A DNA stretch of 64,000 nucleotides from Moniliella sp. 'wahieum' (GCA_003971905.1 RSEE01000052.1:62001-126000); one strand, 5' to 3'. Positions 1 through 64,000 are shown, numbered from the stretch's first letter. The notes: generated by a model from the letters alone, not told the origin. Made by a program: numbers and translations.

Positions 1-1108
1 CCTCACTTCGCCCCTTACCCACCAAGATGATTTACGGCCAGCCAGTGCGCTCGTGACGGTGACCCTACCTCGTGCCGATCGCGAGTTTGCTCTGCGACTG
101 TACGGAGCGGACATTACCTTTGACCCGCCCGTCTTGACGTTTGGTCAGGCGCGTTCGCGCAGCTTTAGTATGACATCGCGGGTGCTGGGGCCGAAACAGG
201 TGGTGTTTGTCCGGGCCGGACGAAGGAGTCGGTTCTACGGCGAGACGTTGACGGTGGACGCACAGCAGGGGGCTATACCACTGCCACGCAGCGCGACCGT
301 GGTGTGGTAAACGTGCGTTTATGCAACACACCTTCCTTTTGACTAGCCCTTGGGACCACGGTGCTACTCCCAGTCCTACCCCCAGCCCTGGTTTGGCCCC
401 TGGCTCTGGCGCTGTCCCTGGCTCTGGCTCTGGTCCTGGCCCTAGTTCTGGTCTGGCCCAAGTTTCCAGCACGGCGGCTGGTCGAAAGTTCTTGTTCAGC
501 TTGGAGGACGGAGAAAAGCGGTCGTTTGTGACTGACGCCTTGGCACAGCGGTTGGATGCACTTCGTCGTACGCCCATCACACCTGTACAAAAGTTACCTG
601 GAGACGGTTGGGGTAGAAGCGCTGCGGGAGGCGTTGATTGATCCTAGGACGAATCCAGTTCTCTCCAACGCAGTGTCAGTGCCAGTGCGCTTGCTCCTGG
701 ACCTGGATCGCGTCGAGTAGGGACGGGAGGACGGAGGAGCAGGAACAGGAGTGACGGCAAGGTATCGGACGTGCCCGTTTCCGCTCCTGCTGTTCCCCCT
801 CCGTCCTTGGGAGGGGGGGCACGCTTCGTCACGCCTTGGGCGGATTGACGCGCAAACTAGACCGGGTGGCTAGCTCGGCAGGTACGAGTCATCGACCCTC
901 TGTGGCGGCTATGCCCCCGAGCGAGGGACGGGAGGGGCCAAGTGCAAGTACGAGTGCCAATGCGAGTACTGCTGCAAGTGCAAGTGCGCCTCCAAATGGC
1001 AACACGGTGTCAGGCGCACCGATCACGCTTACGGGCGCAGAGATTGTGGCCATGTGCGAACACAATTCCTTGTTGGCCCCCTTTGGGCACAACGGTCGTG
1101 AAGCTTGA
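1..1108 (+). CDS. Partial hypothetical protein (5' end outside window), low-complexity C-terminal part
   Basis: ORF 53-310 joins ORF 321-641 in frame through a GT..TTGAC..TAG intron (307-346) and appears to continue through frameshifts to 1108. No recognisable domain. Confidence 0.35.
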
Positions 1109-1329
1109 TGCAAGGTGAGCCTCATCAGCTGGTGCAGTGATGAGAGCTGTTGGCCGCCTCTCCCTGAGGGTTAGAGCCCGCTGAACCCCGAACGTCCAAC
1201 TCGATCTTTGGATCCTTAATCATTGATCAAACAGTTCTAGGTACAATAACTGTCCTTCCCCCCCTCGTTTAGCATCATGTCTGCCGAGCCCGTTCTTGAA
1301 GCATACAAGACGTAATTGGTGCAACTTCT

Positions 1330-1435
1330 TATTTTGTTCTGTTCTGTTCTGTTTTGTCTGCTTATTAGGGCCGTTTTGTTCTGTTCTGCTTTGGTTTTTG
1401 GTGTGGCTTGGTTTGGTTTGGTTTGGTTTGTGGTT
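1330..1435. repeat. Degenerate pentamer microsatellite (TTCTG/TTTTG/TTTGG)n
   Basis: Directly visible tandem repeat; it explains the spurious hydrophobic ORFs at 1296-1666. Confidence 0.8.
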
Positions 1436-2637
1436 GGCTGCAGTTCATGTGGTGGTAAAAGTCGTGACAGAAACCGTATCGCATGGCCATATTACTGTGG
1501 AGTTAAAAGTGGCATGCGGGGCATATTTATCTTTCTTCCTCCTTTTCCGTCTGTCCGTCCTCCTCGCGCCCCTCCCCCCCGTTCTCTCAACCCACTGGTT
1601 TTTTTGTTGAACAAATGCATAGGGCATGTAGGTGGACGAGGGCTATCTTGTTCCTGTATACCATAGCAGAAAGAGCCGATACAAGCCTGAAGCTTGATTG
1701 AAGCTATCCTGGCACATGCATCAACTCTTACGATCCCTCTGATCCTTGTTTTGTCTTCCCTCCGACCGTCGCCATACACTGCACAGCTCCACCGATGCTC
1801 GTCCATTTTCTCTTCGAGATAGGTTTGCTCTCATCCCTTTTATTGGGTCCGAAACTGTGTGAGGAGAGGACGATTCTGAATCGAGGGATTGGGGGTCCCC
1901 ATCGTTGTTTCGTATCCTTGAGCTACCATCTGCATGGGACCGACGACTGCAACGGCCTTATTGGTGGAGAACCTAGCATACGGACGGGGCAGAAAGCGGA
2001 TCTGAAATGAACGTTGAACGTTGAACGCTGATCGATGATCGATGATGCGAGTTTTGAAATGTATAGCTGCTACTCCTGCGGGCAGGCACAGGCAGGCAAC
2101 ACCGTCTGCACTAGTAAGTGTTGGAGAAACGACACAAAAGGTTTTGTCGGCAGCCTGGGGAGGCTGTGCCGCGTGTTCTGGGTTGCAAAGGAGAGGCATT
2201 TCACCCGCAAGACTGGGTTCATAACATCATGTCGTACAAGAACAGTGGTATGGACCTCCGAGACGGCGCTACAGAGGGGCTAGATCTGAGAAAGGAGGCG
2301 ACACCCGCCCCTTAGAAGATGCAACCGCTGGAGCAGCCGTCAGCCTCGAGGGGCCCATACACGCAATATGGGGGCTCGGGCACAACTCGAATATTGTGAA
2401 CACCCCAAGCAGAGAACATGTATTGTTGTCCACCATCCGCAATTCCTAGCTCCCTGCTTCTTTTGCCCTCTTCCTCGTCATGGACGCATCAGGTCTCGCC
2501 ACCCCCAAATCACAGTCGACGGCGCCGTCCAAACGCCGCGAAGGAGCCCCTATCCCCCCGCTAGCGCTAGTGTACGCTTTGCGCGATCATTTACCACCCT
2601 CGTGCCGCTCCGGATCCATCTAAGGAGCAACAATTCA

Positions 2638-5600
2638 ATGCTCTCCCAACCTTTTCCATCCAGAATGGCCTTGCTTCCTCGTAAGAATCAAGTGCCACTG
2701 TTGCGTCGTCCCTCGGATACGGCTTTTTTTGCCCAAAGTCCTCGGGGCACGGAGTATTCCCCAATCACAAGCGACCCATTGTTTCCTTGGTTGGGACCTT
2801 CTACACCAGCAAGTGCACAGTACGTTCTTCACTTTCAGCCCATGGGTGCGTTTTCGACTTTCACGAACACAGGAAAAACATCCAGAGGGACTGGCTGAGC
2901 TTAGAGAAGAAGCTCTATCCTTTGGTATTTCTCTCGGTCCCAACCCAACAGGACTCACGTCGACCTTTGAAGATTCCGACGAGGATGAAGAGGAGGTGCC
3001 TACGTTGACCAGTGAGAAGGATAGTCTCCGGAAGATCAAGAATGGCTTTCGGTCTCTCGGAAGGTCTGCCAAGCCTCCTTTTCCTCCAGTAACGCCCCAC
3101 ATTGCAAAAGACGACACATACTTTGGGGTGCAGGGACTCGGAGGGCACCATGGAATCGACGGCTTCGCTCCCAAGTAGGGCGAGAATCATTCCTCCTTCT
3201 ACACCAGGGCGTGGGTCTGACTTGGTCTGCCTTGTCCCTTTACGAGAAGGGAGATAACGCCGCCTCCACCTTTCCAAGAGTGGGGCATCAACGCAGCCTC
3301 CTCGGGCTTCCCTATGTTTTTCTCCATTCCGCACTGGAGGAAAGAGATCCTTGGTAGAACCCCGTCGAAGCCCAAGGCAAATGGGACTTGGTGGGTTAAG
3401 TGCCCACGACGGTACCCCACCACTCGTGCCGGGGTCATAAGCCCCGACTTGCCCCCAGTCCTACGCTAGCCACGCAACGCGCTCAAAAGAGGGTGGAGTC
3501 CAGGCCGAAGACTTATTCGACCGAATGGCTTCTACTAAACTCTCCTCTAAGGCTCGGGGAAATCGCGAAGCTTCGGTCCCCCTGCTTCATGAGGGTGCCA
3601 GACCAGAAGGAATCTTCAATCCAGGATACGTCATTGAAGGTATCTCTTCCTGACCGACCTAGTACGGTGATGGACATCGCTAGCCCTGGAGTGAAGTATT
3701 TCATCTCACCTGTCACGTCGGTTTCTCAGCCCGTTCAGCTTCGACGCAGATAGGACAGCTCAATGTCCTCCATCCACCGTGGTCGACAGAATCGAACGCC
3801 CGCCGGGACGTCTCCCAAACAAGAGCAAGTCAGTTGCTTGCTTCTCTTTGGCAGAGATCGAGTCACAAGCCAAGCAAGGGGGGCAACAATCGACACACAA
3901 TCCGGGAAGCTCATACCACTCTTCCATCACCAGGTACATGCCCCATGCCAGCCCCACTGGAGCTGGACGAACCACCCACTTCATCGGAATGGGCTCAAGA
4001 ATCTCCTACGGTCCTTTGTATGGACTCGGCAGTTTTGCCGAGTGCGCCCCCCCAGCCTGGTGAGGAGGGGGGACTTGTGCCTGAGGTGGAAGAAGAGAAC
4101 CTGATCACGTCCGAGTCGGAGGAAGACCTACAACCTGAACCGCTTCCTGAATCAAGCTTGAAGAACCATCAAATTTGATCCGTGGTATGACGGGACGTCG
4201 AGCAAAAAACCAACAAATCCCGGTTAGTGTATCTTCATTATCGAGTCTGTGCTCCCCACTTGGCACAAATGGAAGCCAGGACAAGGATCAGCGTCATCTT
4301 TCTCTCTCTTTGTTGGTACCCCTCTCTTCCTTCCCCGCACCACAAAATTCGAGGAAAGAAAGGCCAGCGATCAAGGCAAGTTAGGGATTCATTCATCATC
4401 TCTCTATGTTGATGAGCCTGTTAACACTCATTACTGGCTTTACACCCTTCTATTTCGAGGGATTCGCTTGGGGATGAGAAAGAGGAGAAAGCACCGCCCT
4501 GGATTTGGGAGATGGTCGCATACGGAAAGGAAGGTTCTCAGAAGGTGAGGCTTTCAATCGAAAGCAGTACGTTCTTCCCTTCGCTTGACACGCTATGTGG
4601 TCCCCCTACGCTCCCAAACAGGGCCAGTTCAGTGCATTCCTCCGTACCCTTATGAAGCAGCGGAATGAAACACCGAAACTGCTCCTTCTACCCGGCCGGT
4701 ATCGCCTACAAGCGGTGAAAATGAGAAACTATGGCCTCTTGCTTCGTCACCCAAAGAGTCCCATACCAAAGGCACGCATTTTTCTGGTACCATGGGAAAC
4801 ACGTCTGTTGGCATGGGGAGCACTTCTGTTGGATTGACGATCAACACAGCTGCCGCCACGGAATGGGCCCTGTCGCCTGCACCCAAATCGTCTTCCCACT
4901 CCAATTGGCGCAGCAGCACAGGAACGTCACCTTATCCCACCTGCATTAGTCCCAATAATTTCGGGATCCACGATCGTGCACGACGTGCCAGCAGCAGTTT
5001 TGCCGAGGGGGTCAGTTCGGCAAACATCAGCCACTCTGTCTGAATCTCTTTGGGAGAAGACCTGTTTGGCCTGAATTCGTTCGAGCTTGCACCCCTGAGC
5101 GTCTCTTCGGCTACGAGTGGTGGATTCTTAGCAGTTCCCTCTCCCTTCCCTCCCGCTACATCTTTACAGCAACGGTGCGAGGGACCTTCTCCAAAGAAGG
5201 TAGTTATCTCGACATGCTGGATGAAGACGAGGACGAACCCGCCCTGTCTTCTCAATTTGTCCCGCACTCTCAGATCCGAATTGTCATGCTGAAGAGGAGG
5301 CGGCCGTCGAAGATGACTGCTGTCTCCACATTCGACTTCATCGCCCCGCCCACCTATACCCCGCCCTTCTTTCTTTGCTTGCAACCGACACGATTCTCGA
5401 TCCGGAACCTCTTCATGATGTGGATTATAAGGCAGTGCAGATGGAGGCGGCATTGCTTGGCTACAAACCGAGCGACTTGGGTGTCGAGTGTTTTGACTTT
5501 TGCGGTATCAATGGATCCGATTCTTCCCAGTATGAAGAGTCTTCTTCGGTTTTTATCTCAGCACATTGGGGGTGCTTTGTGTTTTCTCCTTTCAGTGGGG

Positions 5601-5698
5601 ATGATGCACTGATTGTGTGTTACCAAAATACTACACCTCACAAGAAGAGGGGATATTGGTGTAGCCGCAGGCATTATTCCTGTAGAAGTATATACTAA
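2638..5698 (+). CDS. Large hypothetical, largely disordered protein broken by frameshifts (or a pseudogene)
   Basis: Chain of overlapping plus-strand ORFs with protein-like S/P/acidic composition (e.g. FEDSDEDEEEVP, VEEENLITSESEEDL). No family recognised; boundaries uncertain. Confidence 0.3.
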
Positions 5699-6188
5699 TA
5701 GTGTGGGTGGTGCCCTATCATTGGCACGATGGACTTGGTGTTTGGCGAGGTGTGGACCGCTAATGCCCGTGTTGGGATGCCTGGCCTGCAAACCATGCGC
5801 GCTCCAAGTCGATCGCCTGTGCCCATTGGGGGTGGGGCGGGGGGATATGCAGCCGCTACGTGCTGAGGCTGAGCCGGGTGGTAAACAAACGAGAACGCGA
5901 GGGCTTGGACAGCTCGAAGGGCCTGAACAATTTAATGGAAAGGAAGCGGAGTTGGCTGACATGTGAGATATTGACACTCAATCACCTGCGATGACGTTTA
6001 GCGGGAGTGGGCGTGTGCGCAGCAGCGGGGCGGGCGCCACTGGGCGGAGCTTGCTGGAGCGCTGAAGCTTGAAGCTCTGCGCGCTCCGCCGGCCCCTCGC
6101 CACCTCCACCGTCGGCCATGGCCCTCTGACCCACCCGTCCATCCTCGTTCTTACTGCCCCCTCCACCACTTAAGTACCGTCCGCAGCC

Positions 6189-7409
6189 ATGGCGCTCGCC
6201 ACGCTCGCCGCGTTGGGTTGGCAGTCTGCCCGCCGCTGGTGTACGCGAACAAGCCTACCGGATGTACCAGCGCCAGGATAGCCGTGGGTTCGCCAAGGAA
6301 GTGTGTGGCGTCTTGCTTTTTGCCAATGGGGCACGTGTGCTCTGGTGGTTCTCCGAGCGCTACGAAACACCACTCTTGGTCCAGGCTTACTGATGATTGC
6401 CGCCCAACTCTTTCTCCTCTATCTGTGCATCCGCTTCATGCCTGCCGCACCTGTCTCTGAGCTACGATCCAGTGGGGCCAATCCAGAGCCTGTGTTTGAT
6501 GCTCAGGAAGAACAGACGCTGTATCCTCCTCCTCGGACACCACGTTTCCAAATGCGTGTCGACCCGCCCCCGGAAGAAATCCAAACTGAGGAGGGAGAGG
6601 GACACCATGCACCTTCGCATTCCGTTCCGGACTATGACGATGTTCCTTCTTCGCAGGGACGTTGGACGTCCATGCACCGTTTTCTCCGACATCTACGGAC
6701 CTCGCCTCCTGGCTGGCATCGTCCGTTCAACCTCTGGAACTGGCCTCACTTTTCCACGTGTGTAGCTTCCCACTCCCAATTGAAGCACTTAAGGCTGACC
6801 CACCGACAGATATGCAGCCGTCTACGCTGGCTACATGGCCATCCTCGCCATCTTACAGGTCGCCTTGGGCTGGTCCAAGGCGTACAATGCCGTGCTTGGT
6901 ACGTGGGCTATGGGAGTGGAAGCTCTGCTTCCTCTGCCGCAACTCGTTCAAAACCAAAAGCGCAAGTCGCTTTCGGGTTTCCAGCTCTCTGTCCTGGCCG
7001 GTTGGACAGGCGGAGATGCATTCAAGACAGTGTACCGTGTTATTCGCAAGGCACCATTGCAGTTTACTGTTTTTGGCGCGTTCCAATTAACTGTTGATCT
7101 TGCCATTTGCGTCCAGGCATATCTCTTCCGCTCCCAGACGGCGCAGGACAACGCCCTTCTTACCTCTGAGGGGGGCTAGCCCTAGTGCATTTCTCCAAGA
7201 GGTTCTCCACGCTCCAGGGATCCCCTTGCGTGGCGACCCACTTTCTCATACTGGTTCAGCAGATGAGGTGGAACTCTTGCCCCGTTCTTCAGAGGCAAGC
7301 GAACGCGATATTACGTCCCCCCCAAACAGTCTCTGGAACAGGCTTCTCGCGCGTCGGTGCCGGACGAATCACCCTACGCTATTGGGCGGACGATGAAGAA
7401 AAAGACTAG
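6189..7409 (+). CDS. PQ-loop repeat membrane protein (Any1/PQLC1-like)
   Basis: N-terminal ..PPLVYAxQ..RQDSRGFAKEVCGVLLFAN.. and second repeat EALLPLPQL..KSLSGFQLSVLAGWTGGDAFKT..FQLTVDL. Intron about 6757-6809. The C-terminus ends at 7179 or 7409 depending on a homopolymer indel. Confidence 0.8.
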
Positions 7410-7764
7410 CGCATGCCATGGTTTAAGATCAAGGGAAGGATGCCGACTAGGCAGGCTGCAGAGTGGGGCAGGAAATGAAAGCGTGCAAATGGAATCGGGA
7501 GAGAGGGCTCATAGGTCGTGCATGAGCCGTTCGTCAGCAGAGAACGCTGCTTTCTTCTACTAGTTAAGGCGCGCCATGCACCTTTCCACCATCCATCTCA
7601 TCTCAAGCATGGGTATTATCTTAAGACGTCAGGCAGCGCGACATGCTCGGGGGCAAATATGCCCTACAGACCAGGAGGCCGTGATTCATTTTTCCAGTGT
7701 CAGCGGATGAGCCTTAGCGCATCAGCCTCAGCCGCTCCGCCATTCGTTGGGGTGGTGACCCATC

Positions 7765-8899
7765 TCAGAGCGCTTGATGATCTCGTCCGTAAATGCACGA
7801 GTGCCCAGCGAGCCTCCCAGGTCCCCTGTGCGTTGGCCTTGAGCAATTGCCTTGAAGACCAGCCGCCTCGATCTTGTCGGCCTTGTCAAACAGGCTCATG
7901 TGGCGCAGCATCATGATCGACGACAGCAGCAGTGCGGTGGGGTTGGCCTTGTCCATCCCCGCATGTCCGGGGCTGAACCATGCACGGCCTCGAAGATGCT
8001 GGCGTCATAGCCAATTTACCCGACGGGGTCAGGCCCAGGCCACCGATCAGACCGGCGCACATGTCGGACAAGATGTCCCATACAAGTTGGGCATCACCAT
8101 CACCCGGTCCGAGTAGGGTGCCGGGTCCTGCACGATCCGTAAGCAGGCGCGGTCCAGCAGATCCTCGTCGTACGCAATGTCTGGGTACTCCTTGGCGACG
8201 GCGCGGCAGGCGTGCAGGAACATGCCGTCCGACATGCGCATAATGTTGGCCTTGTGCACCGCCGTCACGCGCTTGCCGCCCGCTCTGCTGCGCGTGGTGG
8301 AACGCGTACCGAGCAACCCGCTCAGGACGCCTCGAGAGTGATCAGCTGATCGACTGGACCACCCATCGACAATCTCGTGCTCAATGCCCGAGTACTCGCC
8401 CTCGGTGTTCTCGCGGATGAGGACAGTGTTGACATTGTCATAGGCCGTCTTGAAGCCCTCGATCGACGACAAGGACGCACGTTGGCGTACAGCTTGAACG
8501 TCCGCGCAGCGTCAGGTTGAAGCGTGGCCCTTGCCCACTGGGTGGCAAGGGACCCTTGAGGGCAACCGTGTTCTGACGAATGCTCTTGACCGCATCAGCA
8601 GGGATGGGGACTTGCCCTGCTCGTTGATGTAAGGGGTAACCTCAACCTCCTCCCACTTGATGGGCACGCCGGCAGCGTGGTAATGTTCTTGACGGCGTCA
8701 GCGACCTCGGGGCCAATGCCGTCACCAGGGATGAGGGTGACGAGGTACTTGCCGTCGGCCTCGGGCTTCTTGCGTACGCGGTGGTGATGCCGCCGCGGGG
8801 GTCTGGAGGCCGCGGCTGCGGGCAGGGATGGCGGCGCGCCACGGGACGGAGGGAGCGGCACGCACGCCAGCGCGAAGGGTGGGGAGGCAAGCTGGACAC
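7765..8899 (-). CDS. IDH2: NAD-dependent isocitrate dehydrogenase subunit 2 (catalytic), mitochondrial
   Basis: Motifs [63 protein letters not shown] and [11 protein letters not shown] across frameshifts. The start codon reads as GTG, possibly an error. Confidence 0.9.
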
Positions 8900-9465
8900 G
8901 AGATGGAGTGGTGGAGCGGCGCGGGAACCGACGGGAGGAAAAAGATGGCAGCAATCCTTGGCTTAGTCTGCTGCGCTCGATCGAACCGCGTGCGGCAGCA
9001 GCAGCAGTGCGGACGCAGCACTGGCGCCGTGCTGGGCGCGGGAGCCACACTCGCCATGCGCCTGTGTCGTCACATTTCATTTCATCACTTCTATTGCTTC
9101 CTTCGCGTTGTCCTTGCGTTCCATGGGCCCCGTGTCATTCGGCCTGACGCGTGACGAGCCACCACACGCTGACGAGCATCTCCACCGGGTGGGCCCATTG
9201 CCCATCGCGCCTAGCGTCCATTCCACGCCGGTTGGTGGGGCGCATAGCTGATGGCCCGCGGCCGCCCTACCCGGCGTGTCCGTAGCTGACGTAGCAGCGA
9301 AGGAGAAGCAAAAGATGCCAGAATGTCCAAAACAAAAGGAAACCAAAAGAAACTCGAAATCTCAAGAAAACTCACTCACCAGAACGAAAACAGCGTCGAG
9401 CCAGCAGACTTCGCGTCGCCCTAACCCTCTCTGATCCCGTCTCCTTCCACCACCACTCATTTCCC
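8900..9465. promoter_or_regulatory. Bidirectional promoter shared by IDH2 and IDH1
   Basis: About 570 bp between divergent start codons; contains several TGACG half-sites (about 9145-9175 and 9287). Confidence 0.6.
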
Positions 9466-10691
9466 ATGGCCCTCCCTCGCAGCCTTGGTCTTGCCCACAC
9501 GCTCCGTGCCGCGGCTGTGCCGCGTCTCGCCACGGCGTATGTCTACCCCTGAGCATGGAAGGCGCCCCTCCCCTGCCCAAGAAGTACGGCGGTGTATCCG
9601 TCGTCACCCTCTGCCCTGGTGATGGCATTGGGAAGGAGGTAACCCATTCGGTCAAGCAGGTCTTCGAGTCGATCAGCGTTCCCGTCGAGTGGGAGGAGTT
9701 TGATGTCTCCGGCGAGACGCGCGGCAGCGAGGCCCTGTTCCAGACGCAATGCAGTCTCTCCAGCGCAACAAGGTCGGCCTGAAGGGTACGTTTCCCCCCC
9801 CCTCTCCCTTTCTCCTTGTATCCCCCCTCCCCCCTGCTTCCCCCGCTCTCTGCCAGATCGGAAACGATCTGACATGACTCGTACCCAGGTATCTTCTACA
9901 CCCCCATCGAGGCTGGCAGTCACAACTCGTGGAACGTGGCCATGCGTCAACAGCTCGACATTTACGCCTCGATGGTCCTTTGCAAGACTCTTCCGGCCAC
10001 GCTACGCGTCACCCCAACGTGGACTTTGTCATCATTCGTGAAAACACGAGGGCGAATACTCGGGTCTGGAGCACCAGTCCTACCCTGGAGTGGTCGAGTC
10101 GCTCAAGGTATCGACCGGGCCAAGGCCGAGCGGATTGCGCGGTTGCGTTTGACTTTGCTGTGCGCAACGGGCGCAAAAAGGTGACGTGTTGCACAAGGCC
10201 AACATTATGAAGCTGGGTGACGGTCTCTTCCTCCGCACGTTTAACGAGGTGGCGAAGGAGTACACTCACGCCAGGATCGAGCACAACGCGATGATTGTCG
10301 ACAACACCTCCATGCAGCTGGTCAGCAACCCGCAGCAGTTCGACGTGGTGGTTACCCCCAACTTGTATGGCAACATTGTATCCAACATTGGTGCTGCGCT
10401 GGTGGGTGGGCCGGGTGTGATCCCCGGCGCGAACATTGGTCGGGAGTATGCGCTGTACGAGCCTGGCTGCCGCCATGTGGCCAAGGACATTGAGGGGACG
10501 GGCAAGGCGAACCCGACGGCGATGCTGCTTTCGTCGACGATGATGCTGCGGCACCTGGGGCTCAACGAGCACGCCAACGCGATTGCCAACTCGCTGTACA
10601 ACGTCATCGCGGAGAAGCGGATTGGCACGCCGGACATTGGCGCACGGCGACGACGCAGGAGTTCACCGACGCGGTGATCAAGAACTTGTGA
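9466..10691 (+). CDS. IDH1: NAD-dependent isocitrate dehydrogenase subunit 1 (regulatory), mitochondrial
   Basis: PKKYGGVSVVTLCPGDGIGKE, SHNSWNVAMRQQLDIYAS, HKANIMKLGDGLFL, MIVDNTSMQLV, YEPGCRHVAKDI. Intron about 9786-9888. Confidence 0.92.
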
Positions 10692-11092
10692 GTATGCGGG
10701 AGAACATATAAGCCAAAGATGTGGTTGCCCCTGGCTGGGCGAGCGGAAGGGGGCTGGGTTGGGATTAGATGTGGATAGCCGGAGTGTGGGCGGCGCAGCC
10801 GTGCTGAGCTGAGGCGCTGCGGCGGCCAGGAACAGCGAGAGCGAGGGCAGGTGGCTGGATTGAAACATTGGCGCTGATCGATGATCGATGCAGGGAGCCA
10901 AGCAGCTCTTACTCGCGCCCACACTGGCGCCGTGGCAGGCCGCCGCAGACCGGGCCGGCGAGCCTGCGCTTGGCAGCCACAACTGCCACCCAACACCCAC
11001 CTGCGCTTGCCACCCCCCCCCCCCCCACCACCCTCAAAGCCCTCCGCCACCTGCCCCCGGGCGCCCCCACCGCCCCCCCCCTCCCCCTCCCA

Positions 11093-13405
11093 ATGCGTCC
11101 TTTCGGCGCGCCCCGCCGCCGGCTCGCTCCGCCGACGACGACGACGTGGTGCCGCTGCTGCCTCTCGGCACCCCTGCCCTCCCCCTGCGCCGGCTCCCGA
11201 CCCGCGCTTCACGCTCGACGACGACGACGTCTTTGGGCCGGACTCAAGCCCACACAACAACAGCCATGCCATTCACGACTACGATGTCGAGGCACATGCC
11301 GACGCCATGCCCTTGCTCGGCCACCCCATGCTTCCGCCTGTCGCCACCCCCTCGGGGTCGCAGCACGCCTATCCACCTCTTCGCCACGAGCAAGGAGGCG
11401 AAGAGCCATCGAAGCTGTTCCCGCCCCTACCTCCTTCATACTACGACGCGATGCGTCCTGTCGAAAAGAAGGGCTTTGCCGCGTCCTTTGCCGAGTTCCG
11501 CCGCGAGTTTCGAGAACATATGAGCGGCATGCCCCAGTACGTGCCCGACTGGATCCGAGACGCCGGCGCCGCCGTCAAGCTCAAGGCTTACCGCCTCTAC
11601 CACCTCCTTACCCCGCACTCGCGCATCGCCCATATGAGCTACCTCGTAGCTGGCCTTTGGCTGCTTGTCGTCTTCACTGGCCCTGTGTTCGAGGCCACCT
11701 CGGACCCCCCATGTCGGACGACCCGTGGGACTGGGCAGGATCGCCCGTCAACCGTCGCCCGCCCACTCCCTTCATGGGAGACGGCTTGGTCCAGAAGAAC
11801 GCCAGCTGGGCTCATAAGGGATGCGTAACCGAAGCCGATGCTTCCTCTTGGGCTTGGTTTACCTGGTGCCACGCACTCACCGAGTTCTACCTTCCCCTCA
11901 CTGGCGATGGCGTCACGGGGCACGTCTACTTCCTCTCCGACCCACCACCGCCTTTGCCCCCCCTCCCGGGCTCGCATGCCCGGCGTGATGAGGAGGTCCG
12001 TGCGGATTCTCCGCCGCCCCTTCGTCGCCTCCATCTGCTTCGCCTCCAGCGGCCTCCGAACGCGACGACCGCGGCTCCGTGCATGGCACTCTGCGCATCG
12101 TCGAGTACGTTCCGGACCCTAGTTACCCAGAAGAGCACAAATCGGCAGCCCGGGTCAGTGTGAAGGCCAAGTACCTGATGGCCGCTGAAGAGTACTTTTA
12201 CGTCCACCGTCGTGCACCTGGCCCGGAATGGCGACCAAGGAATCGGGATCTACACCCGTCCCCCACCCTCTGTTAGGTCCAGCAAGACCGCCCGCGGACA
12301 AGGGCACCGCTCTCCCCTCATGTTCGATGTGACGGTGCGTGTGCCCAAGGCTTCCGCCATGCGCGGATCAACGTCACCACCTCCAGCATGGATGTTATCC
12401 TGTTTGATACGCTCACCAGTGTTTCTCCTCTTGGCGACGGTCCGACCTCACACCGGCCGTGCGTGCCAACGAACCCGATACTCCGACTGACCCGTATGTC
12501 GACAAGCTCACGATCAGCACAGGTGCTGGCTTTGTTGGCATCGGGAGCAAGTTGGGGCGGCCTTTAGTGGTGTCGGACCGGGTCGATCTATCCTCCGACC
12601 AAACACGGTCGCCCTCGCCGGCGTGGTCGAAGCAAAGAATGGGTTCACACTTTCTGCCAACCAGGGAGATATCCGTTTCCTCCCTGGTGCCCAAGCTTCC
12701 TCTTCAACCCAGGGGAAACTCCTGACCCAAACCGAGATTATCCTCATGCCCGAAGCCAAGGTTGTCGCACCTACCATTGTGGCCGAGGCTCGAGCGTTCC
12801 AAGTCCACCATCATGGCAAGGAACCGGGTAGTTGGAACCCATCCAAGTCCCTCTCGCTCCAGGCGAAGAGCAACCTCGAGGCGCACATTCGTATTCCCTC
12901 TTCTTCGGGCGTGGACATCTCTGCCTCGACGCACGCTGGCAATATGGATTTCCTACTGGAGGACGTGGCGTTTGGCACGCCCGTTCGCCAACGTTTCCTG
13001 CGACAAGGCATGCGGGGTCTCCCTTGGTCCGACCTATGTCGGTTCGGTGTTCCTCCGCGGTCCTTCCGGAGGCGGCGAGGGCAGCGCACCTACGTATTTC
13101 GATCCTCTTCCCAGCGCAACCAAATCCAAGGCAAAGGCAAACCCGTTCTTGAACTTCCTCGCCCAGCTACCGAGAGGAAGATCGACCCGGCCCCCGTTGC
13201 CGGCCCGTCCCCACCATGGGCCCCCACGCCCGCTTTGAGTGGCGCAGTGGATCGTCTCCTGTGGCGCCCAGCCGGGACGGGGAGGACGCTGGCCAGCTCC
13301 AAGCTCAGACCAATGGGTCGTCGATTTTCGTCGCGGGACGGTCGGAGGCACGTGCGGTCCTGCTCTGATTGCCTTTTTGCGCCCCAGGCTAAGGCTTCAA
13401 CTTGA
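11093..13405 (+). CDS. Hypothetical single-pass membrane protein with Pro-rich N-terminus and beta-rich C-terminal region
   Basis: Frameshift-linked ORFs; one hydrophobic segment (MSYLVAGLWLLVVFTGPVF) at about 11633-11690. End uncertain. Confidence 0.5.
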
Positions 13406-14509
13406 AGCTTGAGGCGCGGACGTTGTTTCGTTCGTTTTATCGTGGCGGAATAGGAGTGTGCCTCCCACTCGACTCGGATCGGGTGCATCGACATTTCCTA
13501 TCCGTCCAACATTGTATTCTCATCTGCTTTCTCTTCCTTCTTGTGGATCGCTGTGCATGTAGGACGGTGACGTGTGCGATCGGGGGGCTCAGGCGCTCAG
13601 GGATGGTATGATATATGACGACGGCAATAGTTTGTAACCGAGAATTTGCGGAGCCTGAGCTTGTATGTTCTCTCAATGTGATGATGGCTACTGAAGGGGT
13701 CGAGGGAGAGGTATGTATAATGACATGGATGCCATGGCGTATAGCATGTTGATGAACCACGTGTCCCTTCACGTCGTCGGGTGCTGGCACGCATTTTGTT
13801 GTCTGTACTGATTGCCTTTTCAGATCTCACCGCCACACCCCTTTCGTATGTTTTTCCTTTGACTCGAACTTCGCTTGATGACTATTTGGATTCTGATCTG
13901 AAAGGCTGGATTCCTACCGTATTCCTACTAGGTACTCTAGCGTAGACACATTGGGTATCTCGACCGCCAAGTCGGTCTGCGTCGCTCCCGTTCGCTGTGA
14001 GAACCAAAGTGAACAAATGAGCAAAAGTGTGGCTCCATCTCCCCTTTGAGTAAGATCGTTGAGGTCGTTGCGGGACAGCGACAACAAAGCAGATAGCGCC
14101 GGCTGCTACACCTAACCAGTAACACTACTATGCACCTGGATAGGGATATAGCAATCAAGATCACAACGAGCTGGCCAACTGTGGACACGAGCAAGCTGGA
14201 GCCCCCAGCAAGAGGGGCGGGTAACTGGGTACGCACAGTAGTGTAGTGTATACAACTCGCAACTCACATACGCCTAGGCCAGACAAAGACTGTTGACAAA
14301 GCAGGAGCACAGTAGTGGGATGCCCGCGATAAGGGAGAGGGGGATGGGGAGGGGGGGGGGCATCTGTGCTCCTCTTCAGGAGCAAGGTTCGGATCCAAAG
14401 CACCGGGTAGACCGGGTAACATCAAGAGTAATACGGAGTGGTGTGGTGAGCCTTCACCTGTTGTGGGAGGCGAAGAGAAACAGGGGAAGGGGAAGGCCGC
14501 GGATGCAGG

Positions 14510-15345
14510 TCAGCAGTTGCATCCCTGGGACCGGGTGCGAGCCGCATTAAGATCGACCTGATTTGCGTCGCCTTGTCCTGAATTGGACGCTGCCGCATTT
14601 TGGCGAGCACGCTGCGCCAGAATCTGGTCGATTGGGATCTTCTTGGCCAACTCGGTAAACACATCCTCCACACCTGTCCCCGTCTTGGCTGACGTCTCGA
14701 AAAAGAGAAGCCCCGCCTCCTTGGCGTACGCTTCGGCCTCCTCCCGTGGAACGGCACGCTTGACAACGGTGTCTCCGTGTCGGCTGCCTCGGCATCTGGG
14801 GTACCCGACGAAGCTTCGGCAGTGCTGGCATCAGGAGTGAGGAGGTCAATCTTGTTGCCTACCAGGGCGATGATGATGTCGGGATTGGCTTGGCGCTGCA
14901 GTTCCTTGACCCACGACTTGGCCTTGTCGTATGAGGCGGCCTTGAGAACATCATAGACTACAATGCTGGCCTGGGCATTACGGTAGTACATCGGTGCGAG
15001 GGAGTGGAAGCGCTCCTGGCCGGCAGTGTCCCAAATCTCAAACTTGATGATCTTGTCTTCCAAGCGGCACTTTTGCTGCGATCCAGCACCAAACAAGAGG
15101 AGAGGGGGGGTAGGTTAGCCTATGTTCGCTTCACATGTGAGCCATGACAGGAAGAAACATACGGTCAAGAAGGCGGCGCCAATGGTAGGCTCCTTGTTCT
15201 CTTGAAAGTCGTCCGACACAAAGCGAAGCACGATGGAGGACTTGCCAACAGCGGCTTCGCCCAGGAGAACGAGCTTGGTCTGGAAGGGCTTTGTGGGGCT
15301 GGAGCCGGGCTGGGCGGAGGCAGGAGCGGAGGCTGCGGCGGACAT
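14510..15345 (-). CDS. VPS21: Rab5-family GTPase (Vps21/Ypt51-like)
   Basis: [59 protein letters not shown], and C-terminal GCNC* prenylation motif. Intron about 15078-15161. Confidence 0.9.
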
Positions 15346-16085
15346 GGCAGGCGCAATGTCGAGAGCGGGGGGCGCGGGCAGCCGACAGAAACAAGGTGGT
15401 GGTGGGTGGGTCAACGTTCGAGCCAGGCAAGCAGTGGGGCGGCCGAGACGCCGCAGATGCGCAGGCTTTTTGTGGCTGCGGCCTGCGCCGCACCAGCGCC
15501 TCGGCGGATGGACACTGGTCCTGTGCGGGGGGTGTGACGTAACGCTGGGCTCACTAGTCATTAGCGCTTAGCCCCCGCCACTGACGACGGGCGGCCGCCG
15601 CACCTGTGCTGTCTTCTCCCAGCCCCTGCCCCCTGCAGGTCGTCACGTGCGCCTGTGCCCCGCTGCCATCAGGCCACGGACGCTGAGGCGCTGAGCTATC
15701 AGGCTCCCAGCTGGACAATGGAGGGGGGCGTCCTGACCCCTCGATGCCTCGCCTCACAACGACAAGTAGCGCATCGAGCGTCTTGTCAACTGTCATTCAG
15801 GGTGTCTAGTCCAAGCTGTATCGCGCCCCGGCTCATGGATAGTCGATAGTGACCTAGTGACCCCTCAGAAACCGGAAGTTAAGCTGACCTTGACTAGCTC
15901 GGGGTATCGAGGAGCCCTTAGAGGTAGAGCTCGACAGAGCACCGGGAAACAAGGCAAATCTACCATCCCTTCTGTCCCAGTTGTGGGTCGCAACCGCCAA
16001 CGATCAAGCAGAGTGGGGTGGGGTACAAATCAAGCAGCCATGTGGGGTGACAAAGGGGGTGGGGCGTAGGGAAGCAGCAGAGGTC

Positions 16086-17288
16086 TTACAGCGACTCTTC
16101 CTCGGCCAGTAATCGTTCCGCCTCCAACGCCGCGATGCAACCCGACCCGGCCGACGTGATGGCCTGGCGGTACACCTTATCCTGCACGTCGCCAGCAGCG
16201 AATACACCCTTGACCGACGTTTGAGCTGTGTCTGGCACCGTCTTGATGTACCCGTCCTCGTCCAAGTCCAGCTGACCTTTGAAGAGCGCGGTAGCAGGAA
16301 CGTGGCCGATCGCATAAAATAAGCCATTGGCAGCCAACGACTTGCTCTCGCTCGTCTTGTTGTTCCGGATGGTGACCGATTGGAGCAATTTGCCATCCCC
16401 ACATGCCTCGGTAGCCGATGTATTGAAGAGGACGGTGACCTTGGGGTGCTTCAGCAGGCGATCTGCCATGATCCGCGATGCCCGTAGCTCGCCACGCCGG
16501 ACCAAGACATAAACGTGGGACGCATACTTGGTCAGGTAGGTAGCTTCCTCCGCTGCCGAGTCGCCGCCCCCAATGACGACCAATGGTTTGTTGCGGAAGA
16601 TGGGCACAGCTCCATCGCACACAGCACACGCTGAGATGCCCGACTGCCAGTAGGTTTCCTCCCCGGGAAGGTTCATCCTCCGGGCCGATGCTCCCGTTGC
16701 AATAATAATCGAATCGGCAGTCTCGTGGGCATTCGCATCCGCTTCCCTCCCTCGCGCCAGAGCTTAAACGGCCGCACCGACAAATCTACCTTGGCAATCG
16801 TCTCCGTCACAATCTCCGTCCCAAAACGCACGGATTGTGCACGTAACTTGTCCATCAGCGCCGAGCCACCGACACCATCGGGAAAGCCTGGAAAATTCTC
16901 CACATCGGTGGTGGTGGTGAGCTGACCGCCAGCGGCAAAGCCATTGGCCAAGAAACCCTCAAACAGCGTAGGCTTCAGCTCGGCCCGGGCCAAGTAGATT
17001 GCAGCGGTGTGGCCGGCGGGTCCAGAGCCAATGACTACCACCTTGTGGTGTGTACATTGGGTGGGGGCGGAGGCATGGTAGAAGGGGAAGTAGGGGCATC
17101 AGTAGGGGTAAAGGTGGGAACGTTGGCATTGAAAGAACCCAGGCCGAGGGCGGCAGCGAGCGGGGCTGGTGGCACAGGGCGCGAGGCGGACCGGCGGTAG
17201 GAGGAAGAAAAGGAGCGGTGGGACGGTGCACGCAGAGGGATCAGGTGGCGGATGGAGTTGGCAGGCGGGGGGTTGGGAGGAGGAGCAT
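16086..17288 (-). CDS. TRR1: Thioredoxin reductase (low-MW, fungal type) with probable mitochondrial presequence
   Basis: [39 protein letters not shown] active site, [28 protein letters not shown]. Confidence 0.95.
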
Positions 17289-20082
17289 GGCCAAGGGGAG
17301 GCACGATGGAAATAGACAGCGGCTACAGGCAAAAGTGCTTGCAAACAGACGGCTGAAGGCACGACGGTTGGAGGGAAGGTCATTAGGTAATACACCGGGG
17401 TTAAGCGGCTGGACGCTAGGCTAACGTTTGATCAGTTAAAGTGGCTCCGACTTGTTTGCCGTGGGATATTGGCGGGACAGACATAAAAACCGAACCCCTT
17501 GCCATGCACACCTCGACTGGCTAGTCCACATCTGCCCCACCATCCGCTCGCGTCCTCATTGTATCCGCTGCAGTTGGTTCAGGTGGGAGGCGGCGGAGGT
17601 AGGTACGGGAAACTTGTCGAGCCGCCCAGCGTCTCCCTGTCACTGACTCCATCTCTCGAGCATACCATTATGGCAGCTCCCAACACGCAATTTCTTGTCT
17701 GACTACTATTCCAGTTCTCTCTGTCATTATCCTCTACAGATGCACAACCAAAATGGAAGCTCGGAAGACAAGTCATATTGAACGCGCGGATGGAGACCCC
17801 GAAAAAGACCAAAAGGAGAAAAAGGAAGTAGTGCCAAACGCTTAAGCAGTAGGGCCCAAGTGCTTAGCGAGTCGCCCCCATTGGCGTTCCAATTGCGAGC
17901 AGGGGGCGGCAACACACCAAGGTTGCTGTTGCGCGTGTGAATGGAAAGCTGCTCGAGAGACATCTCGAGCTGCTGGAGCTTGTGTTGTAAGGTGGGCATG
18001 GTAGCCGATCCCACTGGGATGGGATCGGCGCGCGGGAAACCACGAGGCAGCTTGCGGTTGTGCCGGACCAGCGCATTGTTCAAGCGGGCCACCACAGCAC
18101 CCTGGCGGGCCTCCACGTCTGGGCGGCGGGCCAGAGCAGCAAAGAGGGGTTTGGCATCCGTTTCGTACGCCATCTGTCGCTCCTGGTTCCTTTGCGCCTC
18201 AATACGCTCTTGCTCTTTTTTCCGCTCCATCATATCCTTGATCGTAGCGCGACGCTCGTTCAACGTGCGGGAACGAATATAATTCTTCTTCTTCTCCATA
18301 TAAAGCGCATGCAGAATCGCCTGCCGGTGGTCCTTCGAGTCGAACTTGCCCCACGGAAGAGCAGCCGCACGCTCCCGCGGCTCCTGACCTGGCACCATCG
18401 TCGGCTCGCTGTCGTACGACACGTGGCGATGCAGGCCTCCGGCCTGGTAGTTGGCCATAATGTATTCGTAAGAGCTGTTATGACAACTGTTAGCAGCAGC
18501 CCAGATGGAGATGCTGGTGATCAACCCCAGGGACCACACAGGAGCAGAGAACGTACGTGGGGAGAGGAGGGCTTGGGCACGTATGCAGCAGCAAGCTGGA
18601 GGGTAGCAAGTATCCAGGCAATGCAATCGGCTTGGAGGAGAAGGGAGGTGGGGGTAGAAAAAAAGGAAGGAGGGAGGTGCTCCCGGCGCGCTATTTATCC
18701 TTTTCGGGCGCATGCCGGCTGTTGGGTTGGACTGGGCACAGAATGAGACCGCGCTGGGAATTGTGAGACGGGACGCGTCCAGAGCTGGCACAGCACTGCG
18801 TCGCTGTGCTCTGGGGCCGGTCGTTGGAACTACCCGAGGCTGTTGCCCTGCGGGGGTCCGGCGGATGGTGAGCGCCGGGACCAGAGGCAGTTGTGCTCTC
18901 GGTTGCGCTGTTGTATAGGTGTGAGTATACGCTGGTTTTGTGAGACTGGGCGTAGCAACGGTGGCCAGCCAGATGGGGAGGGTGGCGATGGCTGGGGAGT
19001 CAGGCTCAGTACGCAGTGCAGCAAATATCGGTGGAGTGTCCCCGTGAGGCGGTGGCAGCTGCGCGCTGTTGTGGCCGACACGAAACGGGACGACCTAGGA
19101 AAGCCAGCAGTAATGACTAGCAGCTGGGGCCCCGCACTCACGCTTTTTTTATGTTGGCAGGCGGGGGGGCAGTGTACCATGCACCCGCACACCATGCATG
19201 TTCTCTTTTATCCCGAGACGCAAAAACAGACAGCACCACTCATACCTAGTAGGATATGGTGCGGGCATCATACATCCCTTTGGACCACTTGATGTCGATG
19301 AGGCGAAGGGCGTGTATACACATGACTGCGTATCAGGCTTCAAGTTCAAGCTCCAGCGCCAGTCTCCCGCTGGCCCCCTATTTGCGCATCACAGCTATAC
19401 CATAGCTGAATTGACCACACCTTGACCACAAAAAACAGGCAGTCTAGGTCGAACAGTGTAGGGTCCAAACAGAGATCAGAGGCAGGGTCTCTATACCCAT
19501 GGGGACGGGTGGATGCGATTCAATACTCTCATTTTGGCATATCGTGAGTTGGTGGACAACAGTGTAGTGCCTCCAGGTGGGAGCCATCGATCATCTTCGA
19601 TAGATGATTCAACAGGAACATGCGACCGTGCATATAGGTTGTGTTTTTTTGGTAAAGCCCTCAGTGAGGCGGCACGTTCAAGCAGACAGAAATGCGCATA
19701 CCTGATGGCTATTGACAGCGCGAACAGCTACAATCCCCAGCCCGTCATCGCCACAGCTGCTAATCCATCAGCGCAGCATCTCCATCCGTTTCAGCTATGA
19801 GGGCCTCTATTATCCTATCCTGCGTGTGCGTTCTATATGTATGCTGTGTTTCTTCTAGGTGTTGTATAGTGTGCAATTGACTGTTGTGCACAACGACATT
19901 CGTCCTGGTGCTGCATGCGCTCTACGTGACCATTGTGCGGATCCGTCCAGGCAAGGCCCTGCTGGAGCCGTCCCGTTGCGAAGAGGAGGCTCTGTGACTA
20001 CTACTGCGTACTGGTACCGATCGAGCTGATCCAAGTACACTCGACCATAATATGGCGCTTGTGATCTCGGAGCGGGCGTAAC
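17276..20082 (+). repeat. Large inverted repeat, left arm (about 2.8 kb)
   Basis: Reverse complement of 27126-29855 plus 33322-33357. The ORF track gives identical or near-identical translations on opposite strands (19198-19425 vs 27782-28009; 19513-19800 vs 27404-27694). Confidence 0.95.
17727..18458 (-). CDS. Orphan protein of about 205 aa (MANYQ...), copy A, basic/coiled-coil
   Basis: Long ORF conserved in both arms. This copy lacks 4 nt (AATG) near the 3' end, so it reads past the stop used by copy B (equivalent position about 17842). Confidence 0.6.
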   Translation of the reverse strand: MANYQAGGLHRHVSYDSEPTMVPGQEPRERAAALPWGKFDSKDHRQAILHALYMEKKKNYIRSRTLNERRATIKDMMERKKEQERIEAQRNQERQMAYETDAKPLFAALARRPDVEARQGAVVARLNNALVRHNRKLPRGFPRADPIPVGSATMPTLQHKLQQLEMSLEQLSIHTRNSNLGVLPPPARNWNANGGDSLSTWALLLKRLALLPFSPFGLFRGLHPRVQYDLSSELPFWLCICRG

Positions 20083-21279
20083 AAAAGGATCATTGATCTG
20101 CTCGGTCATGGAGATCAAGATGGCCACAAGCGAATTACCCGGATCGGTGCTGAAGCAAGGGGGGGCAAGGCATCGGCTTGGTGATCCCATCTGCAGAGTC
20201 ATATATAGCGGTGCCGGGAATGTGTTCTACTAGAGTGGCACGACTGCAGTTAGAGGGCATGGTATCAGTAATGCAGATGAAGCGTCTGCAGGCGGCCAGT
20301 GATGCCGACGCGGACAGCGTCAATGCAGGCGGTTTGGCTGTAGCTGCAGATGCGAATAGGATAATCGGTCCATAAGATGCCAAACTCGACAAGTACTTAT
20401 TGGTAGGTATTGGGCCTGTGCTGCAGACTCTCTCCGTTCCTCACATCTGCTGCCGCCGTGAAAGAGAAGTATAGCCATGGTATGACGGGGTGACTATCCT
20501 ATAGGACTGTGGCACTCCCCATAGGAAAAAAACAATGCCGCTGATGGTACAGTCGTCGCAAGCATCAAAGTTGATGTCAACGTACAGGAAGAGCGGGTTC
20601 CAGATCTGGTTGGGGGTCAGAATTATCACTGTGTTGCGTGAGTATCATAGCCCTCATGTCCCAAGAAGCCTGCTGATGTTGCTTTGGATGGCGTGCCGAT
20701 GAACGACACAGAAGGCGAACCGCATAGTGCATGTCAGGGCAGGTGCCGGTGATGCGGACCCAACCAACAGAAGGGACCCGAAGACAGTGCGAGGTATCCT
20801 CTGCTGGGGAATATTCAGGGTCTCCTCGTCGGCTGATCGGGGGTACGAGAATAAGGTCGGGGGGTGAATCAGGACACGATGTTGCAGGTGTGTGGGACTT
20901 GGGTACACGAGAACTGGGGCAGGATCGAATCGATGAAAGTAATGCAGTTCATACTGTGGCTCATAGCGTACCCTCCGTTGGGCGTGGGGGTGTAGCGTGC
21001 GCAACGGAAGGTCTCAACTAAGCGTCCCAAGCCAACAGAGGCAATGGAGTTCGCGCCAGTTGTTAAACTGGAATTCACCTAACTAGTAACTGAGGCCTCA
21101 AAACGTACTGAACTTTGAACGTTTACAAAACTGTCGGCTGGCTTGGCTCGCAATCACGTGACGTGTTCTGGCTGTCCTGACCGGCTTGTGGTTGGTATAC
21201 GTAAGCCGCAGTTCGATCCCGCCTGCTCCGGCGCAAGAAACCAAGCGCCAGCGCTGAACCACCCACCACCACTGTCGAC

Positions 21280-22109
21280 ATGCGTCCGCTCCTGGCCCTC
21301 GTGTCCCTGGCCTGCGCTCTGCCTGCTCTCGCTAGCGGTGCCATTCTTGCCTATCCAGGGGCGCGCCGCGGCCTTCCCTCCCCACCCACCGCTCTTCAAG
21401 TGGAGGCGCAGGAAATGGCCCAGAGCCTGGCAAACATGTCCGGCGCATGCACCGACGCGTTCTTGCTACTTGAGTTTGACGAGGTATGCTTTCTCTCCCT
21501 TTTTGTTGCTTCAATAGTGAAGTGCGCACCGTGGCTGATAGTTCCAGTTTACTGCACACACGCTTGCTTCCCGCCCGGCGAGCGACCCTGTAAAGCAACA
21601 GGTCCTTGCTGCCCCTGAGGTGGTGGGCGCCGCATACACTACCGGCACCAGTCCGCTAAGCGAGGAGCTGGCTCGCGCTCTGGACCTCAAGTGCGGTTCG
21701 ATTTCGTGGGCTTCCGTTGACGTGGCCGATGTCCAGGCCATGGGGGGTCTCGGGGCTCTGGCTCCACCAAGCACATCCGTCTGCAAGCCGACTTGACGCA
21801 AGATTCGCCAGCACTGGCCCAGATCATGGAGGAGTTTACCAACCTTTACGACGATGGAACTGCTTTTGTCTGAGCGCCAGCCCGTGGCGCGGATGTCCAA
21901 GCGCTCCATCCCAGCAGCTGCCAAGGCGCCAGGGACGTTCATTTCGCAGTACCAGTTCTTCACTTCGGACCTGCTCTTGGCCGTGGGCGTGGTATTGACG
22001 CTTTTCGTGCCTCTGGTTTGGGTCTTTATCAAACTGCTCTCTGATATCCAGACGCCCGATCGTTTGGGGGAGAAGTCAGCTTTGACCCAAATGGCTAAAG
22101 GCCCAGTAA
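21280..22109 (+). CDS. VOA1/ATP6AP1/BIG1-like type I membrane protein
   Basis: Signal peptide MRPLLALVSLACALPALA, intron starting at 21484, and C-terminal SQYQFFTS followed by a TM helix and LLSDIQTP tail typical of the V-ATPase S1/VOA1 TM domain. Confidence 0.65.
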
Positions 22110-22918
22110 GACACATAAACCCGTATGTGCGGGGATTTGATGTGATTGAGTCATGTCTCCTGGGGGTGCTGGTTTCCCAGCTATGGAGCTGGCAGCATTT
22201 GAAACGAGCGAGAGGGGTACATGCCGTTGCAACGCAGGTACTGGGGGGAGATGTGATTGCAGTGCAGCTCGTATAGGGGACTGCAGACTGCAGGAGATGA
22301 TGCTATGATTTAACCCCACCTGTCACTTTCGTCCCCACTCGACGGGAGCAGTATTAGTAGCCTCTTCGATGCATTTGCTGGGCCAACGAATCAGAGAAGG
22401 GGCCATGGCGCCGGTAGCCAGTAGGCCGGAGGAGAGGCTGGGGATGTGATGCTTGGGTTGGGCGTAATAGCGACATTAGGGGCTACGCGATGTGTGCGGC
22501 TTGGGCGGACACGCTGTGTGGGACCGATGGGGCCGGCGGAGACGGGCGGGGGACGGGTGGGCGGCTGGGGGTAGGAGTAATGCTAATGCAGTGACGGCCA
22601 CTTGTCAGGCCAGGCGGCATGTGGCGTGGAGCGGCGGACAGGCGGCTGGGCGCTGACATAAGAATGTGGCTTGGGGCTACGTAACGCGGGAGGCGCCCTT
22701 GCGGCCGTCGCAGACCAGCAGACCCTGGCAGCCGGCCAGGCGGTACGAGTAAGGCCAGTTAGCCAGGTTGCGCCACCAGCCCCCGCGCCTTCCTCTCCTG
22801 CCCGCCTGGCCTGATGCGCCCCGCCTCCCCGCCGCCGCTTCTCTCCCCGCAACCACCACCACCACCACCGCCGCCTGCGCCCGCCCCCCTGCTCGCCCCA
22901 GCACGCGTGGGAGGCAAC

Positions 22919-25900
22919 ATGTCGCTCGACGGGCCGCTGGCCTCCGCCTCTCCGTGGCTGCCCTGCCCTTCCACCCCCTCCCCCCCTCCTCGTCACCCTC
23001 GTCCGCAACGCCCAGGCTGTCACCACCGACCCCGCTACTGGACCGGCGTCACCGACTCTCCCCTCTCCCCACAGGGCAAGGACCAGCTGCGGCCCTTGCC
23101 TCCTACTTCTCCGCCACCCCGATCGCTGCCATCTACTCATCCGACCTCGCGCGCGCCTCCCATGTCGTAGATGCCATCACCGCGCACACGCCACCCCCGT
23201 GCCATCGTCCTTACCGCCACCTTGCGCGAGCAGAACTTTGGTGCTGCTGAGGGCAAGGCCTGGTCCCTGGACGACGCCCGGTGGACAGGGACAGCCCCCC
23301 GCAGCTGCACATCGCTTGGCCAAGTTTCCTCAAGGCGAGTCGCTGGAGGAGTCAACGCTCGCATGGCCACTGCCGTCCGGCGTTACATTTTGCCCCGAGT
23401 CGAGTCGTTGCGCAACGAACCACCATCAGCGCACTATGCCAGTGCCCAGACCCTGTCCGGAAACCACATCCCCGCGACGTGGTCCACATTGTCATCGTTT
23501 CCCATGGCATTGCCCTGGCTGAGCTGATGCGCGTCTTGCTCAGCCTTCATGATGCTGCGCCTCCAGGTATGGCTTCTCCCTGGCCAGACCCTCGTCTGAG
23601 CTACACACAGAATGCCCTCCAACACCGGCTGGGCCCGCGTTGAGATTGCAGTCCCGGCCCGAATGGCCCCAGGCGTGCCCACCCCGCCCCATCGCAAGAG
23701 GCTCTGCAGGACATGGCCGCTGCTGCCGCCCAAACGGCCCAGATGAACGCCCAAGGCGCGATCTTTGGACGGAATGATATGGCCAACCCATCAGCTGGGC
23801 GCCACATTTTTGTCCGCGTTCTGGAGCAGGACAATACCGACCACCTCGCTGGGTTAGAGTTGCCCCACATGGGTGATCATCCCCTGTCAACGATATTAGG
23901 CGGCGGACTTCCCCAGTTCCCTTCAGGGGATGGTGCTGCTCCTACGGATACCAGTCAGCTTCCATCAGGCTACAATGGGATCGTCACCTTTCCGCCTCAT
24001 TCACAACCCAGTGCAGGTTTGCCCTCTCGCCTTTCCCTCCAACACAATCCCACATTGATGGGGCTGAACAGTTACCGCACTCCTGGGAACAATGCCTATG
24101 ATGTACGCCTCCTCGCTCGCGAATTGGGAGATGCCTCATCAACTGTGGGTGATGGGAGTGTTATTGGTGGCGACACTTTGAGCAGCAGTTATGGCGGCCG
24201 CCCCAGCTTCAGCCCGGATACGCCGTCAGGGATTGCATCTCCTTCCCTCGTAAACAGCTCGATATCCCGAGGAATGACCCCTTTACCCAGCCTTGCATCT
24301 CCTCGGCCGGCCAGCGCAGTTCTACCTCGACTCCTCTTCCGTCGCTTGTTTCTCCATCATCAACCGGGTCCGCCTCTAACAGCTGGAGAGCGGTGAGCTC
24401 CAAAGTGCTCCCGCTATTTGCAGGGAATGGGACTCGGATGGTGTTGGACGAGGTGAACAACCAAGTCTGCCTTCATTTTCGCCGCCTTGCCGAACGACGG
24501 CCGCGCGGGCTTTGGAAACCTTTATCGGTGAGGTGAAGGCCTTGGTAAAGAGGGCGTCGGGATGCTGAATGCGCGCCTAACGGCACTTCAGGGTTTGGCT
24601 CTTCTTACTGCCATGGCCCAAGTCTGGACGAGTATTGGCAGCAAGTTGTGCCCTATGTCGAGGCAGTCTTTGTGTCGATTATTCCGAGCCCGCCTTTGCC
24701 CGACTCGTGGCGAACAGCAAAACCAATATTCTCCGCGTACATGGGGCAACTGACGTTCTCACTGAACGTACCCAGCGCGAGTATATGGAGGGAGACGTCC
24801 CCCATACTCTCCCGCCCCCTTCGGTGCGATCCAGCCCAAGCTAGAGTTGAATGTGCGCCATTTGTGTCTCCAAGCGTTTCGGGACGAAGTGGTGTTGCCA
24901 CGGGCTGAGCAGCTGATGTACCTTTTTGCGTACATGCGAGAGTCTTTCGCTAGTGCTACTGTGGCATACAGGCGAATCCATTTCGTTTGGACCGCGGCAA
25001 AAACCCATCGACGCCGCGCGCTTCGACTCCTCGCCCTGACGATTCAGCAGCGCAGAGACGAGCGCAGCTTTTGCAGATGATTGGGCTCTGCTCCTCTCTT
25101 CTCACTGCCGATGCGCACCAAAAGGCGATCCGGGCGTTGCGCTCCGTTCTGCTCCAGGGTGCACATCCTTCCACTGTGGCTGTCACGAGAACTGTACAGC
25201 TGGAGATGGCTCCAGTCAACCGCAACTGCTCGGTAGATCTACCGCGTCTCCTTCGCCCCATCCCCCCCGATCAGCTCGGACGCCTACTCTGGCAGGTCTA
25301 GGTTTCAGCAACCCCTCGGGCGAATTGGCGCCCGCCTCAACGAGGCCAAGAGGAGGTACGGCAGATTCCCGTGCCCGCTCGACCTCCAATTCTACTGCTG
25401 CTACTGGGTGGAGCACCGGATCCAAGCCCCCGAGTTTCCGTACCACCAACACAGGAACCACAGTGGACACCTCGCCAATTCCCTCGCTGATGACTTGGAC
25501 TGGGCCTGGGTTGATGTCGGGGACGAGCGTCAAGTTACAAACAGCAGCGGACGCCGCAGCTACAGCCACTGCAGCCCTCTCGTCTGGGACTGGGTGCCAG
25601 ACGCCAACACCCACCCACACTCTTCTTCCTCCCTCCCCTGCCCTCTCGCGGGGCATGATGGGTTCTGGTTCGGTGCGGGGTTCCAGGCGAAAGAGCTTAG
25701 GACCCTCGACTACCACAAGTAGCAGCAGGCATGTGTCGCAAGGCTCGGACCTGACCCCGGTCCAGTCTGGTCTGCCCCGTTGCCTGGCCTGACCTGCAAG
25801 ACCGTGCCTGCACGCTCGCCGCCGCTGCGCCGGCCCCATTTGTCGACTGCGTTGCACCATTCCATTTCGCATGCGCTTGCGCATCCTGCTGGCACTCTTG

Positions 25901-26176
25901 GGCACCCTCATTCCCCTTCTCTCTCGCACTCGCATGATCACCCCTCGCATTCCCTCTCCCATTCCCATTCCCAGTCGCACTCGCATTCGCACTCGCACTC
26001 GCATTCGTCCTCTCACTCCCATTCCCATTCTCACTCGCGCTCCCTCTCCCACCTTGTCCATATCCCCCTGTCCCTCTCTGGGCGGCACGCGGACCCGGAT
26101 CAAGGTGTGGACGGCACAGGCACTACCCGCTAAGAAGAGCGGGGGGACGCTGGGCTCTCGATCTTCTGGACGCTGA
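22919..26176 (+). CDS. Histidine-phosphatase (PGAM-like) domain fused to Bit61/PRR5 (HbrB) domain, with His/Ser-rich tail
   Basis: LLVTLVRNAQA..TDSPLS..IYSSDLARA..LREQNFGAAEG..GESLEE..IVIVSHG (PGAM fold), then WRAVSSKVLPLFAGNG..LDEVNNQV..VPYVEAVF..LQAFRDEVVLP..QLLQMIG (HbrB). Many frameshifts; 3' end uncertain (26133 or 26176). Confidence 0.65.
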
Positions 26177-26492
26177 TGATGGCTTGCAGATGCCCACAGC
26201 CGTGTTGCCTTTTGCATCCATGTACATTACTACTACCATGCTACCTACTTTGCCTACGTTTGCCTTGCCCCGCATATGTACTAGCGCCCCCTCTGGGATC
26301 TGAATTCGGATAGTACTTGGTTTTCCTTCAGGAGGCAGCACTCAAGTACCTCACCAGGATTCTTCACTGGTGGAGTCTGATCGTGACCGACTGTGTGCGA
26401 GCACGGACCACGTGCTGCTAGGGATTAATGGTTTAATCGGGGTAATTAGCTCATGGCCATCTTAATCGATGATCGATAATCGATGACGAGGA

Positions 26493-26928
26493 GACCACCG
26501 GGCCGTAGGCCCGGTCTGCTGGGGCTTCGTCCCAGCTTGGTGCTGCGTCGCCACTGTCGCCACCGTTCCGCCGGTCCACACGCGTACCTCGGGTATGGGA
26601 ACGGATGGCGGACACAAGAGGGTCCTGACCGGCGATTCCCCTGGTTCCTTAAGCGGGGCTGGCGCTACCAAGCAGCACACATGCAAGATCTGATCTCGCT
26701 CCCATTTCCAATTTCTTCGTCTCGAGCGTCTCGCTCCTTCCCTGTTTTCTTCCATTTCGCACCATGTCCTCTGTTCTTGCTTCTTCCCCACGAACTATTG
26801 CTACACCCCTTGGCCTAGTCCGATTCTGGTCCCTCGCCTTAGCCCCGACTGTGACAGAACGGGTCGGTTTATTAATAGGCGTAGCGTTTTAATTCTTTGT
26901 CCCAGCCTTAGCTCTGTCAATTGTTAAA
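26493..26928 (+). mobile_element. Non-autonomous, internally deleted derivative of the CRE-like retrotransposon (SINE-like)
   Basis: The first ~85 bp resemble the element 5' end starting at 29865; about 26575-26675 and 26855-26921 resemble 33125-33298. Flanked by a 7-bp TSD, ACGAGGA (26486-26492 and 26929-26935). Confidence 0.85.
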
Positions 26929-27125
26929 ACGAGGACAAAGGCCTACGAGAGAGAAGAAGAGGAGGGGTGATGGATCTATTCCAAGAGAGGAGCCCATTAG
27001 GGGCAGAACATAGGGGAGAGTCGGATAGAACAGCGCGATGCGTGATGCGTGATCAGCTGCATGCATGATGGCGCTGACATCAATGATATGGATGCAGTAT
27101 AGAGATCCCTTGAAGACAAACGCCG

Positions 27126-29860
27126 GTTACGCCCGCTCAGGCGATCACAAGCTCCATAGTATGATCGAGTGTACTCGGATCAGCTCGATCAGCACCAGTG
27201 AGCAGTCGTCAACAGAGCCTCCTATTTTCGCAACGGGACGGCCCCGCACGACCCTGCCTGGACGGATCCGCAATGGTCACGTAGAGCGCAGCAGCACCAG
27301 GACGAATGTCGTTGTGCACAACAGTCAATTGCACACTATACAACACCTAGAAGAAAACAACATACATATATAACGCACACGCAGAATAGGATAATAGAGG
27401 CCCTCATAGCTGAAACGGATGGAGATGCTGCGCTGATGGATTAGTAGCTGTGGCGATGACGGGCGGGGGATTGTAGCTGTTCGCTCTGTCAATAGCCATC
27501 AGGTATGCGCATTTCTGTCTGCTTGAACGTGCCGCCTCACTGAGGGCTTTACCAAAAAAACACAACCTATATGCACGGTCGCATGTTCCTGTTGAATCAT
27601 CTATCGAAGATGATCGATGATGGCTCCCACCTGGAGGCACTACACTGTTGTCCACCAACTCACGATATGCCAAAATGAGAGTATTGAATCGCATCCACCC
27701 GTCCCCATGGGTATAGAGACCCTGCCTCTGATCTCTGTTTGGACCCTACACTGTTCGGCCTAGACTGCCTGTTTTTTGTGGTCAAGGTGTGGTCAATTCA
27801 GCTATGGTATAGCTGTGATGCGCAAATAGGGGGCCAGCGGGAGACTGGCGCTGGAGCTTGAACTTGAAGCCTGATACGCAGTCATGTGTATACACGCCCT
27901 TCGCCTCATCGACATCAAGTGGTCCAAAGGGATGTATGATGCCCGCACCATATCCTACTAGGTATGAGTGGTGCTGTCTGTTTTTGCGTCTCGGGATAAA
28001 AGAGAACATGCATGGTGTGCGGGTGCATGGTACACTGCCCCCCCGCCTGCCAACATAAAAAAAGCGTGAGTGCGGGGCCCCAGCTGCTAGTCATTATGCT
28101 GGCTTTCCTAGGTCGTCCCGTTTCGTGTCGGCCACAACAGCGCGCAGCTGCCACCGCCTCACGGGGACACTCCACCGATATTTGCTGCACTGCGTACTGA
28201 GCCTGACTCCCCAGCCATCGCCACCCTCCCCATCTGGCTGGCCACCGTTGCTACGCCCAGTCTCACAAAACCAGCGTATACTCAACCTATACAACAGCGC
28301 AACCGAGAGCACAACTGCCTCTGGTCCCGGCGCTCACCATCCGCCGGACCCCCGCAGGGCAACAGCCTCGGGTAGTTCCAACGACCGGCCCCAGAGCACA
28401 GCGACGCAGTGCTGTGCCAGCTCTGGACGCGTCCCGTCTCGCAATTCCCAGCGCGGTCTCATTCTGTGCCTAATAGTCCAACCCAACAGCCGGCATGCGC
28501 CCCCGAAAAGGATAAATAGCGCGCCGGAAGCTCCTCCCTCCTTTTTTCTACCCCCACATCCCTCCTCCTCCAAGCCGATTGCCTCATCTGGCGAACTTCC
28601 TACACTCCAGCCTGCTGCTGCATACACGCCCCAGCACTCGTCTTCTATCCACGTACGTTCTCTGCTCCTGTGAGGTCCCGGGGGTTGATTACCAGCATCT
28701 CCATCTGGGCTGCTGCTAACAGTTGCTATAACAGCTCTTACGAATACATTATGGCCAACTACCAAGACGGAGCCATGCATCGCCACGCGTCGTACGACAG
28801 CGAGCCGACGATGGTGCCAGGTCAGGAGCCGCGGGAACGTGCGGCTCTTCCTTGGGGCAAGTTCGACTCGAAGGACCACCGGCAGGCGATTCTGCATGCG
28901 CTTTATTGGAGAAGAAGAAATTATATTCGTTCCCGCACGTTGAACGAGCGTCGCGCTACGATCAAGGATATGATGGAGCGGAAAAAAGAGCAAGAGCGTA
29001 TTGAGGCGCAAAGGAACCAAGAGCGACAGGTGGCGTACGAAACGGATGCCAAACCCCTCTTTGCTGCTCTGGCCCGCCGCCCAGACGTGGAGGCCCGCCA
29101 GGGTGCTGTGGTGGCCCGCTTGAACAATGCACTGGTCCGGCACAACCGCAAGCTGCCTCGTGGTTTCCCGCGCGCCGATCCCATCCCAGTGGGATCGGCT
29201 ACCATGCCCACCTTACAACACAAGCTCCAGCAGCTCGAGATGTCTCTCGAGCAGCTTTCCATTCACACGCGCAACAGCAACCTTGGTGTGTTGCCGCCCC
29301 CTGCTCGCAATTGGAACGCCAATGGGGGCGACTCGAATGCTAAGCACTTGGGCCCTACTGCTTAAGCGTTTGGCACTACTTCCTTTTTCTCCTTTTGGTC
29401 TTTTTCGGGGTCTCCATCCGCGCGTTCAATATGACTTGTCTTCCGAGCTTCGATATTGGGTGTGCATCTGTAGAGGCTAATGACGGAGAGAGGAACTGGA
29501 ATGGTAGTCAGACAACTGAGATTGCGTGTTGGGAGCTGCCATAATGGGATGATCGATTGATGGTCAGTGATGGAGATGGTGGGCGGTTCGACAAGTTTCC
29601 CGTACCTACCTCCGCCGCCTTCCACCTGAGCCAACTGCAGCGGAGGCCATGAGGACGTGGGCCAATGGCGGGGCCTATGTGGATTAGCCGTTCGAGGTGT
29701 GCAAGGCGATGAGTTCGGTTTCTACGTCTGAGCCGTCAGTAACCCACGGCTGCGTCGGGACCACTTTAACTGATCAAACGTTAGCCAGCCGTTTAACCCC
29801 GGTGTATTACCTAATGGCCTTTCCTCCTGCCATCACATGTAGCCGCTGTTGTCTAGTACT
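27126..29860 (-). repeat. Large inverted repeat, right arm (its last ~40 bp continue at 33322-33357, beyond the retrotransposon)
   Basis: Reverse complement of 17313-20082. Confidence 0.95.
28751..29365 (+). CDS. Orphan 204-aa protein (MANYQ...), copy B
   Basis: ATG at 28751 to TAA at 29365; near-identical to copy A except for a few N-terminal substitutions and small indels. Confidence 0.6.
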   Translation: MANYQDGAMHRHASYDSEPTMVPGQEPRERAALPWGKFDSKDHRQAILHALYWRRRNYIRSRTLNERRATIKDMMERKKEQERIEAQRNQERQVAYETDAKPLFAALARRPDVEARQGAVVARLNNALVRHNRKLPRGFPRADPIPVGSATMPTLQHKLQQLEMSLEQLSIHTRNSNLGVLPPPARNWNANGGDSNAKHLGPTA

Positions 29861-29864
29861 AGAA

Positions 29865-32800
29865 GACCACCGGGCCTACGGCCCGGTCAGCTGGGGCTTC
29901 GCCCCAGCTTGATGCTTGGTGCACCGTCGCCATCTTAGCCACCGGGTCCGCCTTCCCCACCTTAGCCACCGTTCCCCGTCGCCACCGTAGCCACCGGTCC
30001 ACCGTTCCACGCTGGAGAGCGGAATAGTATTCACCACTACGCCTCGGGCGGAATTTTATCACCCATGTGCATCCGCCTGGCTGCGCCCGCCTGGAACGCG
30101 CCGGGTGAAACGTGCCAGGTGGCATGCTTGTGTAATTTTACGTAAAGTAAAAAGGGGTCTGCGTTATGAAGACAGGGCCCGCTGCCCCCGCAACTCCGAA
30201 GCCAGGAACCCGGTGCCCGAAGTACCGGGTCAAGGCACGCCCCTCCTCCCCAACCCCCAACTCGCCACCCCCCGGCGCCGCAGCCCCCGGCTGGGCTCCG
30301 AACAGCCAACCAATGGCTACGGCGCCGAAACCCCACGCCCCACTACCCCACGCCCGCGCCGCGCCCCCGCGCAGACAGCCCCCCCCGCCGCCGCCACCCC
30401 GACCCCTCAACCCCCCCGCGCCCCCGCGACACCGCCCCCCCCGCCGCCGCGGCCGCCCCCACCACCACCGCCACCAGACGACCGCGCAACCCCTCGACCG
30501 ACACGGGGGCCGACCTCCTTCCCCGTTTGACCGCCCTGGCCGAGCGCCCAGGCACACGCAAGATACCGCCACACCTGAAGCGCCCTTTCCTCCAGATGCT
30601 CGGCCGTTTGGCGGACGCTTACTTGCAGGAGCCCTCGTCAGCACACCTGATGGATTCTACGGTGCCTAAGGAAGTACTCCGCCACCACAACAAGGACAAC
30701 AACCTCATCGGGACGTACCCCAACAGCGCCTGGCAACTCCCTCCGCCCCCCGACTTCTCAACGCGCGAGGCACTCGACCCAGTCACCAAGGCCGACCGCC
30801 TCATTCGGGAGGGCTGCCTCAGCCGCGCAGCAAGTACCCTCGTCGGCCAATCCACCATTGCCCCTCTCACCCCCGAGACCCAGGCAAGCCTGGAAAAGCT
30901 CCATCCCGTTGGAGAGGCGAACCCCTTCAGCCTCGGCCCGGGCACAGCCTTTGGCAACACCACCACCCGCACTCGTCCCACCCACACAGGCCGCGTGGTA
31001 CCGCCGGGCACCACCCTCACCGACACGACGGACAGTGACCGTATCGTGGTGGACTTGGACGAAATCGACTTTGTTGCCTTGATTGCCACGTTCAGAATCG
31101 ACGTTGGGGCAGGTCTATGGTGGACCCAGCCCCTCCTAAGAACGGCCCTTGAATGCAAGCGCTTCGTCGCCTTTCTCACCGCCCTCACCAAGAGTATTTA
31201 CCACGGCACCGCCCCAGGACGCGAGCTCCTGTTGGCCTCCCGCCTCACCCCCCTGGAGAAGGCATCGGGAGGCATCCGCCCCATCGCCTGTGGGAGCTGA
31301 TCTACCGCCTGTGCGCCAAGGCCATCGCTCGAGCGATCGCCCCCAACAGCTGGCTTCTCCCCACCCAGTTGGGAGTAGCATCGCACAAAACGGGGTGGAG
31401 CCTATCGTACGGATGGTCGAGCGCATGACAGCGCCAGGCGGGGAGAACGATGCGGAACTGGGCGACTTCAGCCACGTCGCCATGCTCGACTTTACCAACG
31501 CCTTCAACACTGTGCGCCGTCGCACACTCGCCAAGGCACTCCATGCCTACGCCCCCCATCTCCTCACGTTGGGCCGATGGATCTATGGTTCCCCACCCAG
31601 CTCTGGGTCGCGTCGGGCGGAAATGAGACCAACGTCCTGTCGGCAGAGGGCGTACGGCAGGGCGACCCCCTCGCCCCCTTTTTCTTCTCCATCGCAGTGC
31701 GGCCCACGCTGGAGAAACTGGAACAGGACCTGCCGCCGGGGCACCTGGTGATGGCATACCTGGACGACATTACGATCTTCGGTCCAGGGCCAGGCATTAC
31801 CGGCCTAGCCGCGGAGATTTTGGAAGACGACGCGTCAGGCCTCAAGCTCAACCTGCGCAAGGTGTCGAGCGGGACCGGGACCAGATTCGGGAGGATGGTC
31901 TGCAGGTTCTTGGCACTTGTGTGGGAGGGGTAGACTGTCGTCGATCGTGGCTCCGGGCCCAACTGGCCAGTCTGAGGAGAACATGCCTAAGTTTGATGGC
32001 ATCACCCGCCAGGGACGCCTCTTACTATGGCGGCTCAGCACTCAGACCAAGCTCGCCACCTGCTCCGCACCATGCAGATGGAAGGAGAGCTAGACGACGT
32101 GCTGGCCGAGATTGATGCCTTCATCTGTACGGAGTTCAGACGGATCCGGGCGACGAGGATCCCCAAGGTGCCAAGGACCACTTCGACATGCTCATGAGCC
32201 TGCCTCTTCGGCTGGGAGGATGTGGCAGCCCGCTTTACTCGTATATTGCGCCCCACGCCCGTGCCGCGGCCAACGAGGTCAACGACTATCTTATTACCAC
32301 TTATGTTGACCGTTCGGGACCGCAAACGGCAAGGGCCAACGCATTTACGAAGCAACGCCAGCGTGCCGCGAGATGTGGGAGCAAAGTCGACAGGAGCTGC
32401 TCCAGAAGCTGGACGCTGCCGATGGTCGCCATGTGGTTGAGCACAGCAACCCGCTGAGCCACAACTGGCTCTCCGCCATTCCATCCGTCCCGTACCTCAA
32501 GCTCTCTGACCAGCAGGTCCAGGTTGGTCTCCAGCTCCGCACGCTGTGCCGCACCACGCGCAGCATGTGCAAGTGCGGCGTCATGTCCTCGCTGGAACAC
32601 ATCATGTCCTGCACCCGCACCCAGGCCAAGTTTGGTGCGTTGCATGAGGCAGTGCGGGAGCCCATTCTCCAGCTCCTCCGCTCCATCCCCGACACCCACG
32701 TCCACAACGAACCTATGGTGGAGGAAGAGGATGGGACGAGGCGCGGACGGAAGGCACAGCGCACCGATTACCGCGTGATGGGGCCCGGAGCACTGGGAGG

Positions 32801-33309
32801 AACCGGAATGGAGGTAGACCACACGCTGCGCGACACGGATCGCAGGAGGCGCAGAGCGCGTACCGGCGGGTGGTGCATGAGAGCACTGCGTCGCCTTTGG
32901 AACGCCGGGAGAAGGAACTGCTTCGGCTGCTTGAACAAGCAGAATGCGACAAGAACGCCAAGTACCAGGGACGCACTCAAGAACCGTTTTTCCCCCTGGT
33001 TTTGACGACGCGAGGATACTACGGCACCAAGACGGCGGGCAAGTTGTTTGCGCATTGGAAGGAGTTGGCTACTAAGTCTCAGTGGAAATGGTTCCTCGCT
33101 CGTATGTCAACCACGTTCCTCCGTGTCCACACGCGCTTCCTAGGGTACGGGACCGGATGGCGTGAGCCGGAGGGTCCTGATATCCTGGCGATCCCCCTGG
33201 TCCCTTAATCTTGGTGGCGCTTCCAAGTAACCCCGCAAGATGAACGGTTCGGTTTAGACGTAGCGTTCCCCCTGTCCCAGCCTTAAGCTCTGTCAATGAT
33301 ATGAATTCA
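29865..33309 (+). mobile_element. Full-length CRE-clade non-LTR retrotransposon (Cnl1/MoTeR-like; RT + restriction-like endonuclease)
   Basis: Same 5' terminus (GACCACCGGGCC) as the 26493 derivative and same 3' terminus (..CTCTGTCAATGATATG(A/G)ATTCA) as the 61897 copy. TSD AGAA(G) at 29861 and 33310. Confidence 0.9.
30065..33208 (+). CDS. Retrotransposon polyprotein: RT + C-terminal Zn knuckle + RLE (frameshifted in this assembly)
   Basis: RLTPLEKASGGIRPIACGELIYRL, QLGV, LDFTNAFN, GVRQGDPLAPFFFS, AYLDD, GLKLN, LPLRLGGCG, CKCG..EHIMSC, HEAVR, RTDY, EVDHT, KNAKY, FFPLVLTTRG. Start position uncertain. Confidence 0.9.
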
Positions 33310-33833
33310 AGAAGTAGATAGTTCCATCGTGCCTCCCTTTGCCCATGCTCCTCCTCCGCCACAGCCAGATGAAGAGACTTATCTGGACTCGATCTGAACC
33401 CGCCTCGAGGCTGTCAGGTGAGGCCGGGTCGGAGCTGTGGCTGATGCGCACGAAGTCATCGAAGTATTCTGCGTTTGTATATCACGGCGGTCTCTGCCAC
33501 CATCCACACCGAAGTCTGGAATTCGACGAAACCAGTCCTGGGCACAGTGAGCACAATCGTGACGCCATGTCATGACCATGACCTAATGGTCAAGGAGGCA
33601 GCCGCTGCAGGTACGAGAGCTGGGGGCGGGAGCGGGACCGACGTCCACGGGGGCTCGAGGAGGACTTTCAAAGTTCACGCTGGAGCAGCACGCTGGCCAC
33701 TGGTTTGCCCCATAGATAGAGGCGGAACCAAATTGGGGCGGAAGGATTAATTAGTAGGCGCCCAGGCATTGCGGGCAGGCCACCTGTTCACGACGGTGGC
33801 GCCCAAACAGCAACCCATCAGCTCATCGCCACC

Positions 33834-34405
33834 ATGCCAGCACCCGTCGATGTCACTTCGGCCCGCGAACTTGACAGCCTGCTTGCCTCGGCTGGGAACA
33901 AGCTGGCAGTGATTGACTTCCATGCGTCGTGTATGTGCCCTGCTGCGATGTGGCCGACACCGACAGTGTACTGACAGGAACCCCCGTTGCGATCCTCGTC
34001 CTCCTCCCCAGGGTGCGGTCCCTGCCACGCCATTGCCCCTGTCTTTGCACGTCTGGCGCAAGCCAATTCGGGCCTGTTCCTGCGTGTAGATACGGACCAG
34101 GTCCCGGATCTGGCTCAGCGCTACAGCGTCACCGCCATGCCCACCTTGTTTTCATCAAGAACAAGGCTGTTGTGGACACGCTGCGCGGAGCGGACGCGGC
34201 TGGTCTGCAGAGGCTCATCGCCAAGCACGCCACGCCTACTCTTTTTCTGGCAGTGGGCATACACTGTCAGGTACTTCTTCTTCGGCTGCTGGAAGGGGCG
34301 CGCGACACCGATCACCCCAGACTTTTCCTCCTGGTTGAGTTCCGTCCATGCCTTCCCCCTCTTCCTCTTGTTGTTGTGTACGGCCTGTACGTGATCAACA
34401 TGTGA
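33834..34405 (+). CDS. Thioredoxin with C-terminal SHP-like motif and hydrophobic tail
   Basis: MPAPVDV..VIDFHAS-W|CGPC, with the Trp codon split by intron 33931-34011; then VTAMPT, FSGSGHTL and a terminal hydrophobic stretch. Confidence 0.88.
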
Positions 34406-35419
34406 CGCTGGTGTGTGCGTATTGTCCCCCACAACTGTTTGGATTTTATTTTCATTTGACTCTTTTCACGACCACTCTTTTGGCTTGCCTTGGTAGAACT
34501 GAGGACCACATCATCATGGCCTCTACGCAGCCCGTCTGAGAATGTGAATGCTGCCTAACCTTTCAGCGCCAGGGACTCGTCTTGTCGGTTCGATGGACAC
34601 CTTGCAAATCCCAACATTCTCCTCCCAAACTCAGCTGCGTGCCACGTTGAAGCGGTCTTTGCCAGTTTTGCGTTCTTGTGCTCACTGTGATCAATCATCC
34701 GCCTCATCCTGGCTGCGGCTGAGTGCCACATCTCAGCATCCCAGATTCGAAAATATCTGCGTTTTGAATGCAGAGCCCACCATTACCACAGGTCAAGGAA
34801 GGTTCTGAGCTGCAGTCAACCCTCTTTAGTTAGTGGGGATGACCCTATCCTCTCCCGCTTCCCCTGTGGTTATGAATGCAGAGCCAGTCTTTCGCCGCAG
34901 GCCTTTCCGGGGTAGTTCAGTGCCCAAAAGCTCTTCGATAGAAGTAAGCTGGAGAACTTCACTTCATCTCTCTCCGCTCCTCGCTGTCTCCCCTATCGAA
35001 CAATCGACGAAGACGCCATTGAGCATAAGATATCTTCACTGCTCGCGGTGCTGACTATGCCCTCACGTTGTTGAACGTTGACCTCAACGTTTGTTGGCCC
35101 TCAACGTTCAACAAACGTTGAACGTGTTGAACGCCGCCCGGCTATCTAGGTTTACTGGTTACCCACCAAGGAGGGGAGCGGGAGAGCCGCGCCTGCCGTG
35201 CAAGCAGAGTGAATGCCAACCCTTCAATCCTCCACTGAATGTGGGGCCATATTCCTGCACTACCCTAAGTCCTGCCACATCATTCCGAAAGTCTCTTCCA
35301 CCCTTACTGCCTCGTGAGCTCCCTTCCTAACCGCGTGCGCGCAGACTCCGCCATGTTGTGAGGCAGTATCATGAGGTGCGAATTGACCAAAATTATACAG
35401 GGTACAATGAAAAAGCGCC

Positions 35420-36617
35420 TCACAAGTTGGCCACAACGACCACACTTGGAGATGTTGCCGGCCAGATCAGTGACGGCCTGCTTAATCAGACCGCTCTCGT
35501 ACTCCGACACCTTGCCCAACGAATGGATCTTCTCCACACCGTTGGGGCCCAGGGTGACCGGAACACTGAAGAACTGAGTTTCGGTGCCAATGACTCCTGC
35601 GCCTTGGCGCCCGTAGGCTCCGAAGCCAAGTCCACAAACGAGTACTCCACCTTGGTGGTCTTACCCGCCGCTGCGTCCAGCACAGCCAGAGCAAAGCGCG
35701 CCCGGCGTAGGCCATCGACAGCGTTGCACTACCCCCGCCGTTCTTGGCCTTGACCACTTCGTCACGCCAAACTGGATGCGCGTTCGTCAGAGCCTCAATC
35801 TTGGCTTGGTCGACCGACTGGAAATGATGCGGCGTTAGCGTGCTGCAAGCAGAGGAAAGGAAGAGGGGAACGTACAATGCTGGGTGTCGTGGCTGAGGAG
35901 GGGGACGATGGTCAGGCCCGAGTGGCCACCAATGACCGGCACTGAGTAGCTGCTCGCCTCCTGAGGCTTCCCTGCCGCCTCCGAGACAAAGGTGCTGGCG
36001 CGCAACGTCGAGAGTAGTGACACAAAGAGGCGTTTGGGGTCGTACACGCCCTTCTTCTTCAGCGTCTCGGCAAACACGGGGACAGTCGAGTTGACCGGGT
36101 TGGAGATGACCAGGATAAACGCCTTGGGCGCCGCAGTGGCAATGCCCTCGGCAATGCCCGCGCAAATCTTGGCATTCACATTGAACAGATCGTCACGAGT
36201 CATGCCCGGCTTGCGCGGCACGCCGGCAGGAATCACGACGATGTCAGCCCCCTTGAGCGCGGCAAGCAGCCCATCGTTCTCAGGCAAAAAGCCCTGCACA
36301 GTAGAGGCCGTGTCAATGTGCGACAAGTCGGCAGCGACGCCAGGTGCGTTAACCACGTCGTACAGCGACAACTCGGTGATGGCGCTCGAGTTCTTCAGCA
36401 ACAGCGAGAGCGGCTGACCTGCGCGTCCATCATGCCACGTCAGTATTCCAACTTGTTACCAGCAGAGAGCGAGGGGGGTTAGGCATGAGGCAGAGATGCC
36501 CGGCACGTACCGATTCCGCCAGCGGCACCACTAGATAGAAGGCGAAGACACAGTCAGGCTTGGGTCCAGGCAGTCGGGCGCAGGGGGGAGCACGTACATA
36601 ACGACAGCCTTGACCAT
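35420..36617 (-). CDS. MDH: NAD malate dehydrogenase (no mitochondrial presequence)
   Basis: [78 protein letters not shown]. At least three introns. Confidence 0.93.
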
Positions 36618-38214
36618 GGTGGGAGATTAGAGGTGTGAGTGAGGCGGGGACGGTGGTGGACGGGGGGGTGGGGGGGGGGGTGGGGGCGAAGAGACACCCT
36701 GAGGACGGGTGGGCGTTTTATTTATGCGCGTCGGCACTGGCTGAGCCTGAGCCACTGCTGGCCCCCATCCGGGCCGACCGGGTGGCTGGCGTGGACGGGG
36801 CCGAACCCTACTGCGTGCGCGGGGATAACGGCGCTGGGCCTGACGCGGCAAGGGCGGCGTGGGAGGCAGCGTGTGTGCCGCCAGAGGCCCGTGCACACCC
36901 ACACCCGCAGCGCAGGCGCAGCACCGCGGGACTGTCCGCACCTGCGCGCCCACCGCACACGCCCCACGCCTCCCAGCGCCTCCCAGCGCCCGCCGGCACC
37001 GCGCGACGATGATGTGTGGCCGCTGATCAATCGGTCGTGGCTGCCATCCTTCCGCCCCAGCAAACGGCTCCACCCGTTGGCCCTCGGTTTAAGGCCGCAG
37101 CACCCCAGCCCTTTGCGGCTCCGCCCTGCCTGGCCCGCCCGCCTGCGCCTCGCCTCCCTCCCCCCTCAAGCTCCACACTACAAATCATCACCTGCTCCTC
37201 CTAACCCCCTCCAACCCTTCCTAACCCTTACACACCCTGTCACAACCACCACCGTCCATCTTCGTGCCCCGGCCATCCGCATTCGTCTCCTGCGCTCGTT
37301 CCGCCGCCCCAAACCGGGCACGCACAACCTCGTCGGGCCCGTCCGGAATGGCATGGCGGGGCAACCCGGAATGCGGCGGCCCGGGCGGCCCGGGCCCAGC
37401 GGCCTGAGCTCCGCCCGCACTGGGCCGCTCTTTGCTTTTCACATGTCACCCCGCACCAATCTATGGCTGATGCATTGCTGACTACGCGGACGCTCGGGTC
37501 CAGTCTTGGCCTCCCCCGGAGCCCATCTTCCTCTGCCCCCCGCGACCCACAAAGCCTTGCCGATCCACTGCATCCCCGCGTCCGCCCGCCCCGTCGTGTC
37601 CGGCCCTGCGCGCTACCCGGGCGCGGCTGCACTCCAGCCCGGACCCCCGGCGCTCCCGGGACGCGACTGTCCGAGGCCTGGTGCTTTCAACAAAAAGTGG
37701 CACGTCACCGTCACATTATATGTTGCCCACATGACTATCTGCATGGCCCGCCTGGGTTTAACGATGCCACTCCCCGCGTCATTCCATCTTACTGCGTTGG
37801 TCACGATTGTGCCTTCTCGCTACAGGTCCTGCATCTGCCCACCAGTTCAAGCCACAGGGGTTTACTTGTTGCGATGCGATAGGCTACATGGGCGTGAGCA
37901 CATTTGGCTTTTGGAATAGGGAGAGCACGAGTGCACCTCAAACTGAGGCCTCCGGGCCTCAGAGCCTTAGGTGCTCAGACCTCTTGTGGCTCGTGCAGTG
38001 CGGAAAGAATATATGCAGGGCGTGGTTCCGAGAAGAGAGGCACAGGAGAAAAGCCATGAGCGCAAGATCTGGCAAGGGACTGACCGCTGGCATTACGACG
38101 CGTGTTGAGCGGCACGTGATTAATGATCAATGAAGTTGAAATGAACTGGAATTGAAACGGAAGGCGGGAGAACCGATAACGCGATGACGCTACCGGTCGT
38201 TCATTAATCCTTGT

Positions 38215-38290
38215 TCGACTTGAACGTTCAACGTTGAAGTTCAACGTTCAACGTTCAACGTTCACATGTCACATGCCACACGTCACGTGG
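38215..38290. repeat. 7-bp-period palindromic array (AACGTT-N)n switching to (ACATGT-N)n; exemplar of a window-wide family
   Basis: ttgaacgttcaacgttgaagttcaacgttcaacgttcaacgttcacatgtcacatgccacacgtcacgtg. Confidence 0.9.
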
Positions 38291-38448
38291 GTTTCACTGA
38301 TGACATCATGCATGATCATCCCCACTCCGAGTCACGTATGCAGCCTTTACTTGGTCCAGCCAACTCGAGGCCCAGTCGCTCACGCGAATAAACGAGCAGC
38401 TGTCGCCGCCTGTTTGTACCCCTCGGTATCACTCACCCCCCCTCGCCT

Positions 38449-39298
38449 ATGCCCAAGACTGTGTATCTCTGCCGTCACGGCCAGGCTGAGCATGTTCGTG
38501 TTTTGTCTCACCCCCCCCCCCATCTCACTGTTGCGGCGCTTTTTGTTTTTGACACCCCTATTCATCGGGCTTGGGTGGTGTGGCTGCGCTTCCTGCGCAA
38601 CCCCAGCTCGCCGCACTCGACTCCATCTATGTCATTTTCCCCAGAACGTAGCCAACGACTTGTCCATCTCCGATCCTCCTCTCACCAAGCTCGGTGAGAT
38701 GCAATGTGATCGCGTAGCCAACGACCCGAAAGCCGACCGTGTGCGCGGTCACATCCAGCTCATCGCCAGCAGCCCGCTCAAGCGCACACTTCAAACTACC
38801 CTCCTCGCGTGGCCTCAGCCCATTGCGCGTTTTGGTGGCCCTCAATCCCTCTACGTCCTCCCCCAGCTACAAGAATGTGGATCCCAGCCATGCGACACGG
38901 GCTCCTCCCGCTCCCTCCTCGATGCCGACCCGGACCTTCCGCCGCTCGACCTAAGTCACTTGACACCAGGGTGGAACCAGAAGGAGGGGCTGTACGCTGT
39001 GGACCGGTCGGCGTTTGAAGCTCGTGCGGCCTGGGTACGGGCATGGATCAAGACCCGCCCTGAGGACACCTTCCTCCTTGTCAGCCATTTCAACTTTCTC
39101 AACATCCTCACCAACACCAAGACCGGCTGGGCCAATACCGAAGTCCAGGAATGGCAACTCGATCCGGCCTCCCCGCTCCCTGATCCGCCACTCACCTTTG
39201 TCAGCCGAATCACCAGAGATGGCTCGTTTGTCGGTACCGCCGTGACCCTGCACTTGTCGCGCCCCAGCCGCCGCCCGCCCTGCCTTCCGCGGCCCTGA
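38449..39298 (+). CDS. Histidine phosphatase / phosphoglycerate-mutase-like protein
   Basis: MPKTVYLCRHGQAEH|NV (intron about 38494-38644), DPPLT..G, SSPLKRTLQT, LQE..PCDTGS, LVSH, WANTE. Confidence 0.88.
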
Positions 39299-41742
39299 CG
39301 CACTTGGTGCCGCCCGTGGACTCGTTTGGCTTGGACAAGAAACACGACCTTGATTTGGTTCTAGAGGACTCGATGGTTGCGGTAGAAGGGAGGATAAACG
39401 CACCCACCACCGGAGTCGAGGTGCAGGAGTAGACTGCATGACGTTGATACTCACTCGGTGGTAGTGGAGAAGCACAACACGAAGAAAGTACATGTTTCCC
39501 ACTTTGGCTGGTCCCACCTTTTTTCGCTCACCCTTCTACCTCGGGCTGCCCTTAACATCCTCTGCCCCATCTGGGTGTCCTGATTCTTGGGCCGCATCAC
39601 TCGTGGTTGGAAACGACGGATCTCTCAATATCCGTGGTTCGGCTGCTTCGCCTCTTTTGACCTCCTGGCAATAAGGGCGAAGGCGCGAGTACTGTGAGTC
39701 AAGTGGATCGTGTTGTCGATAGGCGGCGGGCCTCCTGTCCTCCTTTCTGGAGACTAGGCTCCATGCGCCACGCTACCCCATGTGCTCACCGTTGCACTTC
39801 AACTGAAAGTTCGCCTCGTGTGTGCATTGGCTTCCACACGGCCGAGATGTCCCACCTTGTGTCCGGGCTGTGGCATTACCTCCATTTCACCAAGTGACTC
39901 GTCACCAGCACTGGTGCAGTGCTTGGTTCTTCGGCTTCCCATAGGGTAGTCCCTGCTCCCAGACTCTATTTGTGTCAATCGTGTCTTCATCTAATGGTCT
40001 GCTTTGAAGCTTTGAAGCTTGAAGCTTGAAGCTTCATAGAGATCTTTTTGATTCAACAGTCACCGTCACCAGAGAGGACGGAACCCCCTGCGAGCTCGTG
40101 ATGCATAATGTCATGTCTCCTAGAAATCTGTCGGACAGCAAAGCTGTGAATGCGGTGGTGGTTCAACGACAGGTGGGACTAGGCCCAGGAGAGAAAAGAA
40201 CGAGAGAGAGGATCGTGAAGTCGGGCACAAGACCAGTCTGGGGCCCGATCGAGCTTCATGCTTCAACGTTCAACAGCTGGTTCGGCGCATCCATATGCTT
40301 CCACCGAAACATGTATCCTCCGAGCATCGATCATCGATCATCACATGCACCACGTGTCACATGTGTCACATGTCACATGCATCACCCCAACCGTCGTCTC
40401 TCCGGCCCGGGCCACACCAGTGCCACACACGCCTGCCACACTCGCCACTCAGAGTACTCGGAAGCACTCAGTACTCGGAACTCACTGCACCCTACTTGGC
40501 ACCGCCACGGTCGATTGTCACCACGTTGTTGACCACTGGGCATTTATGGCCAAGGTCACTTCCGAGTGACATCATGTGTGATGCGCGTGTGATGTTTTCT
40601 GACGTGGCGTTTCCGACTCCATGATGACTTGGATTCGCCACCGCCTTAGCAATTTGATTTCCATCGACCACCATTCCCATTTGCTGCTCTTTGAGCTCTT
40701 CCTGGGCGTTAATCACGTCACCCTGTCACCACGCTGACACCACATCCCACATGTCGAACTGGTCACGCGGTCACGTGACATCTGTCACAGGTGTCCTGTG
40801 CGTCACATGTCACATGTCTCGGTCTCTTACGCTTACTGAGTAATAACCACCTGCTGAAGAGACTGGAGGTACTAGGTACTAGGGACTGAGGACGCTGGCG
40901 ATACTGCGTACTGACTAGGGAATAGTGACTGCCCTCAGGAGTGAGTCACTACTGTCACTAGCCGTGCTCAGCGCTCACGCTGCACGACGTCCAATGTGCT
41001 ACAGCACCCACACCGACAGGGGACCCATGGCGCGTGACGTGACGGAAGAAAGGTACAATTTCGGATGGTGTCCCGAGACCGGGCCCCGGGTACATGGTAC
41101 ATGCGCATGATGCATGAGATCATGAGATCTGAGATCGTAGATCGAGAGACGAATGAGATTCATGATGCATGGATACATGAAAGGAGAGACGGGACAACGC
41201 AGGAGTGTGGTGTTGCATAGCCTGTGTGTGGGAGAAGCCAACGTTGAACGTCGATCAATTTGATCGAACTAGGTCAAGTTGAATCTCTAAGCTCTCCCGC
41301 TCTCCCAAGATCCCATTCCCTCCCTGAGCACCCAGGAACAAGACCTGGTCGGAAAGGGGGGGGGAGACAGCGAGCAACGAGGCGCAGGGCTGCTAGTGGG
41401 AAGTCAAGGGGGGCGACATTTGAGAGAGGAAACAAGAGGTCGTAGAACGGGAACGAGAATATGAAATGGGAACAGGAACCAAGGAAAGAATCAAAGCAGG
41501 AATCGAATGAGCTCAAAGGGAGCGATATGAGTAGGGGTTCTGAGGATCCACTTAGGCCATCTTGATTGTGCTGCTCAGGTTAGGAGTAGAGCGCGGATGA
41601 GGATTTCAAGGGCCAGGAGGGCAGAACTGGTGTGCCGAAAGAGAGAGAAAGAAACAAGAGGTGGCGCCAGGACGGTGGCGAGGGAAAAGGGACACCCAAC
41701 CATTTCTCGTTGTGTTGGGCGCCGGACGGTCAAAGCGGACAA

Positions 41743-43293
41743 TCAATATAGGACGAGAAGAAGAAAGGTCGGAACCCACTGGTACAAGGAACAGAGTGAA
41801 TACCAGTGGAATGCAAAGACATCGTATGACTGTAGGCCGGCCCTGTGCTGGCGCAGGTCCGATTGGGATAGAAAAGGGTAGGCCCTATTACCCGCTCCAG
41901 GTCGAGTGGGACGGATTGGCGGAGTCGAGGAAGGCTGGGTGGTGCATCCCGCCACGGCGGGATGCACGTCGCGGGGCTCGGGAAATGGTACGGATCGGCA
42001 CTGTTCCCGATCCTGAGGACTGGACGTTCCAGAGGACTGGGAAGCTTTTCCTGCAGCAAGCTGATGGCCAGAGATGCGTTTACGATGCACGGACGATTGG
42101 CACGTTGCGCCAATACCAAGGCGAACGCACCGTGCACATGGTCGTGCATCGTCACAGCCTTTGGAAGAGCGTTGGCAAGACAAGCAGGCGTTACGCACTT
42201 GCTTGCGTTTCTTGCGCACCTGCGGCTTGGCACCGTCGCGATTCCCTTCCACGGGAGGGAGGACGAGCCGATGGGATCGTTGGATCATTAGGAACAGGCT
42301 GGGTGGATGGTACGAGAGCAGAAGGGGAAGGGGGCGGCGGCTCAGTAGTTCCTTCCTTTCCGCTGCGCTTCTCTGACATCCCTCCAGCCCCTCCGGCTTG
42401 CCAGTACGGAAAATAGACGAATCCTCCTTCAACCAGTGCAGCATCTTCTGGTTGCGGATCAGACGCGCCGAACCCCCCAAAGGATGGTCCAATTCCCTTC
42501 GCGCATGGGGCTGCCGAGAAAAAGAATTAGAGCCCGTCAGCTCGGAAGGGTCCATGGGGCTGGTACAATCCAAGGGTGTGGACCCAGCGCCGTGCCAGGG
42601 ATGGAAGCACGGTAGGCGATCGAAGGTTGGCTGAGGATCAGAGGCCAGCGCCGGGGACGATAGCCGGGCCCGATTCTCCAGCCAGCGAGCTTGGCTTGGC
42701 TCCCACGGAATGGAACGATAAGGGGGAGCGGGAGGGTCGCCTGGGAGAAAGGGAGGGGATGGCCCGGCGGCGGAGAGAGATGGGTTGAGGAAGTGTGCCG
42801 GGGAAAGGGGTCGTTGATGTGGATAGAAGGCTGGAAGAAACGGGAGCTGGTCGAGTTGGCGCTCATGCCCGAGCACAAACTGAGACGGTAGGGCTCAACA
42901 TGGATTTCCCATGCCGGGTCGAGTGAGGTGCGGGTCTGCAGAAACGGAGGGGCAAGGGAGAGACGGGGGTGGGCCGGGGGACTGGAGGAGGGCAACGATG
43001 GTGGGGGCTTGGAAAAAGGTTGCAAGGTGTCTGGGGTGCCCCTGAAGGTGGCCCGTTTGTCCACTACAGCCTGCTCTGTGCCGGGGGAGATGGCATGGCA
43101 GGGACCAGCCGGGTAGGAGGCGGAGCGTGCGTGTCGAGGTGGTGAGAGGGAGATGGTGATGACGGGGGTGGGGATGCTGCTGCGGCAGAGGCGGATGGCG
43201 GTGGCGGGTGGGTGTGAGGCCTACCGACGTGCCGGAGGCGTGCGGAGGATGCGACCCAAAGAACGGGGACGGTGGATGGAGCGGAGCACGCAT
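41743..43293 (-). CDS. Zn(II)2Cys6 transcription factor
   Basis: KRKQVRNACLSCQRSSKGCDDARPCARCVRLGIGATC at about 42100-42210. Gene limits uncertain. Confidence 0.8.
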
Positions 43294-43784
43294 GCCACAG
43301 GCGGCTGCTCAACCGTGCAACCCAACGTTCAACCCAACCTCAGCCTCGGCCGCACCTCAGCCTGAGGCCTGAAGCTCAGGCGAGAGGCTGGGAGCGGTGC
43401 CGCAACTATGTACATCCTCGGCGCCATCCTCGCTGCCAGAGCCAGAAACCGCCAGAGCAGCCAGAACAGCCAGAGCCAGCCCACTGCGCCACCCGCCTCT
43501 CTCCGATGCAGGCACACACCGGGTGTCTCACAGCGCATAGCACCTGCGCCGATCGGAGACGACCCATTCAGAACCCGGGGAGCCGCGCGGCACAGCGGCA
43601 CTGCTGAGCATTAGGACGGTGCCTACGCCGTTGCCCTGTTGCATGCTGCATGTTACAGTGGTTGTCCCTTCGGCCTTAAGAGCCTAAGCTTAACGCGCGA
43701 ACGCCGAACGTCACCCGTCATGCGTCACCCGTCAAGCTATCGTTACACCTACGTACGTTCACCGTTAAAAGTTTAGAGCTTTAG

Positions 43785-43912
43785 AGCGGTAGCCGGTAAC
43801 CGGTAGCCAGTATAGCTGGTAGCCAGTAACCATAAGAAACTAGTTTCGGCCAGTACAAATATACCAATCGAACCGGTAACTAGTAACTGGTAACCGGTAA
43901 TTGACCGGTTAT
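43785..43912. repeat. 7-bp-period array (ACCGGT-A)n with ACTAGT variants
   Basis: agccggtaaccggtagccag... aaccggtaactagtaactggtaaccggtaattgaccggtta. Confidence 0.8.
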
Positions 43913-46539
43913 GCCTTGGGCCTTATGGGGTAACTGGATGCTTGGCTCTTGGACGTGCGCTGCCACCTTCGCATGAGCCGCTGCCTCATGCGGCCTGCGG
44001 GTGCTCGGGTGCGGATGGCCGATGATCTATCGATGATCATGATGCATGATGCAATGGCCTGCGATGCCAGGCGCACTCGGTCACTCTGTGGGTCGGTGAT
44101 CACATATCACCATAACCTTGTCACCTTTCAGATCTCGGATCTGAATCTCACACCTCCACAGGTCACAAGTCATAGCCACATCACATGCATCATCCGAGGT
44201 ACTGAGGTTCTGAGTACTCTAACTCCGTGCTGACTATACAACTGACTGTCCATTATTAGGTCAACCACGCGCCGCCCTTGCGTTTCTTGACTGGTCCGAC
44301 CAGCCTGACCAAACTAGATCCTGACTGCCAGACTTTTGGCGTATATGTATGACCAATTTCTCTCGTTACGCCATACGCGCTTTATTCTGCGGTATACGCG
44401 CTACGCGCTGCGTTTGTGCTCCGAGATAGCACAGACAGGCTGTATGTATCATTATGACTGTGGCCAGAGTGACTATATATCCCCCCCTTAAAACTTCGGT
44501 CGTGATTGTTGGTGTACGGCAGGACATACCGACGTAACCGGTGGTTAACGTTCAACGTTCTGTGGATGTGCATCTGTATTTGATCGTGATCTTGCTGTAG
44601 TTGTGTGCTTCCCGTACGGCGTATGCTTCTATGCCTATGCCAATGAAGACAGATGCGTCTGGAATAGTGCGAAGGCGTAACACAGAAGAAAAGAGGCAAA
44701 AGCGTGTGTGCATTTTTGCTATTTCGCGAGACGAGAGAGTGGGCACTTCCGTTCCCGGATCTATCCCTATTCTTTCCAAAACCACACTCACATCATGTGA
44801 CAATCGAGAACCCCGGTCCCTTCTCCCCCTGAGTGTGGCAATTGTGTGGGTACCCGGTAAAACAGCGGTATTCAGCACTGGTGGGTAACACACATACATA
44901 TTTGACAGAGCTGTTGTTACTTTATCGGTTCTCCGTACTTTCATACCAAAAGGTGTAAGCCGCGCGCCATAGACTCTCTTGGCCCGACTCAGGAGCAGGA
45001 ACGGATACATGCACACATTCCCACTGTGGCATCGCACAGGTTATACAATGTATACCGTTGGTGCACAGCTGTCATTATGACGTGAGATGCACGACGCATG
45101 AGATGCATCCGTGTATCTGGCCTGTGGGTAGATCCCGAGAGAGTATAATATACACTCTGTCTCCATGAGAAGCCCAGCGCAAGCTCGTTAGCGCGGTGTG
45201 CATGAGCACAACGAGATAGATACGAAAAGTTCTTCTGATTCGGCGCGTGTCTTCGGTGGGTGCGGTCGGTACGCGCCAATAACATGCAAAAGGTTGAATA
45301 AACCCCACGGCCTAGGGCAGCAAGACGGACCGAGCGAGGTGGAATATCACACGCAACCGTCACGCGTCGCCTGTCATACCTCAGGCCTCAAACCTCAATC
45401 AATCACTAGGTCACTAGTCAAGTTTCAAGCTAGTCGCCTGTCACATGTCACATGTCCCATGTCACAGTGATTGTTGATCAAAGACAATGTCTCGCTGCCT
45501 GCGACCGTCACGCATGTGGTGCATCCTGCGTACCACCACACGACGAACCAGCGAAGGGCAGCGATCGCAAGCCGAATTTGAATTGTACTTGAAGAGCTTG
45601 AAGCCGGTATATACTACAGTGACCAGGAGTGCTATAGCGATTAGTGACAGTGACTAGCTTGACTAGCTGATTCGGAGACCCAACAACTCGGTTCCGATAA
45701 TCGGCGCTGGGCAGTGGCGCGGCAGTGGCGTGTGGCGGTCAGATGGCTGGGGAACAAACGGACGTGAGAAATATTGGCTCGTTGCACACCAATGGAAATA
45801 TTGGGATGCCGTGAGGGCTTCCCATCTGTACCTTCGGTATGTTCCGTTTGTGGGGGCTATGCACAAGCATGCACAGGCCATCAGGCTAGTCAGGCTCCTG
45901 ACAGTCCGGCCTCAGGAACGTTTTGGACCAGGCCCCGAGCGTCGTAACATCATCGCAGCCGTGTCATCATGTTATGCACGTGACACTGTGACAAGAAACA
46001 TACAACAGGGACCAATGCTCTCACATGTGACACGTCCATTCGGGCGTGTAGCAGGGCGTATCCTGCTGTAGCAAGCGAACCACACAGTACAGCTCTGGGG
46101 GGGCGCCCTGAGGCGCCCCACTGGCGCCACCACATGTGCCTCTCGCCTGTCAATCGAGCTTTCAACTTAATTTCAACGTTCAACGTTCAACGTTTAAACA
46201 GTTTGGTTCGACCGGCGACCACAGATCGAGATCGCATATGGAGTCAGTCATATGTCACGTGCCACATGTCCAAAGCATGCACACCGCACAACCCTATCCC
46301 AATTGTGCATTAGCTAAGGTGAGGGGGTTAGCCAAACCCTAACAACAAAAATGCAGATCCAGCGGAGCGCTGTTTGGCATCGCCCATCAATCTCGCCATA
46401 CCAACTATTTTATTGCGCCAACCCTACTGTAACCCTATAGCTCCTGCCCGCATCATCGGAAGCCGTGGCGCTGGCATGCCCGATCGCACTCGCTCTGCCT
46501 GCTAGCTCGCCAACCGCCACTCGATTATCTTCGCCCAGA

Positions 46540-47077
46540 AGTGCGTATCCTTGCCTGTCTTCTCCGTGGTGGAAGGGGGTGCCATCTCCTTCAATGTGTG
46601 GAGGGTTCCCTCCCTGCTTCTATGGCACCCGGAAGTCGGCTGCATTCTTTTAAGGCGCCGGATTCTCCTACCCCTTCTGGTTCCCTTGCCAACGGGGTGT
46701 GTACTGACTGTTTGGCAGTGACGACCAAGCGTAGGAACGGTGGCCGCAACAAGCACGGCCGTGGCCATGTCAACTTTGTGCGCTGCTCGAACTGCTCGCG
46801 CGCGGTTCCCAAGGACAAGGCGATCAAGCGCTTCACTGTCCGGAACGTGGTGGAGGCTGCTGCTGTGCGTGACATGAGTGAGGCGTCGGTGTACGCTGAG
46901 TACACCCTTCCCAAGCTGTACAACAAGGTCCACTACTGCGTCTCTTGTGCCATCCACTCGAAGACGGTGCGCGTCCGTTCGCGTGTTGACCGCCGCAACC
47001 GTGCCCCTCCCGTTCGCGTGCGCTTCAACAAGGACGGCAAGAAGGTCAACCCTGCTGTGGCTCGCGCCTCGGCCTAA
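46540..47077 (+). CDS. RPS26: 40S ribosomal protein S26 (eS26)
   Basis: [39 protein letters not shown]. The start codon A|TG is split by intron 46541-46718. Confidence 0.97.
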
Positions 47078-47419
47078 GACTGTCTTATCCGATTGCATCA
47101 GTTGATCTATGGCATGCCATGCATCCGTCCACTGGTCTGTTTCCAGTGGCTGAAAAGGGGCGGCTCGCATACGCTCGCCATTCGATGCCCCCTCCCCCAC
47201 CGATATTCCCACGCCATTGGCTTGGGTGGTGTGCGATGCATTTTAAACCTATGACGTTTCCATGCCTACATAAAACGGATATTCTTTTGGTAGCGCGCCT
47301 GGATCACACAGGAACACGTTCCAACAAGGCGACGAAGATGATAGATGATGGGGTTGATTGGTGCATGCCGAAGTCGAACGTTGGCAGATTCTTTCGCTGA
47401 GGGGCAATCGCCATCCGCC

Positions 47420-48177
47420 CTAGACTACAAGGAACTTCTGATCTCCCGGGATCCTGATACGATTGCAATTGCCAAAACGTACCACGTCAGTTTTAGTCCC
47501 TCCCATCTTCCCTCCCGTCACGTCCTCCTCTCTCCCCTCCCCTCATATCTCACTGGTACGGTGTAATGAGTCAAGAGGTCGACTGCCGCTCGCCTATAAG
47601 GGACGAAAGAAATGGTCATCCCCGACGTCTGCTGTTCCGTACGTAGCCCAGACCAACAATGCAATGAGCGCGTCATCATCGGCGAGAAGGATGTGAGTGT
47701 GGCAAGTTCGAGTAGAAGTTTACACACTGAATTGGTCCTCATCGACGTTTAAGTCCTGAAGGTTCACTGAAGCATTTGTTCTTTGCCGAGAGGGGGGCAG
47801 TTTTGGGGTGGGCGGGAGCGTCTGAGGGCTGTTGTATCGTAACAACGGCGAAAGGGGCCGGGCAGATGGCACCTGAAACACGCCTCCTGTCCAACCGGGG
47901 GGAGCTTCCTCGGAAGGCAGTGGTGAGCGGAGGAAGAGAGACGCCAGGCTATCTCTTTTATTTCTCAACTCTCGACTGTGTGTGCTCCTCCTAACTGTGG
48001 AGACTGATGCGAACTCCAGCGCTAAGTCTTCGACTTCCACAGGCGAGAGCAGAGGGAAGGTGCCCACCAGGGCGGGAACCGAGGAGTCAATCTGGATGAC
48101 ATAACATGGATGGACCCGTAACTACTTTGTGATGTTGATGTTGGCGATTGCCAGGGGGGAAGAATGGAGTTGGTCAT
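47420..48177 (-). CDS. Small hypothetical spliced protein, divergent from the TRIR-like gene
   Basis: ATG at 48177, frameshift-linked ORFs 48022-48219 and 47720-48067, and intron-like signals downstream. 3' end uncertain. Confidence 0.3.
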
Positions 48178-48352
48178 GGGGGCCGTAAGAGTTGGATAAT
48201 AGAGGCTGTGGGGAGGCACGCGTCGCGTATATAAGTGGCCGTGATGAACGTTTCAATGTAAATGGCACCAAAAATGGGACGAAATCCATGGTGTGTTCAT
48301 GTTTTTTCCTCGGGCCCTCGCTCGTCTCCACCGCCACTTCAGCCTGCTAGCG

Positions 48353-48784
48353 ATGTCCTGTACGTGGTTTCTCTCCGCTCAGTTGGCTCAGAGAGCGCTG
48401 ATGACACTCTCCGTAACAGCCTTTGCGAACGACGGGACTTTTCTCGAGCAATTCCTCAAGCGAAAAGCTCCCCTGCCTTCACCCCCACCAAAACCTGAGG
48501 CCAACGAAGCTCCGCATCAACCCCTAGCTGCGGCTTTGGAAGCTGCGTCATCGGGAGCTGCGGCGCTTGGAATTAAGGGGCCAGGGGTGAACCAAGATGG
48601 TCTTTCGCGTTGGGTTGCGACTCAACGCCGTGTGGAGCATCGCTCCGGCGGCGTCGTCCCAACAGGTGGTACAGTGTCCGAACTTGAAGCCCGCGATGCT
48701 CGTGACCAATACCTTCTCCAGCTTCGCGCGGCTGAGCGGGGACAGCTCTCAGACGCTCACTCGACCCATGCTCTGACCAAGTGA
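48353..48784 (+). CDS. TRIR/C19orf43-like small protein
   Basis: After intron 48360-48419 it reads MSSFANDGTFLEQF..., and the C-terminus ..DQYL..LSD..THALTK* resembles the family's FxNDGSFLE start and RPLVK-type end (recalled from memory, not searched). Confidence 0.6.
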   Translation: MSCTWFLSAQLAQRALMTLSVTAFANDGTFLEQFLKRKAPLPSPPPKPEANEAPHQPLAAALEAASSGAAALGIKGPGVNQDGLSRWVATQRRVEHRSGGVVPTGGTVSELEARDARDQYLLQLRAAERGQLSDAHSTHALTK

Positions 48785-49299
48785 TTCCATTATGCCCAAA
48801 TCCCGTCCGCACGAATCCAACCTCCCACTTCCTGATGAACTAATGGGCAGCCCAGTTGAGTACATACATGTAATGTCCCGCATGCATGTTTTAACACCCG
48901 CAACCGCCCTTCCCCCAAGATCCAGTCCCTTCGACCACCGATCATGATGACGTGTTGGTCATGGCCCTCGACCGTATTGATGGCAGCTTGGCATACATGA
49001 GTCTCCCCCCTTCCGCCTCACTAAGCTTTCTGTACAACCCGCGTTACTGATTAATGGTTGCCGAGCCGAAAGCACTCACTGTTCAGCTTGCTTTTAGGCC
49101 TCGCAAAATCAATTGCGTTCTTGGCGACCAACGCACCTCTCAGATATCAAATCTCACATCCCACGCCCGCGTTCCTCCCGCTTTGGTTTCCGCTCCTTCC
49201 GCATATCCAGGGTTGCCGGCCAGTTTTGGCTGGTTCTGTGTTCCATCTTGTCCTCCCTGAATCCTCTTCTCCTGTGGAGGGACGCCTCGTGGCGAACTA

Positions 49300-49600
49300 A
49301 GACCAGAAGAACCCAAGTTTATTGGGAGGGGAACCCATGGAGAAGTAGAGTATACATGGAATGGCGATGGTGGTGAACGTTGAACATTAAACCTTGAACA
49401 CTTTGAGGCCGATGTCTAAGCTCTAAGCCGCATGGTCTCGAGCCCCAGGACACACCTGGAAGAGGCAGGGGTTAGAACAAGGGGTTGAATACCCCACACG
49501 TAGGCTTCGGAGGTCAATGAGGGATGAGAAGGAAATGTGCTGAGGTTCCCCTGTACGGTCCTCAAGTTGATCGATGGCGCTCGCAGGTTGCGAAACCCCT
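49300..49600 (-). repeat. Degenerate dispersed repeat or gene relic, homologous (inverted) to about 60600-60840
   Basis: Shared blocks TGACCTCCGAAG, TGTTC.AACCC.TG, CCAGGTGTG and CTTGGGTTC; translations DLRSLRV..CSNPCL vs DLRRVRV..CSNPCL. Confidence 0.65.
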
Positions 49601-50541
49601 GCTTGCTCCACCTCCCTTTCCTGTCTCCTGTCTCCTTCCCTTCAGATCCTTCAACGGTTGCTTGAAGACTTGTAGCCTAGCGCTTTTTGCCTTCATGCCT
49701 TTTTGTCTGTCGAGCATCAACAGGCCAAGCAGAACCGGATAGCATGCCGAGGACTACTGGAACCATTTCTCAGGCCCTCACATGCTCACAGCGCTCAGCA
49801 GGCCCCTCAGACCGTGTCCTGTCACATGTCAGTCCTCAAGGCCTCAGGGCCTCAGGCTTAGATAGGTAGGATGTAAGGCAGGATTCTGGTCGCTCTTAGA
49901 GAGCTTGAAGCTTGAGGTGCACCTTGGCAATTATCGTTTACAGTGGATCCACCGAGACCTGTCGAACCAGGCGAGTGTCCGATAGCTTTTCATACGCGGC
50001 GTTGTCTGTGATGGACGCAGGGTGTGGGTTGCACAGCAAGGAGGCGCTGGTGCTGTCGACGAACATTCGAGTAGTTCGGTGTAACGTGGCGAGCAAGGCG
50101 AGCGAGTCGCCCCAAGTGCTATTCCTTATCTATGCACAACGTCCTCAGCATATCATAGACACCATGCATCATGCATCATGTGCATCATGCAACATCCAAG
50201 AAGCCCACAAACTGGCTTGCCTCCTTATTGTGGACGCTCCAACGCCTTCCTCGGCCTCACCGGTCAGCGGGGGGAGGGTCAAGCTTCAAGCTTCAAGGGC
50301 TGGTCAAGGCCTATAACACAGTAGGGAGTGCCCCTGTGTATTGCAAATCGTTGGAGGCATGTGCGATTGAGACATATGACGATGAATCCGTTAGCGGTGG
50401 CGTCATGCATTGGCCAACTGAGTGGGTTCTTGCACAGATAGTAGTCTCCTATATGTGGCAGATTGTATAAAAGGGAGTCCTCTCTCAATATGTCTATTCT
50501 CCACCGTTCCCCCCCCATCTTGATCCTATAGCATGGTCATC

Positions 50542-50877
50542 ATGTCCGAAGTACGTGCACTCTCTGACACCGTCCGTTCTAATGTGTTGTGAGCAATCTG
50601 CGGTCATTGCAGATATGCTCGAGAGCATTGTACAAAAGTGCTAACCATTCCCTTGTTCTATATAGCAGCAGCAGCAGCCTCAGGGCAACCAGCAGAGCCA
50701 GCAGGGCCAACAGGGTCAACAGGGTGGATTCACCACAACTACGTTGACAAGGCCGTCGAGTACGGCGAGCAGCAGGCCCTTGGTCACGACCTGAGCCAGA
50801 AACAGACCCAGGAGATCAGCAACGGCATCGAGACGGGCATCAAGTCCCTCACGGGCCAGAGCCTGCCTGGTCTCTAA
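50542..50877 (+). CDS. Small Gln/Gly-rich hydrophilic protein (stress/hydrophilin-like)
   Basis: TATAAAA at about 50466, MSE exon, intron 50551-50665 (CTAAC branch point), then QQQQPQGNQQSQQGQQG..NYVDKAVEYGE.. with one frameshift. Confidence 0.65.
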
Positions 50878-51096
50878 TATATTGTTAGCATGGTGATTTG
50901 GAATGTCTTCTCTTGCGCGTGGCTTGTCCACACTGTATCGCAATCATGCTCAAGCTATACACATCTTTGCCTGCCTAGTATAATAAAAGCACTGTGGAGA
51001 AGGGCCTTTTTGATATAGTAGCTTGGGTTAATCCACCTGTGTGTATTCGCTGGCATATGTGTGTGATACTTGCTCTTGTGGCGTACGGCCTTAACA

Positions 51097-51812
51097 CCTC
51101 TTGTCACGGGCGGGCGCCGCCAGGGGCCCGCCCTGGGGTTTTGGGAGTACAATCCCTTAGGCGACGGTAGGTCGACTCACGGTAGTTTCGGGCTTAGGCT
51201 GGTTGGTGTGTCCGAGCGGAGCTAGGGACGAGGAGAGGCCTTTGGTGGGCGGCTGCACGTGTGGCAAGGCTGCGTCTGCACCGGCTTGGGCCGTAGTAAC
51301 GTGTCTGAAGCCTCCGGGACTTAGGGACGGGAGGAGGCAGAGGGGGACAAACACTGCCTCCACTGTGATTGGGAATCGACGCGACCAAAGGAGGGCTCGC
51401 GCGACTGGACTGACGAATGGCTGGAGGACGAGGTCGGAAGAGAAGTCGGACGCTAACAAGAGCAAGCTGCCTGTACTGGATCAATTGGCTGGAAAACGGG
51501 CAGGGGTCGGACAGGATAGGCGGGAGGGTAGCCGAGGGGGTTGAGACGAGAGGATGACGAGAATGGAAGGTGGGGGAAAAGATCCCCATCAACCAGGGGT
51601 ACAGGCAGGATCAAAAGGGAAACGGATACAAGAGGGGGTGTAGAAAGGAAGACACGTCAAAAGCGGGGGTGGTCGCCGCAGGCGCGACCGAGAAAGGAAA
51701 AGGAAACGGGACGGGGCGACAGACGTCGCCACGGCACTGGAAGCTCGGTGGCCTTATTTAGGCCAGCCGACTTGGACTTGGGCGGGGGGCGACTATTGTC
51801 GCACGGAGCATG
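51097..51812 (+). repeat. Second inverted repeat, left arm (about 0.7 kb, diverged)
   Basis: Collinear with the reverse complement of 54395-55156 (e.g. CGACTCACGGTA, GTAACGTGTCTGAAGCCT, GGACAAACACTG). Confidence 0.85.
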
Positions 51813-54394
51813 ACCCTTCGGGCCACGGTACTTAATTTAGCCAACTCATCACACTTGGTTGGCCTGCGGTGCACGCTCTACTGGACATGTGCGGAGCAGG
51901 CGGGCCTTAGCTTGGGTCGGACCATCTCGTGTCCGCCGCAGCCCGTGACACCTCTGGACCATCGAAAGTAAGGGACACATTTCCACTGTGTTGGAGCAAG
52001 CGAAATGCGGCAAGGCCGCCAAGTGCCATTCAAGAGCTGTTATTCTCCCCTTTGTCATGACGATGCGCGGGTACTAAATGCCACCAACACGACCAATAAC
52101 AGGTTTTTTAAGTACTGCAAACTAAGCTTTACTCGGGATGAGTTTCATGGGAGAGGAACAAAGTTCCTTTTTGTCCCTGCTTTTGAGTTCTCTAAAGCTA
52201 TGACTAATTCAACATATTATGGAGATCTGTTCTATACAAAAGACAACGTAGTGGACATGAGATGAAGAGATGCTTCATTTTCACCCAACACTGTGAAGAA
52301 CACCACAACCAATCGGTGTAAGTGTTTACTATAGCTAATAGCTCTCCATGAAGTTGGAAGACAGAATGGCTTCTCATTGTTCTCTGTGTTTAGCAAAAGA
52401 GGGGAGTATGCACGTCCCACGGGCGCGGGCTGCGGCACATCGACTAGTTCTGGCCTACTAGGACAGCAGAACACCAACGGCGTCTATAAAGACATTGATG
52501 TTGTTCTTCCTGAGGGCTGAAAGTCAACCTTCTGGTCGGTTTTGGACTTTTGTTGACTGATCCGGTTCCTAGCGGAGCGTGGGAAGTGTTCTCCGTTTTC
52601 CGTCTGTATTCCTTGCTGCGGCCCATGAGCCTGGTCGCTTAATAGCCCCCCTTTCTTCCGTTGCATTGTCTCTTCTTTATCTCGATCCATTGTGAATGGC
52701 CCTTGAACCCTATATTTTGTTCTTTCACCCTTCCGATAGTGGATGGTTATCTTTCGTCTACAATCTTCGTCCACGCATTGTCGTATCAACAGTTTTTTGG
52801 TCCAAAACTACCCTTGACCCAAATGGTACAACTCCCTTAGCCCCTCCCACTGTACCGGTTCCAGACCAACAGCTTCCAGAGACCGACTTTCAGTGGTATT
52901 CCACAGTTTCCCCTCGGCCGGGCAGACAATGCTACCGCGCACTCCGGCATCCTCTCTGTCTATTTTCCGCATGGATTAACTCTGTGATCCCAAGAGAGTT
53001 GATTTTTGTTTTCCCGTGACCGGAGAACCTATCCTACCCTACCCTTTTACCTGCATCATCTTCCCATTCACGCAGTCCTTTAATCATAGAACAACAAAGA
53101 CTAAAGGCACGCTATGGTCTTACCTCTGATGTGCATGCATGTATTATACGGGATAAGCGCGCCGACGCCCCGACGAGGCGGTCTCACCTGGCTGCTTTTG
53201 TTGATCGGCGTGGTTGAGGGCCAATCACCTCTATGCCATGCGGACTTGATCCTTTTTCCCGAATTGACTGCAGTGACCCCGGACTCAAGGTTTTGGTCGT
53301 GTTCGATCGGGCTCCAGACTGGTTTATTAGTGCATGACTCCATGATTCCTCTTCTTCTTTTCCTTGCTGGATCTAGTTCCACTTCCTGTCTTTGAGCCGC
53401 CGTCGCATTCAGCTCTGCAATAGCAGACCAGGTGAGAACATCTGCTCAACCACGATCATGTGTCTGAGTGGTCCATTCTCTCCTCGAAGGGAAATCGCTC
53501 CCATAAATATATGGGCCGGGTACCAGTCCTAGTATGTCCGGCCATGACAAGGATGACCAATTCCATGGTCTATTCCTCGTCCCCATATATTTGCGAGATA
53601 TTCAGTCGAGTTGCCAATCGCCCTCTCGAGAGGCAAAAAGTTGGCCCTTCTTTCCGAATCCGTCGGTATTGTCGGTCTGACCACAGAGTGTGTGTTCAGA
53701 ATTACACTGCGAAACTATTCTGCTCAGCGCGAAGCAATACTTGGCCTGATTTGGATACACACACACTGTTGCCACTGCCACAATCGGGGGATGAGGCGAG
53801 AAAAGAGGAAGGAAAGAGTTTTGAAACCAGATATGGTAGAGGGAATGTAGTAATCGTTCTTGGAGAAGAACGAAGAGGAGGGGGCTTGGGGCAAAGCAAA
53901 AGAGAACAAGGAACTAAAGAGCGCAGAGACGCTCGATACAATTAATAGCATTACGCTTCCCACTTTTGTTTAAGCGTGAAGCTACATCAGCTGATCGAGA
54001 GTACCAAGTTAGCATAGTGGCCAGTGTGCCGGTGAGCCGACGGGTTTTCCGCACAGCCACACGTTAGGACATGAGTGAGGCCTATAATATAAGGCTTTGG
54101 CCATTCACCTTAGGTCTAAAAGGCTTAGACCTCTAAGATCTCATTCAAGTACCCACAGGCACCTACTACACACAGATCCAGTCACGAGTGAAGATGGGCT
54201 GGCGGTCCCGGCTGAGCTTGCACGCTCCTCTCGCATTCCTCACTCTGATCCAAGCCTGGTCAAAGAATGAGCAATGACAATGCCGTCTCCTCCTTGTTGG
54301 AGTGGACAATGAAGAACCCACCTAGCCCACAGAGTCCGTTCCTAGCCTCAACCACGCGGTGACCCACGCGACCATCCCCGCCGCCATCAGCCTT

Positions 54395-55156
54395 GCATGT
54401 CCACGGGGCAATATTCGTCTTCTGCGAAAGTGGAACTTGGTGGCCACATTCGTGCCACCGAATTGTCGGCATCTTTGCGACAATAGTTGTCCCGTGCCCG
54501 TTTACCTTACCTTTGGAGGTTGCCTGTGCGACAAAACCATTCCCCTTTTGTTCTCTTCCCTGTCCCCGTCCTTCCTCTATTGCGTTGGTTCCCTTCTGGT
54601 CCGTTTTGTCTGTGAATAATGGTCCATAGTTTCCCTCCACGGCCTATTGTCTTCTTCCCTTCCTGTCCTCATCAATTCACCTAGTCCAGGCAACCTCGTC
54701 TCCCCTTATAGCCGCCGCCTCTCTATCCGCCCTCTTCGTCTCTCAGCTCTTCAGCCAAGACCCAGTCAAGTCGCGTTGGTCCTCTTCTAGCCACGTCGAG
54801 GCAGGTCCCAAGCAAAAGTCCGCGCTCTGACAGTGTTTGTCCTCCGTGCCAATCCCCGTCCCTGAGCCCCGAAGGCTTCAGACACGTTACTATAATACTG
54901 CCCTAGTCGGTGCATACTTCCGCAGCCTTGTTGTCACGCCTGCAGCCACCCCTGCTATACGCTGAGCTACTCCTTTGCCCCTATATATATACAGCTCATC
55001 CGCTCGGGCGTACCAGCCTGCCCAAGCACGAAATTACCGTGAGTCGCCCCTTTAATTGGACTTCTAAGGGATCGTACCCCCTAAGGCCTAAGGCATAAGG
55101 CCTAATACAACCGGGTGCCAGGGCGGCCCCCCTGGCGCTTCCCGTCCCTGAAGAGG
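54395..55156 (-). repeat. Second inverted repeat, right arm
   Basis: See left arm; relic translations DQKG..AQATSKGKVNGHG vs DQKG..AGATEKGKGNGTG. Confidence 0.85.
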
Positions 55157-57252
55157 CCTGACAACTCTCCCTACGGCCTCTATGGCCTTGGCCCCGTCAC
55201 GTGTCACGTTTCACGCGTTCGGCCTCTCCGGCTCCGACCCTGAGCGCTGAGCACATGTATGTGCACCGCTAGTGTTGACAACTGTCAGCATGTCAGCCTC
55301 AGGTCCTCATCAAGGCTGCAGGGCCTGAGGCCTCAGGGCCACAGGGCGGTAGACACGTGATGGATGATGGATGATGCCTTTCCTGAGGTCTATGCCTGAC
55401 GCCAATCGATTTTCGATACGGATCGATGATCATCGATCACGGATCATTGATCGCTGAGTACACAGCGTCACGCGGCGGTGGATACTAAAAACGTATCCCT
55501 TGGTCTTCCGAAGTCACTAATGAGTACACTGAGTACTGAGTACTTGTTGGAGTGTGGTGGCACCCCTTGGTGTGATGGCTGGATCGGCCATGGCTGGCAA
55601 GCGGAACTGGCTATAGAGTTCCGCGACTCGCGCGCTCCGGATTGGTGACCGTCGCGCCCTCGTTCCCCTCCTTCATCTTCTCCTGTTGCATTGAAGGTTG
55701 GACTAGCGTCAGGAGCTTACAAGAAGCTATCTCTGACTGTTCCCACCCTGCATAGTGCAATCGTCCTTAGCTTGGTAGCGTAGCTACTTCTCTGTTAACG
55801 GACAACCGCGGTTCTGGGCTCTCATTGGTGTGATCGATTCATCGCGCTCACCCATTGATCGCCTAGTCTAGTGCTTCGCCCTAGCCCCCAATCTTTCAGT
55901 ACTGAGTTCAGTAGTCAGTTGCCACTTTTATCATAAAGCACTAAGTACTAAGCACTAAGCGCTAAGCCTTAACATGTAACAGGACCTAGAGACAAGACGC
56001 ACAGCCCCGTCGGATTCGCACAGCGCCGAACTCGCCCCGTATCCACATAGTATTATTGTTTTTTTGGATGGGACCTTTATTTGTTTTTTGTATCGGACCT
56101 CGAGTCCGCCGCGGGCGGGGAATTTGACGATCTTCAAGGGTCCCAATTAAATGAGGCCCAGGACAGGGCCCAACGCGACGCCCAAGTGGCCCACGGCTGC
56201 ACTGGACTTGTACTTACCCCAGTCTGGGGCCCTGGCATACTGCGGCCGGCGGACAATGGGATAATTTGTACTTAGTCACCCAAGGTACTGAGCTCTGAAA
56301 AATCGGTATTGCCGTCATCTAATATTTACGTGTGGTGGCAAGAGGGCTGAACCTCAGAGGGCGCGCTGAGGCGCTGAGAGCTCAGCTTGAGCTCTCAGCC
56401 TCAGCGCTCAGCCTGAGCCAGCTACAATAAACCAGTCCATTATTAGTCAAACATCATCGCCCCCCGCGCGAGCTCACGCTCAACCATATGGTTGAAGGGG
56501 AACGTCTATACCGCCCTTGTCAAGCACAAGCAACAGATAAATGTGATGGATGCAGCATTTTCTTCGTCCCTGCAGTGCGTGTTGCAAGGCTCAGCGCTCA
56601 CGACGCTATGAATGCAACAATAGTAGTCAATATGTAGTGGTGGGTGCTGGTCGTGCGCTTCACCAGCTTTTCACCCAACAGGCTTGAAGCTTGAGGGTCC
56701 TTGGAGAGTGAGGGGCCCGAGGCCCTGAGGCCAGCGTAAGCTCAATAAAGGGAAATGCAAACGGGGGGTGGGGGGATACCACATGGCATTCCCCTAGCTC
56801 GTGAGTTGGATCGTGTAGGGACCATTCTCTTAGTACCTAGGCGCGTGCTCGACAAGCACATCTGGAGCAGGATCAGATCGGGATCAGAAAGGCCGGGGCC
56901 GGGTCAGCTAGGCACGCGAACTGCGGCTAGCTCAGTGCGGAGTAGAGTATGTTGGCCCCAGATCCCAGACCGCCAAGTGAAGTGGAGGGGAGTTAAGTTT
57001 TAAGATGTCGATTGATACTAATCCCCCACAGTACAGCTCCGAGGAAAGTCTAAGGCGCGAAAGAAGGAAGGAGCGTGTCAATTGAGTGTGCGAGATATCC
57101 AAGTGTGAATGAGGGGAAAACGCGGGCCATAGTGTAGTAGCAAGTGAGGTAGAAGGGGGAGCAGGGAAATAGATAGGATCCAAAGCGACTAGACTGACAA
57201 CTGTGGGATGCCAAAGATCCAAACAGCCAAACGACGGATACAGTTTCCCATC

Positions 57253-58917
57253 TCATAGAATATGGCCAGAAAAGCGCGCTGTCCAGGTCGCTGGGCGGGC
57301 CGCGCCTCGGAACAAGAGGGACGAAGGCCGTGAGGGGGATGCGAAGCTGGCCTCGCCAAAGGAGACGTGAAGCGGTAGGACCAGTTCCGGCGTTGGCAGA
57401 GTGGGTGCCACAAGCGGGCTGCTGGCGGGGAGGCAGGGGCAAACGGGTGTAGCTGGTTGGGATCCGGGCCAGGAGAACGTGGCCGACAACGCCTGCTCCG
57501 ATGAGCTAGGGCCGATCGGGGGGGGTTCAGGAGCGCGGGGGAAGCGGCGAGAGCGCTACCGAAGCGGGGACGCACGTGTCCCCCTCTGGTGATGGCGATT
57601 CAGTGCATCGAGACGGGCAAACATTTTTCCGCAGAATTCGCACGTATGGGGACGAATATTGAGATGCTACAAAAGGGCATGTCGTTATCTGCGAAAAAAA
57701 GATAGGGAAGGGAGAGGAAGGCTACCAGTTTCTCATGCCGCCGCTTATCGTGAGCTCGAGCAAATGAGCGCTCACAGTATCGACAGGAGTATGGACGTTC
57801 GTCCGTGTGCGAACGAAGATGCCACGCAAAGTTGAAGCCCGGGTGAAGAAGCTCTCACAACCGGGGACGGGGCACTTAAAAGGCGCCGCCCCTTTCGGCG
57901 CGATACTACTGAGGCTGCCTTGGTCTTGGCCGTTGTGACTTGGAGATTGTGGATGGGCTTGTCAGACAAGCTCAGTTCCGCCAATCCGGCCTCCGACGCG
58001 GACAGGTGCGAGGACGAGGCTGGGTGTGGAGGCTCCATGGCGGATTGCGGGGGCGACAAGACGCTCGGTGTGTGACTCGCGGGGAGTCTGATTCACTTTC
58101 GGGTCGGGACTGCTCCGAGCCTGAGGTCGTGCTTACGGGGGGGACGGGGAGCTGGGGCGGGCAGTGAAGTGGTAAGGCCATGAAGGGAGATGCCTTGGAC
58201 TTAGCCCAGACGGTCGAATGCTGGATGGGCTGCGGCGGCGGGCCTTGGTTCCAAACGGTAGGATGAGAAGCGGCGGGAGCCGGTTGCATTCGAGGGGCGA
58301 GACAACACAGGGGAAACGGTGTTTCCTTCAGGGCCAAAGCGGACGAGAGCATCCATACTGCTGCGGTGGTGTTTGGCAATGTGGGAGGGAGGAGACGGCT
58401 GCGCGGAATGGGGGAGCGGCTGGGTGGTAAATACAGGCGGGCCCCCAGCCAGGACGAGTGGAGGCATGCAGGCACCCGAAGGGTCAAAGCTGAAGGTCAG
58501 GCGGTCGAGACCGAGAGAGGCGCAAGGCACAGAAGTCGCTGTGTGGCCGTTTTGGACCGCGAAACCCGGCTGGAGGGGCGAACGGGGGGAAATATCGGAT
58601 GGCGCAATAGCCACATCAGATGCCACAAGGGGTAGGGTAGTGACAGTCAGACCATCAGCGAAGGCGCTTGGGGCATTTGCGGGTGGGAACGGGGCGTTCT
58701 TGTCGAGGCCGAGAAACTGTTTGAATTGCACATAAGAGTCTTGACGGCGAGGGTCGAACGAAGCTAAGGCTTGAGGGCGCTCGAGCTCGACAGGGTCGAG
58801 CGCAGAGGGGGAGAGAGAGAGGAGGATGGGGAGGCATAGCAAGGCTTCCAGGCTGTGCTGCGGCCGCTTCTGTAGAGTCACATCCAGCGGTGGGAAGGGC
58901 TGGGAAAGGGTGGTCAT
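57253..58917 (-). CDS. Crz1-like C2H2 zinc-finger transcription factor (3 fingers)
   Basis: VTTAKTKAAS..RRK, KCPVPGCESFFTR..HLRSHTDERPYSCRYCERSFARAHDKRRHEKL|HLNIRPHTCEFCGKMFARLDALNRHH, with an intron at about 57667-57725. Ends approximate. Confidence 0.8.
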
Positions 58918-60599
58918 AACGGTCCTGGAGCGTGGGATCGTAGGATGAGACCAGAGCGGGCACAGCGGTGGTAGCGGTAGCGGCGGCGGCGGCGGCGGGG
59001 CGGGCGGCGGTGCGGTGGGAGCTGCCGGCGCTGCTTGGCACACTGGAGGGCGGGTTGGGGAGCGGTGGCGCGGGGAGCATGGGAGGGGAGGGGAGGGGGG
59101 GGGAGGAGATGGAAGGAACTGGGAGGCGGGTGTGTGTTGGATTGAGTTAACGCGGGACGGGGTGTCGATGGGGCCGACTGGCAATGGCGATGGCAATGGC
59201 GATGGCGATGGCGATGGGGGCCCTCCCGTGCGGCCAGGGTTCGCGCTGGCGTGGGCACTGTGCCGCATCCATTCGACTCGCATCGGCCCTGGCGTGGCTC
59301 CCACGGGCCAGGGAGCACGGGGGCAGTTTAAACCCGCGCTGCTGCTGCTGCCCCCGCGCCACACCACACTGCGTCCGGTGTGCGCTCCCGTGCGCGGGTG
59401 CGGGACGAGTGGTGTGCTGCGCGCTGCTGCCGGCACGGGGCCTGCGCCCGCGCCGATGAGCACGAATACTCAGATCTCAGAACTCAGATCTCAGACGAAG
59501 TGCTTCGGGGGTAAGCGGCCGGCAAGCTTTCGGAACGGCGGTGCCTTGTCGTGCGAAGCGAGTGCCAGTGCTGGCAAGGGGCGCTTCGCCTTGAAAAGAC
59601 CCCCGACGGGCAGTCTGCCTGCGTCCGCTCCGGCTGTGTCGGCTGGTGGCTGCGGCGGGTTGAGCGTTACGCGTTACGAGCGTTGCATATTGAATGTACA
59701 TGGAACGTACGTTGAACGTGAAATTGTGACATGCACAGGTGACAAAAGGCACTTGCCCCAGAGGCTCAGGCTGAGCGCGGGTGCCCTGATCGATGATCGA
59801 TGATCGATGATCGATAACCGAAAAACCCTACGAGGCGTCCGCGCCAGTGTGGCTCGCGCTCAGCGCTGAGGCTCAGCGCCCAACCAGCGGCAGTCCATGG
59901 GATCATGAGATCGATTAAGGAACCTAGCTTCGAAAGTACTACAACGACGACAACTGAGTACACCGAGTATACGAGTCCACTGAGTACTTGGTGACTAGGT
60001 GACTACCGGTAGTGATGCATGATGGATGATCGATGGTCAATATTCAATCAGCGTCAGCCGTCAGCGCTGAGGCTTAGCCTGAGGGCCTGAGTAACACCAG
60101 TGTGGGCATCTTTCCTACACACACACACTTCAGCGATTAATTGATTATCGATGTAATTCTCTTACGCAAATTTGTGGTCCTCCGACGGTTGCATATATGG
60201 AAGCACAGATGATTCCGAGAATCAACATGTGTTGAAGATATCGGGCCATACCAGCCCCACCACCTCTCAGGATCAGACGGAATTAGTGCAACAGAGCCGC
60301 CATCAGACATGATGTCAAGGCGAAGTGGTGCCGGGGGAGCCGCGAATGGTCAAGCTTCAAAAAACTTGACGTCTGAAGGAAGGAACTGGGGATACAACCA
60401 AGAAGGGAGATGGGCTCACGGTGGGCAGGGGGGTGCGCAGCTTCCGAGTGAAACCTGCGGCTCGACTATAAAAGCGGGTGTCACCAATGAACTTAAGGGG
60501 CCGTGCTGGGGAATCCTATAGCGCTCCCCTCTCTCATCGTGCGATCCCATCAAAAGTATACTCTCTCACATATATACAGGCTCTGTCATCGGCTTCATC

Positions 60600-60840
60600 A
60601 CCTCGATCAACATCGTTCTGTTGGGGCCCGTGGTCCCGTACGTAGGCCAAAGTGCCTTATCACCATTTCTCCCTTATTATGACCTCCGAAGAGTCCGTGT
60701 GTATACTCCGGCGTGTTCGAACCCTTGTCTCTCTTCCATCACCAGGTGTGGCAGAAGGCCCTCAACCACCTTCGTATTATTGCTCTACATGATGGCATTT
60801 CCAGCGGTTCTCCACCCAAAATCTTGGGTTCCTCCGATAT
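60600..60840 (+). repeat. Degenerate dispersed repeat or gene relic, homologous to 49300-49600
   Basis: See the 49300 entry; TATAAAA at about 60467 upstream. Confidence 0.65.
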
Positions 60841-61896
60841 CTCGTGTTCAAAGTGTTTAACTTCAGACGTGAGTGGCTTTGGGAATGCACAACGTTGCTC
60901 CTAGGGCGTAGAAGACACAGCCCTGCTTTGTCTATAGAAGACTATTTTCTCCTTTTGGCCGCGGGACAACTGATGCACAGTAATGCATAATGCATAATGC
61001 CGTACTAAATCACTAGCCCTACCAGGCCCTACCCCCTTGTGGCTCTGAGATCTGAGACTTTGTGATGAGTGACCACATTCTAACGCATGTGACACCGTGG
61101 CGCTCTGCTGCTAATGCGGAAATCATGTAATCATTTCACAAAAATTGGGGGTAGAGATACCAGTGACATGTTACAACAGCGTTGTTGATTCGTCCCATGT
61201 GGGGAGAGCCCGTGAAACCCTGAGGAGATGATTGAAGCTCAGCTGAGCGCTGACCGGACCTTGAGAAGACACAAAAGGATTATACAAGAGGACTCGGCAC
61301 TTAGGATACTACTCACGGGTGACCGGTCACCATAAGGATGGACCGAGTGCTACTATGCTTGCTGGATTTTGGGGCCAGAGCAGAGCAGCGAGAAGTGGAA
61401 GGTGCGGGAAAGGGGAGCCGGAAAAAAACGAGACAAATACAACAAATTGGGCAAGAGACACAATAATCAGGGGTGCTTGTGGGACCAGCGCTCCGCCCGG
61501 GTTTCACCCACGTTGCGCCTCTTCGTCCGTGACAGGTTTGTAAGTCCTGCCTAGCCTCGTTCTTTACCGGCCATGCTGCTGCCTCAGCACCGCGGGATCC
61601 ACACTTGATAAGTTTTAGTTCTGGGACTCTATGTTTACCACATTCACTGGTCACCGGTTACACAGCAACGCATGCTCCTCTGTACCGTGCATAATAGGAA
61701 AGGCTTATAATTAGGATTTTAGTGATTCATGCGTTACTAGTGTAATTGCGATTAAGTGAGAACGTTGAGCGAATGCGGTGCACGCAACGGAGACAGTCGC
61801 GCTTCTTTTAACGGTTAAACGTTAAACGCTAAAGCGGTACATTTATACGTGGGGGAGGGCGGGGTCGAGAAAACACCATGACATGTGGCAGCCTTG

Positions 61897-63092
61897 TGAA
61901 TCCATATCATTGACAGAGCTTAAGGCTGGTACAGGGGAACGCTACGTCTAAACCGAACCGTTCATCTTGGGGGGTTACTTGGAAGCGCCACTAAGGTCAA
62001 GGAACCAGGGGGATCGCCAGGATATCAGGACCCTCCGGTTCTCGCCATCCGGTCCCGTACCCTAGGAAGCGCGTGTGGACACGGATGAACGTGGTTGACA
62101 TCCGAGCGAGGAACCATTTCCACTGAGACTTGGTAGCCAACTCCTTCCAATGCGCAAACAACTTGCCCGCTGTCTTGGTGCCGTAGTATCCTCGCGTCGT
62201 CAAAACCAGGGGGAAAAACGGCTCTTGAGTGCGTCCCTGGTACTTGGCGTTCTTGTCGCATTCTGCTTGTTCAAGCAGCCGAAGCAGTTCCTTCTCCGGC
62301 GTTCCCAAGGCGACGCAGTGCTCTCGTGCACCAACCGCCGGTACGCGCTCTGCGCCTCTTGCGTTCCCGTGTCGCGCAGCGTGTGGTCCACCTCCATCCC
62401 TGATCCTCCCAGTGCTCCAGGCCCCATCACGCGGTAGTCGGTGCGCTGTGCCCTCGGTCCGCGCCTCGTCCCATCCTCGTCCTCCATCATAGGTTCGTTG
62501 CGGACGTGAGTGTCGGGGATGGAGCGTATGAGCTGGAGAATGGGCTCCCGTACTGCCTCATGCAACGCACTAAACTTGGCCTGGGTGCGGGTGCAAGACA
62601 TGATGTGCTCCAGCGAGGACATGACACCGCACTTGCACATGCTGCGCGTGGTGCGGCACAGCGTGCGGAGCTGGAGACCCACCTGGACCTGCTGGTCAGA
62701 GAGCAGGTACGGGACGGACGGAATGGCGGAGAGCCAGTTGTGGCTCAGCGGGTTGCTGTGCTCAAACACATGGCGACCATCGGCAGCGTCCAGCTTCTGG
62801 AGCAGCTCCTGTCGACTTTGCTCCCACATCTCGCGGCAGCGCTGGCGTTGCTTCGTAAATGCGTTGGCCGTTGCCGTTTGCGGTCCCGAACGGTCAACAT
62901 AAGTGGTAATAAGATAGTCGTTGACCTCGTTGGCCGCAGCACGGGCGTGGGGCGCGATATACGAGTAAAGCGGGCTGCCACATCCTCCCATCCGGAGAGG
63001 CAGGCTCATGAGCATGTCGAAGTGGTCGTCCTTGGCACTTGGGGATCCTCGTCGCCCCGGATCCGTCTGAACTCCGTACAGAGATCAATCTC
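61897..63092 (-). mobile_element. 5'-truncated copy of the CRE-like retrotransposon
   Basis: Highly similar to 32108-33309 (LPLRMGGCG..CKCG..KNAKY..ILAIPLVP* plus 3' UTR). 5' truncation is typical of target-primed reverse transcription. Confidence 0.92.
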
Positions 63093-63224
63093 CTCAGTGC
63101 GTCACCGCGAAGGGAGACGCAATCGGTCTTAGTAGTGACGGGTGACGCGCAATCACATACAATACGCGTCCATGTTCAACGACGTTTTCTCAACATTTTC
63201 TCAATCTCCTGAAGAAACCTGGGA

Positions 63225-63990
63225 ACCTGCGTATTAGGCCTGGGTTCCTGAGTGCCTGAGTCTCAGGCCCGAGGGCGTCTTCTTCAGCCCTTTCAGCCTT
63301 ATAAGCTTCAGAGCGCTCAGCCTTGTCAAGCTTCAGGCTTATATTCATTAATCATTCTTCAAGCTCTTCAATAAGCTTCAAAAAGCTTCACTAGTCACTA
63401 GTCACTAGCCACTAGCCACTAGCTTCACTAGCGTCATCGATCAACGTAATAGCAGGTTACCGGTTATGCTTGACTAATATATGCACCACGCGGTGCAGTC
63501 TGTGCACATCCAGCACATCCTCCTTCTCTGGAGTCCTCATGCACTCATGTATATACTCAGTACTCAGTCGAGTGCTATTATAAGTACTAATAATAATCGA
63601 TCAATCAAAACGGTTCTCTATTCTCACTTAATTTTTGTTTTACCAATCTCTTCGTGTGCCTTAAAACGTTAAGTCATGATGCATGAAGAAAAGACCGCGC
63701 GCTACCCCTGCTTCCCCTCGTCAAGGAGAGTCCGGCTCTTCCGGTTACTTCGTCACCAAAATACTCTTGACAAGTCAGTGACTAGTGACTAATGAACGGT
63801 GACCAGAGGACGCTAGTAAAGCTTAGCTGGAAGCTCGAAGCTCGAAGAGCTTGAGGCCAGAGGCTCAGGCCTGAGGCTAGCTTGAACCTATAATAGCTTG
63901 AAGTTTGAAGTCGCTGGTACTATATTGTTCGCTTCAGCTGTCACTCATGTCACATGCCATGTCACGCGTCATCACACGTAACAAGTACTC
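63225..63990. repeat. Dense cluster of 7-bp-period palindromic arrays (AAGCTT, ACTAGT, AGGCCT, AGTACT, ACATGT cores)
   Basis: e.g. cttcactagtcactagtcactagccactagccactagcttcactag; tcagtgactagtgact; gctcaggcctgaggc; gtcacatgccatgtcacgcgtca. Confidence 0.8.
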
Positions 63991-64000
63991 AGAATTATTG

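Follow-up and report, generated by a model that had tools for sequence, protein, structure and literature searches.

Even palindromes centred on a junction follow when a nick is made exactly at the end of an element, and RAG nicks flush. According to the available text of PMC5499845, flank hairpins are recorded in the footprints of Transib/RAG-type transposases (CMCT clade), and the available text of PMC3299998 places hairpin opening by Artemis/Pso2 2 nt 3' of the apex. Footprints of Ac/Ds (hAT) are known in plants, S. cerevisiae and C. albicans, and those of C. albicans have short P arms, with two footprints dominating (PMC5873905, in the part available). Among basidiomycete transposons, the accessible part of PMC12730594 gives 7-bp TSDs for hAT7, an element of rust fungi, and for Kyakuja, the usual hAT TSD being 8 bp.

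The DNA compared here with these systems is a window of 64,000 nt, read on one strand, from Moniliella sp. 'wahieum' (GCA_003971905.1, RSEE01000052.1:62001-126000). A first-pass annotation of the window had described intergenic arrays with many different cores, a constant period of 7 and a constant T-N-A junction. With a unit defined as TNA-[4-bp palindrome]-TNA and expected counts taken from shuffles, the whole window contains 116 units against about 7.7 expected, and all 16 of the 16 possible palindromic cores are found among them, in agreement with that description. Of the 25 positions listed in the annotation, 23 carry a full TNA-core-TNA unit and 12 have two complete hexamers at 7-bp spacing; the two positions lacking a full unit are an 8-bp variant (49840) and a lone hexamer (43800). 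The units form 99 arrays between 1099 and 63971, to which no strand is assigned: 88 are single, six have two units, four have three and one has four. Multi-unit runs therefore exist (11 of 99), but most of what had been called arrays are single units. The spacers of the 116 units are the same on both sides in 87, complementary in 16 and neither of these in 13.

The count of control grammars and shuffles proposed with the first-pass annotation was run on the window. Identical A..T hexamer pairs at period 7 number 24, against 0.07 expected from local dinucleotide shuffles, whereas control hexamers at the same period yield one pair (C..G) or none (G..C and T..A), and A..T hexamers at periods 6, 8 and 9 yield zero, one and one, respectively. 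None of the 15 other X-N-Y flanks exceeds twice its expectation, the highest being GNT (26 versus 13.1). No control grammar, among other hexamer flanks, periods 4-11 and these 15 flanks, comes close to TNA at period 7, and the A-xxxx-T period-7 grammar is confirmed as real. Among core lengths from 0 to 10, length 4 alone is enriched; same-spacer odd cores remain under 2-fold (17 versus 10.7 for 3 nt, and 6 versus 3.0 for 5 nt). The restriction to 4-nt cores fits hairpin opening 2 nt 3' of the apex as given in the available text of PMC3299998.

The pattern is built on one stereotyped insertion of 7 bp, composed of a 5-bp direct copy and two inverted bases, by which ab-TNA-cd becomes ab-TNA-cd d'c'-TNA-cd or, in the mirror form, ab-TNA-b'a'ab-TNA-cd. 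In an example at 13403..13412, the core matches the left flank over exactly 2 nt and the right flank not at all, and two single ACGT scars at 35072..35110 are templated from the left (35072) and from the right (35101). Same-spacer TNA pairs around a palindromic core number 87 against 2.5 expected, and 71 of them also repeat two flank bases: the 2-nt match lies on one side in 49 (0.43 expected) and on both sides in 22. Neither flank matches in the remaining 16 (1.9 expected), and 15 of these match one of two flank bases, where chance gives a proportion of about 0.64; decayed scars would behave in this way. This one-sided templating is seen with no other X-N-Y flank. Across the 198 ends of the 99 arrays, the flank match is 0 nt in 85, 1 nt in 30, 2 nt in 56, 3 nt in 11 and 4 nt in 16, and so peaks at exactly 2 nt; the commonest non-zero (left,right) classes are (2,0) and (0,2), with 14 arrays each. 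A 2-nt flank match is also present in 11 of the 16 complementary-spacer units and is kept in all eight units whose spacers differ by a transition.

Since the core is an inverted copy of one flank, a fold-back (hairpin) step is needed, and the 2+3+2 geometry with both mirror products implies a 7-bp target site. The earlier view that a single transcription-factor motif or plain slippage does not suffice is upheld by this back-to-front copying from one flank. That view had gone on to propose an iterative fold-back or template-switch synthesis at TNA sites; the fold-back step and the geometry of a hairpin-transposase footprint are retained, but a single 7-bp insertion replaces the iteration. We consider it likely that the units are repair scars of a flank-hairpin element with a 7-bp NNTNANN target duplication.

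Replication slippage offers another route, by which symmetric heptamers, whose hairpin loop-outs escape mismatch repair, would be duplicated as microsatellites and then decay. Exact period-7 tandem arrays are in excess (47 versus 4.2 in shuffles), and a mixture fit to 44 isolated units gives tandem duplication a weight of 0.25, beside 0.41 for a hairpin class and 0.34 for a flank-independent one; the fit with the hairpin class is 16.6 log-likelihood units better than that without it. Same-core extension is favoured as well, with 17 same-core neighbours to one exact core switch among adjacent units. An exact tandem copy, however, needs left and right flank matches that sum to at least 4 nt, whereas the (2,0) and (0,2) classes dominate, and slippage leaves unexplained both why TNA is used over the 15 other flanks and why the period is always 7. 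In the predicted register, clean 7-bp duplications number 4 versus 0.33, and other registers are about equally common, so that these duplications lend the scars little weight. Slippage as the origin of the units is disfavoured and very improbable, though it probably helps to extend arrays once they are seeded.

Core switching within runs, which the first-pass annotation had emphasized, does happen but is uncommon. At the level of hexamers five switches are found, one of them at the site of the sole exact switch (ACGT to CATG, at 38255), which lies in an ACGT chain with spacer flips (38221..38271). The outer flanks of this chain match both cores, as predicted by a two-hit model. Four simulations of re-insertion gave 2.5-5 same-core neighbours to one switch, against the 17 to 1 observed, and therefore re-insertion alone is probably not the whole cause of array growth. 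Longer runs include a five-unit period-7 chain of two ACGT cores, one imperfect core and two TCGA cores (2008..2045), a five-unit TAA chain mixing perfect and imperfect cores (55942..55979), and the longest perfect array, of four TCGA units (59787..59817). Three-unit arrays are found at 26463..26486 (TCGA), 40013..40036 (AGCT, preceded by an 8-bp variant at 40005) and 46173..46196 (ACGT, upstream of RPS26). The TCGA array at 26463..26486 is opposite a 12-bp gap in a weakly similar paralogous stretch near 20090-20144 (weak alignment, score 52.5).

Insertions slightly longer than 7 bp carry further information on the joining step. Shuffles contain only 0.4 (8-bp) and 0.3 (9-bp) variant sites in all. 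The 8-bp variants consist of the palindromic 4-mer and one more base, as at 41115..41132, where that base is one of the opposite flank and the variant runs into a GATC unit. In 13 of 15 the added base is identical to the opposite flank base, including all four that are not explicable as homopolymer slips. This is the case at 55285..55295, at 63537..63547 and at 49778..49788, where homopolymer extension is excluded. For nine of the 13 flank-matching variants a 1-base slip or an assembly error is an alternative, which weighs against their reading as scars. Opposite-flank bases are present in five of ten 9-bp variants; at an asymmetric site, 27180..27191, all 7 bp are duplicated and the two copies enclose two inverted bases. 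By-products of 8 and 9 bp would also arise if template switches returned at varying points, and template switching by a repair polymerase may be a source of units.

A scheme with no mobile element at all would have a host or domesticated nuclease cut 2 nt beside TNA, as a 7-nt staggered break or a nick, after which repair makes a short U-turn, by template switch or hairpin, and rejoins at the T of TNA. It accounts for the product of 5 bp direct and 2 bp inverted, for the complementary-spacer units (16, of which 11 have the 2-nt flank match) and, through varying return points, for the variants of 8-9 bp; moreover, it makes a transposon unnecessary, and none was found in the window. On the other side, a U-turn that has no loop and an arm fixed at 2 nt would suit a covalent hairpin rather than a polymerase fold-back, and the site can be duplicated only if the heptamer is there twice, as it is after a TSD. 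Variants with three opposite-flank bases, which would reach beyond the 7-bp site, are found in none of three cases, a small number. We know of no host enzyme that cuts 2 nt beside TNA in this way, and we regard this scheme as unlikely.

The distribution of the units is strongly biased. Coding spans were delimited approximately and by hand, with Pfam hits and long ORFs as guides; inside them 4 of 748 TNA sites carry units, versus 112 of 1912 outside (Fisher p 4e-12), so that 112 of the 116 units lie outside; the earlier remark that coding regions hold few of them was correct. The units are also clustered, with 29 gaps of <=60 bp versus 13.6 expected (maximum 25 in 2000 draws). Intergenic clusters in gene-proximal non-coding DNA have 8-20 units per 44-186 TNA sites, and repeats (duplicates, retroelements and the interior of the inverted-arm element described below) have 0-1 per 39-138. 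The densest cluster has 13 units in 63130-64000, including a CTAG array at 63388..63404. An apparent preference for A six bases from the site centre was rejected, the A belonging to the neighbouring unit. An origin by reverse transcriptase was likewise set aside, as the retroelement copies hold one and zero units and no link between their ends and the 16 cores was found.

Clustering in gene-proximal non-coding DNA and scarcity in repeats are what would be expected of selected binding arrays, whose TGA/TCA half-sites, spaced at 7 bp, would be recognized by a chromatin factor or a general regulatory factor, and TSA autocorrelation has its maxima at 7 and 14 bp. Yet 116 of 271 TNA-N4-TNA pairs have a palindromic core, where 1 in 16 is expected, and a reader of TNA half-sites cannot impose a palindromic core whatever its sequence, nor make the core copy one flank; in addition, clusters are also found where the neighbouring genes appear to converge (39.3-41.6 kb). 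Such arrays are a highly improbable explanation of the units, and factor binding could act on their retention. The least probable explanation, and one to which we give scarcely any credence, is an artefact of basecalling or assembly. Housekeeping ORFs are indeed interrupted by numerous small indels in the long-read assembly, with IDH, MDH, Trr1 and Rab each spread over more than one frame, but these errors fall in coding DNA, which the units avoid. The decay of units is of the transition type, as in the eight units with transition spacers that keep their flank match, and a paralogous copy near 19585 shares the core of the unit at 27611.

If the units are excision scars, their formation may be outlined as follows. 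An element would insert at ab-TNA-cd, leaving the heptamer in two copies. Excision would nick exactly at the element ends and seal both flanks as covalent hairpins in a RAG/Transib-like manner; flush hairpinning is suggested by the even palindromes, which include the last flank base. A host beta-CASP nuclease of the Pso2/Artemis type would then open the hairpins 2 nt 3' of the tip, as in published biochemistry, giving self-complementary 4-nt 3' overhangs (left cd d'c', right b'a'ab). End joining would usually keep one overhang whole and drop the other, which would yield the observed net gain of 7 bp, and retention of one or two more bases would sometimes yield the observed 8- and 9-bp variants. 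The scar would be a new, perfectly symmetric TNA site, where a second hit or slippage could extend the array in phase with the same core, and a hit on the other TNA could switch the core; the arrays are observed, and this would be their route. Insertions into exons would shift the frame and be removed or avoided, and old scars would decay by point mutation. Some points count against the outline. To our knowledge, no characterised superfamily combines a 7-bp TSD, flush flank hairpins and imprecise repair. With an array in about every 410 bp of non-coding DNA (about 100 scars in about 39 kb), very many cycles of insertion and excision must have become fixed. Finally, no 7-bp scar indel is present in a 2.7-kb duplicate pair of 94% identity or in a retroelement pair of 95% identity.

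Several general features of flank-hairpin footprints are present here, namely direct target copies, flank-templated palindromic P nucleotides and by-products of both overhangs. As in V(D)J coding joints and Transib/RAG, as far as the available sources describe them, there would be flank hairpins, which on being opened 2 nt 3' of the tip leave a 4-nt overhang. In contrast to the heterogeneous coding joints of V(D)J recombination, the Moniliella scars are highly stereotyped and saturate the non-coding DNA. Even palindromes including the last flank base point to the flush hairpin of the CMCT clade, but Transib/RAG and EnSpm/CACTA have TSDs of 2-5 bp (PMC12730594, in the part available), in contrast to the 7-bp, TNA-centred site deduced here. 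No paper on flush nicking for EnSpm was found in our literature search, which included few subscription papers. The clade is further marked by CA..TG termini and a CMCT transposase, and Pfam gave no transposase match in the inverted-arm element described below. A hAT-type transposase had been suggested in the first-pass annotation, and we know of no measurement of hAT7 excision chemistry. Ac/Ds footprints share the retained target duplication, the short palindromic insertions and repair by end joining, but their P-nucleotide palindromes are odd, centred on the complement of the base beside the element (available part of PMC5873905), whereas the cores here are even, which disfavours a hAT-type enzyme. 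The 7-bp TSDs of hAT7 and of Kyakuja (KDZ; Agaricomycotina) agree with the site deduced from the scars in length only (accessible part of PMC12730594), and Kyakuja has CA..TG ends without TIRs. No Kyakuja protein was detected in the window by Pfam. For the MULE/foldback element Muta1, the available text of PMC5499845 describes a 43+43-nt flank hairpin, which agrees with a flush nick, together with long TIRs that resemble the decayed 0.7-kb arms found here; however, it gives 8-10 bp as the length of MULE TSDs, and excision in yeast that is precise in more than 90% of cases, against a 7-bp site and a retained +7 scar here. Precise excision events would leave no trace in the window.

Among TSD-flanked TIR elements of up to 6 kb, none in the window rises above background, the top matches being the heptamer arrays themselves; the best terminal match among 1062 NNTNANN pairs is 10/16, so that no 7-bp-TSD element with TIRs was found there, and Pfam detects no transposase among the 248 ORFs of >=100 aa. 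The window does contain a decayed, transposon-like element of about 4 kb with inverted arms of about 0.7 kb, the left at 51097..51812 (plus strand) and the right at 54396..55156 (minus strand). The arm alignment scores 303 (best of 30 shuffles, 51), and candidate TSDs did not fit it. Neither six read-through frames of the element (Pfam), one 403-residue frame (phmmer, 1.84 billion representatives) nor one 114-aa ORF (atlas search) gave a match. A three-unit TAA-GGCC array (55082..55105) is present in the right arm only, opposite a 25-bp gap in the left arm, a difference that may be a gain in one arm or a loss from the other.

Outside the window, an identical AACGTT-S heptamer array recurs in 14 viral-collection loci; these have this one core only (others 0-2 per locus, about 1 expected), and so lack the flank-templated grammar. 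The TNA grammar is enriched in none of 80 loci from metagenomes that surround relatives of thioredoxin reductase (highest TNA count 16 versus 12.6-14.4 expected), a set of many short contigs that includes Malassezia-like and Rhodotorula-like ones and no close relative of the host. In a literature search that covered few subscription papers, neither genome-wide scars of this kind nor the TNA grammar were found to be described, nor were the putative intergenic heptamer repeats of Ustilago maydis to which the arrays had been likened.

If the units are read as excision scars, there should be a transposase whose target is an unusual one of 7 bp centred on TNA. More tentatively, the lineage may carry a new kind of transposase, or a RAG-like nuclease that has been domesticated, in which a 7-bp NNTNANN target goes together with flush flank hairpins. 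Such an enzyme would have moved in and out of accessible intergenic DNA so many times that its scars would be a main source of new non-coding sequence and would seed self-extending heptamer repeats; if this is true, tandem repeats can start from excision repair, not slippage. Excision footprints are normally known a few at a time from laboratory assays. If the units are indeed such scars, this genome would record hairpin opening and rejoining in a fungus in a natural and countable form, including the cut position, the overhang kept and the by-products, and excision would make simple repeats and reshape gene-proximal DNA even where the element itself is gone.

The first-pass annotation had listed 25 positions of period-7 arrays of A..T palindromic hexamers, and the pattern behind them, a palindromic 4-mer core between two TNA triplets, is confirmed far beyond chance. 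A full TNA-core-TNA unit is present at 23 of these positions, and two complete hexamers at 12. Identical A..T hexamers at period 7 were counted 24 times versus 0.07 in 30 local dinucleotide shuffles, and the control grammars proposed alongside, with other flanks or other periods of hexamer pairs, gave 0 or 1. Altogether, 116 TNA-[palindromic 4-mer]-TNA units were found where 7.7 were expected, with all 16 cores in use. None of the 15 other X-N-Y flanks is comparable to TNA (at most 2-fold), and among core lengths of 0 to 10 the enrichment is seen only at length 4. The core is palindromic in 116 of the 271 TNA-N4-TNA pairs (by chance, 1 in 16); cores one mismatch short of a palindrome are also in excess (51 versus 15.7). 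The arrays are not the basic form, since 88 of 99 consist of a single unit. The remark that few units are found in coding DNA holds: they occupy 4 of 748 TNA sites inside coding spans (hand-drawn from Pfam matches and long ORFs, 25.3 kb in total) and 112 of 1912 outside, and of the four, two lie at an ORF end and one in an apparent intron of the Rab gene. This avoidance of coding DNA is directly observed. Selected binding arrays, as an account of such units, seem very improbable.

One flank serves as the template of the core. Among the 87 units with the same spacer (an identical N in both TNA), the core matches two bases of one flank only in 49 (0.43 expected), of both flanks in 22 and of neither in 16 (1.9 expected for neither). 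Over 198 array ends, matches of 0, 1, 2, 3 and 4 flank bases number 85, 30, 56, 11 and 16, respectively, with a peak at exactly two. The one-sided two-base match therefore gives the event as ab-TNA-cd to ab-TNA-cd d'c'-TNA-cd, or its mirror ab-TNA-b'a'ab-TNA-cd, where letters are flank bases and primes their complements; this product, five bases copied directly plus two inverted, is read directly from the window. Slippage as the origin of the units would require two flank matches summing to at least 4, whereas one-sided two-base matches dominate. In a three-class fit to 44 isolated same-spacer units, the tandem-type class that slippage can claim has a weight of only 0.25, against 0.41 for the hairpin type and 0.34 for a flank-independent class, and omission of the hairpin class worsens the fit by 16.6 log-likelihood units; we consider slippage improbable. 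The flank-independent units look like decayed scars, because 15 of the 16 units matching neither flank still share one of two flank bases (about 0.64 by chance).

The units are probably the scars of many transposon excisions, left densely at 7-bp targets centred on TNA. We infer a transposon that would insert at ab-TNA-cd and duplicate the 7-bp site, and whose excision would seal each flank as a hairpin flush with the element end, with tips after d and before a. The cut by which Pso2 and Artemis open a hairpin lies two nucleotides 3' of the apex, and hairpin repair after Ac/Ds excision in yeast needs Pso2 (PMC3299998). After opening of this type, both ends would be duplex up to TNA and would then continue as a self-complementary 4-nt overhang; joining with one overhang kept would yield exactly the two observed products. 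Such a join would account for a core of even length (4 bases), a two-base match to one flank only, one spacer shared by both TNA and a gain of seven bases.

Some joins may retain part of the second overhang as well, giving 8- and 9-bp variants. In the 8-bp variants observed, the extra base is that of the opposite flank in 13 of 15; nine of these 13 could be homopolymer slips, and all four variants that cannot be such slips do match. The opposite flank is matched in 5 of 10 variants of 9 bp, and neither prediction is matched in any of the three of 10 bp. Sixteen further units have complementary spacers, 11 of them with a two-base flank match, which suggests occasional longer inverted copies. 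Since a scar would create a new symmetric TNA site, later events would extend the array in phase. Clustering of units is directly observed. The mid-run core switching described earlier proved rare, with one exact switch versus 17 same-core neighbours; at this sole switch, at 38255, both outer flanks are as predicted for two hits. Simulated re-insertion reproduced the share of multi-unit arrays and gave 2.5-5 same-core neighbours per switch versus the 17 observed; array growth therefore probably depends in part on slippage or on preferential use of symmetric sites.

In the way they would work, the scars resemble RAG/Transib-type excision followed by Artemis/Pso2 opening, a working likeness only and not a demonstration of superfamily membership. 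Elements of the CMCT clade (Transib/RAG, EnSpm/CACTA type) have target site duplications (TSDs) of 2-5 bp, in contrast to the 7 bp proposed here, whereas hAT7 and Kyakuja have 7-bp TSDs in basidiomycetes (PMC12730594), the same length as the proposed target. MULEs form flank hairpins, as in our model, but differ in their 8-10 bp TSDs and mostly precise excision (PMC5499845). In Ac/Ds footprints, the complement of the base next to the element forms the centre (PMC5873905), and the even cores do not fit a footprint of this type.

A search of the window for terminal inverted repeat elements flanked by a 7-bp duplication gave none, and no transposase was detected among its 248 ORFs. Cutting by a host nuclease in the same geometry, with no transposon involved, is a rather unlikely alternative to transposon excision. 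A decayed element of about 4 kb has inverted arms of about 0.7 kb, 51097-51812 on the left and 54396-55156 on the right, that align with a score of 303 (at most 51 in 30 shuffles), and an interior of lower GC. Because the arm alignment fixed neither its termini nor its TSD, and protein searches with its interior gave no match, this element cannot be assigned as the source; a look-up with the left arm returned no look-alike. The right arm carries a three-unit array at 55082-55105 where the left has a 25-bp gap, and this may reflect an insertion later than the formation of the arms. Two single, weak cases are an array at 26463 absent from a weakly aligned paralogue, and retroelement 5' copies near 29905 and 26530 that differ by a 7-bp indel readable as one NN-TNA-NN heptamer. 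Counter to these cases, no scar indel separates the 2.7-kb (94%) or 1.2-kb (95%) duplicate pairs, both poor in scars. The former is inverted (17370-20082 and 27126-29827) and bears an ORF without Pfam match; one copy adjoins the 5' end of the retroelement at 29858-33309 (plus strand; Pfam RVT_1 at 31379-31930). Further retroelement copies lie at 61897-63082 (minus strand, 95% identical, 5'-truncated) and 26486-26689 (plus strand, older, internally deleted). The C-terminal part of the retroelement presumably resembles restriction-like-endonuclease non-LTR elements.

The window is fungal DNA. The best matches of its thioredoxin reductase (16089-16763, minus strand) are basidiomycete (86% to an unnamed protein, 84% to Tilletia horrida; 80-81% to Tilletiaria, Cutaneotrichosporon and Naganishia), supporting by sequence similarity a basidiomycete-like host, nothing closer. 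Other Pfam matches are isocitrate dehydrogenase (IDH, two genes), Rab GTPase, MDH, RPS26, two histidine phosphatases, thioredoxin, a PQ-loop protein, HbrB and reverse transcriptase. The IDH-family genes form a divergent head-to-head pair at 7760-10760, with 66% DNA identity over 554 bp. A minus-strand ORF at 41746-42894 without Pfam match contains a CxxCxxxxxxCxxxxxCxxCxxxxxxxC stretch resembling a Zn2Cys6 finger, and a small intron-containing gene at 50530-50880 appears to encode a short glutamine/glycine-rich protein. The IDH, Rab, thioredoxin reductase and MDH genes (7760-36620) are broken over reading frames, and the assembly therefore contains small indel errors; that the units are themselves an assembly or basecalling artefact is extremely improbable.

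A literature search of largely open-access journals found no published description of the TNA grammar or of genome-saturating footprints. Eighty metagenome loci that surround relatives of the thioredoxin reductase were covered, many of them short and none close to the host, and enrichment of the TNA grammar was found in none; among them are contigs with a reductase that shares 95% identity with a protein of Malassezia caprae or of Rhodotorula glutinis. Fourteen viral-collection loci (L081-L094) carry an ACGT array with this one core only, as AACGTT-S heptamers of at least three units, several arrays on some contigs; these have no relation to the multi-core grammar. In a sample of this small size, the TNA grammar looks restricted to a lineage.
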